Translations under genes and position numbers: made by a program
The notes under the pieces: generated by a model
The model's database searches: none
Seen by the model: only the letters and a program-made list of their open reading frames with translations
What the model was told of the DNA's origin: nothing
Origin: Clostridia bacterium
Lineage (GTDB): Bacteria; Bacillota; Clostridia; Oscillospirales; CAG-272
Reading direction: 5' to 3'
DNA length: 64,000 nucleotides
Assembly: GCA_017467085.1 (NCBI GenBank)
Contig: JAFTSW010000008.1
Coordinates: 1,174 to 65,173, forward strand
Part shown: positions 1 through 64,000 of the stretch, in pieces
Numbering within the stretch: position 1 is the first letter of the stretch
Layout of the letters: the number at the start of each line of letters is the position of its first letter

Positions 1-55
1 AACCTGCGGCATCGACGTACCAAACGTCGCGCGCTACCAACTGCGCCACACCCCG
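1..55 (-). tRNA. tRNA-Pro (anticodon UGG), 3' part cut by window edge
   Basis: Reverse complement reads CGGGGTG-TG-GCGC-AGTTGGTA-GCGC-G-CGACG-TTTGGTA-CGTCG-ATGCC-GCAGGTT. This gives the acceptor 5' strand, D arm, a perfect anticodon stem with TGG anticodon, and the start of the T arm. Confidence 0.85.
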
Positions 56-175
56 AAGTGTGAAAAATATTGATTTTTTGAGGTTTTTCCGTAAGTGGTC
101 AAATCTGTGGTCAAGCCACTTAAAATGGGATTTTTGCGAGAGAGAATAGTACCGAAAAAGTCAGTGTTTACAAGG
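48..175 (-). repeat. tRNA-Pro 5' end plus upstream (promoter-side) segment, copy 1; diverged copy at 582..706
   Basis: The string caccccgaagtgtgaaaaatatt...ttccgtaagtggtcaaatctgtggtca...gaaaaagtca..gtttaca recurs at 582..706 with scattered substitutions and indels. Confidence 0.7.
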
Positions 176-217
176 CTTTTCGGCGTTTTTTATTTCGGGA
201 TATCTTTGGGGCGGTGT

Positions 218-260
218 CCTGCTCCCAAAGCACGCGCGCTACCAACTGCGCCACACCCCG
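218..260 (-). pseudogene. truncated tRNA-Pro fragment (5' acceptor strand, D arm, anticodon arm only)
   Basis: Reverse complement CGGGGTGTGGCGCAGTTGGTAGCGCGCGTGCTTTGGGAGCAGG is identical to the genuine tRNA-Pro over the first 27 nt. It keeps a TGG anticodon loop. No T arm or 3' acceptor strand follows. Confidence 0.6.
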
Positions 261-309
261 AAAACTATTAAATTGAAGATGTATCCTGCCCTTGAATTTG
301 TGTGCTTTG

Positions 310-532
310 CTCGCCCTTCCTAAAATATAGTCGAAATGTGCGCAAATCATAGCTTTGCTTCATTTCTCCTTATTTTAGTTAAGCGCTTCGTGAAAACAGT
401 TATCAACTGTTTTCACTCGTTGGCCCTTCCTAAAACATAGTCGTCTGTCGTCGCCTGCGCCTGCTCGGCTCGGCAGACTCCTTGTTTTAGTTAAGCGCTT
501 CGCGAAAACAGTTATCAACTGTTTTCACTCGC
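310..532. repeat. two tandem ~110-nt two-hairpin modules (310..420 and 421..532)
   Basis: The flanks gcccttcctaaaaYatagtcg and ctccttRttttagttaagcgcttcgYgaaaacagttatcaactgttttcactcg are conserved around a ~33-nt core that differs completely between units. Each unit ends in a 12-bp-arm palindrome, gtgaaaacagtt-atc-aactgttttcac. Confidence 0.7.
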
Positions 533-540
533 TTACCCAA

Positions 541-590
541 AGCGCGCTACTGACTTCGCGTCTGCGAAGTGTCTGCGCACACACCCCGAA
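541..590 (-). pseudogene. degenerate tRNA-Pro 5' fragment interrupted by a small hairpin
   Basis: Reverse complement CGGGGTGTG[TGCGCAGACACTTCGCAGACGCGAAGTC]AGTAGCGCGC keeps the acceptor 5' strand and D-stem 3' half of tRNA-Pro, with an inserted CTTCGC/GCGAAG hairpin. Confidence 0.35.
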
Positions 591-706
591 GTGTGAAAAA
601 TATTCGATTTTAGGTCAATTTCCGTAAGTGGTCAAATCTGTGGTCAGACCGCTTTTTTGTTGCGATTTTTCAAAAGAGGATGTGCGAAAAAGTCAATCGT
701 TTACAC
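582..706 (-). repeat. tRNA-Pro upstream segment, copy 2
   Basis: Diverged duplicate of 48..175 (see that entry). Confidence 0.7.
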
Positions 707-963
707 ATTTTCGCAAGCGAAAATCGGGTTTTCGAGCCTTTGGAAAACCTTCGACCGAAATCTGACTGCATGCTCCAAAGCAAGCGCACTACGGCCTCGC
801 AGAAGAAGCTTGAGGACTGTTGTATTATAGCACAGGAAAGCGCGCTTTGTCAAGGGGAAAAAGAAGGGCAAAGAGATAATCAGACGCAAGATTTTTAGAG
901 AGTAAGGAAAGCCGCGCGCTTCTGCTACGAAGAACACGACCTCCTTGCTCTTTTGCTTTTTCA

Positions 964-1854
964 TCAGCGCTTTGCTACGCACGCGAGGCTTTGGCGGAAT
1001 TTGTAAGGCGGAACGCCGTAGCGCAGGCGAAAGCGTTCTGTGAAATAGCTTGTGGAATTAAAGCCGAGCGCTGCGGCAATGTCGCTGATGGTGCGGTGCG
1101 TGGTCAGAAGCAGGCGCTCGGCCTCGCGCAAGCGCAAGGCTTCGGTGTACGCCGTGAAGGAAATGCCGAACACGCGCTTGAAGATGCGGGAAAAATAACT
1201 GTAAGAAAGGTGCGCGAAGGCGGCTGCGTCCTCCGCACTGAAATCCTCATATACGCGCGCGTTTGCCTCGGCAAGCACCGATTCCAAAACAGACAGCGTT
1301 TCGGGCGGCAGGTCGGTCGTCATGGGCGAAAAGGCACAGCGATGACGGAAAATCCACACAAAAATGCGCATCACGTTGGCGTAAATTAAAAGCTCGTAGC
1401 CGGTTTGCATCCTCTCGTATTCTTCACGAATTTCCGTTATCCAACGGTCAACCTCGCTTCCCGTTAGCTCCGAAGCGCGAATAGCAGGCGCAAAGGAGAC
1501 TTCGTTTTGCCAAAGTGAGAGAAGATAGCGAATGCCCAAAAGGCTTTTGCCCTGTGCATAAAGAAGGTCGGGCAAAAATTTGATAACGTAATAGTCTGCC
1601 GTTCCCTCGGTTGCGTATACCTCGTGCGGCTCGCCCGCATGAATGACAAGAAGGTCTCCCTTTGCCATCGAATAGGTGCGCTCTCCAATGATAACCTGCG
1701 CCTCGCCCTCTATACCGTATAAAAGCTCAATATAACTGTGATAGTGAACGCGCACATCATCGCCTGTTGGCAGAATGTGTCGCAAAAGACAGTCGATAGG
1801 CTGCTCCCAACCGTCGACGTATTTCAGCTTTTCTTCAACAACCTGTCGTTGCAT
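964..1854 (-). CDS. AraC-family transcriptional regulator (N-terminal cupin sensor, C-terminal double HTH)
   Basis: 296-aa ORF. The N-terminus has a cupin pattern (HYHSYIELLYGIEGE...GDLLVIHAGEPHE). The C-terminus has an AraC HTH (TISDIAAALGFNSTSYFTERFRLRYGVPPYKFR). It is divergent from a sugar-enzyme pair. Confidence 0.9.
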   Translation of the reverse strand: MQRQVVEEKLKYVDGWEQPIDCLLRHILPTGDDVRVHYHSYIELLYGIEGEAQVIIGERTYSMAKGDLLVIHAGEPHEVYATEGTADYYVIKFLPDLLYAQGKSLLGIRYLLSLWQNEVSFAPAIRASELTGSEVDRWITEIREEYERMQTGYELLIYANVMRIFVWIFRHRCAFSPMTTDLPPETLSVLESVLAEANARVYEDFSAEDAAAFAHLSYSYFSRIFKRVFGISFTAYTEALRLREAERLLLTTHRTISDIAAALGFNSTSYFTERFRLRYGVPPYKFRQSLACVAKR

Positions 1855-1973
1855 AAAAACTCCTTATGACAAAAAAACGATACTTTAATACAAAATAATT
1901 ATAGCATATCAAAATCAAATATGCTATACTTTTTTTGGAAAAAACAAATTTTTTCTTTGAAAGGAAGAGGACT

Positions 1974-2762
1974 ATGAGAATAGGAAGAATCCAAAATGAT
2001 TATACCGAAAAGGGCTTCGGACTCGTGAAGGAGCAAGGCCTTTCCTTTGCCGAGCTTTGCATGAACAGCCAAGCGGAGAGCGAGGCCTTGGTTTCGAGTC
2101 GCGAAAGCATCCTTGCCGCCGCCAAGGCGACGGGGATTGACGTTTCCTCTGTCGGCAGATGGAATCACGACGTTGCGGAAAACGGTGTTATCAATGCAGA
2201 AAAGGCCAAGAGCTATTACGAGCTTTTGGATGCCGCCATCTATCTTGGCGCCAAAACCTTCGTTTGCGGTATCAACCGCGACGAGAGCGTTAGCCTGTAT
2301 CGAAACTATACCAATGCAATCGAGTTCTTCGGCGGTCTTTGCGAGCACGCCAAGGGCAAGGGCATCAAGGTGGCTGTGCAAAACTGTAATTGGAACAATT
2401 TTGTGGTCAGCCCGTTTGATTGGGATGTCGTGCTTGGAGAAGTGCCTGATCTTTGGCTGAAATACGATGCCTCTCATTCCTACAACCGAGGCGACGATTA
2501 TCTTGGCGAGCTTTCCGATTGGTGCGAGCGCGTGGCGCACGTACATATTAAGGGCACAACGCACGCAGGCAAGCGCGCCGTAGCCGACCCGCCGGCAGGA
2601 ATGGACGATATCAAGTGGTCCTCGCTCTTCTCCATTCTCTATGCGCGCGGCTATGACGGCGATTTGAGCATTGAACCGCATTCAAGCGTTTGGTGCGGCG
2701 AGCTTGGCGCGGCAGGCGTCCTCTTCACCCGTGATTTTGTTAAACAGTATATCGTACGCTAA
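1974..2762 (+). CDS. sugar phosphate isomerase/epimerase (xylose isomerase-like TIM barrel)
   Basis: ATG at 1974 lies behind GGAAGAGG. Motifs include VAHVHIKG and GYDGDLSIEPH, typical of the AP-endonuclease-2/xylose-isomerase-like fold. Confidence 0.75.
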   Translation: MRIGRIQNDYTEKGFGLVKEQGLSFAELCMNSQAESEALVSSRESILAAAKATGIDVSSVGRWNHDVAENGVINAEKAKSYYELLDAAIYLGAKTFVCGINRDESVSLYRNYTNAIEFFGGLCEHAKGKGIKVAVQNCNWNNFVVSPFDWDVVLGEVPDLWLKYDASHSYNRGDDYLGELSDWCERVAHVHIKGTTHAGKRAVADPPAGMDDIKWSSLFSILYARGYDGDLSIEPHSSVWCGELGAAGVLFTRDFVKQYIVR

Positions 2763-2782
2763 ACAGGAAAGGAACGAAAAAA

Positions 2783-3864
2783 TGAAAAAGACAGTTAAGG
2801 TTGGTATTATCGGCTGCGGCGGTATCGGAACCGGCAAGCATATGCCCTCGCTCAAAAAGGTGGAGGGCTGTGAAATGGTTGCCTTCTGCGACATTATTCC
2901 CGAAAGAGCCGAAAAGGCGGCCAAGGAATTCGGCACGCCCGACGCACGCGTTTACACCGATTATAAGGAATTGCTCAAGGAAGATTTGGACGCGGTGCAC
3001 GTTTGCACGCCTAACCGCTCGCATAGCTTTATCACGGTGGACGCGCTGGAGGCAGGCAAGCACGTTATGTGCGAAAAGCCTATGGCCATCAATTCCGCCG
3101 AGGCTAAGAAGATGCTTGACGCGGCAAAAAGAATGGGCAAAATTCTCACCATCGGCTACCAAAGCCGCTTCCGTCCCGATTCGCAGTATATGAAGGCGGA
3201 GGCAGAGGCAGGTACCTTCGGCGAGATTTATTACGCCAAGGCAACCGCGCTTCGCCGCCGCGCCGTTCCTACCTGGGGCGTATTCCTCAACGAATACGAG
3301 CAGGGCGGCGGCCCCCTTATCGATATCGGAACGCACGCGCTTGACCTGACCCTTTGGATGATGAACAACTATGAGCCTCTTTACTGCGTCGGCACGGCCT
3401 ATCATAAGCTCAACAACGATACCGACCAGGGCAATGCCTGGGGCAACTGGGACCCTGAAAAGTTCTCGGTTGAGGATAGTGCCTTCGGCTTTATTGTGAT
3501 GAAGAACGGTGCCACCGTTATTCTGGAATCCTCTTGGGCGCTCAATATTCTTGACCCCCGTGAAGCCATCACCACGGTTTCCGGTACCAAGGCAGGCGCC
3601 GATATGCTGGACGGGCTTCGCATCAACGGCATTCGCAACGGCAGACAGTACGTGATGAAGCCCTCCTTTGAGGCGGGCGGTGTAGCATTCAATGCAGGCC
3701 GCGGAGATGAAAGCCCTGCCGATTGCGAGGAAAGACTCTTTATTGAGGCCGTGCGCGGCGGTGCTGCTCCAATCACCAAGCCTGAGGAGGCCTATTGCGT
3801 CACGCGTATTCTTGAGGGTATTTACGAATCTGCCAAGACGGGCAAGCCCTACTATTTCGATTGA
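2783..3864 (+). CDS. Gfo/Idh/MocA-family NAD(P)-dependent oxidoreductase
   Basis: Start MKKTVKVGIIGCGGIGTGKH (Rossmann GxGxxG) behind AGGAAAGGA. The CEKPMA motif is present. Confidence 0.9.
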
Positions 3865-3883
3865 TTGTTTGTACAGAAAAAGC

Positions 3884-3917
3884 AAAGCGAAGCGGCAAAA
3901 ACCGCTTCGCTTTTTTT
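3884..3917 (+). terminator. rho-independent terminator between convergent genes
   Basis: Stem gcgaagcgg / ccgcttcgc with loop caaaaa, followed by T7. An A-rich stretch on the other side makes it plausibly bidirectional. Confidence 0.8.
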
Positions 3918-3934
3918 GACGCGAGAGGGAAGTG

Positions 3935-4318
3935 TTATTCCAAGCGCGTGATGTATTGGCAGTAAACGTATACGTTTTGCACCTTTTTGGCCTCAACCCC
4001 ATCATCCGCCTGAATAATCGGCTGGGTTTCAGAGGGGGTGACGTAAAGCTTGAAAACGATGGCGTCCTGCCCGGGGCGCATATTGCGGATGCGCTTGTAA
4101 TTCAGCTGCTTCCGCTCAACACCCAGATAGTCAAAAATAATGGTCTCGATGCCGCTATCGCTGAAGCAGCGGAGAATTTCGTCCTCGTGATATGCGTCAA
4201 GCAATACCTTTGCCTCATCGAAGGTCAGGTTGTGGCATTTGAACAGTCCTTCGTTCAGGACACTCATCATACTGCTGTTGTCTAACAGCAATAAGGGCAG
4301 CTCGTGTTGTTCGTACAT
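3935..4318 (-). CDS. small conserved hypothetical protein; possibly DUF1874 / viral B116-like fold (recollection only)
   Basis: 127-aa ORF with RBS GGAGGAACC upstream, isolated between terminators and an AT-rich spacer. The family assignment is from memory of the general sequence pattern and was not verified. Confidence 0.55.
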   Translation of the reverse strand: MYEQHELPLLLLDNSSMMSVLNEGLFKCHNLTFDEAKVLLDAYHEDEILRCFSDSGIETIIFDYLGVERKQLNYKRIRNMRPGQDAIVFKLYVTPSETQPIIQADDGVEAKKVQNVYVYCQYITRLE

Positions 4319-4671
4319 GGTGGTTCCTCCTTGGTTTGTTTCTTGGTACCATTATACGGGCAATTTTGCAATTTGTCAATAGAAAACTTGCAAAAAATGG
4401 AATTTCTACACTTTTCACAAATTGAGGCTGAAAAACCGTACAAGTTGCACAAATTGTTAAATTTATAACAAATAACGGCAGGAAAGTGGGGAAAAAATAG
4501 AAAAAACAATGCGTTTTTTGCTTTTTCAATTTCTACAAGAGCTTTTAATACTTTTGGAAGAAATGCAGGAAAAAAACAGAAACTTGCAAAACGGGCAAAA
4601 AGAGAGCAACGAAAAAAAGAAGAAAAGGCTTGAGAAAAAAAGAAAAAATAAGAAAAGACCTCCTCTGCCTC

Positions 4672-4700
4672 TTGCCATTCCTTTGGCTTTGTGCTATACT
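4672..4700 (+). promoter_or_regulatory. sigma-A type promoter for fumC
   Basis: TTGCCA, 17 nt spacer, then TGcTATACT (extended -10). Confidence 0.5.
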
Positions 4701-4772
4701 ACTTGCAGAAAAGAACGGCGCAAGGTGGCGCCCCTATGATACGTATCAAAGAGTCCTATAAGGAGAGAAGAG

Positions 4773-6164
4773 ATGGAAACCGAAAAGAAGGAAGCCTTTC
4801 GCATAGAGCACGATTCTATGGGCGAGGTGGCAGTTCCGGCAGAAAGCCTCTGGGGCGCCCAAACCCAGCGAAGCCTTGAAAATTTCCCTATTGGAGAGGA
4901 AAAAATGCCGAAGGATATCATTCGTGCCTTTGGCATTATCAAAAGGGCGGCTGCCTCTGTCAATCATATGCTGCGCCCCGAAAAAATGTCCGAGGAAAAG
5001 CGGAATGCCATTCTTGCCGCCTGCGATGAGCTGGCAGAAGGAAAGCTGGACGCCCATTTTCCCCTGGTGGTCTGGCAAACGGGAAGCGGCACCCAGTCTA
5101 ATATGAATGTCAACGAGGTGATTGCCAACCGTGGCAACGCCATAGCAGAGAAGAGTGCGCTTTTACACCCCAACGATGACGTCAATATGTCCCAAAGCTC
5201 CAACGATACCTTCCCCACCGCCCTGCACGTGGCGGCGGTGCTGGCAGTAGAGAAAGGGCTTTTGCCCGAAATCGATGCGCTGATAGAGGTGCTTTGCCGA
5301 TTAGAAAAGGAAAACGAGGGCATTGTTAAAAGCGGCAGAACCCATCTGCAGGACGCAACCCCCATTGCCTTTTCCCAAGAAATCAGCGGCTGGCGCAATT
5401 CCTTGGAAATTGACGCCCAAATGATAAAAGCCGCCCTTTCTCCCCTTCGCGCCCTGGCACTGGGCGGTACGGCGGTGGGAACGGGCTTGAACGCCCCCCG
5501 TGGCTTTGCCGAGGGCGTAGCCGAGGAAATTACCGCCTTGACAGGAACGGCGTTCCATACCGCCGAAAACAAGTTCCATTCCCTGACGAGCAAGGGCGAG
5601 CTTGCCGCCGCCCACGGCGCCATGAAGGCGCTGGCTTGCGATTTGATGAAGATTGCCAACGATATCCGTTTCTTAGCATCGGGTCCCCGTCTGGGCTTGG
5701 GAGAAATCTATATCCCCGAGAACGAGCCGGGCTCCTCCATTATGCCCGGCAAGGTCAACCCCACCCAATGCGAGGCTATCACGATGATTGCCGTAGAGGT
5801 AATGGGCAACGATGCCGCCATTGGCATTGCCGCCTCCCAGGGTAACTTTGAACTAAACGTCTTTATGCCCGTCTTGGCATATAATTTCCTGCAATCCGTT
5901 CGCCTGCTTGCGGACGGCATCCGCTCCTTCCGTCTGCGCTGTGTGTCGGGCATAAAAGCCAATAAGGAGAAAATGAAGGAAAACCTCCATCGCTCTTTGA
6001 TGCTGGTTACCTGCCTGAACCCCCATATCGGCTACGAGCGCGCCGCCGCCGTTGCCAAAAAGGCGTACGCCGAGAATATTTCCTTAAAGGAGGCTTGCCT
6101 CTCTCTTGGCTATATGACCGAGGAAGCCTTTGATGCCGCCTTCAAGCCCGAGGAAATGGTGTAA
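4773..6164 (+). CDS. fumC: class II fumarate hydratase
   Basis: 463 aa. The fumarate lyase signature GSSIMPGKVNPTQCEA is present, and similarity to FumC runs full length (SSNDTFPTA, GRTHLQDATP). Confidence 0.97.
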   Translation: METEKKEAFRIEHDSMGEVAVPAESLWGAQTQRSLENFPIGEEKMPKDIIRAFGIIKRAAASVNHMLRPEKMSEEKRNAILAACDELAEGKLDAHFPLVVWQTGSGTQSNMNVNEVIANRGNAIAEKSALLHPNDDVNMSQSSNDTFPTALHVAAVLAVEKGLLPEIDALIEVLCRLEKENEGIVKSGRTHLQDATPIAFSQEISGWRNSLEIDAQMIKAALSPLRALALGGTAVGTGLNAPRGFAEGVAEEITALTGTAFHTAENKFHSLTSKGELAAAHGAMKALACDLMKIANDIRFLASGPRLGLGEIYIPENEPGSSIMPGKVNPTQCEAITMIAVEVMGNDAAIGIAASQGNFELNVFMPVLAYNFLQSVRLLADGIRSFRLRCVSGIKANKEKMKENLHRSLMLVTCLNPHIGYERAAAVAKKAYAENISLKEACLSLGYMTEEAFDAAFKPEEMV

Positions 6165-6180
6165 GCGCCGCGAATTTTAT

Positions 6181-6596
6181 AAAAAAGAGAGAACAGCAGC
6201 ATAGTGTGATACTCTTAACGGAGTATCACGCTAACTAAGTTTGCCCTTTGGGCAAGTGAAGTTATCTTCGATAGTGAAGTTCACTTCGTGAGTGAAGTTT
6301 CGCCTAACGGCGAAGTGTGGGCAAACTTAACTTCACTTGTGCATAAAAGTTGCAAAGCAACTTTGCACAAACTTCACTGCGTAGCAACTTCACTTTCGCG
6401 ATAGCGAAAACTTCACTAACAGAAAAAGTGATAACATTTCGGTTGTGAACCGATTTGTTATCTCTTTCTGTCGTTATATGGGTTTGGGCTTAGCCCATTT
6501 GCGTTTGACTGGTCAAATGCGATGCTCGCACTTTGCGGGGAGTGTAAAATTCTCCGCTAAGGACATCACCCTATAACTGCTTTGCTCTCTCTTTTT
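6181..6596. repeat. repeat- and hairpin-dense spacer bounded by imperfect inverted repeats
   Basis: AAAAAGAGAGAacagcag at the left edge faces ctgctttgCTCTCTCTTTTT at the right edge. Inside are 7 perfect copies of a 9-mer. AGTGAAGTT occurs at 6255, 6273 and 6291. Its complement AACTTCACT occurs at 6329, 6370, 6386 and 6409. Several short hairpins are also present. Confidence 0.7.
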
Positions 6597-6607
6597 GTTT
6601 AGTTGTC

Positions 6608-7609
6608 TTAGTTGTCGTTTGCTTTCAAAGCCATCAGCTTGTCGTACAGGGTAGGAATGGTAATCTGATGGTCGCCGCAGAAGTGCCAGCCAAAGCCGCC
6701 ACGGCTGGTGGGACGGTTGACGATGTTCTTTCTGGGACGGTAGTAGTAGTTGGGGTCGCTGTAGCCAATCTTGCTGCGGTAGTCCCCAAGGTCAATCAGG
6801 TCAAAGTTTGCGGTGGTGATGTGGAAGGTTTCGTAGCCCAGGTTTCTTGCCACGGAAAGCGCCTTCAAGAACACCTCAGCGCCAATAACGGCAGAGCCGA
6901 AGTTTAAGAACACGCCGCCCTCAAGCTTTGCCACGGAAGCGCACATCTTCTTGAAATCAATGCCCGAGCAACGCCCGATAGCCGCCATATCGCAGGTGGG
7001 ATGCTGGTGAATGATGTCCGTGCCCAGCGCAATATGGTAGGTAGCAGGCACGTTGTGTACGTATGCCTGGTAGAGAACGCAGTTCTCGCGGTTGGGGAAG
7101 CGCTCGGGATGCTCGGCAATGTACTTGCCAAGCGCCTCGCCGTAGCCAAGGTTTTCCTTGGCGCCCGCCTGCAGCGCCTCGTTCATCCAGGCGCCCGTCT
7201 GCTCCCACATACCGAAGGAGCCGTCCTCAATGGCGGTGGGAACGTCCTCGCTGGTGCCGCCCAGGTATGCCAGCTCAAAATCGTGAATACTGCCTGCGCC
7301 GTTGGAGGCAATGTGGGTGATAACGCCCTCCTTAATCAAGGCAATCAGATAGTTGGAAAGGCGGTTCTTGATAACGTGAGCGCCCATAGACCAGATAACG
7401 GGCTTGCCGTTCTTTCTCGCCTCATAAATCTTAGATACCAGAATATCGAAATCGGGATGCTCAAAATTCTCGTGGGGAGTCACGGAGGGAATCATCAGAT
7501 TCTCAATCGTCACCAGATTGCGACGGATGGATGCGTCATAGGTCTTAACCTCTGCAATGTCAAGATATTGGCTTCTTCCCTCGCCAATAAAGGTTCCTCT
7601 TTCTTTCAT
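6608..7609 (-). CDS. conserved hypothetical protein; weak resemblance to the deoxyhypusine-synthase-like Rossmann family
   Basis: 333-aa ORF, apparently co-transcribed with the upstream kinase (27-nt gap). The stretch GAHVIKNRLSNYLIALIKEGVITHIASNGAGSIHDFE recalls the DHS-family NAD-binding core. The family call is tentative. Confidence 0.6.
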   Translation of the reverse strand: MKERGTFIGEGRSQYLDIAEVKTYDASIRRNLVTIENLMIPSVTPHENFEHPDFDILVSKIYEARKNGKPVIWSMGAHVIKNRLSNYLIALIKEGVITHIASNGAGSIHDFELAYLGGTSEDVPTAIEDGSFGMWEQTGAWMNEALQAGAKENLGYGEALGKYIAEHPERFPNRENCVLYQAYVHNVPATYHIALGTDIIHQHPTCDMAAIGRCSGIDFKKMCASVAKLEGGVFLNFGSAVIGAEVFLKALSVARNLGYETFHITTANFDLIDLGDYRSKIGYSDPNYYYRPRKNIVNRPTSRGGFGWHFCGDHQITIPTLYDKLMALKANDN

Positions 7610-7636
7610 AGCGTGTCCTTTCTTTTGTCCTCGTTA

Positions 7637-8677
7637 TCAGTTGGCGCTGTCATACAGAGCCAGAATTTCCTCACGGGATGCGGAGCCCGTCGTGTGTAGC
7701 TTTTTCACGCAAACGCCCGACGCCAAAGAGCCGATAGCGCCTGCCTCTGCCGTTTCAGCCCCTGCCGCCAAGGCAAGAGAGAAGGCGGAAAGGAAGCAGT
7801 CCCCGGCGCCCACAATGTCAAAGGGCGGGGAAAGCTTGATAGCGGAAATGGGCGTAAAGTCACCGCCGCGGTATACCATACTGCCGCGGTCCCCCAAGGT
7901 TAAGCAAACGGAGGAATCGGTCTTTTCGCTAAGCGCAACGGCGGCAGCCTTAATAGCCGCCTCGTCTGCCCTTTCACGGCTCAGCGCATCGTCTGCCATG
8001 CCTAAGGCTCTGGCGCATTCGATTTCGTTGGGCTTAAGAATACAGTTGCGGTACAGCCCGATTTTCGAGCGGCTGTCTACCACCGTCAAAAGTCCGCCCT
8101 TGGCAAGCTCGTTGATGCGCTCTCGAATTTTCGGGGTGATGCAGCCCGAAGCAAATTGGTCGCTGACGCACAAAAGGTCCGCTCCCTTAGTAGCCTCGTT
8201 CAGCTTTTCCAAAAGGGCATCCTCTGCCTCCTTGGAAAGAGGCGTAAAGCTTTCAAAATCAAGCCTTGGGTCCTCCATAACCTCAGCAGAGAAGCCACGG
8301 CGCATAGGCTTGCAGTAGGCGTTGGTGACACGGTCATCCACCTCCACCAGGTACTCGGTGGAAATCCCCTGCTTCTTCAGCACCTCCAAAAGGCACGCAC
8401 CGCGCCAGTCCCGTCCCACAATACCGACAGGCAGGAAGCTGTCACAAAGCACCGACATATTCACCGCCGCATTGCCGCCCGCACCCGCCGACATTTTCTC
8501 CTCCACCACAGGCAGAGGAAAATGAGGCGTTTCACGGGAAAGCACGCTCTGGGTCATATCGGCGAACCAATACACGTCAAGGCACATATCGCCAATCAAA
8601 ACCGCCTTTACCCCTTGAATACCGTCTAAAAGGGCAGTCAGTCTTTTTCTGTCTATACGCTGTTCCATAGTAAGCAT
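7637..8677 (-). CDS. PfkB-family carbohydrate kinase, HldE/RfaE domain-I-like
   Basis: 346 aa. N-terminal VLIGDMCLDVYW...PGGAGN-like pattern and C-terminal DIVGAGDCFLSAF (PfkB signature 2). Confidence 0.8.
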   Translation of the reverse strand: MLTMEQRIDRKRLTALLDGIQGVKAVLIGDMCLDVYWFADMTQSVLSRETPHFPLPVVEEKMSAGAGGNAAVNMSVLCDSFLPVGIVGRDWRGACLLEVLKKQGISTEYLVEVDDRVTNAYCKPMRRGFSAEVMEDPRLDFESFTPLSKEAEDALLEKLNEATKGADLLCVSDQFASGCITPKIRERINELAKGGLLTVVDSRSKIGLYRNCILKPNEIECARALGMADDALSRERADEAAIKAAAVALSEKTDSSVCLTLGDRGSMVYRGGDFTPISAIKLSPPFDIVGAGDCFLSAFSLALAAGAETAEAGAIGSLASGVCVKKLHTTGSASREEILALYDSAN

Positions 8678-8715
8678 CTTCCTTCTGATGAAAATATATC
8701 TGAATATATCAACTC

Positions 8716-8744
8716 ATTGTAGCACGAAATCGGCGGCTTGTCAA
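8716..8744 (-). promoter_or_regulatory. sigma-A type promoter for the kinase operon
   Basis: The minus strand reads TTGACA, 17 nt spacer, TACAAT. Confidence 0.55.
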
Positions 8745-8786
8745 CTGTTTGTTAGTAAAATTAACTAAAAAATGGCGCAAGGGCAT

Positions 8787-9467
8787 TCATAAAACAACAG
8801 GCACCTCGTCCTTGATAAAAAGAGCGTCCTCTTTCACGGTACAGGTGAAGGCGTGTATCCCAACGCCCCCCGCCTTCGCCTCCCGAAGCGCCTGAGCAAA
8901 GGCAGGATGGGTTTCGGCGTTGGGGGTGAAATAGCGGCAGTCCTCTACCTGTAAAATAAAGAAAACGTGGGCTTCAAGCCCTGCCGCTACCGCCTGGGTC
9001 AGCTCTCGCAGATGCCTGACGCCTCGCTCCGTTGGCGCATCGGGGAAGAGAAGAACCCCGTCCCTTTCCAGGGTAACGCCCTTGACCTCCACCAGAATTT
9101 GCCTTCCTTCTGCCTCCAAATAAAAATCAAAGCGAGAATGCAGATATGTATACTCGGGCTTTAAGAGGGACACCCTGCCAAAAAAATCGGTTTCCCCTGC
9201 CCATTCGCCAAAAACACGGTTAGGCGCCTGGCTGTCCATATTGATTAAAAGCGAGCCCTTGTAAACCGCCACTAAATCGTAGGCGGTTTTTCTCGTCCCG
9301 ACCTCGCTCCTTTCCAGTATCACCGTTGCCCCGGGCACCAATAGTTCTCGGCAGCGCCCCGTGTTTTTTACGTGGCATATCTCCCGTTTGCCGTCTATCT
9401 CCACCTCGGCAATAAAGCGGTTGGGGCGTGAAAGAAAAATTCCCCTTTTGACGTTGCGGTATTGCAT
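8787..9467 (-). CDS. sfsA: sugar fermentation stimulation protein A homolog (SfsA)
   Basis: Start MQYRNVKRGIFLSRPNRFIAEVEIDGKREICHVKNTGRCRELL is the typical SfsA N-terminus. The upstream in-frame extension in the ORF track is judged non-coding. Confidence 0.9.
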   Translation of the reverse strand: MQYRNVKRGIFLSRPNRFIAEVEIDGKREICHVKNTGRCRELLVPGATVILERSEVGTRKTAYDLVAVYKGSLLINMDSQAPNRVFGEWAGETDFFGRVSLLKPEYTYLHSRFDFYLEAEGRQILVEVKGVTLERDGVLLFPDAPTERGVRHLRELTQAVAAGLEAHVFFILQVEDCRYFTPNAETHPAFAQALREAKAGGVGIHAFTCTVKEDALFIKDEVPVVL

Positions 9468-9541
9468 AGCGTCCTCCCTTTGTATGTTGAAGCAATAAGC
9501 GAAAAACAAGCCCCAAGGCTTTTGCCGTTGGGGCAAGGAAA

Positions 9542-10540
9542 TCAGGCTTCTTCTGCTTTTTTGGCAGGCTTTCCGTCGTATTTTTTCCAAAACGCCTTGA
9601 CGGTGCTCTCGTACTTGTCCTGCTCTACCCAATAGCTGAGCCCGTGCTCAGCGCCGGGAACAATCAAAAGCTCCTTGGGCGAGGCGCACGCCATATAGTT
9701 CTGATAGGTCATTTCTACGGGCACGAACTTGTCCGCCGTGCCGTGGACAAATAAAACGGGAACAGTCGCCTCACGCAGGGCGTCCTCGCAGGAATAGCAG
9801 GACTCGGCGTTGGTGATGCGGCGGTACGCCTTGTCAATCCGTGCGGAAATAAAGCCGTAGGGCATATGCAGATTATCCTTGGCAACATGCCGCCAGATGG
9901 CCTTTGGCGAGGTGTAACCGCAGTCCGCCATAATGCCCTTGACGGTAGAGGGGAAGGGAAAGTCCGCGGTCATCAGAACGGTGGAGGCACCCATTGAGAT
10001 ACCTGCCAGATAAATGGGCAGCTTGCCGCCTGTGCGCTCGTGAATGTACTTCACCCAGGCAAAGCAGTCGAAGCGCTCAATGGGACCGAAGCCCATATAA
10101 TCACCGCCGCTGGCGTTCTGTCCTCTCTGTTCCGCATACAGCACCGAGCTGCCGTTTTTGTGCCAGAAATCCGCAATACCGCCGAAGTCGCGGCTCCAGG
10201 CAGAGCGCCAGCCGTGCATAGCAATAATAACACGCTTGGGTTTTTCTGCCTCAAAATAGTGCCCAACCAGAGAAATTCCGTCCTCTGCCGTAATGGTGAC
10301 GGTCTCCTTGGCGGTTTCCTCCAAGCGCTCGGAAAGTGCCTTGACAGCCTCTAACTTTTTTTCCTCCTCCTTGGTGGAGCCGCTGACACGCCGTCTTCCC
10401 ATCTTCAGCTTGGAGGAAAGCTTGCGCTCCAACGCCAGATTGGTCATAATGTCGGTTAAGGTGTTCTGTACAGCAACGACAGCGGCCGTTGCCAAGCCCA
10501 GTCCTACACCCAATAAAAGCGTTTTCTTTCCGTTTTTCAT
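9542..10540 (-). CDS. membrane-anchored alpha/beta hydrolase
   Basis: N-terminal TM helix, nucleophile elbow GISMGAS, and C-terminal HGTADKFVP. Confidence 0.8.
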   Translation of the reverse strand: MKNGKKTLLLGVGLGLATAAVVAVQNTLTDIMTNLALERKLSSKLKMGRRRVSGSTKEEEKKLEAVKALSERLEETAKETVTITAEDGISLVGHYFEAEKPKRVIIAMHGWRSAWSRDFGGIADFWHKNGSSVLYAEQRGQNASGGDYMGFGPIERFDCFAWVKYIHERTGGKLPIYLAGISMGASTVLMTADFPFPSTVKGIMADCGYTSPKAIWRHVAKDNLHMPYGFISARIDKAYRRITNAESCYSCEDALREATVPVLFVHGTADKFVPVEMTYQNYMACASPKELLIVPGAEHGLSYWVEQDKYESTVKAFWKKYDGKPAKKAEEA

Positions 10541-13500
10541 CAGTTTTCTCCTTTTAGCTTTAACCGCTCCTTGGCGGTTGTCATCATCAGCTTGATGCGG
10601 TTCAGCTGATTAACCTCGCTGGCGCCGGGGTCATAGTCCACCGCCACGATATTGGCTTCGGGATAGGTGGACTTAATTGCCTTGATAACGCCCTTGCCTA
10701 CCACATGATTGGGTAAGCACGCAAAGGGCTGAATACAAACAACGTTGGGGGTGCCGTGGGTTACAAGCTCCAACATTTCACCCGCTAAGAACCAGCCCTC
10801 GCCGTATTTGTTGCCTAAGGAAAGGAAGGGCTTGGTAGCCTCGGCAATCTCTTCAATGGCGCAGGGGGCGTCAAAGCGGCGGCTTCTCTCCAATGCCTTC
10901 ACGGCAGGCTGGCGCACACGGGCAACCGCCCAAAGCCCCAGATGGGAAAAGAGATGTGAGGTATATTTGCCGCCTAAATGCTTCCACTTGTAGGTGGCGC
11001 CGTACAGGCTGTAATTAAAGAAGTCGATAAGGTCGGGGACCACCGCCTCGCCACCCTCTGCCTCAATTACCTCTACCAGGTGGTTGTTCGCCAAGGGCAT
11101 ATACTTGACCAAAATCTCGCCCACGATGCCGACCCGTGGCTTTCGCAAGCCCTCTTGCAGAGGAAGCATATCAAAGTCCTCTACGATGCCGCGGCAAACG
11201 TCAGCGTAGCGGTACCTGCTCTTGGGGTTGGTCAGACAGTCAACAGAGGCATCGCGCCACTTGCGGTGCAGGGCGTTGGCAGAGTCGGGAATCTGCTCGT
11301 AGGGACGGGTGCGGTATAAGCAGCGCATCAATAAGTCCCCCAGCACCAGCGCCTTTGCCGCCGCCAGAAGCATAGAGGGAGAGAAGGAGAAGCCGGGGTT
11401 TTTCTCCATACCGTTGGCGTTCAAGGATATAACGGGAATGTGAGAAAGCCCTGCCTTATCCAAGGCGCGGCGAATAAAGGAAACGTAGTTGCTGGCGCGG
11501 CAGCAGCCCCCCGTTTGCGACATTATAATCGCCAGGCGGTCGGTGTCGTATTTGCCAGACAAAACGGCTTGCATAAACTGTCCCACTACCGTGACGGAGG
11601 GGTAGCAGGCATCGTTGTTGACAAATTGCAGACCCGTGTCAATCGCCTCGCGGTTATCGTTGTCCAAAATCTCCAGGTTGTAGCCGCCAAGACGGAAAAC
11701 GGGCTCTAAAATATCAAAATGAATAGGGGACATCTGGGGGGCTAAAATGGTGTAGCCCTCCTTTTTCATCTCCTTGGTGAAAATAGCGCGGCGGTACTGA
11801 TAGGGAGAGGGAAGGGGGTAAATGCCTCTCTCCTCGCGCAGACGCATAGCCGCCAAGAGGCTTCGTATACGAATACGGACGGCTCCCAGGTTGTTCACCT
11901 CGTCAATTTTCAGTACGGTATAGAGTTTATTGCTTTTTTCTAAGATTTCATTCACCTGGTCGGTGGTAACGGCATCCAGTCCGCAGCCAAAGGAGTTTAA
12001 CTGCACAAGCTCCAAATCTCGCCGTGTGCAAACAAACTCTGCCGCGGAATAGAGTCTGGAATGGAATACCCATTGGTCTACAACGCGCAGTGTCCTGTCG
12101 GTTTTCGGATTGACAGGGAGGCTGTCCTCGGTAAAGACGTAAAGCCCAAAGCCCGCAATCATCTCGGGAATACCGTGGTTGATTTCGGGGTCAACGTGAT
12201 AGGGACGCCCCGCCAACACGATGCCACGGGCGCCCTTTTTCTCCATTTCCGCAAGCAGGCGCGCGCCCTCGCGGCGAATATCCTCCTTGGCGGCAAGCTG
12301 CTCGCGCCAGGCAAGCGCGGCGGCGCGCTTTACCTCGCCCTTGGGAATGGAAAACGCCTCGCGGCAGAAGTCTATTAAGCGCTTCGTTGCCACCTTCTCG
12401 CTTGTGAAGGCGATAAAGGGACGCAAATACCGTACCCCCTCGCTTTCAATAGACTCCATATTGTTTTTCAAATTTTCCGCATAGGAAATGACGATAGGGC
12501 AGTTATAGCGGTTGGCGGCATTCTCCGTTTCCTTGCGCTCGTAGTAAACGCAGGGATGGAAAATCGTCTTAACCCCCTGCTGTATCAGCCATTCGGCGTG
12601 ACCGTGGGCAAGCTTGGCAGGATAGCATTCCGATTCGGAAGGGATTGACTCCATACCAAGCTCGTATAGGGACCTGGTAGAGAAGGGTGAGGTCACCACC
12701 GAGAAGCCAAGCGCACGGAAGAAGGTAGCCCAGAAGGGGTAATTTTCGTATAGATTCAGTACCCGTGGAATACCGATAACCCCACGGGGTGCCTCCTCCT
12801 TAGGAAGGGGCTCGTAGTCAAATATGCGTTTTTTCTTGTAGGCAACCATATTGGGCGCCGCCTCGTTGCGCGAAGCACCGCCGCTGCCCTTTTCGCAGCG
12901 GTTGCCCGTAATATGTACCACGTCCCGATGTCCCTCGGCAGAGAAGCGGTTGAAGGTCAGCATACAGTTGTTCTGACAGCCGCCACAGCGACGGGAAACG
13001 GAGGTATAGCGCAGGGCGGCTATCTCCTCTAAGGAAAGAAGGGTGCTTTTTTGCCCCGTATAGTGCGCCTTGGCAAGCAGGGCGGCGCCAAAGGCGCCCA
13101 TCAGTCCCGCAATGTCGGGGCAAATCACCTGGCAGCCTGCAATCTTCTCAAAGGCGCGAAGCACCGCCTTGTTGTAGAAGGTGCCTCCCTGTACCACAAT
13201 ATGCTCGCCCAAATCCTTGGCGGAGGAAAGCTTGATAACCTTAAAAAGGGCGTTTTTAATAACCGAGTAGGCAAGCCCCGCGGAAATGTCCGAAATGGGA
13301 GCGCCCTCCTTTTGCGCCTGCTTCACGTTGGAGTTCATAAAAACGGTACAGCGGGTGCCCAAATCCACGGGATTTTCGGCGAACAGCGCCTCTTTGGCAA
13401 AGTCCTCGGCAGAATAGCCCATAGAGGCGGCAAAGCTTTCAATAAAGGAGCCGCAGCCCGAGGAGCAGGCCTCGTTCAGCACCACGCTCTCCACGCAACC

Positions 13501-14796
13501 GTCCTTCAGGCAGATGCATTTCATATCCTGTCCGCCAATATCCAGAACGCAGTCTACCGCAGGATTGAAAAAGGCGGCGGCGGTGGCGTGGGCAATGGTT
13601 TCCACCTCGCCCTCGTCCAGACGGAAGGCGGTCTTTAACAGCCCCTCGCCGTAGCCCGTGGAGCAGGCTCTGGCAATATACGCCCCCTCGGGCAGCTTCT
13701 TTTGCAGGTCGGCAAGCGCCGCGCGGGCGGTTTCAATGGGACTGCCCTCGTTGCCGGCGTAGTAGGAATAGAGCAAAGCCCCGTCCTTGTCCGTCAGGGC
13801 AATTTTCGTGGTGGTAGAGCCGGCGTCAATGCCCAAAAAGCAGGGACCCTCATACAAGGCAAGCGCCCCCTTGGGTACCTCTGCCTCTCCGTGACGGCGG
13901 CAAAAGGCGTCATACTCCGCCCCGTTTTCAAACAGAGGCGCCAGACGCTTGATTTCATAATCCAGGCGCACGCCCTCGCCTAAGCGCTCCACAAGCCCGT
14001 CAAGCGCAAGAGGCTCCACCTCCGCCGCATCCAAGGCGGCACCTAAGGCGGCAAAAAGGTGGGAGCTTTCGGGGTCGACAACCTCCTCCTCGGTTAAACG
14101 CAGGGTGCGGATAAACGCCTTCTTCAGCTCGGGCATAAAGTGCAAGGGGCCGCCTAAAAAGGCAACACAGCCCCGAATGGGCTTGCCGCAGGCAAGACCC
14201 GAAATGGTCTGGTTGACCACCGATTGGAAAATAGAGGCGGCAAGGTCTGCCTTGGTGGCACCCTCGTTGATGAGGGGCTGAATATCCGTCTTGGCAAACA
14301 CACCGCAACGGGCGGCAATGGGATAAATCTGCTTGTAATCCTTGGCAAACTCGTTGAGTCCCTGGGCGTCTGTCTGTAAAAGTGCCGCCATCTGGTCGAT
14401 AAAGGAGCCCGTGCCACCGGCGCAAACGCCGTTCATACGCTCGTCAAGCCCGCCCTTGAAATAAATAATCTTGGCGTCCTCGCCGCCAAGCTCAATGGCA
14501 ACGTCGGTTTGGGGCGCAACCTGCGCGATAGCGCCTGCCACCGCCACTACCTCCTGTAAAAAGGGAATGGCGAGCGCCTTGGAAAGCCCCATAGCTCCGG
14601 AGCCCGTGATTTTGACGCGAAGCGCCTCGGCACCCGTTTGCGCCTTAGCCTCCAAAAGAAGCGCGCGGAGGGTTTCCTGGGTCTTTGCCATATGGCGCCG
14701 ATAGGCGCTGTATACGGTTTCATTCTTTTCGTTCAAAAGCAACAGCTTAACGGTGGTAGAGCCAATATCTATGCCCGCTCTGTATATCATCTTCAT
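10540..14796 (-). CDS. fused BadF/BadG/BcrA/BcrD-type ATPase (two activase modules) plus 2-hydroxyacyl-CoA dehydratase-like domains
   Basis: 1418 aa. There are two actin-fold activase repeats (GIDIGSTTVK..., GIDAGSTTTK...) with Cys pairs. A large C-terminal region is typical of the CoA-substrate-specific enzyme activase related proteins. Confidence 0.8.
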   Translation of the reverse strand: MKMIYRAGIDIGSTTVKLLLLNEKNETVYSAYRRHMAKTQETLRALLLEAKAQTGAEALRVKITGSGAMGLSKALAIPFLQEVVAVAGAIAQVAPQTDVAIELGGEDAKIIYFKGGLDERMNGVCAGGTGSFIDQMAALLQTDAQGLNEFAKDYKQIYPIAARCGVFAKTDIQPLINEGATKADLAASIFQSVVNQTISGLACGKPIRGCVAFLGGPLHFMPELKKAFIRTLRLTEEEVVDPESSHLFAALGAALDAAEVEPLALDGLVERLGEGVRLDYEIKRLAPLFENGAEYDAFCRRHGEAEVPKGALALYEGPCFLGIDAGSTTTKIALTDKDGALLYSYYAGNEGSPIETARAALADLQKKLPEGAYIARACSTGYGEGLLKTAFRLDEGEVETIAHATAAAFFNPAVDCVLDIGGQDMKCICLKDGCVESVVLNEACSSGCGSFIESFAASMGYSAEDFAKEALFAENPVDLGTRCTVFMNSNVKQAQKEGAPISDISAGLAYSVIKNALFKVIKLSSAKDLGEHIVVQGGTFYNKAVLRAFEKIAGCQVICPDIAGLMGAFGAALLAKAHYTGQKSTLLSLEEIAALRYTSVSRRCGGCQNNCMLTFNRFSAEGHRDVVHITGNRCEKGSGGASRNEAAPNMVAYKKKRIFDYEPLPKEEAPRGVIGIPRVLNLYENYPFWATFFRALGFSVVTSPFSTRSLYELGMESIPSESECYPAKLAHGHAEWLIQQGVKTIFHPCVYYERKETENAANRYNCPIVISYAENLKNNMESIESEGVRYLRPFIAFTSEKVATKRLIDFCREAFSIPKGEVKRAAALAWREQLAAKEDIRREGARLLAEMEKKGARGIVLAGRPYHVDPEINHGIPEMIAGFGLYVFTEDSLPVNPKTDRTLRVVDQWVFHSRLYSAAEFVCTRRDLELVQLNSFGCGLDAVTTDQVNEILEKSNKLYTVLKIDEVNNLGAVRIRIRSLLAAMRLREERGIYPLPSPYQYRRAIFTKEMKKEGYTILAPQMSPIHFDILEPVFRLGGYNLEILDNDNREAIDTGLQFVNNDACYPSVTVVGQFMQAVLSGKYDTDRLAIIMSQTGGCCRASNYVSFIRRALDKAGLSHIPVISLNANGMEKNPGFSFSPSMLLAAAKALVLGDLLMRCLYRTRPYEQIPDSANALHRKWRDASVDCLTNPKSRYRYADVCRGIVEDFDMLPLQEGLRKPRVGIVGEILVKYMPLANNHLVEVIEAEGGEAVVPDLIDFFNYSLYGATYKWKHLGGKYTSHLFSHLGLWAVARVRQPAVKALERSRRFDAPCAIEEIAEATKPFLSLGNKYGEGWFLAGEMLELVTHGTPNVVCIQPFACLPNHVVGKGVIKAIKSTYPEANIVAVDYDPGASEVNQLNRIKLMMTTAKERLKLKGEN

Positions 14797-14856
14797 CTCC
14801 TGTTGGATAAATTTTCCAAGTAATAATACATATTGTATAGGAAAAACAAGAATTTT

Positions 14857-15486
14857 TTATGACCTTTTTCCTTTGGAAAAGTAAAATTTATGCTCTTCTC
14901 CCTTGCAAAGGCGTCGGATGTTCTCCCGATGACGCCAAACCATAAAAAGCACCTCTATAGCGCAAATACCGAAAACCCAGAGCGAATCCATGCCCCAGAG
15001 CCACAGGGAAGCCACGCCAAGCGCCATCGCCACCATGGTGGAGAGGGACATATAATGGGTGGTAAACAGCAAAAGAGCGAGAACGGCAGTCGCCACAAGC
15101 CCTGCCCGTACGTCCACGAACCAGACCGTGGACATCAGAACCAAAAAGCCCTTGCCACCCTTAAAGCCGTAAAAAACGGGAAAGGCGTGCCCTATCATAC
15201 AAAAGGCGCCCGTGTAGGCGGCACCTAACTGATAGGAGCCTGTATGGCGAAGGAAGAGGGAGGCAAATAACGCAATCGCCAGCGCCGCCTTGCCCAAATC
15301 CAATACCATCACCAGCCAGGCGAATCTGCCGCCGAAGCTTCTTTTGAAGTTGGTAAAGCCGGGGTTGCCGCTGCCTACCGTCCGAATATCCTGCCGATAG
15401 AGCAGCTTGGAAAGGAAAATGGCGGGATTCCAGGCGCCGATGAGATACCCAAAAAGGGCAGCGAGAATAAAAAGCCAGAGTTTCAT
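14857..15486 (-). CDS. plsY: glycerol-3-phosphate acyltransferase PlsY
   Basis: Start MKLWLFILAALFGYLIGAW; motif GSGNPGFTN; multi-pass membrane protein. Confidence 0.9.
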   Translation of the reverse strand: MKLWLFILAALFGYLIGAWNPAIFLSKLLYRQDIRTVGSGNPGFTNFKRSFGGRFAWLVMVLDLGKAALAIALFASLFLRHTGSYQLGAAYTGAFCMIGHAFPVFYGFKGGKGFLVLMSTVWFVDVRAGLVATAVLALLLFTTHYMSLSTMVAMALGVASLWLWGMDSLWVFGICAIEVLFMVWRHRENIRRLCKGEEHKFYFSKGKRS

Positions 15487-15544
15487 ACGGAGGGGCTCCT
15501 TTCGTTGTTGCGGGAAAACCAAAAGGGGGTATTACCCCCTCTTG

Positions 15545-16438
15545 TCAGTCAATGGTAAAGGTGATTTCCTTGCCAAAGGCAAAAACGCCAATGGCATCGG
15601 GTCCGATAGAGGAGCCGACGATGGGGCCTATGTAAACCGATTCAATGGCGGCGGCAGTGGGAATTGCCTCGGCAAGAAAGCCCTTTAAGGCGTTAATCTC
15701 GTTCTCGCCGCAGTCTGCGTGGGCAATATAAACGGTTTGCTTTTCGGGCTCGATAATACTTTCCTTCAAAAGTGCCGCTAACTCCTTCAAGGAGGTCATT
15801 CTGCCCCGCACCTTCTTAAAGGCGGCTTGGGTGCCGTTGGCGTCGGAAATGATAATGGGCTTGACCCCCATCAGATTGCCGAAAAAGGCGGCGGAGCCCT
15901 TCACGCGCCCTGCCTTGTACAGCGCGTCAAGGGAATGAACGGTCACGTATTCGTTGACTCTGTTCCGCATATCCAAAACGGTGTGAAGAACCGTGTCGAT
16001 ATCCTTGCCCGCACTAACCAGCTTGGCTGCCTCAATGGCAAGCATTCCCTCGCCAATGCTGGCGTTCAGGGAATCCACGCAATAGATTTTGGCATCGGGA
16101 TAGCTGGCAGAGAGCTGCTTGGCAACCACCGAGCCCGCATTCACCGAGCCCGACTGCTTGGAGGAGCAGCCAATATAAAGAATATCATATCCCTCCTCCA
16201 GATACTTTGTGAAAACGGACAGAAATTCCGCCGTGGGTACCTGGGTGGTGGTCACGCGCCTTTTATCGCGCATCACGTTATAAAGGGTATGGAATTCTTC
16301 ATCGGACATCGTCAGAAGCGCGGGGCTCTCCTTGCCGTCCAGAACGGTACGCATCTTCAGATAGTCAATATTGTATTTCTCTAACAGTCCTTGGTTCAAA
16401 TCGCCGCAGGAATCGGTTAATACCTTGATAGGCCGCAT
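15545..16438 (-). CDS. DegV-family fatty-acid-binding protein
   Basis: 297 aa. N-terminal IKVLTDSCGDL, with DegV-like similarity across the full length. Confidence 0.9.
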   Translation of the reverse strand: MRPIKVLTDSCGDLNQGLLEKYNIDYLKMRTVLDGKESPALLTMSDEEFHTLYNVMRDKRRVTTTQVPTAEFLSVFTKYLEEGYDILYIGCSSKQSGSVNAGSVVAKQLSASYPDAKIYCVDSLNASIGEGMLAIEAAKLVSAGKDIDTVLHTVLDMRNRVNEYVTVHSLDALYKAGRVKGSAAFFGNLMGVKPIIISDANGTQAAFKKVRGRMTSLKELAALLKESIIEPEKQTVYIAHADCGENEINALKGFLAEAIPTAAAIESVYIGPIVGSSIGPDAIGVFAFGKEITFTID

Positions 16439-16576
16439 AAAAAATACTCCTTTGTCTTTTATGGCGACATTCTACCTCCCTAACCGCAACAAAACCTCAA
16501 TTTTGACAGTTTTTTACAAAATTTTTCAAGAAAATAAAAAGCGGAACGGCAATCATCCGTTCCGCAGCCGGGCGCG

Positions 16577-16987
16577 TCAGGTTTTTTTATGCAGAGTGGC
16601 GTGACAAACGGGGCAGTGAAGGACAATTTCCCCCTTCCCCTTGGGTACACGCAGGGAGGCGCCGCAGCGGCACTTGAAGTAGCGATGGGTTTTTCTGTCG
16701 CGCCGCTTGTTTTTCTGCAAGCGAAAGAAGCGGCTGATTCTGCCCGTGAATTTCTGATAGACGGCAAGCTCTCGCCGCCGCTTGGGAATGTTGCGGGAAA
16801 AGGTGCGGAAAAACGCCCAGAAAAGCAGGAGCATATATACGATGAAGAGGGGCAAGCGCCAGAAAAACATCGATAAAATGCAAACGATAAGTGCCAGCCA
16901 AACGGTGTGACGGGAGAGGGTATCCTGCCCGTATCTGCCTGCCATAAACCGCTGTACACCAAGGGCCATTCTTTGAAAAAATCTCAT
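16577..16987 (-). CDS. small membrane protein with C-terminal zinc ribbon
   Basis: Start taken at MRFFQRMALGVQRFMAGRYG so that it does not overlap the upstream gene. One or two TM helices, then CRCG...CPVC. Confidence 0.55.
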   Translation of the reverse strand: MRFFQRMALGVQRFMAGRYGQDTLSRHTVWLALIVCILSMFFWRLPLFIVYMLLLFWAFFRTFSRNIPKRRRELAVYQKFTGRISRFFRLQKNKRRDRKTHRYFKCRCGASLRVPKGKGEIVLHCPVCHATLHKKT

Positions 16988-17030
16988 ACTCGTTGCGGCT
17001 TTGAGAAAGCCGTCCTTTCCAAAAAACTTT

Positions 17031-17738
17031 TTATAAAAGCGTGTCGATATACGCAAGAAGAGAAGCAAAGTCGCCGTGGGGATAGGTGGCAATATCCCGT
17101 TCCTTGGGGTTGAGCAGGCAGTCCGTCAGCAGAAAAACACGGTAGCCAAGCTCCCTTGCCATCATATCCTCCTCCACGTCGTTGCCCACCATAATAGCCG
17201 TGTCGGGAGAAATACCGCATACCCCTTCAATCTCGCGGTAATAGAGAGGGTTCGGCTTGCAGAAATGGCTGTTTTCATAGTAGGTCACGTGGGAAAAATC
17301 CGAGGGCGACAGCCCTGCCCAGCGAATACGGGATTCGGTGGCAACCCTGGGGAAGAAGGGGTTGGTTGCCAGAACGAGGCGAAGCCCCCGTTCCTTCAAG
17401 GCGGCAACCAAGGGTGGCACCTGGGGAGAGGGTGAGGTGACGGCTATCACCTCTTGAAATTCATTCTTGTAAAAATCGTCAAAAAGGGCGCTTTCGTTTC
17501 GTATCGCGGGACCTAATTCCTTCTCGAACACAGCCCAGAAAATTTCCTCGTTGGTCAGCTCGCCTGTGTTTTTCACCATAGCGCCAACACCGTGCCAAAG
17601 GCTTTTTACGACGCCCTCGGGAGAGTAGCCGCGAGAGGCTAAGCGGCGGGCAAGACGGGTGGTATATTCCTTGGTAAACGCCGCTTGGTTCATAGGAAGC
17701 AGGGAGCCGTCAAGGTCAAACAGAACGGTTTTCAGCAT
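17031..17738 (-). CDS. HAD-superfamily hydrolase
   Basis: Motif I FDLDGSLL at the N-terminus and motif IV GNDVEEDM. Confidence 0.85.
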   Translation of the reverse strand: MLKTVLFDLDGSLLPMNQAAFTKEYTTRLARRLASRGYSPEGVVKSLWHGVGAMVKNTGELTNEEIFWAVFEKELGPAIRNESALFDDFYKNEFQEVIAVTSPSPQVPPLVAALKERGLRLVLATNPFFPRVATESRIRWAGLSPSDFSHVTYYENSHFCKPNPLYYREIEGVCGISPDTAIMVGNDVEEDMMARELGYRVFLLTDCLLNPKERDIATYPHGDFASLLAYIDTLL

Positions 17739-17816
17739 AAGGACCTCCGCTTTATACGCATATGATAGCGGTAGTATAGCACTTTATCGTGAACAACGTA
17801 TGAATTTTCGGGGATG

Positions 17817-17850
17817 AAAAAAACGGAGAAATGTGAATTTCTCCGTTTTT
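17817..17850 (-). terminator. terminator closing the aromatic supraoperon (bidirectional shape)
   Basis: acggagaaat / atttctccgt stem flanked by an A-run and a T-run, directly after the DAHP synthase stop. Confidence 0.8.
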
Positions 17851-17856
17851 GACCGT

Positions 17857-18888
17857 TTAGCGCAAATCGGCAAGGTCTAAAATCAACCGTTCGGTTTTTT
17901 CCCAGCCAAGACAGGGGTCGGTGATGGATTTTCCGTAGATGCATTCGTCGGCCTTCTGGGCGCCGTCCTCTAAGTAGGACTCAATCATCAAGCCCTTTAC
18001 CAAGCGCTTGATATCGTCCGAATGACGGGTCGAGTGGAGAATTTCCTTGGCAATTCTCGGCTGCTCTGCCCATTTCTTTCCCGAGTTGGAGTGATTGGTG
18101 TCCACGATAACCGCAGGGTTGGCAAGCCCACTCTTGGCATACAGCTCAGAAAGGCGTTGCATATCCTCGTAGTGGTAGTTGGCGTAGGTATTGCCCAATC
18201 TGTCCACGTAGCCGCGCAGAATGGCGTGTGCTAGGGGATTGCCCTTGCTCTCCACCTCCCAGCCGGAGTATACGAAGGTGTGGGCGTGCTGGGCGGCGGT
18301 GATGGAGTTCATCATAACCGACAGGTCGCCGCTGGTGGGGTTCTTCATACCGACAGGCATCTGCAGACCGCTGGCAGTCAGACGGTGCAGCTGGTTTTCT
18401 ACCGAGCGGGCGCCTACGGCAACGTAGGAAAGCACGTCACCCAGATACTTGTGGTTTTCAGGGTAGAGCATTTCGTCAGCGCAGGAGAAGCCCGTTCTCG
18501 TCATCGCCTTTACGTGAAGCTTACGGATGGAAATTACGCCCTTCAGCATATTGGGAGAGCTGTTGGGGTCGGGCTGGTGGAACATACCCTTGTAGCCGTC
18601 GCCCGTGGTACGGGGCTTGTTGGTGTAAATGCGGGGGATAATGAGAATCTTATCCTCCACCTTGTCCTGTACCTCGCGCAGACGGTAAATGTATTCCAGA
18701 ACAGAGTCCTCTCTGTCAGCGGAGCAGGGGCCGATAACCAGAATCAGCTTGTCGCTTTTTCCCGTGAAAACATCCTCAATCTCCTTGTCCCTTGCCGCCT
18801 TCTGCTTTTTCATCTCCTCGGTGATGGGGTACATCGCCATAATCTCCTCCACGGAGGGAAGCTGGCGCTTGAAGCTCATGTTTAACAT
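17857..18888 (-). CDS. aroG: 3-deoxy-7-phosphoheptulonate (DAHP) synthase, type I-alpha; isozyme not assignable
   Basis: Motifs LVIGPCS, KPRTT, GARSVENQLHR, ILRG, HSNS and YGKSITDPCLGW align with AroF/G/H. Start MLNM lies behind AAAGGA. Confidence 0.9.
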   Translation of the reverse strand: MLNMSFKRQLPSVEEIMAMYPITEEMKKQKAARDKEIEDVFTGKSDKLILVIGPCSADREDSVLEYIYRLREVQDKVEDKILIIPRIYTNKPRTTGDGYKGMFHQPDPNSSPNMLKGVISIRKLHVKAMTRTGFSCADEMLYPENHKYLGDVLSYVAVGARSVENQLHRLTASGLQMPVGMKNPTSGDLSVMMNSITAAQHAHTFVYSGWEVESKGNPLAHAILRGYVDRLGNTYANYHYEDMQRLSELYAKSGLANPAVIVDTNHSNSGKKWAEQPRIAKEILHSTRHSDDIKRLVKGLMIESYLEDGAQKADECIYGKSITDPCLGWEKTERLILDLADLR

Positions 18889-18922
18889 ATCTTTATCATC
18901 CTTTCGGTTGCTTTTTATCGTT

Positions 18923-19780
18923 TTATTTTTTGTCAAAGAAAATGCGGCGCTGCGTCGAAAGCCGCATCATTTCCCGTAGGGACTCTCTGTCCCCTTCGGC
19001 AACGGCGTTCCGCATTTTCGTGAACTGCGCGGCGAATAAATCCATCTGTGTCAGAAGCTCCTTTTGGTTCAAAAGGAAAAGCTCGCTCCACATCTCATCG
19101 TTGATTTTGGCGATACGGGTCAAATCACGGAAGGAGTCCCCCGTATATCGTGCCAGATGCTCGGCATCCTTGCAGTCCATCAGCGACACGGCAATGCAGT
19201 GGGTCAGCTGGGAAAGAAAGCCAATCATCTCATCGTGCGCCTCGGGAGAGAGGGTAGAGATGGTGGAAAAGCCCAAAATCTCGCCCAGCGCCTTGCAGGT
19301 GGCAATGGCGGCGTCGGTGTTCTTCTCCGTAGGGGTTACGATGTAGTTGGCGTTTTGAAACATAGCGGTGTCGGCGTTTTCAATCCCCGAAACCTCGCGC
19401 CCTGCCATAGGATGGGCGCCGATATATTCCAAATCCTCGCGGAGCATCGCCTGCGCCCTTTGGACCACAGCTCCCTTCACACCGAGAACGTCGGTTAAAA
19501 GGGCACCCTTTTTAATATATGACTGGTTTTCCTCTATCCAGCGCAGAAAGACGGTGGGATAGAGAGCGAATATCAGTAGGTCATACCTGCCGATAAAATC
19601 GCCGTCAATCTCGGTGCGTCCGTCTTGTATATAGCCCTTGGCAAGAGCAAGGTCCACCGCCTCACGGCGAAGGTCAAGACCGCCAACCGTAAAGCCTTGC
19701 TCGGACAGTCCCTTGGCGTAGCTTCCGCCCAAAAGACCCAGTCCGATAATCAGAATTTTCGTATTTCGGTCAAGCATCAT
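18923..19780 (-). CDS. tyrA: prephenate dehydrogenase
   Basis: ILIIGLGLLGGSYAKGL Rossmann motif and HPMAG motif. Its start overlaps the aroA stop. Confidence 0.88.
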   Translation of the reverse strand: MMLDRNTKILIIGLGLLGGSYAKGLSEQGFTVGGLDLRREAVDLALAKGYIQDGRTEIDGDFIGRYDLLIFALYPTVFLRWIEENQSYIKKGALLTDVLGVKGAVVQRAQAMLREDLEYIGAHPMAGREVSGIENADTAMFQNANYIVTPTEKNTDAAIATCKALGEILGFSTISTLSPEAHDEMIGFLSQLTHCIAVSLMDCKDAEHLARYTGDSFRDLTRIAKINDEMWSELFLLNQKELLTQMDLFAAQFTKMRNAVAEGDRESLREMMRLSTQRRIFFDKK

Positions 19781-20972
19781 AGGATACCTCAATTTGTAAT
19801 TTCCGCAATACCGCAAAGAAATCGGGAAAGCTCTTTTTTACCGCCTCGGCACCAAAGATGCTACCGCCAAGCTCGGTTAAAAGCACCGCCATCGCCATTA
19901 CGATACGGTGGTCGTTATGCCCCTCAATGACCTCCTTGGGTGGGTGTAGAGAAGAGGGCAGAACGGTAAAGGTATTTTCCATTCCCTCGGTACGGGCACC
20001 TACCTTTTCAAGCTCCGTCCGCATTGCCTCCACACGGTCGCTCTCCTTAATTTTCAGCCTTGCCGTCCCCGTAAAGTGGGCGCCGTGTCCCCTTGCCGCC
20101 ATAGCGAAAAGCAGGGGCGCCAAATCGGGGCAGTCGGTCAGGTCAATTTCGGGGGAGGGCTCCTCTAAGCGGGCAAGAAGGGTGGGGAAGACCCTATCGC
20201 CCTGCTTGCTGTCGGGCAAAAGCCCCGATAGCGCAACCTCGCCGCCCAAGGCGTTCAAGGCAAGAAGAAAGGCGCCGTTGGACCAGTCACCCTCCACAAC
20301 GCTTTCACGGACAGCGTAGCGCTGTCCACCGGCAATGAAAAAGACGTTTGGCTCTCTTTCCTCAATCACGATACCGAAATCCTTCAGTACGGCAAGCGTA
20401 ATATCAATATAAGAGCGGCTCTCCACGGGAGAGGATACACAAAGCAGGCTGTCGCCCTCCAGTAGCGGTAGAGCGTATAAAAGCCCCGTAATAAATTGGC
20501 TGGAAACGTCCCCCCGAAGGTGGAATTCTCCTGCCGTGAGCTTGCCCTTAACGGTGAGCCTGTCCTCCCCGCGCTCCACCGTAATGCCCTTGGTGGCAAA
20601 CAGCTCCTCGTAAACCGAGATGCCGCGCGCAATCAGACGGGGGGTGCCGAGAAAGGTGGCGCATTCCGTCTGGGACAAGGCAATGGGAATAAAGAAGCGC
20701 AGGGTGCTGCCGCTTTCGTGGCAGGGGAAAATACTGTCCCTCTTGCCGCCTCTGCCCAGAAAGCGGACGGCGTCACCCTCCCTTTCGTATACCGCGCCAA
20801 GGCTCTCGGCGCAGGCAAGGGTGGCGCTCATATCCTCGCTTTGGGAAATACCCTTTACCCGTCCTCCTCCCTCCGCCAAGGCGGTGGCAAGCAGGTAGCG
20901 GTGGGCAAAGCTCTTGGAGGGGGGCGCCGCTACGGCGCCGCGCGCCCTGCTTGGCTGTATGGTTACCGTCAT
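19770..20972 (-). CDS. aroA: 3-phosphoshikimate 1-carboxyvinyltransferase (EPSP synthase)
   Basis: 400 aa, with EPSP synthase pattern across the full length (PPSKSFAHR, KESDR). Confidence 0.93.
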   Translation of the reverse strand: MTVTIQPSRARGAVAAPPSKSFAHRYLLATALAEGGGRVKGISQSEDMSATLACAESLGAVYEREGDAVRFLGRGGKRDSIFPCHESGSTLRFFIPIALSQTECATFLGTPRLIARGISVYEELFATKGITVERGEDRLTVKGKLTAGEFHLRGDVSSQFITGLLYALPLLEGDSLLCVSSPVESRSYIDITLAVLKDFGIVIEEREPNVFFIAGGQRYAVRESVVEGDWSNGAFLLALNALGGEVALSGLLPDSKQGDRVFPTLLARLEEPSPEIDLTDCPDLAPLLFAMAARGHGAHFTGTARLKIKESDRVEAMRTELEKVGARTEGMENTFTVLPSSLHPPKEVIEGHNDHRIVMAMAVLLTELGGSIFGAEAVKKSFPDFFAVLRKLQIEVSYDA

Positions 20973-21087
20973 AGTAATGGCTGTTCCTTTCCTTAGATTG
21001 CGTCGAACTCCAACCTCTTTCTCCGAAAAATTTTCTCTCGTTAAAATTCGCAGAACTCCCGAGCGAGCTCGTACTCTATTCCTGCAA

Positions 21088-21519
21088 TCAGGCGTTGTCT
21101 ATCAGAATATCCATTGCGTGTAAATAGCCCTGTAAGCCCTCGCCAATGACCGAGGCAGTGGCCACCAAGCCGATATAGCTGACCTGGCGGAAGGGCTCCC
21201 GCTCCTTAACGTTGGAGATATGCACCTCCACCGTGGGAATGCCCACCGCCTTGACCGCATCCGCAATGGCGATGCTGGTGTGGGTGTAGGCACCGGGATT
21301 GAAAACGATACCGTCTATCTTGTCAAAATACGCCTTTTGAATGGCGTCTACCAAATCCCCCTCGTGGTTGGATTGGTAAAAGGAAACCGCAACGCCCCGC
21401 TTCTCGGCGTGCAGGCGTATAAGCGCCAAAAGGTCCTCGTAGGTTTCCTTTCCGTATATAGCAGGCTCGCGGATGCCCAAAAAATTCAAGTTGGGTCCGT
21501 TCAGTATCAAAAGCTTCAT
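21088..21519 (-). CDS. aroQ: type II 3-dehydroquinate dehydratase
   Basis: Start MKLLILNGPNLNFLGIREPAIYG; FYQSNHEG and NPGAYTHTS motifs. Confidence 0.95.
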   Translation of the reverse strand: MKLLILNGPNLNFLGIREPAIYGKETYEDLLALIRLHAEKRGVAVSFYQSNHEGDLVDAIQKAYFDKIDGIVFNPGAYTHTSIAIADAVKAVGIPTVEVHISNVKEREPFRQVSYIGLVATASVIGEGLQGYLHAMDILIDNA

Positions 21520-21520
21520 A

Positions 21521-22753
21521 TCAAATCTCCTGTTTGATTTGTTCGGCAAGCGCCGCAATCTCCCCGTCGCCGTCAAGCGTCACGTCCGCCTCTCTTTTGT
21601 AGAGCGGAAGCCTGTACGCATAAAGGGCAGTCAGCCGTTCCTTGTCCGAGGAAAGGGGTCTGTCGGCGGTGGGCAAGAGCTTATCCAGGGAGCGATTTAG
21701 GAAGAAAAGCTTGCCGTTCTGCTTCAAGCGGCGCATATTTTCGTGGTTCAGAACCGCGCCGCCCCCCGTGGCAATCACAACCCCCGACTCGGCGGAAAGG
21801 TCGGCAATGACCCTTGCCTCCTCGATGCGGAAGGCAGGCTCGCCGTAGGTGTTGAGGTATTCGGGAATAGGCATACCCAGCCGCTCGGTCAAAACGGCGT
21901 CAGAGTCTAAAAAGCGCCGTCCCAAAAGCTGTGCCGTTGCTTTTCCCACCGTGCTTTTGCCCGAGGAGGGCATACCGATTAAAACGGCGTTTTCCTTCTC
22001 CGCCAACATAGCGGCGTAAATCTCGTCGATTTGGTCAAGCCGCGGTGGGGTGGAAAAGAAATGGGATGCGGCGTATACCGCCTGGGCAACCAGCATATAA
22101 AGACCGCCAACCGCGGGAATACCGCCTGCCTCTGCCTGTTGCACCAGAGCAGTACGCAGAGGATGGTAAATGGCGTCCGCCACCCCCGAAAGCTGTGGGA
22201 AGCGGGAAATATCAATGGGAAGCGCCTCGGGAGAGGGGAACATACCGACAGGGGTGGTGTTGACTATCACCTGGGCGTCCGTATGAAGGGAAAGCGCCTC
22301 CTCGTAGGTCAAAATCCCCTCCTGCTTCCTTCTGGAAACACGAAAGACCGCCTTCGCCCCCTCTGCCTTTGCCACAGCAAGGGCGGTTGCGGAGGTGCCG
22401 CCCGTGCCGAGAATCAAAACCTTCTTCCCCGAAAGGGAAATGCCCCCCACCGCAAGCAAACGGGACAGCCCGTAAAAATCGGTGTTGTAGCCGTAAAGGC
22501 GCCCTTCTCGGTTGACAACGGTGTTCACAGCGCCGATGGCGCGCGCCGCCTCGTCAATCTCGTCTAAATAGGGAATAACGTCCTTCTTGTAGGGAATGGT
22601 CACGTTGATGGCGCAAAAATCCCGCTCGGTCATAAATGCGTCAAGACCGTCCCTGGGGATTTCCCGAAGCTCGTAAGGGTAGTCCCCGATTTTGCGGTGA
22701 ATTTCGCAGGAATAGCTATGGGAGAGATGCTCTCCGATTAAGCCGTATTTCAT
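21521..22753 (-). CDS. aroE/aroK: fused shikimate dehydrogenase / shikimate kinase
   Basis: The N-terminal AroE part has YGLIG...NVTIPYK...GTGG. The C-terminal kinase part has the P-loop LIGMPSSGKSTVGK. ATGA overlap with the aroC stop. Confidence 0.9.
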   Translation of the reverse strand: MKYGLIGEHLSHSYSCEIHRKIGDYPYELREIPRDGLDAFMTERDFCAINVTIPYKKDVIPYLDEIDEAARAIGAVNTVVNREGRLYGYNTDFYGLSRLLAVGGISLSGKKVLILGTGGTSATALAVAKAEGAKAVFRVSRRKQEGILTYEEALSLHTDAQVIVNTTPVGMFPSPEALPIDISRFPQLSGVADAIYHPLRTALVQQAEAGGIPAVGGLYMLVAQAVYAASHFFSTPPRLDQIDEIYAAMLAEKENAVLIGMPSSGKSTVGKATAQLLGRRFLDSDAVLTERLGMPIPEYLNTYGEPAFRIEEARVIADLSAESGVVIATGGGAVLNHENMRRLKQNGKLFFLNRSLDKLLPTADRPLSSDKERLTALYAYRLPLYKREADVTLDGDGEIAALAEQIKQEI

Positions 22754-23850
22754 GACTTGGGAATTCCTTTCAAAAGCACGTCCGTGCCGTAGCGCGCGGT
22801 GAGCATATCGCAAAGCACGAAAGCCGTCACGCTGTCAATCACAGGGCAAATGCGGCGGATAATGGCAGGGTCGTGGCGCCCCTCTATGGAAAGCTCCACC
22901 TCCTGCATTTCTATAAAGTCTACCGTTCTCTGGGTCTTGGCAATAGAGGGGGTGGGCTTCACCGCACAGGAGAAGAGAAGAGGCATACCGTTTGTAATGC
23001 CGCCGTTGACGCCGCCGTTTTTGTTGGTTTCGGTGACAACGCATCCGTCCTTGATGCGGAAGGGGTCGTTGGCCTCGCTGCCGCGAAGGGAGGCAAAGCC
23101 GAAGCCCTCGCCAAAGGCAATGCCCTTGATGCCGCCAATGCTGAATAAGGCGTGAGAAAGCAGACTCTCCACGCTGTCAAACCAGGGCTCCCCAAGACCT
23201 GCGGGAAGACCGCAAACGGCGCTTTCCGTCCTGCCGCCAATGCTGTCGCAGTCGGCTCTTGCCGCTAAAATCTCCTTGGAAATCGCCTCGGCGGCGTGGG
23301 GGTCAAGGGTGGGGAAGGTGCTTTCCTCTAAGGCGTCAATGTCTGCCCGTATATCCCCGAAGGGACGGTCAAGGGCATCGCCGCAGGCGGCAATATGGGT
23401 GCCAAGGGTGATGCCCAAGCGCCCAAGGGCGGGTATCAGAATACCGCCAACGGCAACCAGGGCAGCCGTAATTCTTCCCGAAAAGTGACCGCCGCCCCGA
23501 TAGTCCTCGAAGCCGTGGTACTTGGCGTAGGCGGCGTAATCCGCGTGGGAGGGACGGGCATTGCCGTAGCGGTAGTCGCCGCTTTTGGTGTTTTCGTTGG
23601 GAATGAGAATACAAAGGGGTGAGCCCGTGGTTTTTCCGTTAAAGACACCGCTGACAATCTGGAAATTGTCCTTTTCTCTTCTGGGGGTGTCAAGGGCGGA
23701 TCTGGGACGCCTTTTGCTTAAAAGTCTTTCTATTTCCGCCTCGTCTACGGGAATGCCGGGGGCAATCCCGTCCAAAACGGCGCCAATATGGGAGCCGTGG
23801 CTTTCCCCGAACAGGGTCAGGGAAAGGGAGGTGCCAATCGTGTTTTTCAT
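22750..23850 (-). CDS. aroC: chorismate synthase
   Basis: GESHG near the N-terminus, RPSHADY and GGGHFSGR motifs. Confidence 0.95.
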   Translation of the reverse strand: MKNTIGTSLSLTLFGESHGSHIGAVLDGIAPGIPVDEAEIERLLSKRRPRSALDTPRREKDNFQIVSGVFNGKTTGSPLCILIPNENTKSGDYRYGNARPSHADYAAYAKYHGFEDYRGGGHFSGRITAALVAVGGILIPALGRLGITLGTHIAACGDALDRPFGDIRADIDALEESTFPTLDPHAAEAISKEILAARADCDSIGGRTESAVCGLPAGLGEPWFDSVESLLSHALFSIGGIKGIAFGEGFGFASLRGSEANDPFRIKDGCVVTETNKNGGVNGGITNGMPLLFSCAVKPTPSIAKTQRTVDFIEMQEVELSIEGRHDPAIIRRICPVIDSVTAFVLCDMLTARYGTDVLLKGIPKS

Positions 23851-23887
23851 CGTGTTCTCCGTTCTGCGCCCGCAAGTGCTTTGGGCG

Positions 23888-24874
23888 TTATTTTATAGAA
23901 AGCAGCGCCTCGGGGCTCACCGTCTTAAAGACGAAGGAGCCAAGCTCCTCCGCAAAAACGGCAATCACACCCGCCTTGTCCATTTTCTTGTCCCGTACCA
24001 GGTATGGCAACAGCGCCTCGGGTGAGGCGTCCGTCTTGACGGGAAGCGCATACTTTTCGAGAAGAGGGATAAGCCGTCTGAGAACCGCAGGGGATGCGGC
24101 GTAGGTCATACCGAGCGCCACGCATTCGCCGTGAAGCAGCGCGCCGTTTGCGTAGGCCTCAATGGCGTGTCCCACGGTGTGCCCGAAGTTCAGGGCGCGG
24201 CGCAGTCCCGCCTCCTTGAAGTCCTCCTCCACAACCGCCTTCTTGATGCGAAGGGATTGCTCGATAATGACGGGCAGGTCATCCTCTAAGCTCTCGCTTT
24301 TTTCGATGAGGGAGAAAAGGCTCTCGTCGAAGGTTGTCGCCATCTTAATAGCCTCGGCAAGCCCTGCGTGAAGCTGGCGCTTGTCCAAGGTTTTCAGGGT
24401 GTCGGGGTCAATCAGAACCCGACGGGGCTTGTAAAAGGCGCCTACAATGTTCTTGACCCCCTCAAAATCAATGGCGGTCTTGCCCCCGATAGAGGAATCC
24501 ACCTGGGAAAGCAGGGTGGTGGGAATGTTGTAAAAATCAATACCGCGCATATAGCAGGCGGCGGCAAAGCCGCTTAAATCGCCTACAACGCCGCCACCCA
24601 CCGCCACCACACAGTCGCGGCGCGTAAAGGCAGAAGCCACCATCTCGCGGAGTAAAAGGGCAAAGCTGTCTAAATTCTTGCTTGCCTCTCCTTGAGGCAG
24701 CACCACGGTGTGCGCCTCCCGACAGGCGGCGGCAACTGCTTCGGCATAAGCGGCAGGAACGCCGCTGTCCGTTACCACAAGCACGCGCCTGTCCAAATCC
24801 AGGTATTCACCCACCTTGGCAAGAGCGCCTTTTTCCAGAATGATATCGTATTCACCCGAAACGGATAAAATCAT
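23888..24874 (-). CDS. aroB: 3-dehydroquinate synthase
   Basis: GGGVVGDLSGFAAA and NFGHTVGHAIE motifs. Confidence 0.9.
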   Translation of the reverse strand: MILSVSGEYDIILEKGALAKVGEYLDLDRRVLVVTDSGVPAAYAEAVAAACREAHTVVLPQGEASKNLDSFALLLREMVASAFTRRDCVVAVGGGVVGDLSGFAAACYMRGIDFYNIPTTLLSQVDSSIGGKTAIDFEGVKNIVGAFYKPRRVLIDPDTLKTLDKRQLHAGLAEAIKMATTFDESLFSLIEKSESLEDDLPVIIEQSLRIKKAVVEEDFKEAGLRRALNFGHTVGHAIEAYANGALLHGECVALGMTYAASPAVLRRLIPLLEKYALPVKTDASPEALLPYLVRDKKMDKAGVIAVFAEELGSFVFKTVSPEALLSIK

Positions 24875-24892
24875 ATCCTGTTCCTACCTTCT

Positions 24893-25993
24893 TTATTTAA
24901 TGGTTTCTACGTAATAGCTGCCAACCAGCTTCAGCTTAGCGCAAATTGCCGACAGCTCGCAAAGCATATCCTCGCCGTTTTCGGTGTGGATGTTGCCCTC
25001 GGCCTCAATGTAGAAGTAGTAGCTCCATTCCAAATCCTTCATAGGACGGCTGCGCAGGTTACGCATATTGAAGCCGTGGGCACCCACGATGTTCAAGGCG
25101 TTAGCAAGGGAGCCTGCCTTGTTCTGTACGGTGAATACCAGAATGAAGTTCTCGCTTTCCTTTCTGTCGGTGGGGGCGGGGATGTTTCTCTCCTTGGAGA
25201 AGGAGGCAAAGCGCGTCACGTTGATTTTGCTGTCGTTGATGGCGCTCTCCAAAATCTGCAAGCCGAAAATAGAGGCGGTTTCCTCCGAGGCAATGGCGGC
25301 AATGGTGGGGTCGCCGGCGTTCTTCACGTATTCGGCAGCCAGCGCGGTGTTGGAGAAAACTTTGGTTTCTAAGCCGTGGGCGCGAATGTAGTCGGCGCAT
25401 TGGTCAAGCGCCTGGGGATGGCTCAATACCGTCTTGACGGTGTCCTTGGTGGCACCGGGGCAGGCAATCAGATGATGCACAATGGGCACGTCAATGACCT
25501 GGTTGATATGCAAATCTCCCGAGAAAATCAAATCCATTACCGTGCCAACCTCGCCTGCGTAGCTGTTCTCCAAGGGAAGAACGGCGCAGTCATAGGAGCC
25601 CTTTTCTACTGCCGCGTAGGCGTCCGCGAAATCGGCAAAGGCGGAAAGCTCAGCGGCAGGGAAGAGACGCTTGGCGGCAATGTGGGCGTAGGCACCCAGG
25701 GTTCCCGAATAGGTCACGCGCATACCCGTCATCAGCTTGTCCTGGTAGTCGCAGGAAATATCAATCACGTTCCGCAAAAAGCGGGCGTAGTAGGGCTCAA
25801 TGGCGGTAGAGGAAATATAGCTGCAATTCTTTTCAATCAGCGCCCTTTCTCTTGCCTCGTCCTTGACGGAAAGCCCGTTTGCCTTCTTGTGAGCGGCAAT
25901 CCTTTCAGCCGCCGCCATCCGTCTTTCAAACAGAAGCGCCATTTCCTTATCAATTTCGTTGATTTCTTTTCTTGCTTGCTCTAAATCGTTCAT
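24893..25993 (-). CDS. pheA: bifunctional chorismate mutase / prephenate dehydratase (P-protein type, with ACT domain)
   Basis: Start MNDLEQARKEINEIDKEMALLFERRM (chorismate mutase helix), a PDT core (ENSYAGEV, TRF) and a C-terminal ACT-like region. Confidence 0.9.
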   Translation of the reverse strand: MNDLEQARKEINEIDKEMALLFERRMAAAERIAAHKKANGLSVKDEARERALIEKNCSYISSTAIEPYYARFLRNVIDISCDYQDKLMTGMRVTYSGTLGAYAHIAAKRLFPAAELSAFADFADAYAAVEKGSYDCAVLPLENSYAGEVGTVMDLIFSGDLHINQVIDVPIVHHLIACPGATKDTVKTVLSHPQALDQCADYIRAHGLETKVFSNTALAAEYVKNAGDPTIAAIASEETASIFGLQILESAINDSKINVTRFASFSKERNIPAPTDRKESENFILVFTVQNKAGSLANALNIVGAHGFNMRNLRSRPMKDLEWSYYFYIEAEGNIHTENGEDMLCELSAICAKLKLVGSYYVETIK

Positions 25994-26040
25994 TTTTATA
26001 TGCTCCGTTTCTTGCCTGTGGCAAAACAAATAATAAACCA

Positions 26041-26075
26041 AAAAAGAAGGAGCCCTTCCGTTCGGGAAGAGCTCC
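26041..26075 (-). terminator. leader terminator T2 upstream of pheA
   Basis: The minus strand reads GGAGCTCTTCC-cgaac-GGAAGGGCTCC followed by TTCTTTTT, about 50 nt before the pheA start. Confidence 0.7.
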
Positions 26076-26090
26076 GCTTGCGGTCATACA

Positions 26091-26255
26091 TTACCGCATA
26101 AAAGCCTTACATCCTTCACGGAAAAAATGCTTGCAGGTAAAATAATAAAAAAAGCAGTACGCAAAAAATCGTACTGCAAAATAGCAAAAAGAGCCCTCGG
26201 CAGAGGACATAAGGGAGGTATGACAAGACGTGGGCGCGGCTGCACAACGCATCAT
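26091..26255 (-). CDS. candidate 54-codon leader peptide rich in Phe/Tyr
   Basis: AAGGAGG lies 8 nt upstream of ATGATG. Translation: MMRCAAAPTSCHTSLMSSAEGSFCYFAVRFFAYCFFYYFTCKHFFREGCKAFMR (10 Phe, 4 Tyr). It spans terminator T1 and stops 15 nt before T2. Confidence 0.4.
   Translation of the reverse strand: MMRCAAAPTSCHTSLMSSAEGSFCYFAVRFFAYCFFYYFTCKHFFREGCKAFMR
26147..26177 (-). terminator. leader terminator T1 inside the candidate leader ORF
   Basis: The minus strand reads GCAGTACG-attttttg-CGTACTGC followed by T7. Confidence 0.65.
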
Positions 26256-26283
26256 TTTTCATTCCTCCTTGATTTTTTGAATT

Positions 26284-26312
26284 ATTATACACCCTGAAAG
26301 AGGGTTTGTCAA
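26284..26312 (-). promoter_or_regulatory. sigma-A promoter of the aromatic supraoperon
   Basis: The minus strand reads TTGACA, 17 nt spacer, TATAAT. Confidence 0.65.
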
Positions 26313-26405
26313 GGGCTATTTGGCAATTATTTGCTGAAAAACAGCCTGTTTTTACATTTTTTTTCGCAGGGACGCAAAAAAATACAAAAAAATTCAAAAA
26401 ACCTC

Positions 26406-26434
26406 TTGACAAACCGCCGCGAGTGTGCTAAAAT
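26406..26434 (+). promoter_or_regulatory. sigma-A promoter of T-box leader 1
   Basis: TTGACA, 17 nt spacer, TGcTAAAAT. Confidence 0.65.
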
Positions 26435-26439
26435 CGTAC

Positions 26440-26698
26440 CAAATTTGAAAAGGCAATGACGAAGACGGGCTTCTTGGATAGCGGCAAAGAGAAACGGCGG
26501 TTGGTGCGAGCCGTAGCGCAGAGAGAAAGACCCTATCACTTCCGAGCCGGGAGCCTGAACGCAGTAGGGCTTCACGAGAGGCACAGCGTGAGTGTGCAGA
26601 GGTTGCTTGACCTCGTAAAGTGGCGTCTTATGGCGCAATTTGAGTGGTACCGCGAGTGTTTTCACCCGCCTCAAAGAATTTTCTTTGGGGCGGTTTTT
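26440..26698 (+). promoter_or_regulatory. T-box leader 1 (candidate specifier AUC, Ile)
   Basis: Stem I has an ATGA/GA kink-turn, an AGAGA bulge and the distal loop GTTGGTGCGAGCC. The T-box sequence AATTTGAGTGGTACCGCG lies at 26637..26654. The terminator is ccgcctcaaag/ctttggggcgg plus T5. ATC-A sits directly 5' of the lower-stem strand CTTC (26535..26538). Confidence 0.85.
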
Positions 26699-26732
26699 AT
26701 TTTATAAAAAATTTTTAAGGAGGATGTTCGTT

Positions 26733-29000
26733 ATGAATACAAACAACACGCAAAGTCGGTTATCGGAGATTGCAACCCGTATTAAGGAGCTGCGCGAGAT
26801 TATGGGCTTTTCCGTTGCGGAAATGACCGGGAAAACCGATGTGGACGAGGCTACCTATCTTTCTTATGAAAGCGGTACGGTGGACATTCCCTTCTCCTTT
26901 ATTCATAAGTGCGCGCTGGCATTCGGCGTTGAAATGACCGAGCTTTTGGAGGGCAGCACGGCAAAGCTCTCCACCTATACGGTCACAAGAAAGGGCAGAG
27001 GACAGGGAACCGCCAAGGAGGACGGCATCGATATTGCCAACCTGGCGCCCAAGTTCAAGGATAAGCTGGCAGAGCCCTACTACGTTACCTACGAGTATTC
27101 CCAGGCGCAGCAGAACAAGCCCATTCATCTGACCACCCACAGCGGCCAGGAATTTGACTTGGTGCTGAGCGGTAAGCTGAAAATCCAGGTCGGTGAGCAT
27201 ACCGAATTTCTGGAGGAGGGGGACAGCATCTATTACAATTCCTCCATTCCGCACGGTATGATTGCCGTAGACGGCAAGGACTGCACCTTCGTTGCGGTGG
27301 TTATGTCGGGCGACAACTCCAATGAAACGGTTGTCAGAAAGAGCGTTATCGCCGCCAAGAAGAGCGAGGCGCTGGTTTGCGAAAAATTCCTTGACGTAAA
27401 GGAAAACGCAAACGGGGAATTGGAGAGCATCCGCTTCAAGAATACCGAAAGCTTCAACTTTGGCTTCGACATCGTGGACGGCATTGCAGACAGCTATCCC
27501 GAAAAGCTGGCTATGCTTCATCTTGACAGAAACAAGAACGAGCGCCGCTTCACCTTCAAGGATATCAAGAAGGCGTCCAACCAGGTGGCAAACTATTTCA
27601 CCTCCCTTGGCATCAAGCGGGGCGATAAGGTTATGCTGGTGTTAAAGCGCCATTACCAGTTCTGGTTCTGTATGGTTGCGCTGCATAAGCTGGGCGCTAT
27701 CGCCATCCCCGCAACCAACCAGCTGAAGGAGCACGATTTTGAGTATCGCTACAATTCCGCAGGGGTTAAGGCAATCGTCTGCACCGCTGACGGTGATACC
27801 TATACCTATGCCCAAAGCGCCGCCAAAAAGTGTCCCCAGGTGGAAAAGCTTCTGATGGTCGGCGGTGTCAGAGAGGGCTGGCTTGATTTTGATAAGGAAT
27901 ATAAGCTCTTCTCCAGCAAGTTCGAGCGTCCCGCCGACTGCTCCGCGGGAGATGACCTTGCTCTGATGTTCTTCACCTCGGGTACCACGGGTAACCCCAA
28001 AATGGCAGCCCATAAGCATACCTACGCCCTGGGTCACTACGTGACGGCAAAATATTGGCACTGCTGTGAGCGTGATGGCTTGCATCTGACCATTTCCGAT
28101 ACGGGCTGGGGCAAATCCCTCTGGGGCAAGCTCTACGGCCAATGGCTCTGCGAGGGAGCGGTGTTCGTCTATGACTTCGATAAGTTTGACGAGAACGATT
28201 TGCTTCCTATGTTTGCCGAGTACAATATCACCACCTTCTGCGCGCCGCCCACGATGCTCAGAATGCTCATCCGCGGCGACCTTTCCAAGTTCGATTTGTC
28301 CTCTATCCACCATATGACCACCGCAGGCGAGGCGTTGAACCCCGAGGTGTTCAACCAGTTCAAAACGGCAACGGGTCTTGAAATTATGGAGGGCTTCGGG
28401 CAGACGGAAACCACCCTTGCTATTGCGAACCTTTACGGTATGACGCCCAAAATCGGCGCGATGGGTAAGGCAAATCCCCAGTATGACGTGGACGTGGTAG
28501 ACGCCGACGGCAAATCTCTTCCCGCGGGTGAAATCGGCGAAATCGTCATTCACACGGACAAGGAGGTTCCTTGCGGTCTGTTCAAGGAATACTACCGCGA
28601 CAGTGAAAAAACGGTGGACGCCTGGCACGACGGCCTGTATCACACGGGCGACACCGCTTGGCGGGATGAGGACGGCTACTTCTGGTACGTTGGGCGTGTG
28701 GATGACGTTATCAAGTCCTCGGGCTACCGCATCGGGCCCTTTGAAATCGAAAGCGTCATTATGGAGCTGCCGTACGTGTTGGAATGCGGCGTTTCCGCTG
28801 CTCCCGACCCCGTCAGAGGGCAGGTGGTCAAGGCAAGCGTTGTTCTCGTGAAGGGAACCGAGCCCACCGATGCGCTGAAAAAGGAAATCCAGAATTACGT
28901 CAAGGAGCATACCGCCCCCTACAAGTATCCCCGTATCGTGGTGTTCCGCGACTCTCTTCCCAAAACCATCAGCGGCAAGATTCAGAGAAACAAGCTTTAA
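26733..29000 (+). CDS. fusion protein: XRE-type HTH + cupin (PuuR-like) + medium-chain (ACSM/MACS-like) AMP-forming acyl-CoA synthetase
   Basis: ATG lies behind TAAGGAGG. aa 1-70 carry the HTH (RIKELREIMGFSVAEM...). aa ~110-200 carry the cupin (HSGQEFDLVLSGKLKIQVG...GDSIYYNSSIPHG). The remainder is the ligase, with FFTSGTTGNPK, GFGQTETT, YHTGD, SSGYRIGPFEIE and PKTISGKIQR. Confidence 0.85.
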   Translation: MNTNNTQSRLSEIATRIKELREIMGFSVAEMTGKTDVDEATYLSYESGTVDIPFSFIHKCALAFGVEMTELLEGSTAKLSTYTVTRKGRGQGTAKEDGIDIANLAPKFKDKLAEPYYVTYEYSQAQQNKPIHLTTHSGQEFDLVLSGKLKIQVGEHTEFLEEGDSIYYNSSIPHGMIAVDGKDCTFVAVVMSGDNSNETVVRKSVIAAKKSEALVCEKFLDVKENANGELESIRFKNTESFNFGFDIVDGIADSYPEKLAMLHLDRNKNERRFTFKDIKKASNQVANYFTSLGIKRGDKVMLVLKRHYQFWFCMVALHKLGAIAIPATNQLKEHDFEYRYNSAGVKAIVCTADGDTYTYAQSAAKKCPQVEKLLMVGGVREGWLDFDKEYKLFSSKFERPADCSAGDDLALMFFTSGTTGNPKMAAHKHTYALGHYVTAKYWHCCERDGLHLTISDTGWGKSLWGKLYGQWLCEGAVFVYDFDKFDENDLLPMFAEYNITTFCAPPTMLRMLIRGDLSKFDLSSIHHMTTAGEALNPEVFNQFKTATGLEIMEGFGQTETTLAIANLYGMTPKIGAMGKANPQYDVDVVDADGKSLPAGEIGEIVIHTDKEVPCGLFKEYYRDSEKTVDAWHDGLYHTGDTAWRDEDGYFWYVGRVDDVIKSSGYRIGPFEIESVIMELPYVLECGVSAAPDPVRGQVVKASVVLVKGTEPTDALKKEIQNYVKEHTAPYKYPRIVVFRDSLPKTISGKIQRNKL

Positions 29001-29108
29001 TGCATAGATGGGTGCGGTCTGCCTCTATTTGGACCGCACCCGACTCCCCCATCTGTTATATTTTTAATATAATGGATAAATTTGTATCCGAAAAATTGAA
29101 AAAAACAG

Positions 29109-29137
29109 TTGACAAATACTTGAAAGTGTGGTAATAT
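29109..29137 (+). promoter_or_regulatory. sigma-A promoter of T-box leader 2
   Basis: TTGACA, 17 nt spacer, TGgTAATAT. Confidence 0.65.
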
Positions 29138-29144
29138 CTCTTTA

Positions 29145-29417
29145 TAAAGCTATAAAGGCGTTGACGAAGAGTGCAGGTATGTGGCTTTTTCAGAGAAGCG
29201 GCGGTTGGTGCGAGCCGTTAAAATGCTATCCCCTGTTTGTAGCTTCCGAGCCGAGAGGAAGAAAGAGTATCGAGTAGAACCTCTCCGCGTTTGCTGCGTA
29301 AGTGCATACGGGTTGATTGACCCTGAGGGGCGGCTTTTGCCGCAATTTGAGTGGTACCGCGGGTTTTGATGTAACAAGCTCGTCTCAAAGTATTTATCTT
29401 TGTGGCGGGCTTTTTTT
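29145..29417 (+). promoter_or_regulatory. T-box leader 2 (candidate specifier GUA, Val)
   Basis: Same architecture as leader 1: TTGA/GA kink-turn, AGAGA, GTTGGTGCGAGCC. T-box AATTTGAGTGGTACCGCG lies at 29344..29361. The terminator is gctcgtctcaaag/ctttgtggcgggc plus T7. GTA-G precedes the lower-stem strand CTTC (29239..29242). Confidence 0.8.
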
Positions 29418-29443
29418 GTCGCCATAACAATCTTGGAGGAAAT

Positions 29444-31729
29444 ATGCAAGGAATTACGGGACTGGATTTGAAAATAAAGGAAATGGCAAACCGTATCCGT
29501 GAGCTTCGTGAAATCGAGGGCTTGACGGTGGTGGAGATGGCTGCCAAAACGGGTGTGTCCGAGGCAGAATATCTTGCCTGTGAAAACGGCGAGTCCGATT
29601 TGAACTTTGCCTTTATCTATCGCTGTGCCTCCGCCTTCAACGTGGACGTAACAGATATTATCGAGGGTAAAAGCCCCACGCTGAAGTCCTATACCTTAAC
29701 GAGAAGCGGACAGGGTCAGCGCATCGAAGAGGCGCACGGAATGACCTATTTCAACCTAGCATCCGCCTTCCGTAACCGTATCGCCGAGCCCCTGTACGTT
29801 TGCAGCCGTTATAGCGAAAAGGCGCAAACGGGGGACATTGAGCTGACTACCCACGATGGGCAGGAGTGCGATATCGTTCTCAGCGGTCACCTGAAAATTC
29901 AGATTGGCTCTCATATTGAGGTTCTCGGCCCCGGTGACAGCATTTATTACGATAGCTCCACACCTCACGGTATGATTGCCGTGGAGGGTGAGGACTGTCG
30001 CTTCTACGCCATTGTGCTGAATCCCACGGGCGAGCCCATTCCCGAGCTGCAGCCCTCCAAGGCGGTCCAGAGCCGTCCTGCCAAGCGTGACGATAAGGAA
30101 AGAGTCTATTCTGCCTTCGTAGACACCGAGGAGGACGAAAACGGTACCCCCACCTCTATTACCTTCAAAAACACCGACACCTTTAACTTTGCCTACGATG
30201 TAGTAGACAAAATTGCCGAGAAGGAGCCGAGAAAGCTTGCCCTCTTGCACGTGGCAAGCGATAAGACGGAAACCAGGCTTTCCTTCTCCGATATCAAGAA
30301 AAATTCCTGCCGCGCCGCCAACTACTTTAAGTCCCTCGGCATCAAGAAGGGGGACCGCGTGATGCTGGTGCTGGGCAGACACTACCAGTTCTGGTACGCC
30401 ATTCTTGGGCTTCACCGCCTGGGCGCTATCGCCATTCCTGCCATGAACCAGCTGCTGGACCACGACTTAGAATACCGCTTCAAGGCGGCAGGCGTGTCCG
30501 CTATCCTCTGTACGGGGAAGGGCGGCGTTTCCACCGAGGTGGATAAGGCAGAGGCGCAGCTTGGCAGAAGCCTTATCAAGATTATGGTAGGCGGCAAAAA
30601 GGAGGGCTGGCGCAGCTTTGACGAGGAATGCGCCTTATACAGCACCCACTTTGACCGTACCGCCGATACCCCCTGTGGCAACGATACGCTTCTGATGTTC
30701 TTCACCTCCGGCACCACGGGCTATCCCAAAATCGCCGTACATAACCATAAGTACCCCCTGGGTCACTTCCACACCGCCAAGTATTGGCACAACGTGGACT
30801 CGGACGGCTTGCACTTCACCATCTCGGATACGGGCTGGGCAAAGGCGCTCTGGGGCAAGCTCTACGGTCAATGGCTCTGCGAGGCGGCAACCTTTGTGTA
30901 CGATTTCGAGCGCTTCCACGCGGACGATATCCTTCCTATGTTCGCCAAGTACCAGATTACCACCTTCTGCGCACCGCCCACGATGCTCCGTATGATGGTC
31001 AAGGAGGACATCTCCAAGTACGACCTCTCCTCCGTCAAGCATATGACCACGGCAGGCGAAGCGCTGAACCCCGAGGTTTACCGCCAATTCGAGGAAGCCA
31101 CGGGCTTGCAGATTCTGGAGGGCTTCGGTCAGTCCGAAAGCACTATGATTATCGGAAACCTGCGGGGCGCGCCTCATAAGATTGGCTCTATGGGCAAGCC
31201 TGCCCCCATTTACGACGTGGAGCTGCTCTCCGCTGACGGCAAGCAGGTTCCCGTGGGTGAATCGGGTGAAATCGTTGTCAAGATTGCAAACGGCTCTCCC
31301 TGCGGACTCTTCGACGGCTATTACCAGGACGAGGAAAAGACCCGCGAGGTCAAGCACGATGGCTACTACCATACGGGCGACGTCGCCTGGCGTGACGAGG
31401 ACGGCTTCTATTGGTACGTCGGTCGTGTGGATGACGTTATCAAGTCCTCGGGCTACCGCATCGGGCCCTTTGAAATCGAAAGCGTTATTATGGAGCTGCC
31501 GTACGTCTTGGAATGCGGCGTTTCCGCCGCACCCGACCCCGTCAGAGGTCAGGTGGTAAAGGCGAGCATCGTGCTGGTGCCGGGCACCGTTGCCTCGGAC
31601 GCCCTCGTCAAGGAAATCCAGGACTACGTCAAGACCCATACCGCACCCTACAAGTATCCCAGAATTATCGTTTTCCGTGACGCGCTTCCCAAAACCGCCA
31701 GCGGAAAAATCCAAAGAAATCTGCTGTAA
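29444..31729 (+). CDS. paralogous fusion protein: XRE-type HTH + cupin + ACSM/MACS-like acyl-CoA synthetase
   Basis: ATG lies behind GGAGGA. Same three-domain layout as 26733..29000. The N-terminal ~250 aa are strongly diverged from the paralog, while the C-terminal ligase subdomain is nearly identical. Confidence 0.85.
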   Translation: MQGITGLDLKIKEMANRIRELREIEGLTVVEMAAKTGVSEAEYLACENGESDLNFAFIYRCASAFNVDVTDIIEGKSPTLKSYTLTRSGQGQRIEEAHGMTYFNLASAFRNRIAEPLYVCSRYSEKAQTGDIELTTHDGQECDIVLSGHLKIQIGSHIEVLGPGDSIYYDSSTPHGMIAVEGEDCRFYAIVLNPTGEPIPELQPSKAVQSRPAKRDDKERVYSAFVDTEEDENGTPTSITFKNTDTFNFAYDVVDKIAEKEPRKLALLHVASDKTETRLSFSDIKKNSCRAANYFKSLGIKKGDRVMLVLGRHYQFWYAILGLHRLGAIAIPAMNQLLDHDLEYRFKAAGVSAILCTGKGGVSTEVDKAEAQLGRSLIKIMVGGKKEGWRSFDEECALYSTHFDRTADTPCGNDTLLMFFTSGTTGYPKIAVHNHKYPLGHFHTAKYWHNVDSDGLHFTISDTGWAKALWGKLYGQWLCEAATFVYDFERFHADDILPMFAKYQITTFCAPPTMLRMMVKEDISKYDLSSVKHMTTAGEALNPEVYRQFEEATGLQILEGFGQSESTMIIGNLRGAPHKIGSMGKPAPIYDVELLSADGKQVPVGESGEIVVKIANGSPCGLFDGYYQDEEKTREVKHDGYYHTGDVAWRDEDGFYWYVGRVDDVIKSSGYRIGPFEIESVIMELPYVLECGVSAAPDPVRGQVVKASIVLVPGTVASDALVKEIQDYVKTHTAPYKYPRIIVFRDALPKTASGKIQRNLL

Positions 31730-31758
31730 AAATCAATCTAAGGAAAGGGAAGGGCAGT

Positions 31759-32418
31759 ATGCAGGAAAAAAGAATTACTATTTTTTCAGGGCACTACGGC
31801 AGCGGCAAAACCAATATCGCCGTCAATCACGCTCTTGCCCTGAGGGAAAAGCATTCACGGGTTGTCATTGCCGACATCGACATCGTCAACCCCTATTTCA
31901 GAACCAAGGATAGCGAGGCGCTTTTAGCGGAGCGCGATATCCGCCTTATCTGCTCGGCGTACGCCAACAGTAACGTGGATATTCCCGCCCTGCCCCCCGA
32001 AATCTACGCCGTGACGGACGATAAGTCCCTCTATGCGGTGCTGGACGTGGGCGGCGATGAGCGAGGCGCCCTCGCCCTTGGCAGATTGGTTCCCGCTATC
32101 AGAGAGGAGAACGATTACGAGATGGTGTTCGTCTTGAATCGCTTCCGTCCGCTGACACGGGATTTGGACGGTGTTTTCACCGTTATGCGTGAAATCGAGG
32201 CGGCGTGCGGACTCCGCTTTACCGCCCTGATTAACAACTCCAACCTTGGTGCGGAAACCACCGAGGAGGACGTGCGCGGCTCCGTTGCCTTCGCCAAGGA
32301 GGTTGCCGCCGCCGCCAATATTCCATTTTGGTATACAACGGTACACGAATCGCTCTGGCATCTGTTTTCCCAAGAGAGCGAGGACTACCGCCCCATATTA
32401 TTACAAAAACGTATGTAA
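31759..32418 (+). CDS. P-loop NTPase of the MinD/ParA/CooC-like (SIMIBI) type, function unknown
   Basis: The N-terminal ITIFSGHYGSGKTNIAVN is a deviant Walker A. The DIDIVNPYF and LDVGGDERG patterns are present. It sits between the ligase and the oxidoreductase genes. Confidence 0.6.
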   Translation: MQEKRITIFSGHYGSGKTNIAVNHALALREKHSRVVIADIDIVNPYFRTKDSEALLAERDIRLICSAYANSNVDIPALPPEIYAVTDDKSLYAVLDVGGDERGALALGRLVPAIREENDYEMVFVLNRFRPLTRDLDGVFTVMREIEAACGLRFTALINNSNLGAETTEEDVRGSVAFAKEVAAAANIPFWYTTVHESLWHLFSQESEDYRPILLQKRM

Positions 32419-32429
32419 AGGAGAATACC

Positions 32430-32636
32430 ATGGCAAAATTAACCTTCAAAGCAGAAAAATGCAAGGGCTGTGGCCTTTGTGTTGACGCTTGTCCCAAGCA
32501 GGTTCTGGCGCTTGACGCCGATACCATCAACCAGAAGGGACACCATCCCGTCAAGGCGGTCAACGAGGAGGCGTGCATTGGCTGTGCCTTCTGCGCCACC
32601 ATGTGTCCCGATTGCATCATTAAGGTAGAAAGGTGA
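32430..32636 (+). CDS. 2-oxoacid:ferredoxin oxidoreductase delta subunit (2x[4Fe-4S] ferredoxin)
   Basis: 68 aa with the clusters CKGCGLCVDACP and CIGCAFCATMCP. Confidence 0.85.
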   Translation: MAKLTFKAEKCKGCGLCVDACPKQVLALDADTINQKGHHPVKAVNEEACIGCAFCATMCPDCIIKVER

Positions 32637-32644
32637 GAAAAGCA

Positions 32645-33706
32645 ATGTCTGATAAGGTATTAATGAAAGGCAACGAAGCCATTGCCGAGGCCGCCATCAT
32701 CGCAGGCTGCCGTCATTATTTTGGCTACCCCATTACCCCCCAAACCGAAATTGCCGCTTATATGGCAAAGAGAATGCCCAAAATCGGCGGCACCTTCCTG
32801 CAGGCCGAGAGCGAAATTGCCGCCATCAATATGGTATACGGCGTTTCCGCAACGGGCAAGCGCGTGATGACCTCCTCCTCCAGCCCCGGAATTTCTCTGA
32901 AGGGCGAGGGACTTTCCTACTTAGCAGGTGCTGACCTGCCTGCCTTGGTGGTCAACGTGCAGCGCGGCGGCCCCGGTCTTGGCGGTATTCAGCCCTCCCA
33001 GAGCGACTATTTCCAGGCAACCAAGGGCGGCGCTCACGGTGACTTCCATATGCTGGTTCTGGCGCCTGCCTCCGTCCAGGAAATGGCAGAGTTGACGGTC
33101 AAGGGCTTTGCCCTGGCGGACAAGTACCGTATGACCTCTATGATTCTGGCAGACGGTACGATGGGTCAGATGATGGAGCCCGTTTCTCTCTCCTTCGATA
33201 TCGAGGAGGCTCCCGCAAAGCCCTGGGCTGTAACGGGGACCAAGCTTGAAAGACCCCACAACATCGTAAACTCTCTGTTCTTAAAGCCCGAAGAGCTGGA
33301 AAGAACCAACTTCGAGCGTTACGAGCGTTATAAGTACATCGAGGAAAACGAAGTGATGTACGAGGAATATATGATGGAGGATGCGGAAATCTGCGTGGCA
33401 GCCTTCGGCATTGCCGCCCGTGTTTCCAAGAACGCCATCAACGAGGCAAGAGCCAAGGGCATCAAGGTGGGTATGATTCGTCCCATCACCCTCTGGCCCT
33501 TCCCCACCAAGCAGTTTGCCGCGGCAGCAGAGAAGGTCAAGGCCTTCGTGTCCGTGGAGCTTTCTATGGGACAGATGATTGAGGACGTTCGCCTGGCAGT
33601 TAACGGCAAGGCGCCCGTTACTCTTTGCAACAGAGCAGGCGGTATGATTCCTGCGCCCGAACAGGTGCTGGCAGCGATTGAGGCCGCCAATAAAGGAGGT
33701 AACTGA
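32645..33706 (+). CDS. 2-oxoacid:ferredoxin oxidoreductase alpha subunit (VOR/KOR type)
   Basis: [31 protein letters not shown] is the typical N-terminus of the POR_N domain. Length and order fit a four-subunit OFOR. Confidence 0.85.
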
Positions 33707-33707
33707 A

Positions 33708-34451
33708 ATGGTAGTATTTGATAAACCCCATGCGCTTTCCGATGCGCCCCTGCATTATTGCCCCGGCTGTACCCACGGCATCGTGCATCGCCTGGTTGCC
33801 GAGGTAATGGACGAGCTTGGCATTGAGGGAAGAACCATTGGTATTGCCCCCGTTGGCTGCTCGGTTATGGCATATGACTATTTTAACTGCGATATGATTG
33901 AGGCTGCCCACGGCAGAGCTCCCGCCGTTGCGACGGGCGTAAAGCGCTCCGACCCCAATAACATCGTTTTCACCTACCAGGGTGACGGCGACCTTGCCTC
34001 CATCGGTATGGCAGAAACGGTACATAGCGCCGCCAGAAACGAAAATATCACCGTTATCTTTATCAACAACGCCATCTACGGTATGACGGGCGGACAAATG
34101 GCGCCCACCTCCTTGCCCGGACAGGTCACCCAGACCTCTCCCTACGGACGTGACGTTTCTCATTGCGGCTTCCCCATCAAGGTTTGCGAAATGCTTTCCC
34201 AGCTGGACGGCCCCGAGTATCTGGAGCGTGTAGCGGTCAACAACGTCAAGAACGTCAAGAACGCCAAGAAGGCTATCAAGAAGGCTTTTGAAAACCAGGT
34301 CAACGGAAAGGGCTTCTCCTTGGTAGAGGTCATTTCCTCCTGCCCCACCAACTGGGGTATGACGCCTGCTAAGGCTTTGGCTTGGATTGACGAGAAAATG
34401 ATTCCTTATTATCCTCTCGGGGTATATAAGGACAGAAGCGCAGGAAAGTAA
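33708..34451 (+). CDS. 2-oxoacid:ferredoxin oxidoreductase beta subunit (TPP-binding)
   Basis: YCPGCTHGI cysteine motif and the GDGD TPP-binding region. Confidence 0.85.
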
Positions 34452-34463
34452 GGAGGAAGGACG

Positions 34464-35006
34464 ATGAAAACAACCCAGTATTTGTTTGCAGGCTTTGGCG
34501 GACAGGGCATTCTGTTCGCAGGTAAGTTTTTGGCATACCAGGGACTCAACGATGGCAAGAACGTCAGCTGGCTCCCCTCCTACGGTCCCGAAATGCGTGG
34601 CGGTACGGCAAGCTGCAGCGTCATCATCAGCGATATTCCCGTTGGCTCTCCCATCGTGTCGAATCCCGACGTATTGATTGCGATGAACCTGCCCTCCCTG
34701 GATAAGTACGAGTCCACCGTTGCCCCCGGCGGCACCATCTTCGTGGATTCCACGCTGATTTCCCGTAAGGTTACCCGTACCGACGTGACCGTGCATTACA
34801 TTCCTGCCACTCAGATGGCATCCGACAACAAAACCCCCACCCTTGCCAATATGATTATTATGGGTAAGGTTCTGGCAGAAAGCGGCACCTTCGAGGATGA
34901 GGAAAAGGTGCTTGCCGCCCTGCAGAAGGTTATCTCCGCAAAGCGTGCCGATATGTTAGACGTCAACCTTGGCGCTCTTCGCCTCGGCAAGGATTATCAA
35001 GGTTAA
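34464..35006 (+). CDS. 2-oxoacid:ferredoxin oxidoreductase gamma subunit
   Basis: 180 aa with the FAGFGGQGILFAGK N-terminus typical of gamma subunits. Confidence 0.85.
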   Translation: MKTTQYLFAGFGGQGILFAGKFLAYQGLNDGKNVSWLPSYGPEMRGGTASCSVIISDIPVGSPIVSNPDVLIAMNLPSLDKYESTVAPGGTIFVDSTLISRKVTRTDVTVHYIPATQMASDNKTPTLANMIIMGKVLAESGTFEDEEKVLAALQKVISAKRADMLDVNLGALRLGKDYQG

Positions 35007-35040
35007 CAAGGATTATCAAGGTTAATAAGGAGAAGAAAAG

Positions 35041-36108
35041 ATGGAAATCAAAATCACCAGAAATCCTAACCCCGGTGTAAAGCCCGAGCCCTCCGTTCTG
35101 GGCTTCGGTAAATATTTCACCGACCATATGTTTATGATGGACTATTCCGCAGAGGAGGGCTGGCACGATGCCAGAATCGTCCCCTTCGGTCCTCTGATGC
35201 TCCATCCTGCCTGCACAGCCCTGCATTACGGAAGCGAAATCTTCGAGGGCTTGAAGGCATACCGCCGTGCTGACGGCAAGGTACAGCTCTTCCGCCCCAT
35301 CGAGAATATCCGCCGTATGAATCGCTCTGCCGAGCGTCTTTGCCTGCCCACCGTTCCCGAGGAGCTGGCAATGGAGGTTCTGACCAAGTTCATCTCCTTT
35401 GAACAGGATTGGACGCCCTCTGCCCCCGGCACCTCGCTCTATATCCGTCCCTTTATGTTCGGTAATGACGAAACCTTGGGTGTTCACGCGGTGAAGCACG
35501 CCACCTTCGTTATCATCACCTCTCCCGTAGGCAGCTACTATAAGGAGGGCATCAACCCCGTTAAGATTATGATTGAAGCAGACGATGTCCGCGCTGTTCG
35601 CGGCGGTACGGGTGAAGCCAAGTGCGGCGGTAACTACGCCGCCTCCAACCGCGCGGGTGAAAAGGCTGAAAAGGCCGGCTATTCTCAGGTGCTGTGGCTC
35701 GACGGTGTTGAGCGCAAGTACATCGAGGAGGTCGGCGCTATGAACGTTATGTTCAAGATTGACGGCGAGGTTGTTACCCCCGCGCTTCTCGGCTCCATTC
35801 TGCCTGGCATCACCAGAAAGTCCTGCCTTGAGCTTCTGCGCGCCGAGGGCTACCGTGTCAGCGAGCGCCGCTTGAGCATCGATGAGTTGGCAAAGGCATT
35901 GGAGGAGGGCAAGCTCGAGGAGGCTTGGGGCTGCGGCACCGCCGCCGTTATCTCTCCTATCGGTGAGCTTTGCTATATGGGCAAGAAGTACACCATCAAT
36001 AACGGCGAAATCGGCGAGGTGACTGCTCACCTCTACAATTCCTTGACGGGCATCCAGTGGGGAACCCTTCCCGATACCTATGGCTGGACTCTTCCCATTG
36101 AGGACTAA
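35041..36108 (+). CDS. ilvE: branched-chain amino acid aminotransferase
   Basis: 355 aa class-IV aminotransferase pattern (FEGLKAYR, EVGAMNVMF, GITR). Confidence 0.9.
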   Translation: MEIKITRNPNPGVKPEPSVLGFGKYFTDHMFMMDYSAEEGWHDARIVPFGPLMLHPACTALHYGSEIFEGLKAYRRADGKVQLFRPIENIRRMNRSAERLCLPTVPEELAMEVLTKFISFEQDWTPSAPGTSLYIRPFMFGNDETLGVHAVKHATFVIITSPVGSYYKEGINPVKIMIEADDVRAVRGGTGEAKCGGNYAASNRAGEKAEKAGYSQVLWLDGVERKYIEEVGAMNVMFKIDGEVVTPALLGSILPGITRKSCLELLRAEGYRVSERRLSIDELAKALEEGKLEEAWGCGTAAVISPIGELCYMGKKYTINNGEIGEVTAHLYNSLTGIQWGTLPDTYGWTLPIED

Positions 36109-36147
36109 AAAAACGCGAAAAAACCTAAAAAAACCTGAAAAAAGCAC

Positions 36148-36176
36148 TTGACAAAACCGAATGGCTGTGGTATAAT
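36148..36176 (+). promoter_or_regulatory. sigma-A promoter of T-box leader 3
   Basis: TTGACA, 17 nt spacer, TATAAT. Confidence 0.65.
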
Positions 36177-36184
36177 GCTCGTAT

Positions 36185-36449
36185 CAAATTTCAAATGCGA
36201 TGAAGGAATTATTTCTTTTCCTCATTTTACTGCAGAGAGTCGGCGGTTGGTGCAAGCCGATGTAAAGGGTTAAGAAAGTCTCATTCCGGAGCAGAATTTC
36301 CGAACCGAAAGTAAGAAATTCCGTATGCCTCGTTATCGGCTAATGGCTTGTTAGAGCCTGAGAGTGACCGTTTTTTAACGGTAATCAGGGTGGTACCGCG
36401 AAAAGTATTTTTCGTCCCTGAAGCGATTGCTTCAGGGGCGTTTTGTTTT
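36185..36449 (+). promoter_or_regulatory. T-box leader 3 (candidate specifier CUC, Leu)
   Basis: GATGA/GA kink-turn, AGAGAG, distal loop GTTGGTGCAAGCC. T-box AATCAGGGTGGTACCGCG lies at 36383..36400. The terminator is cgtccctgaagc/gcttcaggggcg plus TTTTGTTTT. CTC-A precedes the lower-stem strand TTCC (36280..36283). Confidence 0.85.
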
Positions 36450-36479
36450 ATTTTACCCATCACGAAAGGAAGAGAAACT

Positions 36480-37871
36480 ATGAAAAGAATTTTTGTGTCC
36501 GATATGACCTTGCAGAGCGGCAAGAGCCTGTCCTTCAAGGAAAAGATTGAAATTGTCAGACACCTGGACAAGCTAAACGTGGACGTTATCCATATGCCTG
36601 CCATCGTCAACGCCACGGCGGACGCTTTGCTTATCCGTACCGTTTCTGCCTTTGTTAAAAACAGCGCCCTTTCCGTTCCCGCGGGCTTTACCGAGGAGAG
36701 CGTGAGGGCAGCGTATGCCGCCGTTTCCGCGGCGCATAAGCCCCGCCTTTCCTTCTTTATGCCCGTTTCTGCCGTGCAGATGGAGTATTCCTTGCACAAG
36801 AAGGCGGCAAAAATGAAGGAGCTTGCCGCCGCCCTCTTTGCCCAAGCCGTTGGGTATGGGGTGGAGGTAGAGCTGGTAGCGGAGGATGCTACCCGTGCCG
36901 ATAAGGATTTCTTGCAGCAGATGATTCTGCTTGCCGTAGAAAAGGGCGTTTCCGTTATCACCCTGTGTGACGATGAGGGAGCCCGTCTGCCTAACGAGTT
37001 TGGTGCCTTCGTGTCCGAGGCTTGCGCCCTCGTTCCCAAGGACGCCGCTGTGCGTGTAGGCGTGCTTTGCCGCAATACCGTCGGTCTTGCTACCGCCTCG
37101 GTTGTGACGGCAATGCAGGCAGGCGCTGAGGAAATCAAGTGCTGTGTAGGCGAGGCTGACCTTCCCGATATCACCACCTTTGCGGGCGTTCTTGCCGCCT
37201 GTGGCGACAGATGCGGCTTCTCCTCTGCCATCAGCTATCACGAGCTGCAGCGCATCACCAAGCAAATCAAGTGGATTTGCGGCGAGGAGGGGGCAGGCGC
37301 CGTCAAGGGTTCCGTTGCCGAGGAAGCCCCTGCCGTTTACGATAAGAACGATAGCTTCGAGGCGATTTCCGACGCCGTTGTCAAGCTGGGCTATGACCTC
37401 TCCGAGGAGGATATGAAGCGTGTCTATGAGGAATTCGGGCGTGTTGCCGAAAAGAAAGCGGTAACGGGCAAGGATTTGGAGGCGGTGATTGCCAGCGTGG
37501 CAATGCAGGTGCCCGAAACCTATCGCCTTATCAGCTACGTGGTCAATAACGGCAATATCATTGCCTCCTCTGCTCAGATTAAGTTGGAGAAGGAGGGTAA
37601 GGAGATTGCGGGCATCGCTATGGGCGACGGTCCCATTGATGCCGCCTTCCGTACCTTGGAGCAGATTATCGGCTACCACTATGAGTTGGACGATTTCCAG
37701 ATTCAGTCCGTTACCGAGGGCAGAGAAGCCGTTGGCGCGGCGCTCGTCAAGCTCCGCGAGGGCGGACGGCTCTATTCGGGTAAGGGTATTTCCACCGACA
37801 TCATCGGCGCATCTATTCGCGCGTACATCAGCGCCGTCAACAAAATCGTTTATGAGGAGGCAAACAAATGA
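36480..37871 (+). CDS. LeuA/CimA-family homolog with degenerate catalytic motifs but intact C-terminal LeuA-dimer regulatory domain
   Basis: The N-terminal VSDMTLQSGKS replaces the canonical DTTLRDGEQ. The HxHxxD/GERAGN region reads LCRNT...GEADLPD. The C-terminal ~120 aa (GDGPIDAAFRTLEQI...IQSVTEGREAVGAALVKL...GISTDIIGASIRAYISAVNK) match the LeuA allosteric domain. Confidence 0.7.
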   Translation: MKRIFVSDMTLQSGKSLSFKEKIEIVRHLDKLNVDVIHMPAIVNATADALLIRTVSAFVKNSALSVPAGFTEESVRAAYAAVSAAHKPRLSFFMPVSAVQMEYSLHKKAAKMKELAAALFAQAVGYGVEVELVAEDATRADKDFLQQMILLAVEKGVSVITLCDDEGARLPNEFGAFVSEACALVPKDAAVRVGVLCRNTVGLATASVVTAMQAGAEEIKCCVGEADLPDITTFAGVLAACGDRCGFSSAISYHELQRITKQIKWICGEEGAGAVKGSVAEEAPAVYDKNDSFEAISDAVVKLGYDLSEEDMKRVYEEFGRVAEKKAVTGKDLEAVIASVAMQVPETYRLISYVVNNGNIIASSAQIKLEKEGKEIAGIAMGDGPIDAAFRTLEQIIGYHYELDDFQIQSVTEGREAVGAALVKLREGGRLYSGKGISTDIIGASIRAYISAVNKIVYEEANK

Positions 37872-40387
37872 AACTCTCTTTCTCCACAAAGGGATGGCAC
37901 GGAAAAAGCTTTGAAGAGCTTTGCGATATAGCCAAAAGCCTGCGCTTTTCGGGCGTAGAGCTGCATAACGTATCCAACCTTCTGTTCACTGCCTCTGATA
38001 GCGCCCTGCAGGAAAACGCCAGCGCCGCAACCCTGCGCCGCCTGTATGAATTAAAGCTGCAGATTCCCTGTATTGACAGCATTTGCGATATCGCCTCCGC
38101 CGAGGATGCCGAGGCGGCTAAGGCAGAGGTAGAAAAGTGCATCCGTATCGCCGCGCGTCTGCATATCCCCTACGTGCGTTTGCACGCCTTGAAGAGCGAG
38201 GGAGCAGACCCTGCTGCCGTTTCTGCCTTCTTGGAGGCCATGCTTCCCGTAGCGGAGGAAGCCTCCGTTGCCCTTCTGCTTGAAACCAGCGGACTTTTCT
38301 CGGATACGGCGGCTATGCGTGCTTTGCTCGATAGCTTTGCCTGCGATGACCTGGCGGCTCTTTGGGATACCTGCGCCACCTACTTTGACGGCGGCGAGGA
38401 GCCCGAAAAAACTATTGAGAACCTGGGCGCCTACGTCAAGCATATCCACGTGAAGGACGCCAAGAGGGAAGGGGATAGCATCGTCTATTCCTTGATGGGT
38501 GAGGGCGAGTACCCCGTTGCCAACCTCATTTACGCCCTGCGCTCGGTTAACTACAACGGCTTCGTTTCCTTGGAGTGGTCCCCTGCCTGGTGCGAGGAGA
38601 TTGATGACCTGGAAATCATTCTCTCCCAGTTCGAGAGCTATATGAGCCAGTGGAACGATACCTCCAAGGGCGATAACTCTCTCTATTACAACAAGGCGCA
38701 TACGGGTCGCTACGTCTGGAAGAAGGAGCTTCTGATTGAAGAAACCTTCCCCCGTGTGCTGGACAGAATGGTGGAGGAATTTCCCGACCAGCTGGCGTTC
38801 AAGTATACCACCCTTAACTATACCCGTACCTACTATGAATTCCGCAAGGACGTAGACGAGTTTGCCCGTTCTCTGATTGCGATGGGCGTTAAGGCTGGGC
38901 ATCACGTAGCAGTCTGGGCAACCAACGTGCCTCAGTGGTATATTGCCTTCTGGGCAACCACCAAGATTGGCGCCGTTCTGGTTACGATGAATACCGCCTA
39001 TAAGATTCACGAGGCAGAGTACCTCTTGAAGCAGTCCGATACCCATACCCTGATTATGGTAGACGGCTACCGTGATTCCAACTATTCCGCCATTATCGCC
39101 GAGCTTTGCCCCGAGCTTGCGGAAAAGAGCGCTGACGGAAAGCTCCACAGCAAGCGGCTCCCCTTCCTGCGTAACGTCATTACCGTAGGCTTCAAGCAGA
39201 AGGGCTGTATCACCTGGGAGGAGGCGCTGGAAAAGGCGGCATCCGTTCCCCAGGAGGAGGTTTTGCGCCGCGCCGCCCTGGTAGATAAGGACGACGTCTG
39301 CAATATGCAGTACACCTCGGGTACCACGGGCTTCCCCAAGGGCGTTATGCTCACGCATTATAACGTAGTCAACAACGGTAAGTGCATCGGTGACCGTATG
39401 GATTTGTCCACGGCAGACCGTATGATGATTCAGGTGCCTATGTTCCATTGCTTCGGAATGGTGCTGGCAATGACCGCCAGTATGACCCACGGCGCCACCC
39501 TTCTGCCCTTGCCCTATTACTCTCCCAAGCCCGCCCTTTCCTGCGTGCATAACGAGAGAATTACCGCCTTCCACGGCGTTCCCACGATGTTTATCGCTAT
39601 ACTGGAGCACGAGGATTTCCCCAAGACCGACTTCTCCTATATGAGAACGGGTATTATGGCGGGAAGCCCCTGTCCCATCTCGGTTATGAAGGACGTGGTG
39701 GAGAAGATGCATATGTCCGAAATCACCATCGTGTACGGACAAACCGAGGCATCTCCCGGCTGTACCATGAGCTCCACCGACGACCCCATCGAGGTGCGCG
39801 TCAGCACGGTAGGCAGAGCCCTGCCCGAAATCGAGTGTAAGATTGTAGACCCCGAAACGGGCGAGGAATGCCCCGACGAGGTAACGGGCGAGTTTGTTGC
39901 CCGTGGCTACAACATTATGAAGGGCTATTACAAAATGCCCAAGGCAACCCTGTCTGCCATTGATAAGGATGGCTGGCTCCATACGGGCGACCTTGCCTGC
40001 CGTACCCCCGAGGGCAACTACCGTATCACGGGCCGCTTGAAGGATATGATTATCCGTGGCGGTGAGAATATCTACCCCAAGGAAATTGAGGAATTTATCT
40101 ATACCCATCCCAAGGTCAAGGACGTGCAGGTTATCGGCGTGCCCGACGAGCAGTACGGCGAGGAAATTATGGCTTGCATCATCATCAAGGATGGCGAGGA
40201 AATGACCGTAGCGGAAATGAAGGAATATATCAACGCCCATATGGCGCGCCACAAGGTGCCGCGGTATATCGAGTTCGTTACCGAGTTCCCCATGAACGCC
40301 GCGGGAAAGATTCTCAAATACAAGATGCGCGAGGAAGCCATTGAAAAGCTTGGCTTGCAGAAAGCGGCAAAAGTGGTAACGGCATAA
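37868..40387 (+). CDS. fusion protein: xylose-isomerase-like TIM barrel (aa 1-~270) + FadD/YngI-like AMP-forming acyl-CoA ligase
   Basis: ATGA overlap with the upstream gene. The N-terminal domain has GVELH...LLLETSG...HIHVKDA...VSLEWSP. The ligase has YTSGTTGFPKG, GQTEASP, LHTGDL and GKILK. Confidence 0.8.
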   Translation: MKLSFSTKGWHGKSFEELCDIAKSLRFSGVELHNVSNLLFTASDSALQENASAATLRRLYELKLQIPCIDSICDIASAEDAEAAKAEVEKCIRIAARLHIPYVRLHALKSEGADPAAVSAFLEAMLPVAEEASVALLLETSGLFSDTAAMRALLDSFACDDLAALWDTCATYFDGGEEPEKTIENLGAYVKHIHVKDAKREGDSIVYSLMGEGEYPVANLIYALRSVNYNGFVSLEWSPAWCEEIDDLEIILSQFESYMSQWNDTSKGDNSLYYNKAHTGRYVWKKELLIEETFPRVLDRMVEEFPDQLAFKYTTLNYTRTYYEFRKDVDEFARSLIAMGVKAGHHVAVWATNVPQWYIAFWATTKIGAVLVTMNTAYKIHEAEYLLKQSDTHTLIMVDGYRDSNYSAIIAELCPELAEKSADGKLHSKRLPFLRNVITVGFKQKGCITWEEALEKAASVPQEEVLRRAALVDKDDVCNMQYTSGTTGFPKGVMLTHYNVVNNGKCIGDRMDLSTADRMMIQVPMFHCFGMVLAMTASMTHGATLLPLPYYSPKPALSCVHNERITAFHGVPTMFIAILEHEDFPKTDFSYMRTGIMAGSPCPISVMKDVVEKMHMSEITIVYGQTEASPGCTMSSTDDPIEVRVSTVGRALPEIECKIVDPETGEECPDEVTGEFVARGYNIMKGYYKMPKATLSAIDKDGWLHTGDLACRTPEGNYRITGRLKDMIIRGGENIYPKEIEEFIYTHPKVKDVQVIGVPDEQYGEEIMACIIIKDGEEMTVAEMKEYINAHMARHKVPRYIEFVTEFPMNAAGKILKYKMREEAIEKLGLQKAAKVVTA

Positions 40388-41214
40388 TGATACAAGGAAA
40401 ATATACGGTGATAGACGCCCATTGTCATATCTATCCCGAGAAAATCGCCTCCCGTGCCGTCAACGGAACGGATACCTTTTACGGGCTTTCCTCCTTTGGA
40501 GAGGGAACGGTCAGGCATCTGTTAGGGGTAGGTGAGGAATCGGGAATTGACGGGTATCTTGTCCAGTCTGTCGCCACCACACCGCACCAGGTTTCCAGCA
40601 TCAACCGCTTTATCGCCGAAGAGGTCAATCTCTATCGGGGTAAAATGGTAGGGCTTGGCACCCTGCATCCCGACTCTGCCGATATTCTGGGTGACGTGGA
40701 GGAAATTGAGGCGTTAGGGCTTCACGGCGTTAAGCTGCACCCCGACATCCAGCGCTTCCGCGCGGATGACGATGCCTGTGCCGAGATTTACGCCCTCTGT
40801 GAAAAGAAGGGACTCCCCATTCTGATGCACGCAGGGGACCACCGCTACGATTATTCCAACCCCAACCGCCTTGCCCCCGTCCTTGCGTCGCATCCCGCGC
40901 TATGTATGGTGGCGGCGCATCTGGGCGGCTGGTCTGTCTGGGAGGACGCCAAGGAAAAGCTCTCGGGCTTCTCCAACCTCTACGTGGATACCTCCTCCTC
41001 CTTCCCCTTTTTAATGGAAGGGGAGGCAAGGGAGATTATCGAGGCTTTCGGCGTTTCCCACGTCCTCTTTGCCACGGACTATCCTATGTGGCACCCCAAG
41101 GGGGAAATTGAGTATCTGCTTCGCTTAGGCTTCACGGATGAGGAATACAAAATGCTCTTTTCCGAGAATGCCAAGGCCGTTTTCGGTAAGGAAAATTTCT
41201 CCTCTCTTATTTGA
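40387..41214 (+). CDS. amidohydrolase-2 family metal-dependent hydrolase/decarboxylase-like TIM barrel
   Basis: TAATG overlap with the upstream gene. N-terminal VIDAHCHIYPE, later HGVKLHP, MHAGD and FATDYP. Confidence 0.75.
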   Translation: MIQGKYTVIDAHCHIYPEKIASRAVNGTDTFYGLSSFGEGTVRHLLGVGEESGIDGYLVQSVATTPHQVSSINRFIAEEVNLYRGKMVGLGTLHPDSADILGDVEEIEALGLHGVKLHPDIQRFRADDDACAEIYALCEKKGLPILMHAGDHRYDYSNPNRLAPVLASHPALCMVAAHLGGWSVWEDAKEKLSGFSNLYVDTSSSFPFLMEGEAREIIEAFGVSHVLFATDYPMWHPKGEIEYLLRLGFTDEEYKMLFSENAKAVFGKENFSSLI

Positions 41215-41216
41215 AT

Positions 41217-41407
41217 AAAAAGGGGCTGTCTCACTATTTCGTGAGGCACCAAAAAGGAGCCGAAAACGGCTCCTTTTTTGCCCCTGTTCGTTTCACTTTT
41301 GACGAAAAGCGAAACGAACGCACAAATTTTCTTCGAAAATTTTCTCATTTTGCGCCTTTCTTGACGCAAAATGAGACGGGCTGTCTCAAATGAGACAGCC
41401 CGTTTTT
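41217..41407. mobile_element. MITE-like intergenic element, copy 1 (short form)
   Basis: Terminal inverted repeats AAAAAGGGGCTGTCTCA / TGAGACAGCCCGTTTTT and four internal hairpins. A near-identical copy with an expanded second hairpin lies at 57604..57827. Confidence 0.65.
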
Positions 41408-41415
41408 GTTTCGTT

Positions 41416-43692
41416 TTAATTTCTTTTATCCAAAAGGGGAAGTGTAGGAGCAAAAAAGGAAAACCTCACCCGTGTGCTTGCGCTCTCTCCCTCCGAAAGC
41501 AAGCGCTCCGCCGCGCAAGCCACCTGCGCCTTCCCCAAAGGCAGAGAGGAAAGTGAAAAGAGAGCCGCCTTTTGTCCGTAGCTGCCCACAAGTAGCGCCG
41601 AATGTCCCTCGAGCCGCGCGGAAAGGGCGCGGTAGGCGCCGCCCGAGGCAAAGCAGGAGGCAGAGGCGTAAAGGGCAGAGTCAAGCCCCATTTGCAAGGA
41701 ATAGCAAAGGGCAGTATGGGCGCCCTCCTCCTTGATGCGGAAAAGAAGGGAAAAGGAGGCCCTTCCTAAGGATAACGCCTCGCCCTCCCCGTAAAAAATA
41801 ACGGAAAGTGCGCTATCTCTTATTTCCTCCAGTACCTCCCTGGCGGCAAGCGCCTCGGTGGGTGTTTTGGGCTCGGGCAGGTAAAATTGCCGAATGACGG
41901 CTTGCTCCGAAAGAGAGGAAAGCACCGCCGCTGTCCCCGTGCCGTATTCGGTGATAACGTAGCCGTCAATCTCCTGCCGCGCCGCGCTCTTGGCAAGAGA
42001 AAGGGAAAAAGCGGCAGAGTCGGCAGAAAAGAGAGCGCCGTCCACCAAAAAGGTTTTGGTAGCCTCTCGCAGACAAACGGCATCCAGCTCCGACGAGGCA
42101 TCGGAGGCAAAATCCAGCCGCACGCCGTTTCTGTGTAAATAGCTGTCCCCAATATGAACGGCGGAAAGAGAAATAAAAAGCGCCAGCAGAAGGGTGAAAA
42201 CCCGTTTTCTTTTGAAGCGCCGCTTGGGGACGAATAGGTAATACAGAAAAATAAGGGTCGGAAATATACAAGCAAGAACCAGGGAAATAGGACGAGAAAA
42301 GGATATCTGCGTGTGTGGAATAGAGGCAAGCAGGGAGGACGCCCATAAAAAGAGGGCGGTCAGCCTCTCCACCAAAAGGGCAAGCGGCGAAATAAAGCCG
42401 AAAAGAAGCACCGCAATACCGCCGTATAAAAGCAGATTGGATAAGGGCGCTAACAGCAGGTTGGCAGGGACGGACAGCAAGGAAAAGGAGCCGAAGGTCC
42501 TTGCCAGAAGCGGCAGGGTGATAACGGTTGCCGCGGCTGTGATAACAGCGGAAAGCAGGGTATAATTCAGTAAAAATAAAAGAATACGCAGGAGAAGCTT
42601 TTTCGGCTTTTTCTTTGGCTCCCGCGCTTGCTCCTCTTCCTCTCCCTTGGCATAGTAGAGCAAAATGCCGAGAGTCGCCAATGCCGAAAGCCAGAGCGAC
42701 AGGCTGAAAACGCAGTAGGGCTCTAATGCGAGAATGATAGAAAGAGAGGCAAAAAGCGAAAAAATGCTGTTTTGCGAGCGCCCCGATAAAAAGGCAAGCT
42801 GTGTGCAAAGGCACATAAAGCCCGCGCGCAAAACCGATGGGGAGGCGCCCGTCAGCACCACGTATCCCATCATCAGTAAAAGCAGAAGCAGGATGCGCCA
42901 TTTTTTATGAACCCAACGCAGTAAAAAAGCAAGCCCCGAGATAAAAAGGCTTACATGTAAGCCGCTCAGGGCAAGAATGTGTGAGGTGCCAATGCGCGCC
43001 ATATCACGGGAAACAGAAGGTGAAACCCCGCTCTTGTCCCCTAAAAGCAGGGCAGAAAGAAAGGCGCCCTCGTCCCCGTCTATGCGTGTCTGTAAAAGGG
43101 CGGAAAGAGATGCGTTATAATGGGCGGCAAGAGAAAAGAGGGTGTGCTTCTCGCCTGTTTTCTCGCCGCCTGTCGCCGTAATGACGGCGTGTATGCCGTT
43201 TGTTACCTCTTGGCTGCTTGGAGAGTCAATAGAGCTGACGTATACCCGAAGCACGTCCCCCTCGGAATACGCCTCGCCGTTACGCAGGGTCAGCTTTACC
43301 GTAGCGGAAAGGGCATCGCTTCCCAAGGAGGAAAGGGCGGCCTTGGCAACCAGCGTCCCGTTTTCCCTGGATTCCACGTCCAAAATAGACAGGGTCCCAT
43401 AGCCCTGCTTGCCCTCGTATGTGGCAAGGGTGGCGGTGGGGCTTCGGTGGGCGTAGCCAAGAAGAAGGGCGGCGCAAAGAAGAAAAGGAAGCAAAAGCAC
43501 CGTAGAGTGGAGCCGCCAAAGGCGCCCCACCGCCAAAAGGATAGCCCCGAGAAGTAAAAGCCCGATAGCTATCCCGCATAATACCGACAGGGAAAGGGAA
43601 TAAGCGACCGCAACGGCGGCAATCCAGCATAAAGCAAGCAAAAGATGCCTATGCTTTCGCGCAAGGGAAAGTAGCGAAGCGGAGCTCTTCAT
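41416..43692 (-). CDS. comEC: ComEC/Rec2-family DNA internalization channel protein
   Basis: 758 aa polytopic membrane protein with the competence-domain motif ARIGTSHILALSGLHVSLF. The C-terminal domain lacks a recognisable HxHxDH motif. Confidence 0.85.
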   Translation of the reverse strand: MKSSASLLSLARKHRHLLLALCWIAAVAVAYSLSLSVLCGIAIGLLLLGAILLAVGRLWRLHSTVLLLPFLLCAALLLGYAHRSPTATLATYEGKQGYGTLSILDVESRENGTLVAKAALSSLGSDALSATVKLTLRNGEAYSEGDVLRVYVSSIDSPSSQEVTNGIHAVITATGGEKTGEKHTLFSLAAHYNASLSALLQTRIDGDEGAFLSALLLGDKSGVSPSVSRDMARIGTSHILALSGLHVSLFISGLAFLLRWVHKKWRILLLLLLMMGYVVLTGASPSVLRAGFMCLCTQLAFLSGRSQNSIFSLFASLSIILALEPYCVFSLSLWLSALATLGILLYYAKGEEEEQAREPKKKPKKLLLRILLFLLNYTLLSAVITAAATVITLPLLARTFGSFSLLSVPANLLLAPLSNLLLYGGIAVLLFGFISPLALLVERLTALFLWASSLLASIPHTQISFSRPISLVLACIFPTLIFLYYLFVPKRRFKRKRVFTLLLALFISLSAVHIGDSYLHRNGVRLDFASDASSELDAVCLREATKTFLVDGALFSADSAAFSLSLAKSAARQEIDGYVITEYGTGTAAVLSSLSEQAVIRQFYLPEPKTPTEALAAREVLEEIRDSALSVIFYGEGEALSLGRASFSLLFRIKEEGAHTALCYSLQMGLDSALYASASCFASGGAYRALSARLEGHSALLVGSYGQKAALFSLSSLPLGKAQVACAAERLLSEGESASTRVRFSFFAPTLPLLDKRN

Positions 43693-43693
43693 A

Positions 43694-44923
43694 TCAGTCC
43701 TTCGCCCCGTGAATCATATCGTAATATGCCTTGGCAAGCTGCTCGGTTTTGCTGGTGCCAAAGGCGTAGTATTTCTTGCCCTTCAAATCCGTGGGCAGAT
43801 AGTCCTGCTTCACGTAGTGGTTGGGATAATCGTGGGGATACTTGTAGCCGCGGAAGAGAGGACTTTGCAGGTGGGGCGGTATCTCCACGCCAAGCCCTGC
43901 CTCCACGTCCGCCAGCGCCTTTTCATAGGCAATATGGGCGGCGTTGGACTTGGGATAGGTGGCAAGAAGCGCCACGGCGTGAGAGAGGGGAATAGCGGCC
44001 TCAGGCAGACCCAGCTCCTTGGCGCTCTGGGTGCAGGCGTAGACAATGGCAGGCGCTAAGGGGTATGCCTGTCCCACGTCCTCCGAGGCAATCACCTGTA
44101 AGCGGCGGCAAACGGAAAGCAAATCCCCACCTGCCAGAAGCTTGGCAAGGTAGAATAGGGAAGCGTCCGCATCCGAGCCGCGAATAGATTTCTGTAAGCA
44201 GGAGAGCAGGTCGTAATGCACGTCCCCCGATACGTCAAAATTCCCCGTAAAGGAGGGCAAAAGCGAGGCGATAAGCTCTCGGTCCAGGGCGTCCTCACAC
44301 AGGGCAAAGGCATTCTCCAGAATGCCAAGACAGCGTCTGACGTCGCCGCCGCCCCGTCCTGCCATATACAGCAAAGCCTCGTCGCTGGCCGTCTTTTCCG
44401 TCCCCTCCTCGCGGTTGAGAGTCTCCCAGGCACGCCGCAGTGCCTTCACGCACTCCTCGGCAGGCACAGGCTTGAATTCAAACACGGAGGAACGGGAAAG
44501 CAGAGCATTGTAAATGCAGAAATAAGGGTTATCGGTGGTGGAGGCAATGAGAATGATGCGTCCGTCCTCCAAATATTCCAAAAGAGATTGCTGCTGCTTC
44601 TTGTTAAAGTACTGAATTTCGTCTAAATACAGAAGCACGCCCTCTGCCCCGAAAACCGTCTTGGTTTCCTCAGCAATGCGCTTCACGTCCGCCAAGGAGG
44701 CGGTGGTGGCGTTCAAGCGGTAAATCTGTCTGTCCGCATTCTTTGCGATAATGTTGGCGGCGGTGGTCTTTCCCGTACCGGGAGGGCCGCTGAATATCAT
44801 ATTGGTGAGCCTGCCCTTGGCAAGCATAGCACGAATGACACCCTTTTCTCCGAAAAGGTGAGTCTGTCCCACCATCTCGTCAAAGCTTTGGGGGCGCATT
44901 CTGTCGGCAAGGGGTTGTTGCAT
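43694..44923 (-). CDS. rarA: replication-associated recombination protein A (AAA+ ATPase)
   Basis: Start MQQPLADRMRPQSFDEMVGQ; Walker [10 protein letters not shown]; MgsA C-terminal pattern. Confidence 0.9.
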   Translation of the reverse strand: MQQPLADRMRPQSFDEMVGQTHLFGEKGVIRAMLAKGRLTNMIFSGPPGTGKTTAANIIAKNADRQIYRLNATTASLADVKRIAEETKTVFGAEGVLLYLDEIQYFNKKQQQSLLEYLEDGRIILIASTTDNPYFCIYNALLSRSSVFEFKPVPAEECVKALRRAWETLNREEGTEKTASDEALLYMAGRGGGDVRRCLGILENAFALCEDALDRELIASLLPSFTGNFDVSGDVHYDLLSCLQKSIRGSDADASLFYLAKLLAGGDLLSVCRRLQVIASEDVGQAYPLAPAIVYACTQSAKELGLPEAAIPLSHAVALLATYPKSNAAHIAYEKALADVEAGLGVEIPPHLQSPLFRGYKYPHDYPNHYVKQDYLPTDLKGKKYYAFGTSKTEQLAKAYYDMIHGAKD

Positions 44924-44977
44924 GGTGTTCTGCCTTTCTGTCTGAAATGTTGAATAAAGCAAGGAAGGAAGCCGCTA

Positions 44978-47122
44978 TCAGGAAATCACAGCGGCAGAGT
45001 CGGCGGCGTATCGGGCAAGCTCAGCGGAAAGGGCGGCGTGCTTGTCGGTAAAGAGGGCGGTGTCCCCCGATAGGAGCCGCTTCGCCTCCTCGGCGGCGGC
45101 AAAAATCAGCGTCTCGTCCTGGCAAAGAGAAGCAAAGCGGAAGGCAAGACCGCCGCTTTGACGGAAGTCATCGCTGCCTGCCTGGGTGAAGAAATCACCG
45201 GGGCCCCGCATTTTAAGGTCCTCCTCTGCCACACGGAAGCCGTCATATACCGTCCGCATGGTCTCAAGCCGCCCCTTGGCGGTGACGCCCTTGGCGTCGG
45301 AGCGCAAAACACAGTAGGATTTTCGGCTGCCCCGTCCTACCCGTCCGCGGAGCTGATGAAGCTGAGAAAGGCCGAAGCGCTCGGCGTTTTCAATCAGCAT
45401 CAGACAGGCGTTTGGCACGTTGATGCCAACCTCCACAACGGTGGTGGATACTAAAATCTGCACCTCGCCTCTGGCAAAGGCGCCCATAACCGCTTCCTTT
45501 TCGGCAGATTTCATCTTGCCGTGTAAGAGTCCTACCTGCAAGTGGGGAAGGGCAAGCGATAGCTCCTCTGCCTTCTTTTCGGCGGCAACCAGGGGAAGAA
45601 GAGGGGCACCCTCCTTTTCGGTTACTAAGTCGGAAAGCGGAATTTCCGCCTCCTCGGGCTCCTCGGCAATCGCGGGACAAACCACGTATACCTGTCCCCC
45701 CTCGGCGGTCAGCTTGTCCATAAAGGCGACAAGCCTTGCGTCAAAGGAACTGTCTACCACAAAGGTGTCCACCCGCTGTCTGCCCTTGGGAAGCTCGTCA
45801 ATGGTGGACATGGATAAGTCCCCGTATAAGGCAAGGGCAAGGGTACGGGGAATGGGGGTGGCGCTCATCACCAGAAGATGGGAGCGAGGCGCCTTTTGCC
45901 GCAAAGCGGCGCGCTGTAAAACGCCAAAGCGGTGCTGCTCGTCCGTCACCGTCAGAGCAAGGTCGGAAAAAACGGTCTTTTCAGATAAAAGGGCGTGGGT
46001 GCCAATCACCAAATCGATGCGCCCCTCCCCCGTTTTTTGCAGACCCTCGTAAATCTCTCGCTTTTCTCTTTGGGAGGTCGCCCCCAAAAGCAGGGCAACC
46101 CGAAAGCCCATCGCTTCAAAAAAGGGCTTCATCTCCGCATAGTGCTGAGAGGCTAAAATTTCCGTCGGCGCCATCACGGCGGCTTGGTGACGGGAGGCAA
46201 GCGCCAGATAAACGGCGTACATAGCGCAAACCGTCTTGCCGCTTCCTACGTCCCCGATAAGAATACGCCCCATCGGCGTGCCGCTTCTCATATCTGCCTC
46301 AATTTCATCAATGGAGCGACTCTGCGCCCCCGTCAGCTCGTAGGGCAGTCGGGAGAGAAATGCCCCCCTGTCTGCTGAAAGAATAGGTAAGGCCTTCTCG
46401 GTCACAACCCGCTTCTTCGACATCTGCATACGCAAAGCAAACAGGAAAAACTCGTCAAAGGCGAGGCGCCGCGCCGAGGCGCGGATGTCCGCAAGACCGC
46501 TTGGAGAATGTAAGGCGGTAAGCGCGCTTTGCAGGGTCGGCAGTGTATTTCTGCGGCGAATTTCCTCGGGCAAAAAGTCCTCTAATTGGGGCAGGCAGGC
46601 GGCAAGCGCCTGGGCGCACGCCTTTTGTAGGGCGGCGGCGGAAAGCCCCTCGGTCAGTCGGTAAACGGGAATATAGTCGGGTAAGGGCAGGTCGGGCATA
46701 TAAGGCTCGTATTGGGGATTGGTCATAAGAATACGCTTTCCCTTGCGCTCCACCTTCCCCGTAAAGCGATAAGTGTCCCCAACCGCAAATACCTTCTTCA
46801 AAAAATCCTGGTTAAAATAGGTCAGCTCCACGCTTGCCGAGTCGTCAAAGGCGCGTAGCTTGGTCACCGTCAGATTGCGCTTCAGGCGCACGGAGGTGGG
46901 GACAGTGGCAACCGTCAGAAGAAACGTCGCCTTTTCCCCGTCTGCCACGTTCTGTAAAAGAGAAACAGAGGAGCGGTCCTCGTATGCGCGGGGAATATGA
47001 AAAATCAAGTCCCGCAGGGTAAAAATCCCCAAGCGGGCAAACGCCTTTGCCTTGGCGTCTCCAATGCCAGAAAGGCAGGAAACGGGAGAGGATAAGGAAA
47101 TCTTCTCGGCACCCTTCGTCAT
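44978..47122 (-). CDS. recG: ATP-dependent DNA helicase RecG
   Basis: Wedge domain plus SF2 helicase motifs (GDVGSGKT, DEQHRFG, QLHQLRGRVGRG). ATG lies behind GGAGGTG. Confidence 0.95.
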   Translation of the reverse strand: MTKGAEKISLSSPVSCLSGIGDAKAKAFARLGIFTLRDLIFHIPRAYEDRSSVSLLQNVADGEKATFLLTVATVPTSVRLKRNLTVTKLRAFDDSASVELTYFNQDFLKKVFAVGDTYRFTGKVERKGKRILMTNPQYEPYMPDLPLPDYIPVYRLTEGLSAAALQKACAQALAACLPQLEDFLPEEIRRRNTLPTLQSALTALHSPSGLADIRASARRLAFDEFFLFALRMQMSKKRVVTEKALPILSADRGAFLSRLPYELTGAQSRSIDEIEADMRSGTPMGRILIGDVGSGKTVCAMYAVYLALASRHQAAVMAPTEILASQHYAEMKPFFEAMGFRVALLLGATSQREKREIYEGLQKTGEGRIDLVIGTHALLSEKTVFSDLALTVTDEQHRFGVLQRAALRQKAPRSHLLVMSATPIPRTLALALYGDLSMSTIDELPKGRQRVDTFVVDSSFDARLVAFMDKLTAEGGQVYVVCPAIAEEPEEAEIPLSDLVTEKEGAPLLPLVAAEKKAEELSLALPHLQVGLLHGKMKSAEKEAVMGAFARGEVQILVSTTVVEVGINVPNACLMLIENAERFGLSQLHQLRGRVGRGSRKSYCVLRSDAKGVTAKGRLETMRTVYDGFRVAEEDLKMRGPGDFFTQAGSDDFRQSGGLAFRFASLCQDETLIFAAAEEAKRLLSGDTALFTDKHAALSAELARYAADSAAVIS

Positions 47123-47376
47123 ACGGCGCACCTCCTTCTTAATCTTCTACTATTTTATACTATATCCCCTCTTTTTGCAAGAGTTTTTTTGAAGGGCGGC
47201 GGTTTTTGTGGAAAAAAAGAAAACTTTTTGCGAAAAAAGACAAAAAGTGCGTTCTTTTTCTTTACAAAGCAAAAATTTTATGCTACAATAGGAATGATAT
47301 TATGGCGTCGTATCGAATAAAGGAAAAAAGACGCCCTATGGATACCCTTATTGCTATCAAGAAAGGAGTAAGACGA

Positions 47377-49356
47377 ATGAAAAAAATAGCAACGAAAAAC
47401 GACGTTGCCGTTCTTATAGCGGTCGCCTGCTTTATTCTCGTGGCGTTTGCCATTCTCTTGGAGCGCGTCGCCCTCACCCCGCTTTTTCTGGGTATGATTG
47501 CTGTTTTCGTTTATCTTGCGTTCCTCGCCATTTACTGGTCCCTGCGGATGAAGCCGCGTCAGAATACGGAAGAAGCCGAGGTCTTTTTGCGGACCGACAA
47601 TACGGAAATATGGATTTCCAACCTGCAAGCCCCTGCCGCTTTGTGCGACGGAGAGGACAACCTTGTCTTGGCAAACGCCGCCTTTTTGGAGGCGCTGGGC
47701 GTCGAGAAGGTAGCGGCTGGCCGTCCCTTTTCTGCCTACTGTCGCACCGTTCCTGCCGAATACCTTGCCCTTCCCGAAAACGAGGAAAACAAAAACAAGG
47801 AAATCGTTTTAATCAACGATAAGCTGTTCCGTGTCGGACGCTCCTCCTTAGAGGAGCAAAACCTGCATATGCTCTTTTTGGAGGACGTAACGGGGTTGTT
47901 TGAATACTTCCGCCGCTACGTGGAGGACAGAACTGCCGTTGCCTATATCGTTATTGACAACATCGAGGAGCTTTTGCAGTACATTCAGGAGAAATTCCGT
48001 TCTGCCGCCTCGGAGGTTGAGGAAATTCTGCGTAACTGGGCAGCGTCTATGAACGGCGTTATCCGTTCCTACGAGCGTGATAAGTACATTATGCTCTTTG
48101 ACTACGCCCATTTAAGCGAGTGCGTGGAAAGCCGCTTCAATATTCTGGACGAGGTGCGAAGCATCCGCGTGGGTGACGGTATGCCCGTCACGGTGTCTAT
48201 CGGTGTGTCCTGCGTGTCGGGCACCCTCTCCTACCGTGAGCAAATGGCGCAGGCGGCGCTGGATATGGCGTTGCAGCGCGGCGGTGACCAGGTGGTTTAT
48301 AAGAATGATACGGGCACCGAGTTCTACGGTGGAAAAACCAAGGCGGTCCATAAGCGTGCCAACGTGCGTGCCAGAGTGATGGGGAACGCCATCGTGGGTC
48401 TGATGGTACGGGCGGACAACGTGCTGATTATGGGTCATAACTATGGCGACTACGATTCCTTCGGCGCCTCCATCGGTATAGCGCGCTTGGCAATGTTCGC
48501 GGGGGCAGAGCCCCGTATCATCGTCAATCGCTCGGATGAAAACCTGCGCTCCTGCTTTGATAAAATCGCCGCCTGCGAGGAGTATGACGACGTCTTTATC
48601 ACCGAAAGTGAGGCGCTGGAAATGGTGCGCCCCCGTACCCTCCTTATCGTGGTGGACGTGAACAACGTATCCAATACCGTATGTCCCAAGCTCTTCGGGC
48701 TGGTGGAGGATACGGTTATTGTGGACCATCACACCAAGTCGGGTAATACGGACGTCAAGCCCAAGATTTCCTATATTGAGCCCTCTGCCTCCTCGGCGTC
48801 GGAAATGGTAGCGGAGATTTTGGAGCAGCATATGACCACCAAGCGCCTCTTGAAGGAGGAAGCGGAGCTTCTTCTTTCGGGTATTCTCTTAGATACCAAG
48901 CAGTTAACCAAGAACACGGGCACCAGAACCTACGGTGCGGCGCAGTTCTTGCGCGGCGAGGGCGCCAACCCCAGCGAAACCAACGAGCTGTTCAAAACGG
49001 ACGTCAACGATATGATTAAGCAGGGAAGATTCCTTTCCCACGTGCTTGTGTATAAGGACAACCTGGCAATCGCCGTTTGTGACGGCGATACCGACGCCAG
49101 CTACCGTGTCATTGCCGCTAAGGCGGCAGACGCACTGTTGGCAGGTAAGGGCATCAACGCCTCCTTCGCCTTAGTTCCCATCAACGGAAGAGTGCACGTT
49201 TCTGCCCGCTCTGACGGAACGGTCAACGTGGCAAAGATTCTGGAGGAGCTGCACGGCGGCGGTCACTTTGACTCGGCAGGCGCCCAGGTAGACGAAAGCA
49301 CGGGTCTTGCAACGGTAGAACGGCTTAAAAAAGCAATCGATAAATATATCAATTAA
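47377..49356 (+). CDS. gdpP: GdpP-type cyclic-di-AMP phosphodiesterase (TM-PAS-degenerate GGDEF-DHH/DHHA1)
   Basis: Start MKKIATKND behind AAAGGAG. Two N-terminal TM helices, DHH motif (VDHH), and DHHA1 GGGH near the C-terminus. Confidence 0.85.
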   Translation: MKKIATKNDVAVLIAVACFILVAFAILLERVALTPLFLGMIAVFVYLAFLAIYWSLRMKPRQNTEEAEVFLRTDNTEIWISNLQAPAALCDGEDNLVLANAAFLEALGVEKVAAGRPFSAYCRTVPAEYLALPENEENKNKEIVLINDKLFRVGRSSLEEQNLHMLFLEDVTGLFEYFRRYVEDRTAVAYIVIDNIEELLQYIQEKFRSAASEVEEILRNWAASMNGVIRSYERDKYIMLFDYAHLSECVESRFNILDEVRSIRVGDGMPVTVSIGVSCVSGTLSYREQMAQAALDMALQRGGDQVVYKNDTGTEFYGGKTKAVHKRANVRARVMGNAIVGLMVRADNVLIMGHNYGDYDSFGASIGIARLAMFAGAEPRIIVNRSDENLRSCFDKIAACEEYDDVFITESEALEMVRPRTLLIVVDVNNVSNTVCPKLFGLVEDTVIVDHHTKSGNTDVKPKISYIEPSASSASEMVAEILEQHMTTKRLLKEEAELLLSGILLDTKQLTKNTGTRTYGAAQFLRGEGANPSETNELFKTDVNDMIKQGRFLSHVLVYKDNLAIAVCDGDTDASYRVIAAKAADALLAGKGINASFALVPINGRVHVSARSDGTVNVAKILEELHGGGHFDSAGAQVDESTGLATVERLKKAIDKYIN

Positions 49357-49379
49357 CAAAGGAAAGTGTGGAAAAACCA

Positions 49380-49823
49380 ATGAAGGTTATCTTGTTAGCA
49401 AACGTAAAGGCTCTGGGCAAAAAGGATGACGTGGTAGAGGTGGCGGAGGGCTATGCCGTCAACTTCCTTCTGCCTCGCAAGCTTGCCATTCGGGCAGACA
49501 ATAAGGCAATCAACGATTTGAAGGGCAAGGAGGAGTCCAAGCGCTTCAAAATCGAGGAGGAGCGCAAGGCAGCAAAGGCTGTTGCCGAGCGCCTGGAATC
49601 CATCACGGTGAAAATCCGTTCCGCATCGGGTGCCGATGGCAGACTGTACGGCGCCGTTACTGCCAAGGATATTGCCGAGGCGCTGGATAAGGATTTCGGC
49701 ATCACGGTGGATAAAAGAAAGATTGAGCTTGCCGACAATATCAAGGCATACGGCAGCTATACCCTGAACGTAAAGCTCTACGAGGGCGTAGTCGGAAAGA
49801 TTGCGCTGGTTGTCCATCAATAA
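49380..49823 (+). CDS. rplI: 50S ribosomal protein L9
   Basis: MKVILLANVKALGKKDDVVEVAEGYAVNFLLPRKLA. Confidence 0.95.
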   Translation: MKVILLANVKALGKKDDVVEVAEGYAVNFLLPRKLAIRADNKAINDLKGKEESKRFKIEEERKAAKAVAERLESITVKIRSASGADGRLYGAVTAKDIAEALDKDFGITVDKRKIELADNIKAYGSYTLNVKLYEGVVGKIALVVHQ

Positions 49824-49850
49824 CCAAAAAAACGAAAAGGGGAACCCTCT

Positions 49851-51224
49851 ATGGCACTTGACCTGGGAGCCCAGAAGCTGCCCGTATCCTTAGAAGCGGA
49901 GCAGGCGGTGCTTGGCTCAATTCTGATTAAGCCCGAGTCCTTTGAAAGCGTCGCGGGCAAGCTCGTGGCGGACGATTTTTATATCGAGGAGCATCGGCAG
50001 ATTTTTGCCGCTATGCAGACGATGTTTCTGCAAAGCCGCCGCATTGATACCGTGACCCTGTTGAATACCTTAATCAAGGGCGGCGCCTATGACGAGCAGT
50101 CGGGCGTTGCGTATCTGCGTAGCCTGGCGGAAAGCGTCCCCTCGGCTGCCAATATCGCCGACTACGGCAAAATTGTCAAGGAAAAGGCGCTTTTGCGCCG
50201 CTTGATTGCCGCCTGTGACGAAATCAGCGCCACCGCCTATGCGGAAAGTGGCGAAATTGACGCCATTTTAGACTCCTCTGCCCAAAAGATTTTTGACGTG
50301 GCGCAGAAGCAGGACTCCAAGGACTTCCGTCACATCAGCGAGGTTATGCAGGTCGTTTACAAGGACTTGCAATATAAATCCGAGCATCCGGGCGAGGTAT
50401 CGGGTGTGAAAACGGGCTTTTCCGAGCTGGATAATACCTTGGTGCAGCTTGGCAAGGGCGACCTTGTCCTGGTAGGCGCCCGACCCGGTATGGGTAAAAC
50501 CAGCTTTGTAATGAATATTGCCGTGGACGTTGCCAAAAAGACGGGCAAGGCAGTTGCCTGCTTCTCCTTGGAAATGCCTGCGGAGCAGCTGGCTATGCGT
50601 ATGCTGTCGGGTGAAGCAATGGTAGACAGCCGCGCTATGCGTAGCGGTCAGTTCAGCGATACCGATTGGGAAAATATTGCGGACGCCACCATTGCTTTAG
50701 CCGGCTGTGATATCCTCATTGACGATACCGCCGACATCACCCCCACCGATATGAAGGCGAAGCTTCGCCGTGTGAAAAACCTCGGTATGGTGGTTATCGA
50801 CTACCTGCAGCTGATGCAGAGCGGTAAGTCTATTGAAAACCGTGTGCAGGAGGTGGGTGACATTTCCCGAAGCCTGAAAATTATGGCAAAGGACTTTGGC
50901 GTGCCCATTCTTTGCTGCGCCCAGCTTTCCCGTGGTCCCGAGGGCAGAACGGTGAAAAAGCCGATGCTGTCCGACCTGCGTGACTCCGGCTCCATCGAGC
51001 AGGACGCGGATATTGTTCTGTTCCTCTACCGTGACGAATATTATAAGGATGTCGACCCCAAGGCGCAGGTGGCGGCCGCCAACACTGCCGAGGTCATCAT
51101 CGCCAAGAACAGACACGGTGCCGTTGGAAGCGTAACGATGGGCTGGAACGCCCAGTATACCAAATTCCGCTCCTTGGAGGATAACGGACTTCCCGAGCCG
51201 CCTCCCCCCTATGGGCAAGCGTGA
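49851..51224 (+). CDS. dnaB: replicative DNA helicase
   Basis: N-terminal EAEQAVLGSIL, Walker A GARPGMGKTSF, and the RecA-like C-terminal domain. Confidence 0.95.
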   Translation: MALDLGAQKLPVSLEAEQAVLGSILIKPESFESVAGKLVADDFYIEEHRQIFAAMQTMFLQSRRIDTVTLLNTLIKGGAYDEQSGVAYLRSLAESVPSAANIADYGKIVKEKALLRRLIAACDEISATAYAESGEIDAILDSSAQKIFDVAQKQDSKDFRHISEVMQVVYKDLQYKSEHPGEVSGVKTGFSELDNTLVQLGKGDLVLVGARPGMGKTSFVMNIAVDVAKKTGKAVACFSLEMPAEQLAMRMLSGEAMVDSRAMRSGQFSDTDWENIADATIALAGCDILIDDTADITPTDMKAKLRRVKNLGMVVIDYLQLMQSGKSIENRVQEVGDISRSLKIMAKDFGVPILCCAQLSRGPEGRTVKKPMLSDLRDSGSIEQDADIVLFLYRDEYYKDVDPKAQVAAANTAEVIIAKNRHGAVGSVTMGWNAQYTKFRSLEDNGLPEPPPPYGQA

Positions 51225-52621
51225 TGGAAAAGGGAAAAAAATCCTCCGCCCTTGCCTTGGTGCAGGAGCGATTTGAAAAAACCGTCAGGGAAGAAAATAT
51301 GCTTCCCTTGATGCGCGGCGGCGTCCTTTTAGCGCTGTCGGGCGGGGTGGATTCCTCTTTGCTGCTGGTGCTTTTGCAGGCGCTTTGTCAAAAGGAGGGC
51401 TTCCCCCTGGAGGCGATGCACGTTAACCACGGTATCCGTGGTGAGGAGGCGTTGCGGGATGAGCGCTTTTGTGCCTCTCTCTGTAAGGACCTTGGCGTCC
51501 CCCTCCATATCGCCGCCATCTCCGTCCCTGCCCTTGCCGAGGAGGAAGGGAAGGGCATCGAGGAAACGGCGCGGAAGCACCGCTATGCGCACTTAGAGAA
51601 AAAAAGGGAGGAGCGAGGGCTTTCCGCCATCGTTACCGCCCATAACGCAAACGATAATGCGGAAACCGTTCTTTTGCATCTTGTCAGAGGAACGGGTCTG
51701 CGAGGGCTTTGCGGCATTCCTGCCGTGCGTGGGCGCCTGCTTCGGCCTCTTCTGCGCGTTACCAAGGAAATGATTTACGAAGCGGCAAGGGAAGCCTCCC
51801 TTTCCTTCGTGGAGGACAGCACCAACGGAGACGTTGCCTATGCCCGCAACTATATCAGGCACGAGCTTTTTCCCCGTATGGAGCGCTTAAACCCCTCCCT
51901 TTGCGACGCCTTTTCCCGTATGACCGTCGAGGTTGGACGGGATGCCGCCTATTTAGATTGCCTGGCAAAGGAAAAATTTGAGGCGCTCTATGACGGCAAA
52001 GCCCTTTGCCGTGCCGCCCTTTCGTCCTTGCCCTATTCCCTGGCATACCGCCTTTTGCTGCTTTTGCACGGGGCGCAATGCGAGGGTGCCGAAAAGCCAA
52101 GCGCCTTGCAAATCGAGGGTGCTGTCGGAAAAATACAAAGCGACGCCTGCGGCTCGCTCTCCTTTCCCTCTGCCTTTTCCTTGGTGGTGGAAAGAGAAAG
52201 CGTGTTTTTTCGCATAGAAGGCGAGCCTCTCTTTGATTTCGGAGAGGAAAAAATCCGCCTTGGTGAGAATTGTCTTGCAAACGGGGGTATACTGTATGTA
52301 TCCCTCGGAAAGGAAGACAATCTTTTCACAAATCTTCACAAACCCGTGATACACCGAACACTCTCTTCTGCTACAATACAGGGAGAATTGTTCGTGCGCT
52401 CCAAGCGGGAGGGGGATTCCTATCGGTACGGTGGGAGGACCCGCAAGCTCAAAAAGCTTTTCTCAGATGCCTCCGTTCCGCCCCACCTGCGTAGCCGTGT
52501 CCCCGTCCTCTGTGACGAAAAGGGCATCGTCTGGGTAGCAGGCTTCGGCGTGCGTGAGGATAACGAAAAGGATAAAACAAAAGTCTACAATCAGTACCAT
52601 ATTTACTACATTGAAGCATGA
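51224..52621 (+). CDS. tilS: tRNA(Ile)-lysidine synthetase
   Basis: PP-loop LALSGGVDSSLLL. TGATG overlap with the dnaB stop. Confidence 0.9.
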   Translation: MEKGKKSSALALVQERFEKTVREENMLPLMRGGVLLALSGGVDSSLLLVLLQALCQKEGFPLEAMHVNHGIRGEEALRDERFCASLCKDLGVPLHIAAISVPALAEEEGKGIEETARKHRYAHLEKKREERGLSAIVTAHNANDNAETVLLHLVRGTGLRGLCGIPAVRGRLLRPLLRVTKEMIYEAAREASLSFVEDSTNGDVAYARNYIRHELFPRMERLNPSLCDAFSRMTVEVGRDAAYLDCLAKEKFEALYDGKALCRAALSSLPYSLAYRLLLLLHGAQCEGAEKPSALQIEGAVGKIQSDACGSLSFPSAFSLVVERESVFFRIEGEPLFDFGEEKIRLGENCLANGGILYVSLGKEDNLFTNLHKPVIHRTLSSATIQGELFVRSKREGDSYRYGGRTRKLKKLFSDASVPPHLRSRVPVLCDEKGIVWVAGFGVREDNEKDKTKVYNQYHIYYIEA

Positions 52622-52637
52622 GGGAAGGACAGTTCAA

Positions 52638-53195
52638 ATGAAGAACGAAATGGACGACGTATTAAAGATTCTTGTTTCCGAAAAGGAGTTAGACGAAATC
52701 ACTACCCGTATCGCCAGTGAGATTGATAGAGATTATGGGGAAAGCCCCCACCGTGTGGTTCTGGTAGCGATTTTGAAGGGCTCCGTCGTCTTTATGGGCG
52801 ATTTGATGCGTAAAATCAAGACCCCCATTGAAATCGATTTTATGAAGGTTGCCTCCTACGGCGGCAATACCGCCAGCACGGGCAATATCAATATTCACCT
52901 GGATTTGCAAAGAGCCGATATTGCCAACTGCGAAATTATCCTGGTAGAGGATATCGTAGACAGCGGCAGAACCCTGGCGCACTTAGTGGAATACTTGAAG
53001 CTGAAGGGGGCAAAAAGCGTGCGCACCGCAACCCTCTTGGATAAGCCCTCCCGTCGTGTGGTGGATTTTGAAGCGGACTACGTGGGTCGCAAGGTTCCCG
53101 ATGAGTTCGTCATTGGCTACGGCTTAGATTTTGATGAAAAGTATCGCGCGTTGCCCTTTGTTGGCGTCTTAAAGCCCGAAGCGTACGAGAAATAA
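52638..53195 (+). CDS. hpt: hypoxanthine phosphoribosyltransferase
   Basis: PRPP-binding motif ILVEDIVDSGRTL; start behind AGGGAAGGA. Confidence 0.9.
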   Translation: MKNEMDDVLKILVSEKELDEITTRIASEIDRDYGESPHRVVLVAILKGSVVFMGDLMRKIKTPIEIDFMKVASYGGNTASTGNINIHLDLQRADIANCEIILVEDIVDSGRTLAHLVEYLKLKGAKSVRTATLLDKPSRRVVDFEADYVGRKVPDEFVIGYGLDFDEKYRALPFVGVLKPEAYEK

Positions 53196-53232
53196 GCGCG
53201 GACATAGATAGAAGGAAGGATTTTTTCTGCCC

Positions 53233-55314
53233 ATGAAATTTAGTTTTAAGAATATCATTTTTTTGCTGGTGCTGGTGGTTGGCTTCGTTCTGGTGGCAAG
53301 CCTTTTTTCCGGCTACGGCGAGGAAACGGTAGACCTGACTTACAGCGATGTATTGCAATACTTCGAGAAGGGAGAGGTGTATTCCTTTGAGGTGAATACC
53401 TCTAACGTTCTGAAGATGCAAGTTCGGCAGTACGATGAGTCGGGTGCTGTCAAGTTGGATAAGAACGGCAAGGAGGAAACCAAGACCGTCACCTACCGTC
53501 TTTCCAACTCGATGCAGTATCAGGAAATCAATGAGATTGCCAAAGCGAGCCTGATTACCGAAAATAATCCGGGCGGCACCCTCCATTTTTACAACTACGA
53601 GGAGCCCGTGGATACCCCCTGGTATCAGCTCTATCTGCCCTATATCATCATCGCTGTGGTGCTGGTGATTTTCTGGGTTATTATGATGCGCCAGGCATCG
53701 GGAAAGGGCGGCAAAATGGGCTCCTTCTCCCACGCCAAGGTAAAAACCAATGCCGACACCAAGAACGCCGTCAAGTTTGTTGACGTGGCAGGTGCGGATG
53801 AGGAAAAGGAAGAGCTGCAAGAGGTGGTGGAATTCTTAAAGAATCCCGAAAGATTTGTGCGGCTCGGCGCTAAAATTCCCAGGGGCGTATTGCTCGTGGG
53901 CCCTCCCGGAACGGGTAAAACCCTGCTTGCCAAGGCTGTGGCAGGTGAGGCTGGCGTGCCCTTCTATTCCATCTCGGGCTCCGATTTCGTGGAAATGTAC
54001 GTGGGCGTCGGTGCTTCCCGTGTCCGTGATTTGTTCGAAACCGCCCGTAGAAGCCCTGCCAGCATTATCTTCATCGATGAGATTGACGCTGTCGGCAGAC
54101 AGCGTGGAACGGGTCTTGGCGGCGGTCACGATGAGCGTGAGCAAACCCTGAACCAGCTGTTAGTGGAAATGGACGGCTTCGGTACCCACGAGGGCGTTAT
54201 CGTCATGGCGGCAACCAACCGCCCCGATATCTTAGACCCCGCGCTTTTGCGCCCCGGTCGCTTTGACAGACAGGTCACCGTCAACTATCCCGACTTGAAG
54301 GGAAGAGAAGCCATTCTGCGTGTGCACGTCCGCAACAAGCCCTTGGAGGGTGACGTGGACTTGGCAAAGATTGCCCAGACCACCGCAGGCTTCACAGGCG
54401 CTGATTTGGCAAATCTCCTTAACGAGGCAGCCCTCTTGGCGGCACGTAAGGGAAAGAGCCTTATCGGTATGACGGAAATTGAAGCGGCAACCCTCAAGGT
54501 CTTAGTAGGAACCGAAAAGAAGAGCTCCCGTATGACCGAGGAGGAAAAGAAGAATACCGCGTACCACGAGGCAGGGCATGCTATTCTGTCCCATCTGTTG
54601 CCCACCCAGGACCCCGTCCGCCGCATCTCCATCGTGCCCAGCGGCAGAGCCTTGGGCTACACCCTGTCGGTGCCCGAGCGTGACCGTGTCAGCGTGTATA
54701 AATCCCAGTTGAAGGAAAAAATCGCTATGCTGTTGGCAGGTAGAGCCGCGGAGGAGCTGGTCTTTGGCGACGTGTCCGCAGGTGCCTCCAACGATATCCA
54801 GCGCGCCACCCGTGTTGCCCACGATATGGTAACCCGTTACGGTATGAGCGAGGAAATCGGCACCATTCTTCTTGGCGGTGAGCATAGTGACGCCGAGGTG
54901 TTCTTGGGCAGAGATTTCAATAGCACCAAGAACTATTCCGAGGCAACCGCCCATAAAATTGACTTGGAGGTCAAGAGAATTGTGGACGAGGCGTATGCCC
55001 TTGCCAAGAAGGTCTTGACGGAAAACAGAGTCAAGCTGGACTTTATCGCTGCGTATCTTGTGAAATACGAGGTAATGGACGGTGAGCAGTTCCTGTATGT
55101 AATGGAGGACGAAACCCCCACCGAGGAGGAGCTGACTGCTATGGTAGAAAAGCGTGCCAAGCAGAGCGAGGCGGAAAACCGTGCCGCCGCCGAGGAAAAG
55201 GCAAGGGAAGAGGCAGAGCGCGCGATGCGTGAAGCGCTTCAGGATGAAGAAGGAGAATCCACCGCCACCGAGGAAACGGACGGCGATGACTCCGACTCCC
55301 GGCCCAACGAATAA
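53233..55314 (+). CDS. ftsH: ATP-dependent zinc metalloprotease FtsH
   Basis: Walker [17 protein letters not shown] region, zinc motif HEAGHA, and an acidic C-terminal tail. Confidence 0.97.
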
Positions 55315-55334
55315 AAACAACAAGTGAGGCTTCT

Positions 55335-55745
55335 ATGAAGGTAATCGTGGTAGACGGGCAGGGCGGACTTTTAGGCGCCCAGCTCATCAAGGAAATTGCG
55401 GCGCAGCTGCCAAGCGTGGAACTGACCGCCATCGGCACCAATGCGGTAGCAACGGCAACGATGCTGAAGGCAGGCGTCAAGAACGCCGCCACGGGGGAAA
55501 ATCCCCTGGTTGTGGCTTGCCGTCGGGCAGACGTTATCGTCGGCCCCATCGGTATCGTGATTGCGGATGCCCTCTTGGGTGAAATTACCCCCAAAATGGC
55601 AGAGGCAGTCGGGCAGGCAGAAGCAACGCGCATTCTCATTCCTATGAATAAATGCGGTAATTATGTGGCGGGTGTCGCCGATTACGGGCTCTCCACCTTG
55701 ATTGCGGACGCCGTTGCCAAGCTGAAAAGCCTTGTAGACCGATAA
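55335..55745 (+). CDS. small conserved protein, probably DUF3842 family
   Basis: 136 aa starting MKVIVVDGQGGLLGAQLIKEI. The family name is from recollection only. Confidence 0.5.
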   Translation: MKVIVVDGQGGLLGAQLIKEIAAQLPSVELTAIGTNAVATATMLKAGVKNAATGENPLVVACRRADVIVGPIGIVIADALLGEITPKMAEAVGQAEATRILIPMNKCGNYVAGVADYGLSTLIADAVAKLKSLVDR

Positions 55746-55763
55746 GCGAATCGCGCAAAGGGC

Positions 55764-55792
55764 TTGACAAAGCGCGCTTTTTGTGCTATGAT
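55764..55792 (+). promoter_or_regulatory. sigma-A promoter of the ECF S-component operon
   Basis: TTGACA, 17 nt spacer, TGcTATGAT. Confidence 0.65.
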
Positions 55793-55798
55793 ATTTCC

Positions 55799-55920
55799 GT
55801 AAACGGCGCAGAAGCGCCCCTCGCCCGGAAGGGCGGGATAAAAGCAGAAGCTTCTAAATTAGAGTTATAAGAAAATGATACCATAAGGCATCGCCATCTC
55901 AGAAGAGATAGTGGTGCCTT
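55799..55920 (+). promoter_or_regulatory. structured 5' leader ending in an intrinsic terminator (unclassified riboswitch/attenuator candidate)
   Basis: Two adjacent GC-rich tetraloop hairpins (GGCGC-agaa-GCGCC and CTCGCCC-ggaa-GGGCGGG) are followed by the terminator ggcatcgccatctc-agaa-gagatagtggtgcc plus T5. The start codon lies about 60 nt downstream. Confidence 0.5.
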
Positions 55921-55982
55921 TTTCTATCCTTGTGGCTTGAAAACGTATTTTTGCGCCCTTGGAAAAAAGGAAGAATGTACGT

Positions 55983-56516
55983 ATGAAAATGAAACAAGCA
56001 AGACTTTTCAAATTGATTTTGGCGGCGCTCTGTATGGCAATGGCGTACCTGTTGCCCTTTGTAACGGGGCAAATGGCGGAGCTTGGCCAAATGCTCTGTC
56101 CGATGCACCTGCCCGTCCTTCTGTGTGGCTTCTTATGTGGCTGGCCCTGGGGGCTGGTGGTGGGGGCAGTGGCACCCCTTCTTCGCTCGCTGACCCTCGG
56201 TATGCCCCCCCTCTTCCCAGCTGCCCTCTGTATGACATTGGAGCTTGCAGCCTATGGGGCAGTATCGGGGCTTCTGCATCGCCTTCTGCCCCCCAAAAAG
56301 CCCTATATATACGCCTCTCTCGTTGCGGCAATGCTGGTAGGCAGATTGATATGGGGCGGGGCGATGTTCCTCTGCCTCGGTGGGGTGGGCGGTAGCTTCA
56401 CCCTCGCTGCCTTCTTGGCAGGCACCTTTACCAACGCTATCCCCGGCATCATTTTGCAAATCGTGGTCATTCCCGTCTTGGTAATGGTGCTGGATAATCC
56501 GAAAAAAAGACTGTAA
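55983..56516 (+). CDS. ECF transporter S component (substrate not assignable)
   Basis: About 177 aa, 5-6 TM helices. The motif LPFVTGQMAELGQMLCPMHLPVLLCGFLCGW is typical of ECF S units. Confidence 0.6.
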   Translation: MKMKQARLFKLILAALCMAMAYLLPFVTGQMAELGQMLCPMHLPVLLCGFLCGWPWGLVVGAVAPLLRSLTLGMPPLFPAALCMTLELAAYGAVSGLLHRLLPPKKPYIYASLVAAMLVGRLIWGGAMFLCLGGVGGSFTLAAFLAGTFTNAIPGIILQIVVIPVLVMVLDNPKKRL

Positions 56517-56528
56517 GGAAATACGCCT

Positions 56529-57593
56529 ATGACGCCCTCTTTTGATGCTTCCGCCCTCCTTTTGGAGCAGGCGAAGGTCTATCCGCTTTTTACTCCACAG
56601 GATGTATATAAGCTCCTCTATCAAGCCGCCTTCGGGTGTGAGCATCTGATTGCTTCGCCCTGCGCCGTCGAGGAGCGCCTCGCCGAGGAATACGCCGCCG
56701 CTGCCCCCTATTTAGAGGAGAAAATTGAGTCCCTCGGGGATGGATACGGGCGTCTGTATCTGGGCTATATGAAAAAGGGACTCACAGCGAAAACAATCGC
56801 AGGGCTCCTTCTTGCCTCTGCCAAAAAGGAGGACGGTGTAGCCGCCTTGGAAAAGGGGCTTACCCTTGCGCTTTCCTTGGCAAAGGAAGGAAAGCTCCCC
56901 TTCTCGGCAGAGGCGCTCCTTGCGGAATGGGAAATGCGGAAAAGGGAAGGGTACCCCTCTTGCCGTCATTCCGAGGCATATAGAGCCGCCTATCACCCTG
57001 CCTACCGTGTTGTAGCCAATCGGTATTTGCTGTACCTTCCCCTTCTTCTGCGGTTAGACCGTATGCTTGCCAAGGGCAGAGTGGTGCTGGCAATCGAAGG
57101 AGGAAGCGCTGCAGGAAAAACCACCCTCGCCGCCCTCTTGGAGCGCCTCTACGGCGCCACCGTCCTTCATATGGACGATTATTTTCTCCGCCCCACCCAG
57201 CGCACGAGGGCGCGCCTCTCGGAGCCTGGCGGTAACGTGGATAGAGAGCGAGTCCTGTCGGAAATCCTCCTGCCCCTTTCCCAAGGAGCGTCCGCTATTA
57301 CCTACGCCCCCTATTCCTGTCAGAGCGGCGCCCTCTTGCCCCCCGTCACCGTCACTCCCACCCCCTTAACCGTCATAGAGGGCGCCTATTCGATGCACCC
57401 CCTCTTGCAGCCCTATTACACCCTGTCCGTCTTTTTGGACGTCCCCCCAAGCCTGCAAAGGGAGCGCATAAAAAAACGCAATACCCCCCAGCATGCCAAG
57501 CGCTTTTTCGAGGAATGGATACCTATGGAGGAGGCGTATCGCCAGGCCTTCGCCATCCAAGAAAAGTGCGATATCGTTATTCCCGTACAGTAA
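56529..57593 (+). CDS. two-domain protein: unknown N-terminal domain + uridine-kinase/PRK-family P-loop kinase domain
   Basis: The C-terminal half has VLAIEGGSAAGKTTLAALLERLYGATVLHMDDYFL and later VIEGAY. The N-terminal ~170 aa were not recognised. Confidence 0.5.
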   Translation: MTPSFDASALLLEQAKVYPLFTPQDVYKLLYQAAFGCEHLIASPCAVEERLAEEYAAAAPYLEEKIESLGDGYGRLYLGYMKKGLTAKTIAGLLLASAKKEDGVAALEKGLTLALSLAKEGKLPFSAEALLAEWEMRKREGYPSCRHSEAYRAAYHPAYRVVANRYLLYLPLLLRLDRMLAKGRVVLAIEGGSAAGKTTLAALLERLYGATVLHMDDYFLRPTQRTRARLSEPGGNVDRERVLSEILLPLSQGASAITYAPYSCQSGALLPPVTVTPTPLTVIEGAYSMHPLLQPYYTLSVFLDVPPSLQRERIKKRNTPQHAKRFFEEWIPMEEAYRQAFAIQEKCDIVIPVQ

Positions 57594-57603
57594 AACAATA
57601 TTA

Positions 57604-57827
57604 AAAAAAGGGGCTGTCTCACTATTTCGTGAGACACCAAAAAGTAGCCGAAACGGCGACCTGCGATAAAGCAGGTGCGCCGTTTCGGCTACTTTTTTGC
57701 CCCTGTTCGTTTCACTTTTGACGAAAAGCGAAACGAACGCACAAATTTTCTTCGAAAATTTCCTCATTTTGCGCCTTTCTTGACGCAAAATGCGACGGGC
57801 TGTCTCAAATGAGACAGCCCGTTTTTT
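57604..57827. mobile_element. MITE-like intergenic element, copy 2 (long form)
   Basis: Same termini and hairpins as 41217..41407. The second hairpin is expanded to GTAGCCGAAACGGCG-ACCTGC-gataaa-GCAGGT-GCGCCGTTTCGGCTAC. Confidence 0.65.
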
Positions 57828-57841
57828 GACAAATTGCGGTC

Positions 57842-58399
57842 TTAGCACTCAGGCAGATACTCGACAGCAGGGTAGGAGAGCGCCTCCAACACCTTGTCCC
57901 AACGGGTGGCGTGGTCGCTGTCGGCGTCGGATAGCAGAACGGGAAGAAAGCCTGCGTCAAGATAGGTCTTGATAGCGGCAAGCCGCCAGTCGTCGGTGCG
58001 AAGCTCGACGGATTTCATCCCTCTTTCCTCTAAAAGAGAAAGCGTCTTTGCCAGCATAAGGTGACCGAGCCCCTTGCCGCGCACGGAAGGGTCAGAGGCT
58101 ACCATATGTACGAGCCCAATACCCGAAGGGGTGGCAATGGCGGTGGAGGAGGCAACGTAATTGCCCTTATCGTCCAGAATAAAGAAGCAGTCCTCCTTGG
58201 CAACCACGTTAGGAAAATCGGCTATCATTTTATAAAAAATCTCCCGTGTTGCGTTTTCGGCAAGACCGAAGCAGCACAGACGCACCCATTCGTCCACTTC
58301 CTTTTCCGAGCCGTCAAAAAACTTGAAGGAAAAGCCAGTAGGAAGCGTGCGTTCCTTTACGGGAGCGGAAAATCTTTTCATTTTAAGCTGCAATGCCAT
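57842..58399 (-). CDS. GNAT-family N-acetyltransferase
   Basis: Acetyl-CoA binding pattern VASDPSVRGKGLGHLMLAKTL. The start at MALQLK is uncertain. Confidence 0.7.
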   Translation of the reverse strand: MALQLKMKRFSAPVKERTLPTGFSFKFFDGSEKEVDEWVRLCCFGLAENATREIFYKMIADFPNVVAKEDCFFILDDKGNYVASSTAIATPSGIGLVHMVASDPSVRGKGLGHLMLAKTLSLLEERGMKSVELRTDDWRLAAIKTYLDAGFLPVLLSDADSDHATRWDKVLEALSYPAVEYLPEC

Positions 58400-58625
58400 A
58401 AACAAATCCTCCCTTGCACCTCTTTGTGCATAAAAATTTGGCGGCTTCGCCGCTTGCGGACAGTATAGCATAAAACAATTTGCTTTTCAAGCCCTATAAT
58501 GAAAAATGTTCTTTGCCTTGGCGAAAAACCGCCAACAGTTGAAAAACTTGAGTGAAATGCTTTGCCTTGCGGCAAATGTGAAATAAAATTTGCCTTTATT
58601 TTCTTTTCTTTTTTTCAATTTCTTG

Positions 58626-58654
58626 TTGACAAAAAGGAAAAACTATGCTACAAT
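58626..58654 (+). promoter_or_regulatory. sigma-A promoter of tRNA-Gln
   Basis: TTGACA, 17 nt spacer, TGcTACAAT. Confidence 0.6.
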
Positions 58655-58691
58655 GTTGCTTGTTCGGGAAGCTCTCCCGACAATTTCATAT

Positions 58692-58766
58692 TGGGATGTC
58701 GCCAAGTGGTAAGGCACAGGACTTTGACTCCTGCATCCGCTGGTTCGAACCCAGCCATCCCAGCCA
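58692..58766 (+). tRNA. tRNA-Gln (anticodon UUG) with encoded CCA
   Basis: TGGGATG-TC-GCC-AAGTGGTAA-GGC-A-CAGGA-CTTTGAC-TCCTG-CATC-CGCTGGTTCGAACCCAGC-CATCCCA-G-CCA folds as a cloverleaf. Confidence 0.9.
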
Positions 58767-58800
58767 GAAAAAAGCACTTGCAATTGCAAGTGCTTTTTTT
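58767..58800 (+). terminator. terminator after tRNA-Gln
   Basis: gcacttgca-at-tgcaagtgc palindrome flanked by A6 and T7. Confidence 0.8.
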
Positions 58801-58918
58801 AACGGAATTTGCCCTTCGGGCAAGTGAAATAGCTTCGCTGGGAGCTATTTACTGACGCGAATGAGAAAAGAGAATAAAAAACGCTATCTTGGGATGGAAT
58901 GCGGTAGTGAATGGGGCG

Positions 58919-59302
58919 TTAGCCGTCCTTTGGGGAGGATTTCTCTTTTTTGCGGTTGTGAAAAAGAGAGAGAATTCCTGAGGCAATCAGGAAAATACCG
59001 AGAATGATGCGTAAAGCCTGCCGTGGCAGGCTTTCGGATAACAAAAAGCCAAGATAGGCGCCCGGGGCGCCGAGCAGGAGAATTTGCAAGAGAAAGGGAT
59101 AGTCCAAGCGCTTCTCTCTGATGTGGATAAACACGGCGGAAAGCAAGGCGGCGATAAAAAAGAGCAGATTGGCCACGGTGGCTTCCTTTTGCGGAAAGCC
59201 CATAAGCTCGGTTAAAAACAGGATATATAGGCCGCCGCTTCCCACGCCCAGCCCTGCCAGCACCGCAAGTAAAAGCGAGGCGACAATATTCAGTACACCC
59301 AA
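58919..59302 (-). CDS. half-size TSUP (TauE/SafE) family membrane protein
   Basis: 127 aa, 4 predicted TM helices, GVGSGG motif. TTG start behind GGGAGG, which overlaps the stop of the upstream gene. Confidence 0.65.
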   Translation of the reverse strand: MGVLNIVASLLLAVLAGLGVGSGGLYILFLTELMGFPQKEATVANLLFFIAALLSAVFIHIREKRLDYPFLLQILLLGAPGAYLGFLLSESLPRQALRIILGIFLIASGILSLFHNRKKEKSSPKDG

Positions 59303-59314
59303 AACAGACCCTCC

Positions 59315-59695
59315 CTATAAAAACAGTTCCTTGATAAGCACGAAAGCCCCCGAGCCAATCAGAAGAAGGGCAAAAATGCCGTTGAGCCATTTGGTGGGGA
59401 TTTTTCCAAGCAACAGCCCTCCGATAGCGCCGCCAAGAAGGGAAGCAACGAGAAAAAGGGGCGTCAGCTCCGTGATAACAGGGGTAATACTCTTGGCAGA
59501 AAGCAGAAGGGAAAGGGCGGATAAAAGCAAAACCCCCGTTGCCGAGGTGGCAAAGGCGCGCTTCCGCTCCTGTCTTGCGCTTGCCGCGAACCAAAGAGGA
59601 ACGCCGCCTCCCGTGCCGAGAAGCCCATTGAGCAGTCCTGCCCCCAAGGCGAAAAGGGGAGAGAGAAGGGAAAACCTCCGTGACTTGTCTTTCAT
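59315..59695 (-). CDS. half-size TSUP (TauE/SafE) family membrane protein
   Basis: Start MKDKSRRFS behind AAAGGAGG. 4 TM helices and a GTGGG motif. The long upstream in-frame extension is judged non-coding. Confidence 0.65.
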   Translation of the reverse strand: MKDKSRRFSLLSPLFALGAGLLNGLLGTGGGVPLWFAASARQERKRAFATSATGVLLLSALSLLLSAKSITPVITELTPLFLVASLLGGAIGGLLLGKIPTKWLNGIFALLLIGSGAFVLIKELFL

Positions 59696-59923
59696 ATTGG
59701 CGCCTCCTTTTGAGCCGAAAACGGAATTTGTCGGGAAAAACGGAAAATTGCGAAAAGATTCTGATTTTTTTCGCCTTGGCTCTTGTATTTCAAGGGAAAA
59801 TTTGCTACAATATAATCGTGCAAATATATCCTCGAGCCAGGATAAGACCTTGCTTTTAGTCTTCTTGGTTTTCGGGAAATTATACCGAAGGGACACCCTT
59901 CAAAAAAACGGAAAGGAAACACG

Positions 59924-62845
59924 ATGGACGAAATGAATCAGGACCGTGAAAACAACGGTCAGAATACCATACATGAGGGCGTCGGCGAAAAGCCTGCCCA
60001 AAATCCAACCGAAAAGGAAAGAAAACCGAGAAGAGAGGACGATTTCTTCGTCCAGGCAATGCCTATCATTCTCTTGGCGCTTGGTGCCTTTTTCGGCATC
60101 TGCGTCTATACCGCAACCCCCGTTGGCGTAGTGGGCGAGTTTTTCCACTATGCGCTGTTCGGTATTTTCGGCAACGCCGCCTTTGGGCTTCCGCCCCTTC
60201 TGATTTACGGCGCTATCTTCTTCAAGAAGGATTATGCCGCCCATACCGTTCTTCGCAAGCTCCTGTTTTCTCTCTTCGGGCTCTTGCTGGTGGCGGTGAT
60301 GTTCTATACCTTCGGCGTTCCCGAGGCAGATAAGGCGGCTTTTGCCTCCTTCTTCCGTATGGGCGTTGACAAAATCGGCGGCGGCATCTTTGGCAACTAT
60401 ATCGGCTTTGCCTTGAACTATACCGTTTCTATGACGGGTACGGTCATTCTGAGCGTGCTGTTCTTGATTTTGTTCGGTATGGTATTCTTCGGCATTACCC
60501 CCTCCAAGGTCTTTGCCAGCCTGCGCGCCAAGCTTTCTGCCCTTGCCAAGGCGCGGAAGGAAAAGCGCCTGCGCTACGCCGAGGAAAAGGAAAGACTCCT
60601 GCTTGAAAAGAAGAACGAGGCGGAAAGACGTGCCGCCAGCGCCTTCTACGGAGAGAGCCTGCCGACAGGTGGCGATGCCCCCGCCCTTCCCAAAGCGGAA
60701 AGAGGCGCCCTTCCGACCTCCGATAAAGCCCCCGACCCCTTCCTGTTTCCCGCAGGCGGTGGCAGAAGAACCTTTTACGATGCCGAGGCGGACAATAGCG
60801 TCTTTGAGGAAGAGAAGCGCCCCGAGGAGCCGACGCCGACTTATACAGGTACAAGCACCCACACCTTCCAGGCGGTCAAGGACCCCTTCTTCTCTATGGA
60901 TGATGAGTCCACCGCTCCCTATGTAGAGGAAAGGGAAGAGGAGGCTGCTCCTTCTCCCGTGCCCCCCACCGAAAAGAAGCCCACCCGTGAAAGAAGCTAC
61001 GCCTTTTCCTTCGTGGAAGAGGAGGAAAACGAGTTTCCTCCCGTGCAGATTGTGCAGGACTCCGATATTCCCGAGGCAGACCTTGTATCCGAGGCGGATA
61101 CCTTGGAGGTTGCCGACGTGTCTATTCCTGCCTTCGACCGGCCCTTTGCGGAATTAGACGCCGAGGACGGGGATGAGAGCGAGGGCATTGACCTTGTAAG
61201 CACCCCCGTGTCCCCCGTGAAGCCCTCTGCCCCCGTGGTGGAAAAGCCCACCGAGCCCGAAAAGCCCCGTGTGCAGATTGTGGATGCCCACAAAATTGAG
61301 CATTCGGGCATCGAATCCTTTGCGGACGCCCCCTCCGTTGCCGACAAAGCCGCCCCTGCCTATACCTTCCCGCCCCTGTCCCTGTTACACGATGAGGACA
61401 AGACAAGCAGCCAGGATAGCGCAGAGGAAATTGAAAGAAGAGGCGAGATACTGCTGAAAACCCTTGCCAGCTTCAATGTGGGCGCTAAAATCAGCCAGGT
61501 GTCCCGCGGTCCCCGTCTGACCCGTTACGAGCTTGTTCCCGATGAGGGTGTTCGTATCAAGTCCATTGAAAACTTAGTCAACGAAATCGCGATGAACTTA
61601 GAAGCCCTTTCCGTGCGTATCGAGGCGCCTATTCCGGGTAAAGCGGCGGTGGGCGTGGAGGTGCCTAACCTCAAATACAGCGCCGTCCGTCTGCGTGGGC
61701 TTCTCGATACCGAGGCGTTCCGTTCTGCCCCCGGTAAAACCACCGTGTGCTTGGGTGTGGACGTGGTAGGCGAGCCCGTCTTTGCGGATTTGGATAAAAT
61801 GCCCCACCTTCTGGTGGCGGGCGCAACGGGTATGGGTAAATCCGTTTGTATCAACTCCATTCTTATTAGCCTGCTGTACAAAGCAAGACCCAACGAGGTC
61901 AAGCTCATTCTCATCGACCCGAAAAAGGTTGAGTTCAAGTCCTATTCGGACATTCCCCACCTGCTTGTCCCCATCGTAACGGATGCCCAAAAGGCGGCAG
62001 GCGCCCTCTCCTGGGCGGTCAACGAAATGGAGCGCCGCTACGATATCATCGAGGAGGCTGGCGTCCGTAACCTGAAGGCATACAATAAGTATCTGGAAAC
62101 CCATCCCGAAGGGGAGAGGCTGCCCCAGATAGTCATTATCATCGACGAGCTGCACGATTTGATGATGCAGGCTCCCGATGCCGTAGAGGATAGCATTTGC
62201 CGTATCGCCCAGAAGGCGCGCGCGGCAGGAATCCTCTTGATTATCGGTACCCAGCGTCCCTCCGTCAACGTTATTACGGGTGTTATCAAGGCAAACATCC
62301 CCTCCCGTATCGCGTTCCACGTTGCTGCCCAGGTTGACTCCCGTACCATTTTGGACTCTGTGGGTGCGGAAAAGCTGTTGAATGACGGTGATATGCTCTT
62401 CCTTTGCCCGGGTATGCGTATGCTGAAGCCCAAGCGTGTGCAGGGCGCATTCTTGGACGATGACGAGGTAAACCGTGTGGCAGAGTTCCTGCGCACCCAT
62501 TCCGATAGCGTGGAATACAGCGAGGAAATTATGGCGGATATGGAGCGCGAAAGCGAAAAATGCAACAAGGAAAAGCGCGGTGCTGTGGATAATATCCCGA
62601 TGGGTGACGGCGCCGACAGCGAGGACGAGCTGTTCTACCGTGCCGTGGAGGTTGCCTTGGATAACGGCAAAATTTCCACCTCGCTTTTGCAGAGAAAGCT
62701 TTCTCTCGGCTTTGGTAAGGCGGCGCGTATGATTGACCGTATGCAGGAAATGGGCATCGTCAGCGAGCCCAACGGGCAAAAGCCCCGTGACGTCTTAATC
62801 AGCTATGACGATTATAAGCGTATGCGCCTGCGTGAGGATGAATAG
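59924..62845 (+). CDS. ftsK: DNA translocase FtsK/SpoIIIE
   Basis: 973 aa. N-terminal TM helices and a long Pro/Glu-rich linker. The motor domain has Walker A GATGMGKS and Walker B IIIDE. The C-terminal gamma winged helix reads STSLLQRKLSLGFGKAARMIDRMQEMGIV. Confidence 0.95.
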   Translation: MDEMNQDRENNGQNTIHEGVGEKPAQNPTEKERKPRREDDFFVQAMPIILLALGAFFGICVYTATPVGVVGEFFHYALFGIFGNAAFGLPPLLIYGAIFFKKDYAAHTVLRKLLFSLFGLLLVAVMFYTFGVPEADKAAFASFFRMGVDKIGGGIFGNYIGFALNYTVSMTGTVILSVLFLILFGMVFFGITPSKVFASLRAKLSALAKARKEKRLRYAEEKERLLLEKKNEAERRAASAFYGESLPTGGDAPALPKAERGALPTSDKAPDPFLFPAGGGRRTFYDAEADNSVFEEEKRPEEPTPTYTGTSTHTFQAVKDPFFSMDDESTAPYVEEREEEAAPSPVPPTEKKPTRERSYAFSFVEEEENEFPPVQIVQDSDIPEADLVSEADTLEVADVSIPAFDRPFAELDAEDGDESEGIDLVSTPVSPVKPSAPVVEKPTEPEKPRVQIVDAHKIEHSGIESFADAPSVADKAAPAYTFPPLSLLHDEDKTSSQDSAEEIERRGEILLKTLASFNVGAKISQVSRGPRLTRYELVPDEGVRIKSIENLVNEIAMNLEALSVRIEAPIPGKAAVGVEVPNLKYSAVRLRGLLDTEAFRSAPGKTTVCLGVDVVGEPVFADLDKMPHLLVAGATGMGKSVCINSILISLLYKARPNEVKLILIDPKKVEFKSYSDIPHLLVPIVTDAQKAAGALSWAVNEMERRYDIIEEAGVRNLKAYNKYLETHPEGERLPQIVIIIDELHDLMMQAPDAVEDSICRIAQKARAAGILLIIGTQRPSVNVITGVIKANIPSRIAFHVAAQVDSRTILDSVGAEKLLNDGDMLFLCPGMRMLKPKRVQGAFLDDDEVNRVAEFLRTHSDSVEYSEEIMADMERESEKCNKEKRGAVDNIPMGDGADSEDELFYRAVEVALDNGKISTSLLQRKLSLGFGKAARMIDRMQEMGIVSEPNGQKPRDVLISYDDYKRMRLREDE

Positions 62846-62972
62846 AAGAGTTAAAGCAAGGGCTTTAACTCTGCTCAAAGCGGAGCTTTAACTCTACGGT
62901 TCCGCTATCGCAGATAGCGGAACCGCCGCTAAATCAAACATGAAAGGATGCCTCAGCGCTTGAGGTGTGGTG

Positions 62973-63860
62973 ATGACTATGCTGTATATTTTACTTGCCG
63001 ATGGCTTTGAGGAAATCGAGGCGTTAACGCCCTTGGATATGCTCAGAAGAGCAGGCTGCACCGTCAAAACGGTGTCTATCACCGCGCACCGCGAGGTGCT
63101 CGGCGCCCACGGAATTCCCGTGCTTGCCGACTTGACGGCAAAGGATGCGCTGGAGGAAATTGACTTGTTGGTGTTGCCCGGCGGTATGCCCGGAAGCAAG
63201 AATCTTGACGAGTCGCCCTTCGTTTCCGCCCTTATCGAAAGAACCCTGGAAAGGGGCGGCCGTCTTGCCGCCATCTGCGCCGCGCCTATGGTGCTTGGTC
63301 ACAGAGGGCTCTTGGAAGGGAAGACTGCCGTTTGTTACCCCGGCTTTGAAACGGAGCTTGAAGGTGCTATTGTATCAGGCGCCCCTGTTGTGACAGACGG
63401 CAATATCACCACCGCCGCAGGTATGGGCGTTGCTCTCCTTTTCGGTGCTGAGTTAGTCCGTCTGACGGTATCCGAAAAGGCGGCAAGAGATTTGCTTTTC
63501 GGCTGCTCGGGTATGCAAGCGCGCGTCCCCACCTTTGTCGAGGGCGAGTTCCTTGGTAGCGAGATGGCACGTGTAGCAGAGTTCTTGCGCTCTCACTTCG
63601 ATAGCGACAGTGAGGTCTTGGACGCCGCCAAGAGCGAGGAGGCGCTGCTCGACCGTGCCGTGGCGATTGCCCTCGAGCGCGGCAAGGTTTCCACCTCGCT
63701 TTTGCAAAGACGGCTTCCTGTCGGCTTTGGCAAGGCAGCGCGGCTGATTGACCGTATGTATGAAATGGGTATCGTCGGCGCACTCAACGGGCAAGGCCCC
63801 CGTGAAGTCTTAATTTCCGCCGAGGATTATGAGAAAATGCGCTCGAACAAGAGCGAATAA
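62973..63860 (+). CDS. fusion protein: DJ-1/PfpI (ThiJ) domain + FtsK-gamma-like winged helix
   Basis: The N-terminal ~185 aa have LLADGFEEIEA...LPGG...AAICAAP (nucleophile-elbow Cys). The C-terminal ~95 aa (VAEFLRSHFDS...STSLLQRRLPVGFGKAARLIDRMYEMGIVGALNGQGPREVLIS) parallel the FtsK C-terminus encoded just upstream. The exact start is uncertain (62967/62973/62979). Confidence 0.8.
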   Translation: MTMLYILLADGFEEIEALTPLDMLRRAGCTVKTVSITAHREVLGAHGIPVLADLTAKDALEEIDLLVLPGGMPGSKNLDESPFVSALIERTLERGGRLAAICAAPMVLGHRGLLEGKTAVCYPGFETELEGAIVSGAPVVTDGNITTAAGMGVALLFGAELVRLTVSEKAARDLLFGCSGMQARVPTFVEGEFLGSEMARVAEFLRSHFDSDSEVLDAAKSEEALLDRAVAIALERGKVSTSLLQRRLPVGFGKAARLIDRMYEMGIVGALNGQGPREVLISAEDYEKMRSNKSE

Positions 63861-63879
63861 ATAGGTGAGGGGCTTTGAT

Positions 63880-64000
63880 ATGGAAAAGCAAAACCCGTTT
63901 TCCCTGGCATTTTGGAAAAGCCGCACCCAACTGCTGCTTTTGCTTTACGCCGTGTCCCTTCTTCTCCTCTTTCTTTTGGCAAAGCTCTTTTTACCCCAGC
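63880..64000 (+). CDS. 5' end of an unidentified membrane protein gene (runs off the window)
   Basis: ATG lies behind GGTGAGGGG. MEKQNPFSLAFWKSRTQLLLLLYAVSLLLSFLLAKLF remains open to the window edge. Confidence 0.4.
   Translation, partial: MEKQNPFSLAFWKSRTQLLLLLYAVSLLLLFLLAKLFLPQ

Follow-up and report, generated by a model that had tools for sequence, protein, structure and literature searches.

In the trp and his leaders of E. coli, a pause hairpin is followed by a choice between terminator and antiterminator that is set by ribosome stalling at cognate codons, and leaders that respond to more than one amino acid are known from thr and ilv. The E. coli pyrBI leader carries a terminator within its 44-codon leader ORF, which is suppressed by a close-following ribosome, and it senses UTP via polymerase pausing, not aminoacyl-tRNA. 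In Firmicutes, T-box leaders (RF00230) are the usual form of aromatic and aminoacyl-tRNA control. The leader peptide gene of the enterobacterial pheL-pheA system has been reported only in gamma-proteobacteria and a few Bacteroides and Desulfobacterium (PMC3082878). Within the Bacillota, His leader-peptide attenuators have been predicted in the Bacillus cereus group, Peptostreptococcaceae and Erysipelotrichales (PMC9413887), and for vmlR of B. subtilis, attenuation by a uORF involves NusG-dependent pausing together with stalling on that uORF (PMC9226507).

The leader studied here lies on the minus strand of a contig from the MAG of an uncultured gut Clostridia bacterium, in a stretch of 64,000 nucleotides that was analysed as a whole (the window). 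Similar to pheL-pheA, it has an apparently translated leader containing Phe codons, together with an antiterminator alternative to the intrinsic terminator that precedes pheA, and the signal would be ribosome position. However, it has no sequence or structure homology to pheL-pheA. It also differs from that system in the length of its ORF (54 codons rather than ~15), in its mixture of Phe and Tyr codons, in preceding an operon of eight shikimate/Phe/Tyr genes instead of a lone pheA, and in having both an extra terminator-like hairpin inside the ORF (T1) and a middle hairpin (M) that contains the stop codon. With the trp and his leaders it shares an early hairpin that could pause the polymerase until the ribosome arrives, ahead of a terminator/antiterminator choice, but this hairpin is found upstream of and around the regulatory codons, not after them, and since it has a full U7 tract it is terminator-like, unlike the pause hairpin of those leaders. 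Furthermore, the 1:2 anti-antiterminator pairing is weak or absent in the window (-4.2 kcal/mol). As in pyrBI, a terminator hairpin sits within the leader ORF and read-through plausibly needs a close ribosome, but here there is a second terminator past the ORF (T2), and the codon bias points to sensing of Phe and Tyr tRNA. The terminator/antiterminator decision would report tRNA charging, as it does in T-boxes. The His leaders and vmlR are likewise cases of ribosome-dependent transcription attenuation in Bacillota, but their signals (His codons and antibiotics, respectively), genes and sequences are different, and neither has a terminator-like hairpin in the ORF that bears the regulatory codons.

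The arrangement of a Phe/Tyr-rich ORF and two terminator hairpins in front of an aromatic operon is very likely, judging from its sequence, a ribosome-sensed transcription attenuator. Our main reading, to which we give a probability of roughly 0.8, is that this leader acts by leader-peptide attenuation, with charged tRNA-Phe and tRNA-Tyr sensed together and a single chorismate/Phe/Tyr operon under its control. The predicted mechanism belongs to a textbook class; what would be new is its presence in the Phe/Tyr pathway of Bacillota, with a hairpin inside the ORF. We found no earlier account in the literature of such an attenuator for the aromatic pathway in Bacillota, a statement qualified by the attenuator survey of Lopatovskaya et al. 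2010, which may hold one.

An initial annotation of this DNA had already proposed that the speed of translation through Phe/Tyr codons may govern termination here, and the leader features that it had placed on the minus strand were all recovered at the same positions (Table 1). These include the consensus promoter, the Shine-Dalgarno sequence 8 nt from the start codon, the length of the ORF, the number and clustering of its aromatic codons, and T1 as a terminator-like hairpin inside that cluster. T2 does start 15 nt past the leader stop codon, as had been noted, and it ends 55 nt before the pheA ATG (25993), close to the earlier figure of ~50 nt. The proposal itself draws support from conservation of the frame, from an antiterminator strand that appears to co-vary with T2, and from unrelated Phe/Tyr-rich leaders in other lineages.

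Table 1 Leader elements, putatively controlled operon and downstream terminator in the window.
Feature	Coordinates	Strand	Remarks
Sigma-70-type promoter, TTGACA-17-TATAAT	26284..26312	-	12/12 consensus positions
Shine-Dalgarno AAGGAGG, 8 nt 5' of leader ATGATG	26264..26270	-	Direct reading
Leader ORF, 54 codons + stop, MMRCAAAPTSCHTSLMSSAEGSFCYFAVRFFAYCFFYYFTCKHFFREGCKAFMR*	26091..26255	-	10 Phe + 4 Tyr codons
Candidate regulatory codon cluster, codons 23-45, FCYFAVRFFAYCFFYYFTCKHFF	26121..26189	-	13/14 Phe/Tyr codons
H0 hairpin, GUCCUC-UGCC-GAGGGC then UCUUUUUGC	26193..26208	-	-7.6 kcal/mol; T-run after; weaker than T1/T2
T1 hairpin within ORF, GCAGUACG-AUUUUUUG-CGUACUGC + tail U7AUUAUUUU	26139..26177 (hairpin 26177-26154, tail 26153-26139)	-	Terminator-like, -11.5 kcal/mol
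Predicted antiterminator 5' strand, core UUCCGUGAAGGA, codons 45-48	26101..26123	-	Complementary to T2 5' arm + loop (ACGGAA and UCC/UCUUC); duplex -14.5 kcal/mol
Middle hairpin M, GCGG-UAAUGUAUGA-CCGC	26080..26097	-	Leader stop UAA in loop; -8.7 kcal/mol
T2 predicted intrinsic terminator, GGAGCUCUUCC-CGAAC-GGAAGGGCUCC + UUCUUUUUUG	26039..26075 (hairpin + T-run 26075-26049)	-	11 bp, -18.9 kcal/mol
Operon: pheA (CM-PDT-ACT), aroB, aroC, aroE-aroK fusion, aroQ, aroA, tyrA, DAHP synthase	17857..25993	-	Pfam assignments
Strong terminator after operon	16565-16541	-	No strong minus-strand terminator before it

That the shikimate/Phe/Tyr operon has eight genes, as stated in the initial annotation, was borne out by Pfam, and a HAD hydrolase gene follows the DAHP synthase gene, ahead of the downstream terminator. 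At a distance of 130 nt, the plus strand carries a T-box-like leader (26447-26676) that serves the divergent gene. Elsewhere in the window, a search for leader peptides containing runs of amino acids gave no convincing candidate.

We compared the window leader with those of 11 further independent loci, found upstream of PheA relatives 64-86% identical to that of the window; the resulting 12 leaders are not phylogenetically independent. A scan of metagenome contigs for PheA found no relative above 63% identity and added no further leaders. We take T2, with its arms GGAGCTCTTCC and GGAAGGGCTCC and the T-run that follows, to be the putative regulated attenuator. All of the relatives have an equivalent, a strong hairpin with a U-run (-14 to -22 kcal/mol) situated 31-60 nt before pheA, and the sequences of these hairpins differ. 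The distal strand of the ORF is, by the comparisons that follow, a candidate antiterminator that co-varies with T2, in a pairing predicted to be mutually exclusive with that of the terminator 5' arm. In each leader this strand is complementary to the T2 of that leader, with duplex energies ranging from -12 to -22.5 kcal/mol, and cognate antiterminator/T2 pairs are 4.3 kcal/mol better than non-cognate ones in 11/11 comparisons (Wilcoxon p ~0.001). In the four closest leaders, 97% of antiterminator cells are paired and one pair is compensatory (C-G<->U-A). Single-sequence z-scores for this element are modest (-0.2 to -3.9).

The strand ends 0-12 nt from the stop codon in 9/12 leaders. In the window leader, 18 nt separate the end of its core from the stop, and a ribosome terminating there would cover no more than the 3' part of the strand and hairpin M. 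Between the antiterminator strand and T2 there is a hairpin in 12/12 leaders, different in sequence (mean z = -2.1), with the stop codon in it or at it in seven of them. When truncated transcripts were folded at equilibrium under 30-nt ribosome masks placed on the Phe/Tyr cluster or on the stop, no consistent switch appeared, in an approach that cannot settle kinetics; in most states the T2 5' arm had an upstream pairing partner, with a probability of 0.3-0.8. A hairpin sequestering the Shine-Dalgarno sequence, seen in the minimum-energy fold of the window, is not claimed here, its conservation not being clear in L001 by inspection.

The hairpin inside the ORF behaves differently. T1, with arms GCAGTACG/CGTACTGC followed by T7, occupies ORF nt 79-102 and its U-run nt 103-117, such that the loop encodes Phe, the 3' arm Tyr and the tail FFYYF. 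Its onset is always at codon position 1 in the 12 leaders (ORF nt 73-88), at a fixed distance from the ATG, and its loop alternates between TTTTTT (FF) and TTTTAT (FY). The stem is invariant except for a single GUA->GUG change, which results in a G.U pair, and no co-variation is seen for it within the clade, although T2 and M co-vary. A TTNTTT motif follows T1 within 10 nt in 12/12 leaders, which is near-automatic in a run of Phe codons. Hairpin function together with Phe/Tyr codons does not on its own explain the invariance of the stem, and the invariant AVRF(F/Y)(S/A)YC/GCAGUACG element might in addition be recognized by a factor or serve as a nascent-peptide signal.

This invariance is the chief point in favor of a different explanation, in which the palindromic T1 (GCAGTACG-N8-CGTACTGC) is mainly a protein site, bound by a Phe/Tyr-responsive RNA-binding attenuation protein or DNA roadblock repressor that would be the main regulator, leaving the ORF a minor role or none. 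The stem, with its one wobble-preserving change, has been kept in leaders from loci with no more than 64-70% identity between their PheA proteins, and over the same distance T2, hairpin M and the N-terminal codons diverged freely, a pattern typical of sequence-specific recognition. Nonetheless, the stem is also coding (AVR...YC), and being both coding and paired places it under a double constraint that can slow co-variation. Hairpins at the equivalent place in the ORFs of other subfamilies have an entirely different sequence, and no candidate regulator gene is conserved beside the leader, where the upstream neighbors vary from locus to locus. TRAP-like (G/U)AG repeats are absent as well, with no run of three or more in any of the 12 leaders, as compared with the nine to eleven, spaced 2-3 nt, that a TRAP site needs. 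Finally, a protein site leaves the conserved Shine-Dalgarno sequence, ATG, open frame and Tyr codons unexplained. We consider this explanation unlikely.

Folding of the 45 nt upstream of T1 in the 12 leaders bears on H0, a third hairpin with a T-run that was absent from the initial annotation. A hairpin at this position is clear in some relatives only and its z-scores are mostly weak, for which reason an early idea that H0 is conserved through co-variation was downgraded. H0 is at most a weakly supported candidate for a pause element. A long-range interaction between the 3' arm of H0 (GAGGGCUC) and the 5' arm of T2 was considered and dropped, since inspection showed no conservation of this pairing in L001 and L002.

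The reading frame itself is conserved. It is open from an ATG preceded by a Shine-Dalgarno sequence in 12/12 leaders, over 47-58 codons, with the other two frames carrying 20 and 18 stops. The element before the start codon is GGAGG or GAGG in every leader, and a TTGACA-17-TAxAAT promoter is found 21-37 nt before the ATG in 11 of the 12, with the variant TTGACA/TATGAT in L117. The initial annotation had set against its own proposal the case in which relatives keep the hairpins and lose the frame; this case did not occur, and the ORF, the aromatic cluster and the alternative pairings, whose conservation it had suggested checking, are all kept in relatives. Retention of both frame and aromatic cluster favors the attenuator reading over one in which terminator U-runs give rise to the Phe/Tyr codons incidentally and the leader is a structured non-coding RNA (a riboswitch or sRNA) whose ORF has no regulatory translation. 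It is true that a T-run reads as TTT codons in one frame out of three, that frame 2 shares the richness in Phe/Tyr and is open in 5/12 leaders, and that the leader is strongly structured (z = -3.9 for the whole window leader versus dinucleotide shuffles). However, only frame 0 is open throughout, always with its Shine-Dalgarno sequence and ATG. The leaders contain 7-15 Phe/Tyr codons each, in total 80 TTT, 33 TAT, 21 TAC and 7 TTC, and T-runs cannot account for the 54 TAT/TAC codons. Moreover, Phe/Tyr runs occur without U-tracts, as in L115, where the aromatic cluster is kept despite a broken U-tract (GUUUAUUAUUAUUUU = VYYYF), and also in short-ORF subfamilies that lack T1, as in L062 (MMFARDYFYFYFGSNSLRKGS). 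Indels among the leaders are in frame, and the N-terminal 20-30 codons, variable in sequence and constant in length, are ill-suited to an aptamer. A search of the pheA strand against Rfam, at gathering thresholds and at E<=10, matched no family, including the T-box (RF00230), in line with the earlier remark that this strand has no T-box core. We thus regard a by-product origin as very improbable. Membership of the Rfam Phe_leader family (RF01859) was also rejected, the score of 16.9 bits (E = 4.4) being at noise level against a gathering threshold of 55 bits.

That the ORF codes for a small hydrophobic protein with a function of its own, the hairpins being standard terminators or pause sites that have no part in amino acid sensing, would suit the length of the ORF, 47-58 codons being long for a leader peptide, the conserved motif AVRF(F/Y)(S/A)YC and the calling of the ORF as a gene in two assemblies (a homologous 53-aa ORF is annotated in L106 and L107), but is scarcely credible when a search of the 54-aa peptide against 5.8 billion proteins gave one marginal match, no homologue beyond it and no relatives, no Pfam domain was found in the peptide, conservation is confined to the Phe/Tyr core (AVRF(F/Y)(S/A)YC(F/V)(F/Y)Y in relatives) with the remaining peptide varying freely, and the ORF is always directly upstream of pheA with its 3' end always overlapping the terminator-complementary strand.

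Leader ORFs of this kind are also found beyond the window clade. In other Clostridia MAGs, pheA is preceded by ORFs of unrelated sequence that contain YFYFYF, YYYYF, NNCFYFTFARFYAGFYC or FRFFYYYYF runs. Each of these ORFs is accompanied by a separate terminator and, beside its stop codon, by a complementary box. A hairpin with a U-rich tail inside the ORF is present in three subfamilies in total, the window clade and two others with different hairpin sequences. Phe/Tyr-rich ORFs upstream of pheA are strongly enriched beyond chance, being found in the sense orientation at 17 of 78 loci, versus 2 in antisense and 2.75 in shuffles; at a stricter threshold of 6 of 8 the corresponding numbers are 9, 0 and 0.4.

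Under the attenuator reading, the consensus promoter, the ribosome-loading site (AAGGAGG/ATG) and the alternative pairings, all of which are present in the leader sequence, could work together as follows. When Phe-tRNA or Tyr-tRNA is scarce, the ribosome would stall in the Phe/Tyr cluster (codons 23-39) and leave the strand UUCCGUGAAGGA free. This strand would then pair with the T2 5' arm and loop, enclosing hairpin M, such that T2 is blocked and the polymerase enters pheA. When both Phe and Tyr are plentiful, the ribosome would translate the ORF to its end, passing onto the antiterminator strand and entering M, in the loop of which the stop codon lies; T2 could then form and transcription would end. 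A mixed Phe and Tyr sensor fits an operon that encodes pheA, tyrA and the common pathway. More speculatively, T1 may be a checkpoint, acting by pausing or termination, at which RNA polymerase is tied to the lead ribosome, and we infer a division of labor between T1 and T2. T1 and its U-run, working either as a weak terminator or as a pause of the hairpin/TTNTTT type, would hold or abort polymerases without a close ribosome, so that only translated transcripts reach the decision at T2. It may thus be a synchronizing, fail-safe step in a phylum in which the polymerase normally outruns ribosomes. NusG-dependent pausing at TTNTTT and runaway transcription have both been documented in B. subtilis (PMC9226507), and the Bacillota are classed as a runaway-transcription phylum (PMC13323073).

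A broader claim joins three parts: that these leaders form an undescribed and widespread family of dual Phe/Tyr-sensing attenuators in gut Clostridia, that the ORF-embedded T1 is a checkpoint against polymerases without ribosomes, and that this checkpoint makes attenuation workable despite runaway transcription. We put it forward tentatively, as a combination that may hold but that we would not call probable.

Amino acid sensing in Bacillota is generally ascribed to T-boxes, riboswitches and RNA-binding proteins, for the reason, as commonly stated, that ribosomes in these bacteria fall behind RNA polymerase; leader-peptide attenuation is accordingly viewed as a proteobacterial solution. A conserved Phe/Tyr leader family found in multiple lineages of gut Clostridia would, if true, change that picture, with ribosome-sensed attenuation used for a whole aromatic supraoperon and a single sensor serving two end products. 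The position of T1 among the regulatory codons suggests a concrete and testable way in which transcription and translation might be synchronized without obligatory coupling. In practical terms, such leaders would allow better regulon annotation for uncultured gut organisms and may provide a compact two-amino-acid sensor part.

The DNA ahead of pheA on the minus strand of the window probably encodes a ribosome-mediated Phe/Tyr attenuator, a reading to which we assign a probability of roughly 0.8. Direct reading of the sequence confirmed the layout proposed in the initial annotation: a perfect-consensus promoter, a Shine-Dalgarno (SD) sequence and a 54-codon leader ORF with 10 Phe and 4 Tyr codons, 13 of which fall within codons 23-45 (peptide MMRCAAAPTSCHTSLMSSAEGSFCYFAVRFFAYCFFYYFTCKHFFREGCKAFMR). 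A terminator scan recovered three hairpins followed by T-runs (H0, T1 and T2), including the two described previously, T1 inside the codon cluster and T2 starting 15 nt past the stop codon and ending 55 nt before the pheA ATG (25993). The whole leader folds with a z-score of -3.9 relative to dinucleotide shuffles.

Features of the pheA leader, its surroundings and unrelated leader ORFs
Feature	Position or locus	Strand	Remarks
Promoter TTGACA-17-TATAAT	26312-26284	minus	perfect consensus
SD AAGGAGG	26270-26264	minus	8 nt gap, then ATGATG
Leader ORF, 54 codons	26255-26091	minus	opened by ATGATG
H0 hairpin + T-run	26208-26193	minus	terminator scan; -7.6 kcal/mol
T1 hairpin GCAGTACG/CGTACTGC + T7	26177-26154	minus	in ORF; terminator scan; -11.5 kcal/mol
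Antiterminator strand UUCCGUGAAGGA...	26123-26101	minus	can pair with ACGGAA and UCC/UCUUC of T2
T2 hairpin, 11 bp	26075-26049	minus	terminator scan; -18.9 kcal/mol
aroE-aroK	21521-22813	minus	single 430-aa ORF
aroQ	21576-21088		class II dehydroquinase
Strong terminator	16565-16541		after HAD hydrolase gene
Promoter TTGACA-17-TAAAAT	26406-26434	plus	of T-box-like leader
T-box-like leader	26447-26693	plus	82.2 bits (E = 1.7e-18)
Its terminator	26666-26693	plus	
Tandem paralogous genes	26734-29000; 29402-31729	plus	~760-775 aa
Canonical T-box leader	36191-36422	plus	127 bits
Leader ORF MMFARDYFYFYFGSNSLRKGS	L062		
Leader ORF ...NGYFYFYFRNFCPRKGR	L004		
Leader ORF ...GGYYYYFSTKID	L005		
Leader ORF ...NNCFYFTFARFYAGFYC...	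L017, L036, L043, L067, L069		
Leader ORF ...FRFFYYYYFMNN...	L054, L055, L058		
Leader ORF NNYFYYFYF	L047		

The predicted eight-gene shikimate/Phe/Tyr operon is present downstream, in the order pheA (CM-PDT-ACT), aroB, aroC, an aroE-aroK fusion, aroQ, aroA, tyrA and a DAHP synthase gene, followed by a HAD hydrolase gene and a strong terminator. The fusion joins an N-terminal shikimate dehydrogenase domain to shikimate kinase, and aroQ overlaps its end. Rfam searches of the pheA strand returned no family at gathering score and, as had been claimed, no T-box; the best relevant match under permissive settings was Phe_leader, whose 16.9 bits fall below the threshold of 55. TRAP-like (G/U)AG repeat arrays were likewise absent.

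The plus strand carries a T-box-like leader and a canonical T-box. Divergent from the pheA promoter lies a T-box-like leader that the default scan missed, its score being below the Rfam gathering score of 93. It has its own promoter and terminator and contains AGUGGUACCGCG, and its putative specifier, judged by the alignment, looks like AUC (Ile). Directly behind it begins the first of two tandem paralogous genes of unusual architecture, HTH (HTH_3/HTH_19)-cupin-AMP-binding enzyme; it would be odd for a T-box to control an acyl-adenylate-forming enzyme that carries a fused DNA-binding domain. A canonical T-box leader lies further along the same strand.

We searched for related leaders by a genome scan with PheA, which gave 80 loci, and through homologous proteins and their contigs, which gave more. 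This yielded eleven more leaders like that of the window (L001, L002, L106, L110, L112, L114-L119), every one recovered from gut MAGs or metagenomes of uncultured Clostridia/Eubacteriales, with PheA 64-86% identical to that of the window. All 12 leaders carry a TTGACA-17-TAxAAT promoter 21-37 nt upstream of the ATG (TTGACA/TATGAT in L117), a GGAGG or GAGG SD, an ORF 47-58 codons long that includes 7-15 Phe/Tyr codons, a T1 starting between ORF nt 73 and 88 and in every case at codon position 1, and a strong hairpin with a U-run 31-60 nt before pheA. The first 20-30 codons vary freely and are followed by a kept core, AVRF(F/Y)(S/A)YC(F/V)(F/Y)Y, and further Phe/Tyr codons. As far as can be judged from sequence, the leader parts thus exist and are conserved. 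The 53-aa leader ORF of L106 and L107 had already been picked up by a gene caller. Four leaders (L110, L114, L115 and L116) keep the motif SVSESVR (UCCGUGUCUGAGUCUGUCCGCA) in their otherwise variable N-terminal region, which may reflect RNA structure, the peptide itself or recent shared descent. In L110/L111 (1501-1557), the annotated PheA start of protein P0006 (385 aa) lies ~57 nt too far upstream, so that the reading frame crosses the attenuator terminator; translation more likely begins at the ATG giving ~366 aa.

The initial annotation had cautioned that the Phe codons might simply reflect terminator T-runs, in which case the frame would be lost in relatives and the hairpins kept. The Phe/Tyr frame is open in all 12 leaders, with 20 and 18 stops in the other two frames over the same spans, and length differences are in frame. 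The aromatic codons comprise 80 TTT, 33 TAT, 21 TAC and 7 TTC, and 54 Tyr codons are not a product of T-runs. The T1 loop comes in two forms, UUUUUU (Phe-Phe) and UUUUAU (Phe-Tyr), and the L115 tail, GUUUAUUAUUAUUUU, is a poor terminator U-tract yet encodes Val-Tyr-Tyr-Tyr-Phe. Together, these patterns show selection on the predicted frame and its Phe/Tyr codons rather than on the U-run alone.

In all 12 leaders a stretch within the final third of the ORF can form a duplex with that leader's own T2, at its 5' arm and loop (-12 to -22.5 kcal/mol; single-leader z-scores of -0.2 to -3.9). T2 sequences differ among lineages, and cognate strand/terminator pairs are more stable than non-cognate ones by a mean of 4.3 kcal/mol, with the same sign in 11/11 comparisons (Wilcoxon p ~0.001, although the leaders are related and so not independent). 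Among the reliably alignable leaders (window, L001, L002, L106), 97% of antiterminator-pairing cells are standard pairs, versus 42-69% in slid controls, and at one position a C-G pair in two sequences is replaced by U-A in the remaining two, a compensatory change. These comparisons show that the predicted terminator and its complementary upstream strand co-evolve. An additional hairpin of differing sequence lies between this antiterminator strand and T2 in all 12 (mean z = -2.1). The stop codon falls in or at this middle hairpin in seven leaders, including the window's, and 5' of it in the other five, abutting the antiterminator strand in four (L106, L114-L116).

Other PheA relatives carry leader ORFs that share the Phe/Tyr signature of the window's while showing no resemblance to it in sequence. 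In the 400 nt upstream of each of 78 loci, ORFs with at least 5 Phe/Tyr residues in any 8 numbered 17 on the sense strand, 2 on the antisense strand and 2.75 in dinucleotide shuffles; with at least 6 of 8, the numbers were 9, 0 and 0.4. A box, CCGCAAAGGA, immediately 5' of the stop codon in L004 and L062, and a related one, GCAAAGGG, 3' of it in L005, are complementary to UCCUUUGCGG in the terminator loop and arm. In L017, L036, L043, L067 and L069, the segment CUCGAA...AACAG right behind the stop codon has its complement, CUGUUUUCGGG, in the terminator. The YFYFYF subfamily has a second conserved block, TGTGGATTTATAATCA..TTGATTATAATGGA, between attenuator terminator and pheA (L005 ~560-648, L062 ~2920-3000, L003 ~230-314), with an inverted repeat and -10-like hexamers, which may be an internal promoter or operator. 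The L004, L005 and L062 contigs, whose titles name Bacteroidaceae, Phascolarctobacterium succinatutens and Bacteroides sp., encode PheA 63-65% identical to the window's behind the same kind of leader; mis-binning or mislabelling probably accounts for this, with horizontal transfer as the alternative.

Comparative genomics thus supports the original interpretation that translation of Phe/Tyr codons may govern attenuation before the pheA operon. A ribosome stalled at Phe/Tyr codons 23-39 would leave the antiterminator strand free, preventing T2 and allowing the operon to be read, whereas one at the ORF end would cover this strand and enter the middle hairpin, so that T2 forms. Equilibrium folding with ribosome masks produced no consistent T2 switch; the decision is kinetic. 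In the state without a ribosome, such folding paired the T2 5' arm upstream with a probability of 0.3-0.8.

Because the antiterminator tends to form by default without a ribosome in such folding, a checkpoint for ribosome-less polymerases would matter. The unusual element is T1, an in-ORF hairpin with U7 whose loop holds Phe codons; a Tyr codon lies in the 3' arm, and the tail reads FFYYF. We tentatively propose that it acts as a hairpin-dependent pause or weak terminator, holding or aborting polymerases without a close ribosome. In this role it would parallel the trp/his pause hairpin, and its position resembles that of the in-ORF attenuator of pyrBI. This architecture recurs: two more subfamilies have analogous in-ORF hairpins with different stems (UUCGCGCGC-UUUUAU-GCGGG; GACACUU...AAGUGUC + U7) and U-rich tails directly before or around aromatic codons. 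The proposal builds on published findings: B. subtilis shows runaway transcription and, at TTNTTT motifs, NusG-dependent pausing (PMC9226507), and Bacillota have been classified as a phylum with runaway transcription (PMC13323073). TTNTTT occurs within 10 nt after T1 in all 12 leaders, as is near-automatic in runs of Phe codons. The T1 stem (GCAGUACG/CGUACUGC, window 26154-26177) shows no covariation in the window's clade, being invariant across leaders with PheA proteins only 64-70% identical apart from one change, GUA to GUG, that retains a G.U pair. Over this distance the N-terminal codons have diverged, and so have T2 and the middle hairpin, which covary freely. The contrast suggests an extra sequence-specific constraint, from a protein, the nascent peptide or double coding and pairing. 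The double constraint may suffice; protein recognition of T1, or action of a nascent AVRFFxYC peptide, instead of or on top of attenuation seems improbable.

PheL leaders are described from gamma-proteobacteria; beyond these, only a handful of candidates are listed, in Bacteroides and Desulfobacterium (PMC3082878). For Firmicutes aminoacyl-tRNA synthetase genes, an older comparative paper reported T-boxes, not classical attenuation (PMC1262725), and a 2022 study presented His leader-peptide attenuators in some Firmicutes as novel (PMC9413887). Full-text literature searches for a Phe/Tyr leader peptide controlling pheA or aro genes in Firmicutes turned up no earlier account, although priority is uncertain. 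The mechanism class is textbook; apparently new are the host phylum, the long ORF, the embedded terminator-like hairpin and the dual Phe/Tyr codon set, which fits an operon producing chorismate, Phe and Tyr.

Follow-up and report, generated by a model that had tools for sequence, protein, structure and literature searches.

A conserved Clostridia locus with three T-box leaders and a predicted route from branched short-chain acids to branched-chain amino acids

Introduction

The T-box leaders of the Firmicutes (Rfam RF00230), which precede ilv-leu and leuA operons and aminoacyl-tRNA synthetase genes, act by a mechanism in which uncharged cognate tRNA stabilises the antiterminator and thereby allows read-through into the unit that the leader controls. 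Rumen and other anaerobes reductively carboxylate isobutyrate, 2-methylbutyrate and isovalerate to obtain valine, isoleucine and leucine, and 2-oxoisovalerate:ferredoxin oxidoreductases (VOR) are known from methanogens and Thermococcales. One-component regulators that combine an XRE-type HTH with a cupin measure about 185 amino acids, and fusions of regulators with enzymes exist, for example BirA. Among AMP-forming ligases, Macs of M. acetivorans prefers 2-methylbutyrate as substrate and has Trp259 as its alternate pocket residue (PMC10455477). MbcS of S. aureus activates 2-methylbutyrate and isobutyrate and uses isovalerate poorly, its demonstrated role being the supply of branched acyl-CoA primers (PMC10026030).

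Here, we analyse positions 26,406-41,214 of a 64,000-nt stretch of DNA, hereafter the window, from a Clostridia bacterium (GCA_017467085.1 JAFTSW010000008.1:1174-65173), together with 80 related loci from species-representative MAGs of uncultured gut and rumen Clostridia. Its leaders share with the Firmicutes T-boxes the K-turn, specifier loop, AG bulge, distal loop, T-box with UGGN bulge and competing terminator and antiterminator, as well as the logic by which an uncharged cognate tRNA induces genes that raise the supply of its amino acid. The targets differ, being here acyl-CoA ligases, a 2-oxoacid:ferredoxin oxidoreductase (OFOR) and a dead LeuA, and there the acetolactate/isopropylmalate pathway, synthetases and transporters. 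Targets of the former kinds are absent from searchable T-box surveys, and no account of a T-box-controlled acyl-CoA ligase regulon was found in the searchable literature, whose coverage is incomplete; to that extent the literature agrees with an initial annotation of this DNA, which had considered such a regulon undescribed. Compared with classical reductive carboxylation, the predicted chemistry is the same, from acid to acyl-CoA, from acyl-CoA to 2-oxoacid with reduced ferredoxin and CO2, and from 2-oxoacid to amino acid, but here the whole predicted route lies in one conserved locus, with its own ligase and tRNA sensor for each amino acid. We consider it likely, judging from sequence and gene context, that the locus provides tRNA-gated salvage of branched-chain amino acids through three channels, turning branched short-chain acids into isoleucine, valine and probably leucine. 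The case for this reading is strong for the isoleucine and valine channels, and for the leucine channel it is plausible but unproven.

Results

Promoters and leaders of the three units

Three transcription units begin with the following elements, and a shared terminator closes the third.

26406-26434, + strand: promoter of unit 1, TTGACA-17-TAAAAT with extended -10 TG, 11/12 matches
26441-26703, + strand: T-box leader 1, specifier AUC (Ile), terminator hairpin at 26666-26693 followed by a U-run
29109-29137, + strand: promoter of unit 2, TTGACA-17-TAATAT with extended -10 TG, 10/12 matches
29146-29420, + strand: T-box leader 2, specifier GUA (Val), terminator hairpin at about 29376-29412 followed by a U-run
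36148-36176, + strand: promoter of unit 3, TTGACA-17-TATAAT with extended -10 TG, 12/12 matches
36185-36450, + strand: T-box leader 3, specifier CUC (Leu), terminator hairpin at 36413-36440 followed by a U-run
41373-41406, no single strand: two-way terminator shared by the ends of unit 3 and of the converging comEC, a stem of 15 pairs with a T-run on each strand

The consensus TTGACA-17-TAnAAT, initially attributed to all three promoters, holds for units 1 and 3 but not for unit 2, whose -10 element is TAATAT. The -35 element TTGACAAA and TG-TATAAT of the unit 1 promoter are kept in 73 orthologous upstream regions, and the unit 2 promoter is kept in 50. The promoters of the units showed no conserved palindrome resembling an operator.

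The three leaders are T-boxes. Rfam cmscan, the check that had been proposed for them, matched RF00230 on the + strand to leader 1 (26447-26676, 82.2 bits, E 1.8e-17), leader 2 (29152-29390, 89.6 bits, E 2.2e-19) and leader 3 (36191-36422, 127.2 bits, E 7.6e-28). Leader 3 alone exceeds the gathering score of 93, and leaders 1 and 2 would therefore escape a standard annotation; with model R1, these two score 115 and 110.7 bits. The elements named in the initial annotation are all visible in the sequence. The GA motifs of the K-turn, an AGAGA bulge and a distal loop reading GGUUGGUGCRAGCC are present, as is the T-box GUGGUACCGCG, whose UGGU bulge is compatible with discriminator A73 at the tRNA 3' end; the terminator hairpins each lead into a U-run. 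The cmscan alignment likewise places the specifiers at AUC-A (Ile), GUA-G (Val) and CUC-A (Leu), as first assigned.

A stem-I covariance model found 151 leaders of this type in the window and the 80 related loci. Among the 150 leaders aligned to it, 97.6% of stem-I cells were paired, against 26-48% in slid controls, and compensatory changes occurred in 15/15 stem-I pairs. The pairing of specifier and gene has no exception across the 80 loci: orthologues of ligase 1 follow an AUC leader in 75/75 cases, those of ligase 2 a GUA (46/50) or GUC (4/50) leader, and the LeuA-like unit a CUC (18/22) or CUG (4/22) leader. A U at the discriminator position of the T-box, followed by a T-run, was present in 74/75 Ile, 50/50 Val and 21/21 Leu leaders.

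Ligases of the isoleucine and valine units

26733-29000, + strand: ligase 1, 755 aa, an AMP-forming short branched-chain acyl-CoA synthetase of Macs/MbcS type preceded by an XRE-type HTH and a cupin (Pfam HTH_19/HTH_3, Cupin_2, AMP-binding, AMP-binding_C)
29444-31729, + strand: ligase 2, 761 aa, paralogue with the same HTH-cupin-ligase layout (Pfam/NCBIfam)

The two ligases share 61% identity. Their ligase domains are close homologues of Macs (PDB 3ETC; 647 bits for ligase 1 and 607 for ligase 2) and of MbcS, and both keep the equivalent of Macs Trp259. MbcS is also their top NCBIfam model, with 452 and 433 bits, which lie below the equivalog cut-off of 850. Homology taken together with the T-box specifiers leads us to predict 2-methylbutyrate as the substrate of ligase 1 and isobutyrate as that of ligase 2; their predicted role is amino-acid synthesis, unlike the supply of lipid primers by MbcS.

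Both proteins further differ from Macs and MbcS in their T-box control and in an N-terminal XRE-HTH and cupin module of about 235 aa, which the initial annotation had overlooked. Many free-standing proteins of about 183-190 aa are related to this module, with 33-45% identity, and we infer that it derives from free-standing XRE-cupin regulators. Compared with those regulators and with BirA, the module is here fused to an adenylate-forming enzyme; one may speculate that it adds amino-acid-specific control at the protein level.

Oxidoreductase and aminotransferase of the valine unit

31759-32418, + strand: P-loop NTPase of MinD/ParA/CbiA type, 219 aa (weak Pfam CbiA and ParA matches over the N-terminal P-loop)
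32427-32636, + strand: VOR delta, 2x[4Fe-4S] ferredoxin-like, 69 aa (two CxxCxxCxxxCP motifs; Pfam Fer4 families)
32633-33706, + strand: VOR alpha, VorB type (NF005507 VorB, 536.5 bits against a cut-off of 399; Pfam POR_N, PFOR_II)
33708-34451, + strand: VOR beta, thiamine diphosphate-binding (Pfam TPP_enzyme_C; start set from RBS and ATG)
34464-35006, + strand: VOR gamma (Pfam POR; NCBIfam gamma-subunit models match below their cut-offs)
35041-36108, + strand: IlvE, branched-chain amino acid aminotransferase, class IV, type II (NF009897, 473 bits against 307; TIGR01123, 400 against 250)

The delta-alpha-beta-gamma oxidoreductase and ilvE attributed to this unit are all present. The NTPase gene, which had gone unnoticed, lies between ligase 2 and the oxidoreductase, and it adjoins VOR alpha in 44/45 loci; no PDB relative was found for its product. 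Ligase 1, ligase 2, VOR and IlvE occur together in 34 of the 80 loci. Where ligase 2 is missing, an Ile T-box (e.g. in loci L024 and L072) or, in locus L056, a Val T-box stands directly 5' of the VOR and IlvE genes. In the closest relatives (e.g. locus L001), the T-box and ligase 1 are isolated amid unrelated genes.

The leucine unit

36480-37871, + strand: LeuA-like pseudoenzyme, 463 aa, degenerate HMGL-like TIM barrel and LeuA allosteric (leucine-binding) domain (Pfam HMGL-like, LeuA_dimer)
37868-40387, + strand: ligase 3, 839 aa, a FadD-type AMP-forming acyl-CoA ligase with a xylose-isomerase-like TIM barrel fused at its N-terminus (Pfam AP_endonuc_2, AMP-binding, AMP-binding_C)
40387-41214, + strand: amidohydrolase-superfamily protein, 275 aa (Pfam Amidohydro_2)

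It had been stated that a different acyl-CoA ligase follows each leader, which is so for leaders 1 and 2; after leader 3, the LeuA-like gene (36480-37871) intervenes. The TIM barrel on ligase 3 and the amidohydrolase gene behind it had also been overlooked. Its product shares the two-domain layout of 2-isopropylmalate synthase and, as leuA does in many Firmicutes, its gene comes right after a Leu T-box. The LeuA_dimer domain is strongly conserved (Pfam score 110 bits), with a mean identity among homologues of 66% in the C-terminal domain against 40% in the barrel. In NCBIfam, the protein matches models of isopropylmalate synthase best, and none of these reaches its cut-off (e.g. 242 against 599 bits). 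The catalytic Arg/Asp motif (RDGEQ) and both His metal ligands (HxH) are lost from the window protein and from 26/26 homologues; since this applies to every member examined, the protein is not a synthase. It may be a leucine sensor, or a relic of an ancestral leu operon re-used as sensor or scaffold.

Ligase 3, identical to MBQ8907096.1, belongs by its sequence to a family that differs from that of ligases 1 and 2 and has no characterised members: NF009233 gives 703 bits against a cut-off of 832, and the best PDB match only 249 bits. The fusion of TIM barrel and ligase is kept in many MAG proteins. Our working guess from context is that isovalerate is its substrate, and the poor use of isovalerate by MbcS is in keeping with this unit requiring a ligase from a different family. 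All 14 homologues of the amidohydrolase keep its residues D10, H12, H14, K116, H148, H178 and D231, a pattern indicating an intact metal site; its PDB matches are weak, the best being the uncharacterised 3IRS. The leucine module occurs in 25 loci and adjoins VOR in 24 of these; its order varies, and in one case it is inverted.

Discussion

We propose that transcription from each sigma-70-type promoter would run into a terminating T-box leader, which uncharged tRNA-Ile, tRNA-Val or tRNA-Leu would open for its own unit. In the isoleucine unit, ligase 1 would turn 2-methylbutyrate into its CoA ester. The valine unit would provide ligase 2 for isobutyrate, the P-loop NTPase, the four-subunit 2-oxoisovalerate:ferredoxin oxidoreductase, which would convert acyl-CoAs into 2-oxoacids by reductive carboxylation with reduced ferredoxin, and IlvE, which would transaminate these to amino acids. 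In the leucine unit, the third, unrelated ligase would probably deliver isovaleryl-CoA to the same oxidoreductase and IlvE, and the dead LeuA homologue, in which the leucine-binding domain alone is conserved, may sense leucine. Induction by amino-acid starvation is sensible only in the synthetic direction, and AMP-forming ligases are effectively irreversible activators, unsuited to energy conservation.

The initial annotation had assigned one ligase to each starved amino acid, with a shared OFOR and IlvE. For isoleucine and valine this is strongly backed by the link between specifier and gene, the likeness to Macs and MbcS, and the VorB and IlvE scores above their cut-offs. For leucine it is only plausible: the Leu specifier (22/22) and the adjacency to VOR favour it, yet a dead LeuA comes first and the ligase is of a different family. 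Several features count against the salvage reading. Ligases 1 and 2 fall short of the MbcS cut-off, and it is context that links ligase 3 to isovalerate; VOR and IlvE are confined to the valine unit, so that starvation for isoleucine or leucine alone would need basal or read-through expression of both; T-box and ligase 1 stand alone in the closest relatives; and a simple conversion of isovalerate into isovaleryl-CoA could do without three parts of the leucine unit, namely the dead LeuA, the TIM barrel and the amidohydrolase.

These superfluous parts, a conserved amidohydrolase with a complete HxH, K, H, H, D pattern, and a ligase 3 of a different family without close characterised relative would find a place if, alongside the isoleucine and valine channels as read above, the leucine unit instead recovered leucine or a leucine precursor from another compound. 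The amidohydrolase would then cleave an amide, ester or lactone to set the precursor free for processing by the ligase fusion. We regard this as unlikely: that the module stays beside VOR despite rearrangements suggests that it feeds VOR, a separate isovalerate ligase is expected given the poor activity of Macs/MbcS-type ligases on this acid, and the data name no alternative substrate.

A role in lipid metabolism appears still less probable. The ligases would then mainly scavenge branched acids as acyl-CoA primers for membrane fatty acids, IlvE and VOR would run oxidatively from amino acids to primers, and once amino acids ran short as a source of primers, the T-boxes would turn the cell towards external acids. 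MbcS, the best-matching curated family, does have primer supply as its demonstrated role (PMC10026030), and in the closest relatives ligase 1 lies apart from VOR and IlvE, which would suit such a function. However, a valine-starvation switch controls the transcript that VOR and IlvE share with ligase 2, and oxidative use of valine would be counter-productive under such starvation, T-boxes are known to govern the supply of the cognate amino acid, and no linked fatty-acid synthesis genes are present in the window or the 80 loci.

It is very improbable that unit 3 is an ordinary leucine-biosynthesis operon headed by a working 2-isopropylmalate synthase, an arrangement common in Firmicutes. T-boxes 5' of leuA are known (PMC2494555), and the first gene product has HMGL-like and LeuA_dimer domains with isopropylmalate synthase models as its top matches, but these stay far under their cut-offs, the substrate- and metal-binding residues are replaced throughout, and downstream lie the ligase fusion and the amidohydrolase, with no leuB, leuC or leuD. 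A catabolic cluster, in which acyl-CoAs would arise from branched-chain amino acids through fermentation by IlvE and VOR, as by the oxidative route known in amino-acid-fermenting anaerobes, with the ligases reversed or recycling acids, is scarcely credible, since T-box induction comes at amino-acid scarcity, the opposite of catabolic need, AMP-forming ligases conserve no ATP, and the cluster has no linked phosphotransacylase/kinase pair, ADP-forming synthetase or CoA-transferase.

On the salvage reading, the locus yields specific gene candidates for each step from acid to amino acid, and it looks like the gene-level basis for the synthesis of branched-chain amino acids from fermentation acids in many uncultured gut and rumen Clostridia.

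T-box leaders of the three units

Three transcription units on the plus strand of the window, units 1 (Ile), 2 (Val) and 3 (Leu), are each headed by a promoter and a T-box leader. All three leaders aligned to the full length of the Rfam T-box model RF00230 (model positions 1–219). Leader 3 was the sole T-box above the gathering threshold in the Rfam scan of the whole window. Leaders 1 and 2, recovered in a permissive scan of positions 26000–30000, fall just under the curated value of 93 bits, and we consider them real despite these scores because of their E-values and their conservation in orthologues. Each promoter ends 7–9 nt 5' of its leader.

Promoters, T-box leaders and terminators of the three units
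Unit 1, plus strand: promoter TTGACA-17-TAAAAT, extended -10 TG (consensus scan)
26447–26676, plus strand: leader 1, 82.2 bits, E = 1.8e-17
26666–26693, plus strand: terminator hairpin and U-run of leader 1 (consensus scan, strong)
Unit 2, plus strand: promoter TTGACA-17-TAATAT, extended -10 TG (consensus scan)
29152–29390, plus strand: leader 2, 89.6 bits, E = 2.2e-19
About 29376–29412, plus strand: terminator hairpin and U-run of leader 2 (folding)
Unit 3, plus strand: promoter TTGACA-17-TATAAT, extended -10 TG (consensus scan)
36191–36422, plus strand: leader 3, 127.2 bits, E = 7.6e-28
36413–36440, plus strand: terminator hairpin and U-run of leader 3 (consensus scan, strong)
41373–41406, both strands: two-way terminator closing unit 3 (consensus scan)

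The K-turn GA motifs, the AGAGA bulge, the GGUUGGUGCRAGCC distal loop and the T-box sequence GUGGUACCGCG, all reported in the initial annotation, are present in the window leaders, and in each of the three a T-box sequence with its UGGN bulge lies in an antiterminator opposed to an intrinsic terminator. The specifier triplet and the one base that follows it, just 5' of the lower stem-I strand, read AUC-A, GUA-G and CUC-A in the cmscan alignments, as in the initial annotation. Neither the window, where tRNA-Gln is the only tRNA, nor the 56 related loci scanned contain genes for tRNA-Ile, tRNA-Val or tRNA-Leu. A GC-rich hairpin (GGGTGCGGTC...GGACCGCACCC) was also observed 3' of the ligase 1 stop codon (29008–29042); it has no U-run, and transcription of unit 1 may therefore continue into the promoter and T-box of unit 2.

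Conservation of the leaders in related loci

Species-representative genomes were scanned with cupin-domain patterns, giving at least 576 confirmed stretches, both ligase paralogues being counted, and the best 80 loci were kept as the comparative set. These 80 loci all belong to uncultured gut or rumen Clostridia labelled as Christensenellaceae, Acutalibacteraceae, Oscillospiraceae, Eubacteriales or Clostridia bacterium, with sheep, goat, yak, water deer and rabbit among the host animals. With a stem-I covariance model built from the three window leaders, 151 leaders were found in the window and the best 80 loci, and specifiers were read from 150 model-aligned leaders by anchoring on the lower stem, with no exceptions. 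Two simpler reading rules were discarded, as in some leaders they set the wrong register or took the GAGC within the distal loop.

Specifiers by downstream gene in the window and the best 80 loci (covariance-model alignment)
Ligase 1 leaders: AUC, 75 of 75
Ligase 2 leaders: GUA 46, GUC 4; 50 of 50
LeuA-like leaders: CUC 18, CUG 4; 22 of 22

Covariation supports the alignment of stem I, since 97.6% of cells are paired over the 150 leaders, against 26–48% in a control with slid partners, and compensatory changes occur in 15 of 15 pairs. The base 3' of the codon, a purine in the window leaders (A, G, A), is a pyrimidine in some orthologues and is C in 17 ligase 1 leaders. In 74/75 ligase 1, 50/50 ligase 2 and 21/21 LeuA-like leaders, the T-box sequence has U where it would pair with the discriminator base, and a T-run comes after it. 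Bacterial tRNA-Ile, tRNA-Val and tRNA-Leu have A73 as discriminator base, which fits this U.

Ligases of the Ile and Val units

Unit 1 encodes a single protein, ligase 1 (755 aa), and its 761-aa paralogue ligase 2 (61% identity) is the first gene of unit 2. According to Pfam, both consist of an N-terminal XRE-type HTH, a cupin and an AMP-forming ligase made of AMP-binding and AMP-binding C-terminal domains. The initial annotation had placed an acyl-CoA ligase directly after each leader; this holds for units 1 and 2, where the HTH and cupin domains had been overlooked, but not for unit 3, where a LeuA-like gene comes first.

The closest structure over the whole ligase domain is PDB 3ETC (647 bits for ligase 1 and 607 bits for ligase 2, the next match reaching about 340 bits). 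This is the medium-chain acyl-CoA synthetase of Methanosarcina acetivorans (Macs), which prefers 2-methylbutyrate and carries an alternate pocket tryptophan, Trp259 (PMC10455477). The motif WGK(S/A)LWGKLYGQW of ligases 1 and 2 aligns with Macs WGKCVWGKLYGQW, and Trp259 is kept in both. The best NCBIfam model is that of the short branched-chain acyl-CoA synthetase MbcS of Staphylococcus aureus (NF047394), whose equivalog cut-off of 850 was missed with 451.8 and 432.8 bits, and by this measure ligases 1 and 2 are relatives of MbcS and not equivalogs. MbcS is selective for 2-methylbutyrate and isobutyrate and performs poorly with isovalerate (PMC10026030). Such selectivity fits a design with two paralogues of Macs/MbcS type for the Ile and Val channels and a ligase of a different family for Leu.

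The orthologue groups of ligases 1 and 2 differ from each other at 14 positions that are invariant inside either group. Three of them, corresponding to Macs residues 240, 242 and 255, lie shortly before the pocket tryptophan; residue 255 is a glycine in Macs that is kept in ligase 1 and replaced by alanine in ligase 2. The other 11 fall in the HTH-cupin module (26733–27440 in ligase 1 and 29444–30150 in ligase 2), only about 31% of the protein. Free-standing relatives of this module are numerous and, at about 185 aa, match XRE-cupin regulators in size; the module may be an amino-acid-specific sensor. In alignments of the upstream regions (73, 50 and 21), conservation is limited to the -35 and extended -10 boxes and an upstream A-rich stretch, and no conserved palindrome was found that could serve as operator for the HTH.

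VOR, IlvE and a P-loop NTPase

The delta-alpha-beta-gamma oxidoreductase and ilvE initially assigned to the second unit are indeed there, as the complete four-subunit set of a predicted 2-oxoisovalerate:ferredoxin oxidoreductase (VOR), with a delta ferredoxin (69 aa, 2x[4Fe-4S]), alpha, TPP-binding beta and gamma, and a branched-chain aminotransferase. The alpha subunit passes the curated cut-off of the VorB model (NF005507, 536.5 bits against 399) and IlvE those of NF009897 (473 against 307) and TIGR01123 (400 against 250); beta and gamma match general 2-oxoacid oxidoreductase models only, under their cut-offs. VOR enzymes are reversible and accept all three branched-chain substrates.

Just upstream of VOR delta, a gene at 31759–32418 encodes a 219-aa P-loop NTPase of MinD/ParA/CbiA type, which matches known families over its P-loop only and gave no PDB relative in a sequence search. 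It is kept in 44 of the 45 VOR-holding loci among the best 80, and may help to mature the oxidoreductase or to insert its clusters.

The Leu unit

Unit 3 begins with the LeuA-like gene (36480–37871), followed by ligase 3 (37868–40387) and an amidohydrolase. The LeuA-like protein misses all isopropylmalate synthase cut-offs (at best 270 bits against 532 for NF002086, and 242 against 599 for TIGR00973). An alignment with the Neisseria enzyme shows TLRDGEQ replaced by TLQSGK and HCHN by LCRN in the window protein, and the RDGEQ and HxH motifs are lost in 26 of 26 homologues as well. From isopropylmalate synthase structures, we take the Arg of LRDGEQ to bind the substrate, its Asp to bind the metal and HxH to be metal ligands. 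Given the missed cut-offs and the lost motifs, the protein is not a synthase. The LeuA_dimer domain (PF08502; 110 bits, positions 2–130 of 131) is its best conserved part, with a mean identity of 66% against 40% for the barrel and with long invariant motifs kept. The LeuA-like protein looks like a remnant of an earlier T-box(Leu)-leuA operon that was retained for the leucine-binding domain.

Ligase 3, identical to MBQ8907096.1 from a Clostridia bacterium MAG, is of FadD type and carries a fused N-terminal xylose-isomerase-like TIM barrel, in which conservation is weak and no histidine is invariant. The amidohydrolase keeps the full HxH/K/H/H/D metal-site pattern, and a PDB sequence search with it gave weak matches only, to uncharacterised proteins. 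Isovalerate is our most economical guess for the substrate of ligase 3, based on the Leu specifier, the persistent linkage with VOR and the fact that MbcS-type enzymes use isovalerate poorly.

Gene order and neighbourhood

Gene mapping in the best 80 loci revealed the conserved order [T-box] ligase 1, [T-box] ligase 2, P-loop gene, VOR and IlvE. A separate module made of [T-box] LeuA-like gene, TIM-barrel ligase 3 and amidohydrolase lies, in the same 80 loci, upstream, downstream or, once, inverted. Many of these loci are truncated by contig ends.

Genes found in the best 80 loci
Ligase 2: 49
VOR alpha: 45 (44 with the P-loop gene)
IlvE: 39
Ligase 1, ligase 2, VOR and IlvE together: 34
LeuA-like gene: 25 (24 with VOR)

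Other arrangements occur. In loci that have no ligase 2, for example L024 and L072, the Ile T-box and ligase 1 stand directly 5' of the VOR genes. In L056, which also has no ligase 2, a Val (GUA) T-box at 12360–12676 lies directly 5' of ilvE, the P-loop gene and VOR; it has a 44-nt insertion in distal stem I and scores 30.6 bits against RF00230, and no T-box was detectable at the ligase 1 gene just upstream. In L001 (9667–12268) the Ile T-box and ligase 1 stand by themselves amid unrelated genes, as they do in L003, L004, L006, L007, L011–L013, L019, L022 and L036. Neighbours of these lone units include MFS and purine permeases, GNAT acetyltransferases and uvrC, and no ligase 2, VOR or IlvE gene was found within 10 kb of them. 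These loci hold the closest relatives of the window ligase 1 among the best 80 (85–91% identity), so that clustering as in the window is not universal.

The neighbourhood of the locus in the window is ordinary chromosome. Downstream are comEC, mgsA, recG, gdpP, rplI, dnaB, tilS, hpt and ftsH. Upstream, the aromatic amino-acid operon pheA-aroB-aroC-aroE/K-aroA-tyrA-aroF (17857–26041, minus strand) diverges from the locus; it encodes DAHP synthase, prephenate dehydrogenase, EPSP synthase, a shikimate dehydrogenase/kinase fusion, chorismate synthase, dehydroquinate synthase and a chorismate mutase/prephenate dehydratase with an ACT domain, and being complete, it implies that the organism makes aromatic amino acids de novo. 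Neither ilvBCD nor leuBCD genes were found in the 64,000-nt window.

The region ahead of pheA (26312–26042, minus strand) has features of its own. A perfect TTGACA-17-TATAAT promoter, diverging from that of T-box 1, is followed by an AAGGAGG ribosome-binding site and a 54-codon ORF (26255–26094) with 10 Phe and 4 Tyr codons in its second half. Between this promoter and pheA there are three hairpins with T-runs, two inside the ORF (26208–26193 and 26177–26154) and one between the ORF and pheA (26075–26049). The region may be a Phe/Tyr leader-peptide attenuator of the pheA-aro operon; the Phe codons could also be a by-product of T-rich terminators, and the Rfam Phe_leader match there was non-significant (16.9 bits, E = 4).

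Pathway reading and alternatives

The best-supported picture is a salvage route from acid to acyl-CoA, 2-oxoacid and amino acid, every functional step of which is predicted from sequence. Each ligase would be induced by its own uncharged tRNA, with VOR and IlvE common to all channels. The synthetic direction is suggested by induction under starvation for the product and by the AMP-forming ligases, which activate acids and are not energy-conserving. A weakness of this reading is that VOR and IlvE are restricted to the Val unit, so that the Ile and Leu channels would depend on basal or read-through expression.

Among the alternatives, the one that survives best is that the Leu unit handles a different precursor: its extra proteins leave room for another precursor of leucine, and we regard this as unlikely beside the isovalerate guess. 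A supply of primers for branched fatty acids is somewhat less probable still; possible as a side use, it fits poorly with the induction of VOR and IlvE by valine starvation. The loss of the catalytic residues rules out, for practical purposes, a canonical leuA operon in unit 3, and a catabolic operon, the least credible of all, was rejected since neither the regulatory logic nor the type of ligase suits it.

Going beyond the salvage route itself, we tentatively propose a wider reading, to which we give a modest chance only: a large clade of uncultured Clostridia from gut and rumen would have replaced or by-passed the classical ilv/leu pathway with a salvage locus that has two layers of control per channel. 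The first layer would be the T-box, sensing tRNA charging, and the second a sensor at the protein level, co-opted from another context. In the Ile and Val channels this sensor would be the XRE-cupin transcription factor that is fused to each ligase; in the Leu channel it would be a one-time isopropylmalate synthase that is no longer catalytic and retains its leucine-binding domain alone.

Significance of the locus

T-boxes and the reductive carboxylation of branched acids are already known, and the regulatory principle itself is not new. The literature searched, including T-box surveys and the supplements of a RegPrecise-based one, held no link between T-boxes and acyl-CoA ligases or VOR, in line with the initial suggestion of an undescribed regulon, although an earlier mention is possible. 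The combination for which we found no description comprises acyl-CoA ligases and VOR under T-box control, a separate specifier for each ligase, HTH-cupin-ligase fusions and a dead LeuA. The known T-box regulon is hereby extended to acyl-CoA ligases and a ferredoxin oxidoreductase, and standard Rfam thresholds overlook two of the three leaders. The HTH-cupin-fused ligases and the catalytically dead LeuA with its conserved leucine-binding domain are two unusual proteins that merit study.

Labelling work from the 1960s on established that 2-methylbutyrate, isobutyrate and isovalerate serve rumen and gut anaerobes as precursors of Ile, Val and Leu, and branched acids are fed to ruminants with the aim of stimulating fibre-degrading bacteria. 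To our knowledge, the genes and regulation of this route are still loosely defined. The T-box/ligase/VOR locus is a robust and widespread observation, its arrangement being shared by many species-level genomes from abundant, uncultured members of the Clostridia (at least 576 stretches, both paralogues), and it offers a complete, testable set of gene candidates for a sixty-year-old physiological finding, in which the T-box specifiers label the amino acid served by each ligase and act as a built-in functional annotation. If true, the wider reading, with the classical pathway replaced or by-passed and control in two layers, would provide a gene-level explanation of the long-known requirement of such organisms for branched acids, and would show clearly how a biosynthetic enzyme can become an allosteric subunit. 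Community metabolic models for gut and rumen could also improve, by predicting cross-feeding on branched acids instead of amino-acid auxotrophy.

Follow-up and report, generated by a model that had tools for sequence, protein, structure and literature searches.

The locus described here raises the question of what a fold known from transcriptional regulators does at the beginning of an acyl-CoA ligase. The window, i.e., the whole stretch of 64,000 nucleotides that was analysed, contains two open reading frames without internal stop, 26733-29000 (paralogue A; protein P1, 755 amino acids) and 29444-31729 (paralogue B; protein P2, 761 amino acids), which, like all features given below, are located on the forward (+) strand. 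Both proteins begin with an XRE-type helix-turn-helix (HTH) and a cupin, which a variable linker connects to an acyl-CoA ligase of the MbcS/MACS type. In P1, the five-helix HTH (residues 9-75; 26757-26957) has a net charge of -6 and a nearly invariant helix 4 (residues 51-64), as judged from Pfam, AlphaFold2 (AF2), charge and entropy. The subsequent cupin barrel (residues 76-192; 26958-27308) harbours the invariant residues H136, E140 and H174, as indicated by the Cupin_2 match, alignment columns and AF2, and the linker (residues 193-235; 27309-27437) is characterized by an identity of 26-31% among relatives and by low AF2 confidence. The ANL-superfamily ligase part (27438-29000) comprises AMP-binding and AMP-binding_C domains with the pocket residue G460 and the catalytic lysine K749, and was assigned by means of Pfam, NCBIfam and relatives in the PDB. 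The corresponding parts of P2 are the HTH (29471-29671), the cupin (29672-30022), the linker (30023-30163) and the ligase (30164-31729).

The open reading frames and a Pfam HMM search of both proteins bear out the layout of HTH, cupin and ligase without stop or frameshift that a previous, sequence-only reading of this DNA had described, and the motifs it had listed for the fusions (RIKELREIMGFSVAEM, H-x-G-x-E and GDSIYYNSSIPHG) are present in the translations. P1 matches Cupin_2 at residues 134-189 (44.2 bits; cut-off 27.2), AMP-binding at residues 252-621 (219 bits) and AMP-binding_C at residues 671-749 (76 bits), and just misses the cut-off for HTH_19 at residues 16-74 (28.7 bits; cut-off 30.2). 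In P2, HTH_19 (32.2 bits) and HTH_3 (31.2 bits) both exceed their cut-offs, and Cupin_2, AMP-binding and AMP-binding_C score 44.9, 208 and 73.6 bits, respectively. Each gene has a Shine-Dalgarno sequence, AAGGAGG at 26717-26723 for P1 and GGAGG at 29435-29439 for P2.

A sequencing or assembly frameshift might have joined a regulator gene and a ligase gene, and this possibility was examined. Yet, both paralogues in the window are fused, and the same frame recurs in independent assemblies of no fewer than 80 species-level genomes, as well as in protein clusters numbering in the hundreds. Since over 100 orthologues in Clostridia of the gut and rumen retain the fused reading frame, the fusion is not a frameshift artefact, and we regard the chance of such an error as negligible. 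Among approximately 125 matches to the N-terminal module (loci L001-L082, 80 of which are genome loci from a scan with a five-sequence alignment), all genes with a complete 3' end code for fusions of 753-771 amino acids, with the exception of one disrupted copy. The best 120 database matches all span 754-784 amino acids and share an identical set of four domains, and a homology search with a profile of the N-module again yielded only close fusions, adding neither diversity nor names.

A survey of the architecture and its gene neighbours, as the sequence-only reading had proposed, revealed that the fusion is widespread and the pairing of module and ligase consistent. The N-module forms a distinct XRE-cupin subfamily, which is nearly always paired with an MbcS/MACS-type ligase in one of three forms: as a separate upstream gene, as an N-terminal fusion or as a C-terminal fusion. 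The stand-alone relatives comprise about 185 amino acids, and all seven stand-alone HTH-cupin clusters, Bacteroidota included, are followed 13-40 nucleotides further on by a ligase gene, the product of which has 550-561 amino acids where the downstream gene is complete. At locus L087 the ligase neighbour is cut by the contig end and still matches the ligase by tblastn. In metagenomic loci the module gene is found directly upstream of a ligase gene in 61 of about 65 testable cases, again including Bacteroidota, and in the reverse-order fusion P0410 the module is placed at the C-terminus of the ligase.

The split versions contain a genuine stop codon, a Shine-Dalgarno sequence and an ATG between the module gene and the ligase gene. 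They differ from the fused forms merely by the stop codon, the Shine-Dalgarno sequence and a few bases, sometimes even share the frame, and lack the variable linker. As some of the pairs are in frame, read-through or recoding of the stop codon was considered; it was rejected, because no ligase gene lacks an ATG and a Shine-Dalgarno sequence of its own, and in one pair the frames differ.

Transcription of the two window genes appears to be governed by separate T-box leaders. The promoter of paralogue A (26406-26434) consists of TTGACA, a 17-nucleotide spacer and a TG-extended TAAAAT (11 of 12 positions, with TG before the -10 element), preceded by an A/T-tract UP-like element; this near-consensus A-type promoter is shared by 65 orthologous leaders. 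The T-box leader follows at 26447-26676 (Rfam RF00230, 82.2 bits, E 4.8e-17), with the Ile specifier AUC at 26535-26537, the T-box core at approximately 26641-26655 and a terminator stem at 26666-26693 plus T-run. Paralogue B features a promoter of TTGACA, a 17-nucleotide spacer and a TG-extended TAATAT (29109-29137), kept in 33 orthologous leaders, and a T-box leader at 29152-29390 (RF00230, 89.6 bits, E 6e-19) with the Val specifier GUA at 29239-29241 and a terminator hairpin and T-run extending to about 29418. Both scores are below the RF00230 gathering score of 93, yet both leaders are full-length over model positions 1-219, and stem I with the specifier, the T-box core and the terminator are all present. 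Among A genes, 75 of 77 are preceded by a T-box core, and among B genes 40 of 43; the specifier is ATC in essentially all A-type leaders, and GTA or GTC in 38 of 40 B-type leaders. The T-box control claimed previously thus exists, and it is more direct than was known then, because every paralogue carries its own leader. A Leu-T-box operon is located nearby, which brings the number of T-boxes to three altogether.

Paralogue B is the first gene of an operon, within which no strong promoter or terminator was found between 29444 and 36108. Downstream of the ligase gene lies a P-loop NTPase of the CbiA/ParA/NUBPL-like type (31759-32418; Pfam), which separates the ligase and the oxidoreductase genes; 45 of 82 related loci contain it, invariably in this place. 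A ferredoxin-type 4Fe-4S subunit and three subunits of a VOR-type 2-oxoacid:ferredoxin oxidoreductase follow (32430-35006; Pfam, NCBIfam and synteny), with VorB scoring 536 bits against NF005507 (cut-off 399), and the operon ends with the branched-chain amino acid aminotransferase IlvE (35041-36108; NCBIfam NF009897, 473 bits, cut-off 307). The order A, B, ATPase, ferredoxin, VorABG, IlvE is repeated in dozens of species. The best reading of this gene cluster is the salvage of 2-methylbutyrate to Ile and of isobutyrate to Val. Rumen bacteria are known to carboxylate branched-chain volatile fatty acids reductively, and making Val from isobutyrate and Ile from 2-methylbutyrate is long-established physiology of rumen anaerobes. 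This use of branched acids is mentioned in PMC7356843. Literature searches retrieved no paper on the fusion, the gene cluster or T-boxes linked to acyl-CoA synthetases, and neither cupin nor HTH partners are mentioned in a recent paper on MbcS.

The ligase parts agree with this context. Among solved structures, 3etc gives the best match (642 bits over the whole length), followed by 4-hydroxybutyrate-CoA ligase and ACSM2A; we take 3etc to be the 2-methylbutyrate-preferring enzyme of Methanosarcina acetivorans. Among NCBIfam families MbcS scores best (452 and 433 bits), below the equivalog cut-off of 850; by these scores, both ligases are relatives of MbcS and no strict equivalogs. The matches to 3etc and MbcS place them in the medium/short-chain ACSM/MACS/MbcS type, in line with the earlier assignment to ACSM/MACS. 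At the positions that presumably form the acyl pocket in Acs, W414 corresponds to G556 (P1) and G562 (P2), a feature of an enlarged pocket, and V310 to G460 (P1) and A466 (P2); the catalytic lysines K749 (P1) and K755 (P2) align with Acs K609. MbcS is selective in that it accepts 2-methylbutyrate as well as isobutyrate, whereas isovalerate is not activated (PMC10026030). Judging by homology, by the neighbouring VOR and IlvE genes and by the T-box specifiers, we infer 2-methylbutyrate as the substrate of A and isobutyrate as that of B. Paralogue A, identified by its reading frame, Pfam, NCBIfam and homologues, is therefore annotated as a predicted 2-methylbutyrate-CoA ligase of the Ile branch, and paralogue B, identified by its reading frame, Pfam and NCBIfam, as a predicted isobutyrate-CoA ligase of the Val branch.

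Structure prediction, likewise proposed by the sequence-only reading, indicates that the N-terminal region folds as HTH and beta-barrel. The AF2 model of P1 residues 1-240 has a mean pLDDT of 88.8 and comprises five helices followed by the barrel, with values of 93-98 for the HTH and 90-98 for the cupin. The linker is modelled poorly, averaging 52 for the block 201-210 in this model and falling below 50 at residues 190-239 of the full-length model. The latter, based on an alignment of 50 sequences of 78-91% identity, reached a mean pLDDT of 57 and a pTM of 0.48, which is too poor for a module-ligase interface to become visible. XRE repressors are matched by Foldseek and profiles, in addition to the HTH_19 and HTH_3 families (P2 above, P1 just under the cut-off), and the canonical features of the XRE fold are intact, among them the pairing of R21 with E46 and the arrangement of hydrophobic residues in helix 3. 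A single-sequence PDB search with the N-module gave no matches, and a profile search was needed; no solved structures match both domains other than 1y9q (52 bits) and the enzymes HppE, Psf4, HEPD and MPnS. The likeness to HppE is remote (40 bits with the profile, 16-18% identity), and the His/Glu/His triad H136/E140/H174 aligns with H138/E142/H180 of HppE in the profile search. The triad is invariant or, over the subfamily, nearly so, many invariant residues persist across phyla, and the entropy of HTH helix 4 is about 0 bits. However, E. coli PuuR also retains the His/Glu/His positions, and hence the triad cannot tell sensors from regulators.

The module had been termed PuuR-like, which fits the architecture alone; in sequence, its identity to E. 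coli PuuR and SutR amounts to 16-18%. The net charge of the HTH ranges from -3 to -8 in 37 aligned fusions and from -2 to -10 in 24 stand-alone relatives, as compared to +1 to +5 in proven binders, although net charge by itself does not exclude DNA binding. For the segment helix 2-turn-helix 3 the net charge is -3 to -4 versus -1 in PuuR and +1 in SutR. The positions equivalent to the DNA-reading residues Q17, Q28, Q29 and Q33 of 434 repressor show entropies of 2-3.4 bits and are often occupied by Glu, Val, Pro or Leu, even in close orthologues.

No conserved operator was detected in 65 A-type and 33 B-type aligned promoters, where only the -35 element, the extended -10 element and UP-like A/T tracts are conserved, and palindromes upstream of the split genes are neither in excess (z = 1.7) nor shared. 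The search covered the local promoter regions, and operators may be located elsewhere in the genome. Inverted repeats are statistically enriched at the promoters of the fusions (z = 8 and 4), which is accounted for by upstream terminator hairpins and T-tract/A-tract UP-like elements, and inverted repeats upstream of six split-system genes turned out to be AT-rich chance palindromes and terminators without a common motif. A TGTACA core spotted by eye in two loci did not recur. Positive evidence for the one-component DNA-binding regulator put forward earlier did not emerge. Of the two alternatives raised at the time, we favour the second, in which the ligase acquired the HTH-cupin as a domain for sensing or allosteric control.

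A comparison of the two paralogues adds to this picture. With orthologues as the yardstick, the N-modules are indeed more diverged than the ligase parts: cupin identity amounts to 70-75% between orthologues versus 55% between paralogues, and ligase identity to 69-89% versus 63-89%. Gene conversion between the tandem ligase parts was considered as a cause of their low divergence, but with a same-genome excess identity of only 1-2.5 points its effect would be minor at best. Seventeen positions are fixed but different in A and B; 14 of them fall into the module and two into the ligase, and none into HTH helix 2 or the recognition helix 3. One of the two ligase positions is G460 in A and Ala in B, aligning with the acyl-pocket residue V310 of Acs. 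Different ligands or operators had been offered as the reason for the divergence. The part on ligands gains support from A/B-specific divergence residing in the module; the part on operators does not, since the lack of paralogue-specific residues in the recognition helix argues against it. The location of most A/B-separating residues in the module favours a ligand-sensing partner domain over an enzyme-repressor.

We therefore propose, with about even confidence, that the N-module is a ligand-sensing partner domain of the ligase and not a working DNA-binding repressor. According to this proposal, the ligase would convert the acid to the acyl-CoA, the downstream 2-ketoisovalerate:ferredoxin oxidoreductase would reductively carboxylate the latter, and IlvE would transaminate the resulting 2-oxoacid to the amino acid. 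Each gene would be turned on via its own T-box when the matching tRNA is uncharged, the Ile tRNA in the case of A (2-methylbutyrate branch) and the Val tRNA in that of B (isobutyrate branch). The module may derive from an XRE-cupin regulator that became a dedicated ligase partner and no longer reads DNA. Its His/Glu/His metal-type cupin pocket, capped by the invariant HTH helix 4, might bind a pathway-specific small molecule, with the acid, the acyl-AMP, the acyl-CoA or the amino-acid end product as candidates. We infer that binding would act allosterically, tuning or gating the attached ligase as a fast post-translational layer on top of the T-box. A more tentative extension holds that the module, rather than the nearly identical catalytic core, provides the specificity for the Ile or the Val pathway, and that it represents a repressor-derived, non-DNA-binding sensor subunit across Firmicutes and Bacteroidota, possibly mediating feedback by the matching amino acid or acyl-CoA. 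In that case it would constitute a type of allosteric domain that is new for ANL enzymes, and, together with the three T-boxes, would reveal which genes underlie the long-known use of branched volatile fatty acids by gut and rumen anaerobes to make amino acids. The split versions are without T-boxes, and some other regulation is expected there.

This absence of T-boxes can also be read in favour of a bifunctional enzyme-repressor akin to BirA, PutA or NadR, in which one polypeptide would turn over the acid and govern transcription: the HTH would bind an operator as a cupin-mediated dimer, and the cupin or the ligase site would report the level of acid or acyl-adenylate. In the textbook view, XRE-cupin proteins are local repressors transcribed together with their neighbours, and characterised members are palindrome-binding dimers that repress adjoining metabolic genes (PMC7901475); the module adopts their fold, the split order of regulator and then enzyme is typical of autoregulated operons, and the acyl-CoA ligase FadD1 has been reported as a ligand-responsive DNA-binding regulator (PMC12754631). 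We nevertheless consider this explanation rather unlikely, given the acidic helix 2-turn-helix 3, the variability of the 434-repressor-equivalent reading positions, about 100 aligned promoters without an operator and split genes without a shared or excess palindrome, helices 2 and 3 devoid of paralogue-specific residues, and the low identity to PuuR and SutR.

The degenerate appearance of the DNA-reading surface would also suit a vestigial passenger, i.e., a local repressor that was fused by loss of a stop codon, has since lost its function and is carried along neutrally, and the few bases by which split and fused forms differ would make such an origin easy. Yet, orthologues conserve the cupin no less than the catalytic domain, many residues are invariant across phyla, 14 module residues are fixed differently in A and B, fusions arose in both orders, and the frame stays open in more than 100 genes, which renders a mere passenger very improbable. 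On the other hand, the module keeps strictly to a single enzyme family whichever the order of fusion, as is typical of consecutive enzymes, and the cupin might be a metal-dependent catalytic domain (an isomerase, epimerase or lyase, for example) with the acid prior to activation or the resulting acyl-CoA as its substrate, so that the fusion would be a two-step enzyme. Its invariant H136, E140 and H174 match the iron ligands of HppE, which together with Psf4, HEPD and MPnS provides the best two-domain structural matches after 1y9q. However, the salvage route needs no additional chemical step, PuuR as a proven regulator has the same three positions, the similarity to HppE is remote, and oxygen or peroxide chemistry of the HppE group would be unlikely in gut and rumen anaerobes; we deem a catalytic cupin improbable.

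If the ligand-sensing reading is correct, the locus provides a concrete gene set and an on-switch for the use of branched volatile fatty acids by gut and rumen Clostridia, many of which, cellulolytic and other species alike, need or use these compounds. The gene set would comprise ligase A (Ile), ligase B (Val), the P-loop ATPase, VOR and IlvE, plus the nearby Leu-T-box operon, and would extend to hundreds of species. Few restraints on ATP-consuming, adenylate-forming enzymes are known, protein acylation being the classic one, and a transcription-factor fold reused as a built-in sensor would add to them. Moreover, members of the subfamily named “XRE family transcriptional regulator” or “cupin domain-containing protein” may not regulate transcription, which calls for caution with such annotations.

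Several known systems share individual features with the fusions. The pocket and catalytic residues of the ligase follow the pattern of the family that includes Staphylococcus aureus MbcS and 3etc, and the acids used by MbcS, 2-methylbutyrate and isobutyrate, are those implied by the Ile and Val T-boxes (PMC10026030). In contrast to the fusions, MbcS and 3etc are without an HTH-cupin module, and MbcS supplies fatty-acid synthesis, whereas the context here points to amino-acid synthesis. The XRE-cupin factors PuuR and SutR, as well as PsdR, PauR and ErfA of Pseudomonas, likewise consist of a five-helix XRE HTH and a cupin, and adjoin the metabolic gene to which they relate (PMC7901475). The stand-alone relatives of the module equal them in size. 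Unlike in these factors, the recognition region of the module is acidic and unconserved, no palindromic operator was found in the promoter regions searched, and the module is covalently fused to an enzyme and tied to one enzyme family across phyla. HppE, Psf4, HEPD and MPnS also combine an HTH-like alpha domain with a cupin, and the three metal ligands of HppE align; the alpha domain of HppE reportedly serves the cupin pocket instead of DNA. These enzymes perform oxygen or peroxide chemistry on phosphonates, whereas catalysis by the module described here would be hypothetical.

In terms of architecture only, BirA, PutA, NadR and FadD1 resemble the fusions, with a single chain that contains both an enzyme and a domain of the DNA-binding type. 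BirA is itself an adenylate-forming ligase, the adenylate of which acts as a co-repressor, but it does not contain an ANL-fold enzyme. Operators have been demonstrated for this group, and none is detectable in the promoters of the fusions. FadD1 of Pseudomonas aeruginosa is reported to respond to a fatty acid by binding at the lasR promoter, and to do so via a leucine-zipper motif inside the ligase, unlike the fusions with their added HTH (PMC12754631). Finally, the locus corresponds to the T-box-controlled amino-acid operons of Firmicutes in that the specifier matches the amino acid that the pathway would make.

Two T-box-controlled, MbcS-like acyl-CoA ligases, each with a conserved and selected partner module of helix-turn-helix (HTH) and cupin domains, are encoded in the window, together with a conserved operon for isoleucine and valine synthesis from acyl-CoA. 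The first gene, P1 (26733-29000, + strand, 755 aa), and the second, P2 (29444-31729, + strand, 761 aa), share 61% identity overall, contain no internal stop and are both preceded by a good ribosome-binding site. Pfam detects the same four domains in both proteins, namely an XRE-type HTH (residues ~16-75; score above the cut-off in P2, slightly below it in P1), Cupin_2 (~131-190), AMP-binding (~252-627) and AMP-binding_C, which confirms the claim of the sequence-only reading that HTH, cupin and ligase are joined in one frame. An AlphaFold2 model of P1 residues 1-240, based on an alignment of 34 diverse relatives, predicts five helices followed by a beta-barrel (mean pLDDT 88.8).

The fusion is common in gut and rumen Clostridia, and already resides in databases under generic names. 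The 120 best matches in a collection of 5.8 billion proteins are all 754-784 aa long with the same domains, stem from Clostridia MAGs and are labelled simply “cupin domain-containing protein” or “AMP-binding protein”. When genomes were scanned at one per species, 595 or more stretches matched, and the 80 top loci all belong to gut or rumen Clostridia, namely Christensenellaceae (closest, 90%), Acutalibacteraceae, Oscillospiraceae and Ruminococcaceae. The related loci usually harbour a P1-type gene (group A, Ile T-box) and a P2-type gene (group B, Val T-box) in tandem, and matches to the N-terminal HTH-cupin part (N-module) with a complete 3' end are all fusions of 753-771 aa, bar one disrupted second copy. 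A sequencing or assembly frameshift as the source of the fusion is excluded, since fusions of the same size recur across these loci and the 120 best matches. The disrupted copy, a B-type gene in an Acutalibacteraceae MAG (L025:3348-3674), is cut off after ~108 aa, either by a stop codon or by a frameshift, and is the sole such case among ~125 N-module copies. Distant relatives deviate further: tandem fusions of 769 and 758 aa at L002:2111-7978 have an (Ile) T-box before the first gene only and are followed by a class I/II aminotransferase instead of the genes for 2-ketoisovalerate:ferredoxin oxidoreductase (VOR) and the branched-chain aminotransferase IlvE, and the ligase motif region of the second fusion (P0170) reads 'FLQSYSYGMAKP' where 'FFTSGTTGNPK' is expected. 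At the L001 locus, a SAM-I/IV riboswitch (3020-3152, 60 bits) lies downstream of the distant fusion gene P0139, and the VOR and IlvE genes are absent.

The proposed T-box control was borne out for both paralogues. At a relaxed threshold, Rfam detects full-length leaders upstream of P1 (26447-26676, 82 bits, E 5e-17) and P2 (29152-29390, 90 bits, E 6e-19), with the specifiers AUC (Ile) and GUA (Val), respectively. A third leader (36191-36422, 127 bits) carries the specifier CUC (Leu), and each of the three sits behind a near-consensus TG-extended promoter. In the related loci, a T-box core was located ahead of 75 out of 77 A genes, whose leaders practically all have ATC as specifier, and ahead of 40 out of 43 B genes, where 38 of 40 leaders have GTA or GTC. 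Near-consensus promoters (TTGACA, 17-nt spacer, TGnTAnAAT) drive nearly all A and B leaders in loci L003-L082, and there as well as in the window (26360-26434, 29060-29137) a T-tract/A-tract block 5' of the -35 element resembles a full UP element. This arrangement implies that initiation is strong and constitutive and that regulation falls to the T-box.

Downstream of P2 follow, in order, genes for a P-loop NTPase, a ferredoxin-type subunit, three 2-oxoacid:ferredoxin oxidoreductase subunits and IlvE, supported by scores of 536 bits for VorB (cut-off 399) and 473 bits for IlvE (cut-off 307). This gene order from P2 to IlvE is kept in dozens of species, and no strong promoter or terminator was detected between the two genes (29444-36108). 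In the window, VOR and IlvE lie only behind the Val-controlled ligase; in several relatives lacking a B gene, the Ile-controlled A gene heads the VOR/IlvE operon. The P-loop NTPase (31759-32418, 219 aa) yields weak CbiA/ParA/NUBPL-type matches and no NCBIfam family. It occurs in 45 of 82 related loci, always with the ligase on one side and the ferredoxin/VOR genes on the other, and might help to mature or activate the Fe-S oxidoreductase.

Among solved structures, the ligase part is closest to 3etc (642 bits), with 4-hydroxybutyrate-CoA ligase and human ACSM2A ranking next. In an alignment with E. coli acetyl-CoA synthetase (Acs), the catalytic Lys609 is kept in P1 and P2, Trp414 is replaced by Gly, and the V310 position is occupied by Gly in A and by Ala in B; both Trp414 and V310 are residues of the Acs acyl pocket. 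In the ligase, only the V310 equivalent and one further residue are fixed differently between the groups, and the one-methyl difference between Gly and Ala may mirror C5 versus C4 substrates. Of the NCBIfam models, MbcS fits best, although the score stays below its equivalog cut-off; MbcS activates 2-methylbutyrate and isobutyrate, and isovalerate hardly (PMC10026030). Reductive carboxylation and subsequent transamination would convert 2-methylbutyrate and isobutyrate to isoleucine and valine, and ligase A is predicted to activate 2-methylbutyrate and ligase B isobutyrate. That branched volatile fatty acids serve rumen anaerobes as amino acid precursors is classical physiology, and is touched on in PMC7356843.

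A third operon (36148-41214) starts with a perfect promoter (36148-36176) and the Leu T-box, and codes for a LeuA-like protein (36477-37871), an 839-aa fusion of a xylose-isomerase-like TIM barrel with a FadD-type acyl-CoA ligase (37868-40387) and an amidohydrolase (40387-41214). The trio recurs beside A/B ligases in 13-23 related loci and may represent an isovalerate/leucine branch. On the other side of P1, a divergent operon on the - strand (21521-26041; 12/12 promoter match at 26312-26284) harbours shikimate/aromatic genes, i.e., a fused shikimate dehydrogenase-shikimate kinase, chorismate synthase, 3-dehydroquinate synthase and chorismate mutase-prephenate dehydratase. A tRNA gene is located at 58692-58763 (Rfam, 64.9 bits).

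A search with P1 residues 1-240 against 1.84 billion representative proteins retrieved further full-length fusions (38-46% identity), many stand-alone proteins of ~185 aa (33-45% identity), a fusion in reverse order (P0263, ligase followed by HTH-cupin) with a full-length relative of 755 aa (P0410), and one cytidylate kinase-HTH-cupin fusion (P0203, 401 aa). In all seven stand-alone clusters examined, two of them from Bacteroidota, a co-oriented ligase gene begins 13-40 nt after the HTH-cupin gene and encodes 550-561 aa where complete; at L087 the neighbouring, unannotated gene ends with the contig, and tblastn identified the ligase. In a metagenome scan for stand-alone relatives, the ligase follows directly in 60 of the best 80 loci and after a longer gap in one more, in nine the contig leaves too little space for it, and only about four loci genuinely deviate. 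The occurrence of HTH-cupin and MACS-type ligase as a unit across phyla, split and fused in both orders, classically indicates that the two are directly linked in function. The split-form junction comprises a true stop codon, a Shine-Dalgarno sequence and an ATG, and hence separates two genes; a recoding event was rejected on the same grounds. The HTH-cupin part of P0203 is 38% identical to the P1 module and belongs to the same subfamily, a second, unfused ligase gene comes after the reverse-order fusion P0410 (L090:965-3232), and the split pair at L084 also adjoins shikimate genes.

Selection acts on the N-module, and most of what distinguishes the paralogues resides there. In 38 genomes possessing both genes, identities within A, within B and between A and B amount to 61%, 71% and 47% for the HTH, 75%, 70% and 55% for the cupin, 69%, 69% and 64% for the first and 76%, 76% and 70% for the second half of the ligase N-domain, and 89%, 88% and 88% for the ligase C-domain. 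The modules have therefore diverged more than the ligases, as the sequence-only reading had stated. Seventeen positions are conserved inside each group and differ between them (6 HTH, 8 cupin, 1 linker, 2 ligase), and this distribution implies that mainly the N-module tracks the Ile versus Val T-box. Fourteen of the 17 reside in the module, in line with the divergence by ligand that the sequence-only reading suggested; one of the cupin differences, H132E, is placed four residues before a metal-type His. The suggested divergence by operator was not supported, as none of the six HTH positions falls in helix 2 or 3 and three are in helix 4.

A true enzyme-repressor function appears unlikely. In favour of such a role, the XRE fold signature is intact, characterised XRE-cupin proteins act as local repressors (PMC7901475), PuuR keeps the same cupin His/Glu/His positions, the split systems lack a T-box and thus require some other regulation, and an operator could sit elsewhere in the genome. 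However, several independent lines of evidence indicate that the N-module probably does not bind DNA. The HTH is acidic, with a net charge of -3 to -8 in fusions and -2 to -10 in stand-alone relatives. Its helix 2-turn-helix 3 bears -3 to -4, versus -1 and +1 in the proven DNA binders PuuR and SutR; the HTH-like domain of HppE, which does not bind DNA, has -4, the HTH of 1y9q +3, and approximate values for 434 repressor and SinR are +4 and +2. Among 63 A and 36 B orthologues, positions 28, 39, 40, 43 and 44, the presumed counterparts of the base-reading residues of 434 repressor, vary with an entropy of 2-3.4 bits, Glu, Val, Pro and Leu being frequent there; helix 4 (D51, P53, F54, F56, H58, K59, C60) is almost invariant. 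Hexamer-aligned promoters of 65 A and 33 B genes revealed no conserved operator, their information being close to zero except at the -35, the extended -10 and UP-like A/T tracts, and neither palindrome excess (z = 1.7) nor a shared motif was found upstream of 57 split genes. A statistical excess of inverted repeats at the fusion promoters was traced to terminators lying upstream and to T-tracts paired with A-tracts.

Two further points against DNA binding are the low identity of the module to PuuR and SutR (16-18%) and its structural neighbours. No solved structures match over the two domains together except 1y9q, a “regulator” from structural genomics, and the enzymes HppE, Psf4, HEPD and MPnS. 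H138, E142 and H180 of HppE are the counterparts of the invariant H136, E140 and H174; a catalytic cupin is nevertheless improbable, and a vestigial passenger, given a module under selection, even more so. The HTH-cupin would rather bind a pathway-specific small molecule in the metal-type cupin pocket, with helix 4 as a cap, and thereby tune the ligase, adding post-translational control atop tRNA-sensing transcriptional control. For this mechanism together with the substrate assignment, we consider the chances roughly balanced.

Our literature search found no description of an HTH-cupin-ligase fusion, of the gene cluster or of an acyl-CoA synthetase under T-box control. The nearest precedents for the enzyme part are MbcS/MACS, those for the HTH-cupin module are XRE-cupin regulators and HppE-type enzymes, and those for the concept of an enzyme that is also a regulator are BirA, PutA, NadR and FadD1 (PMC12754631).
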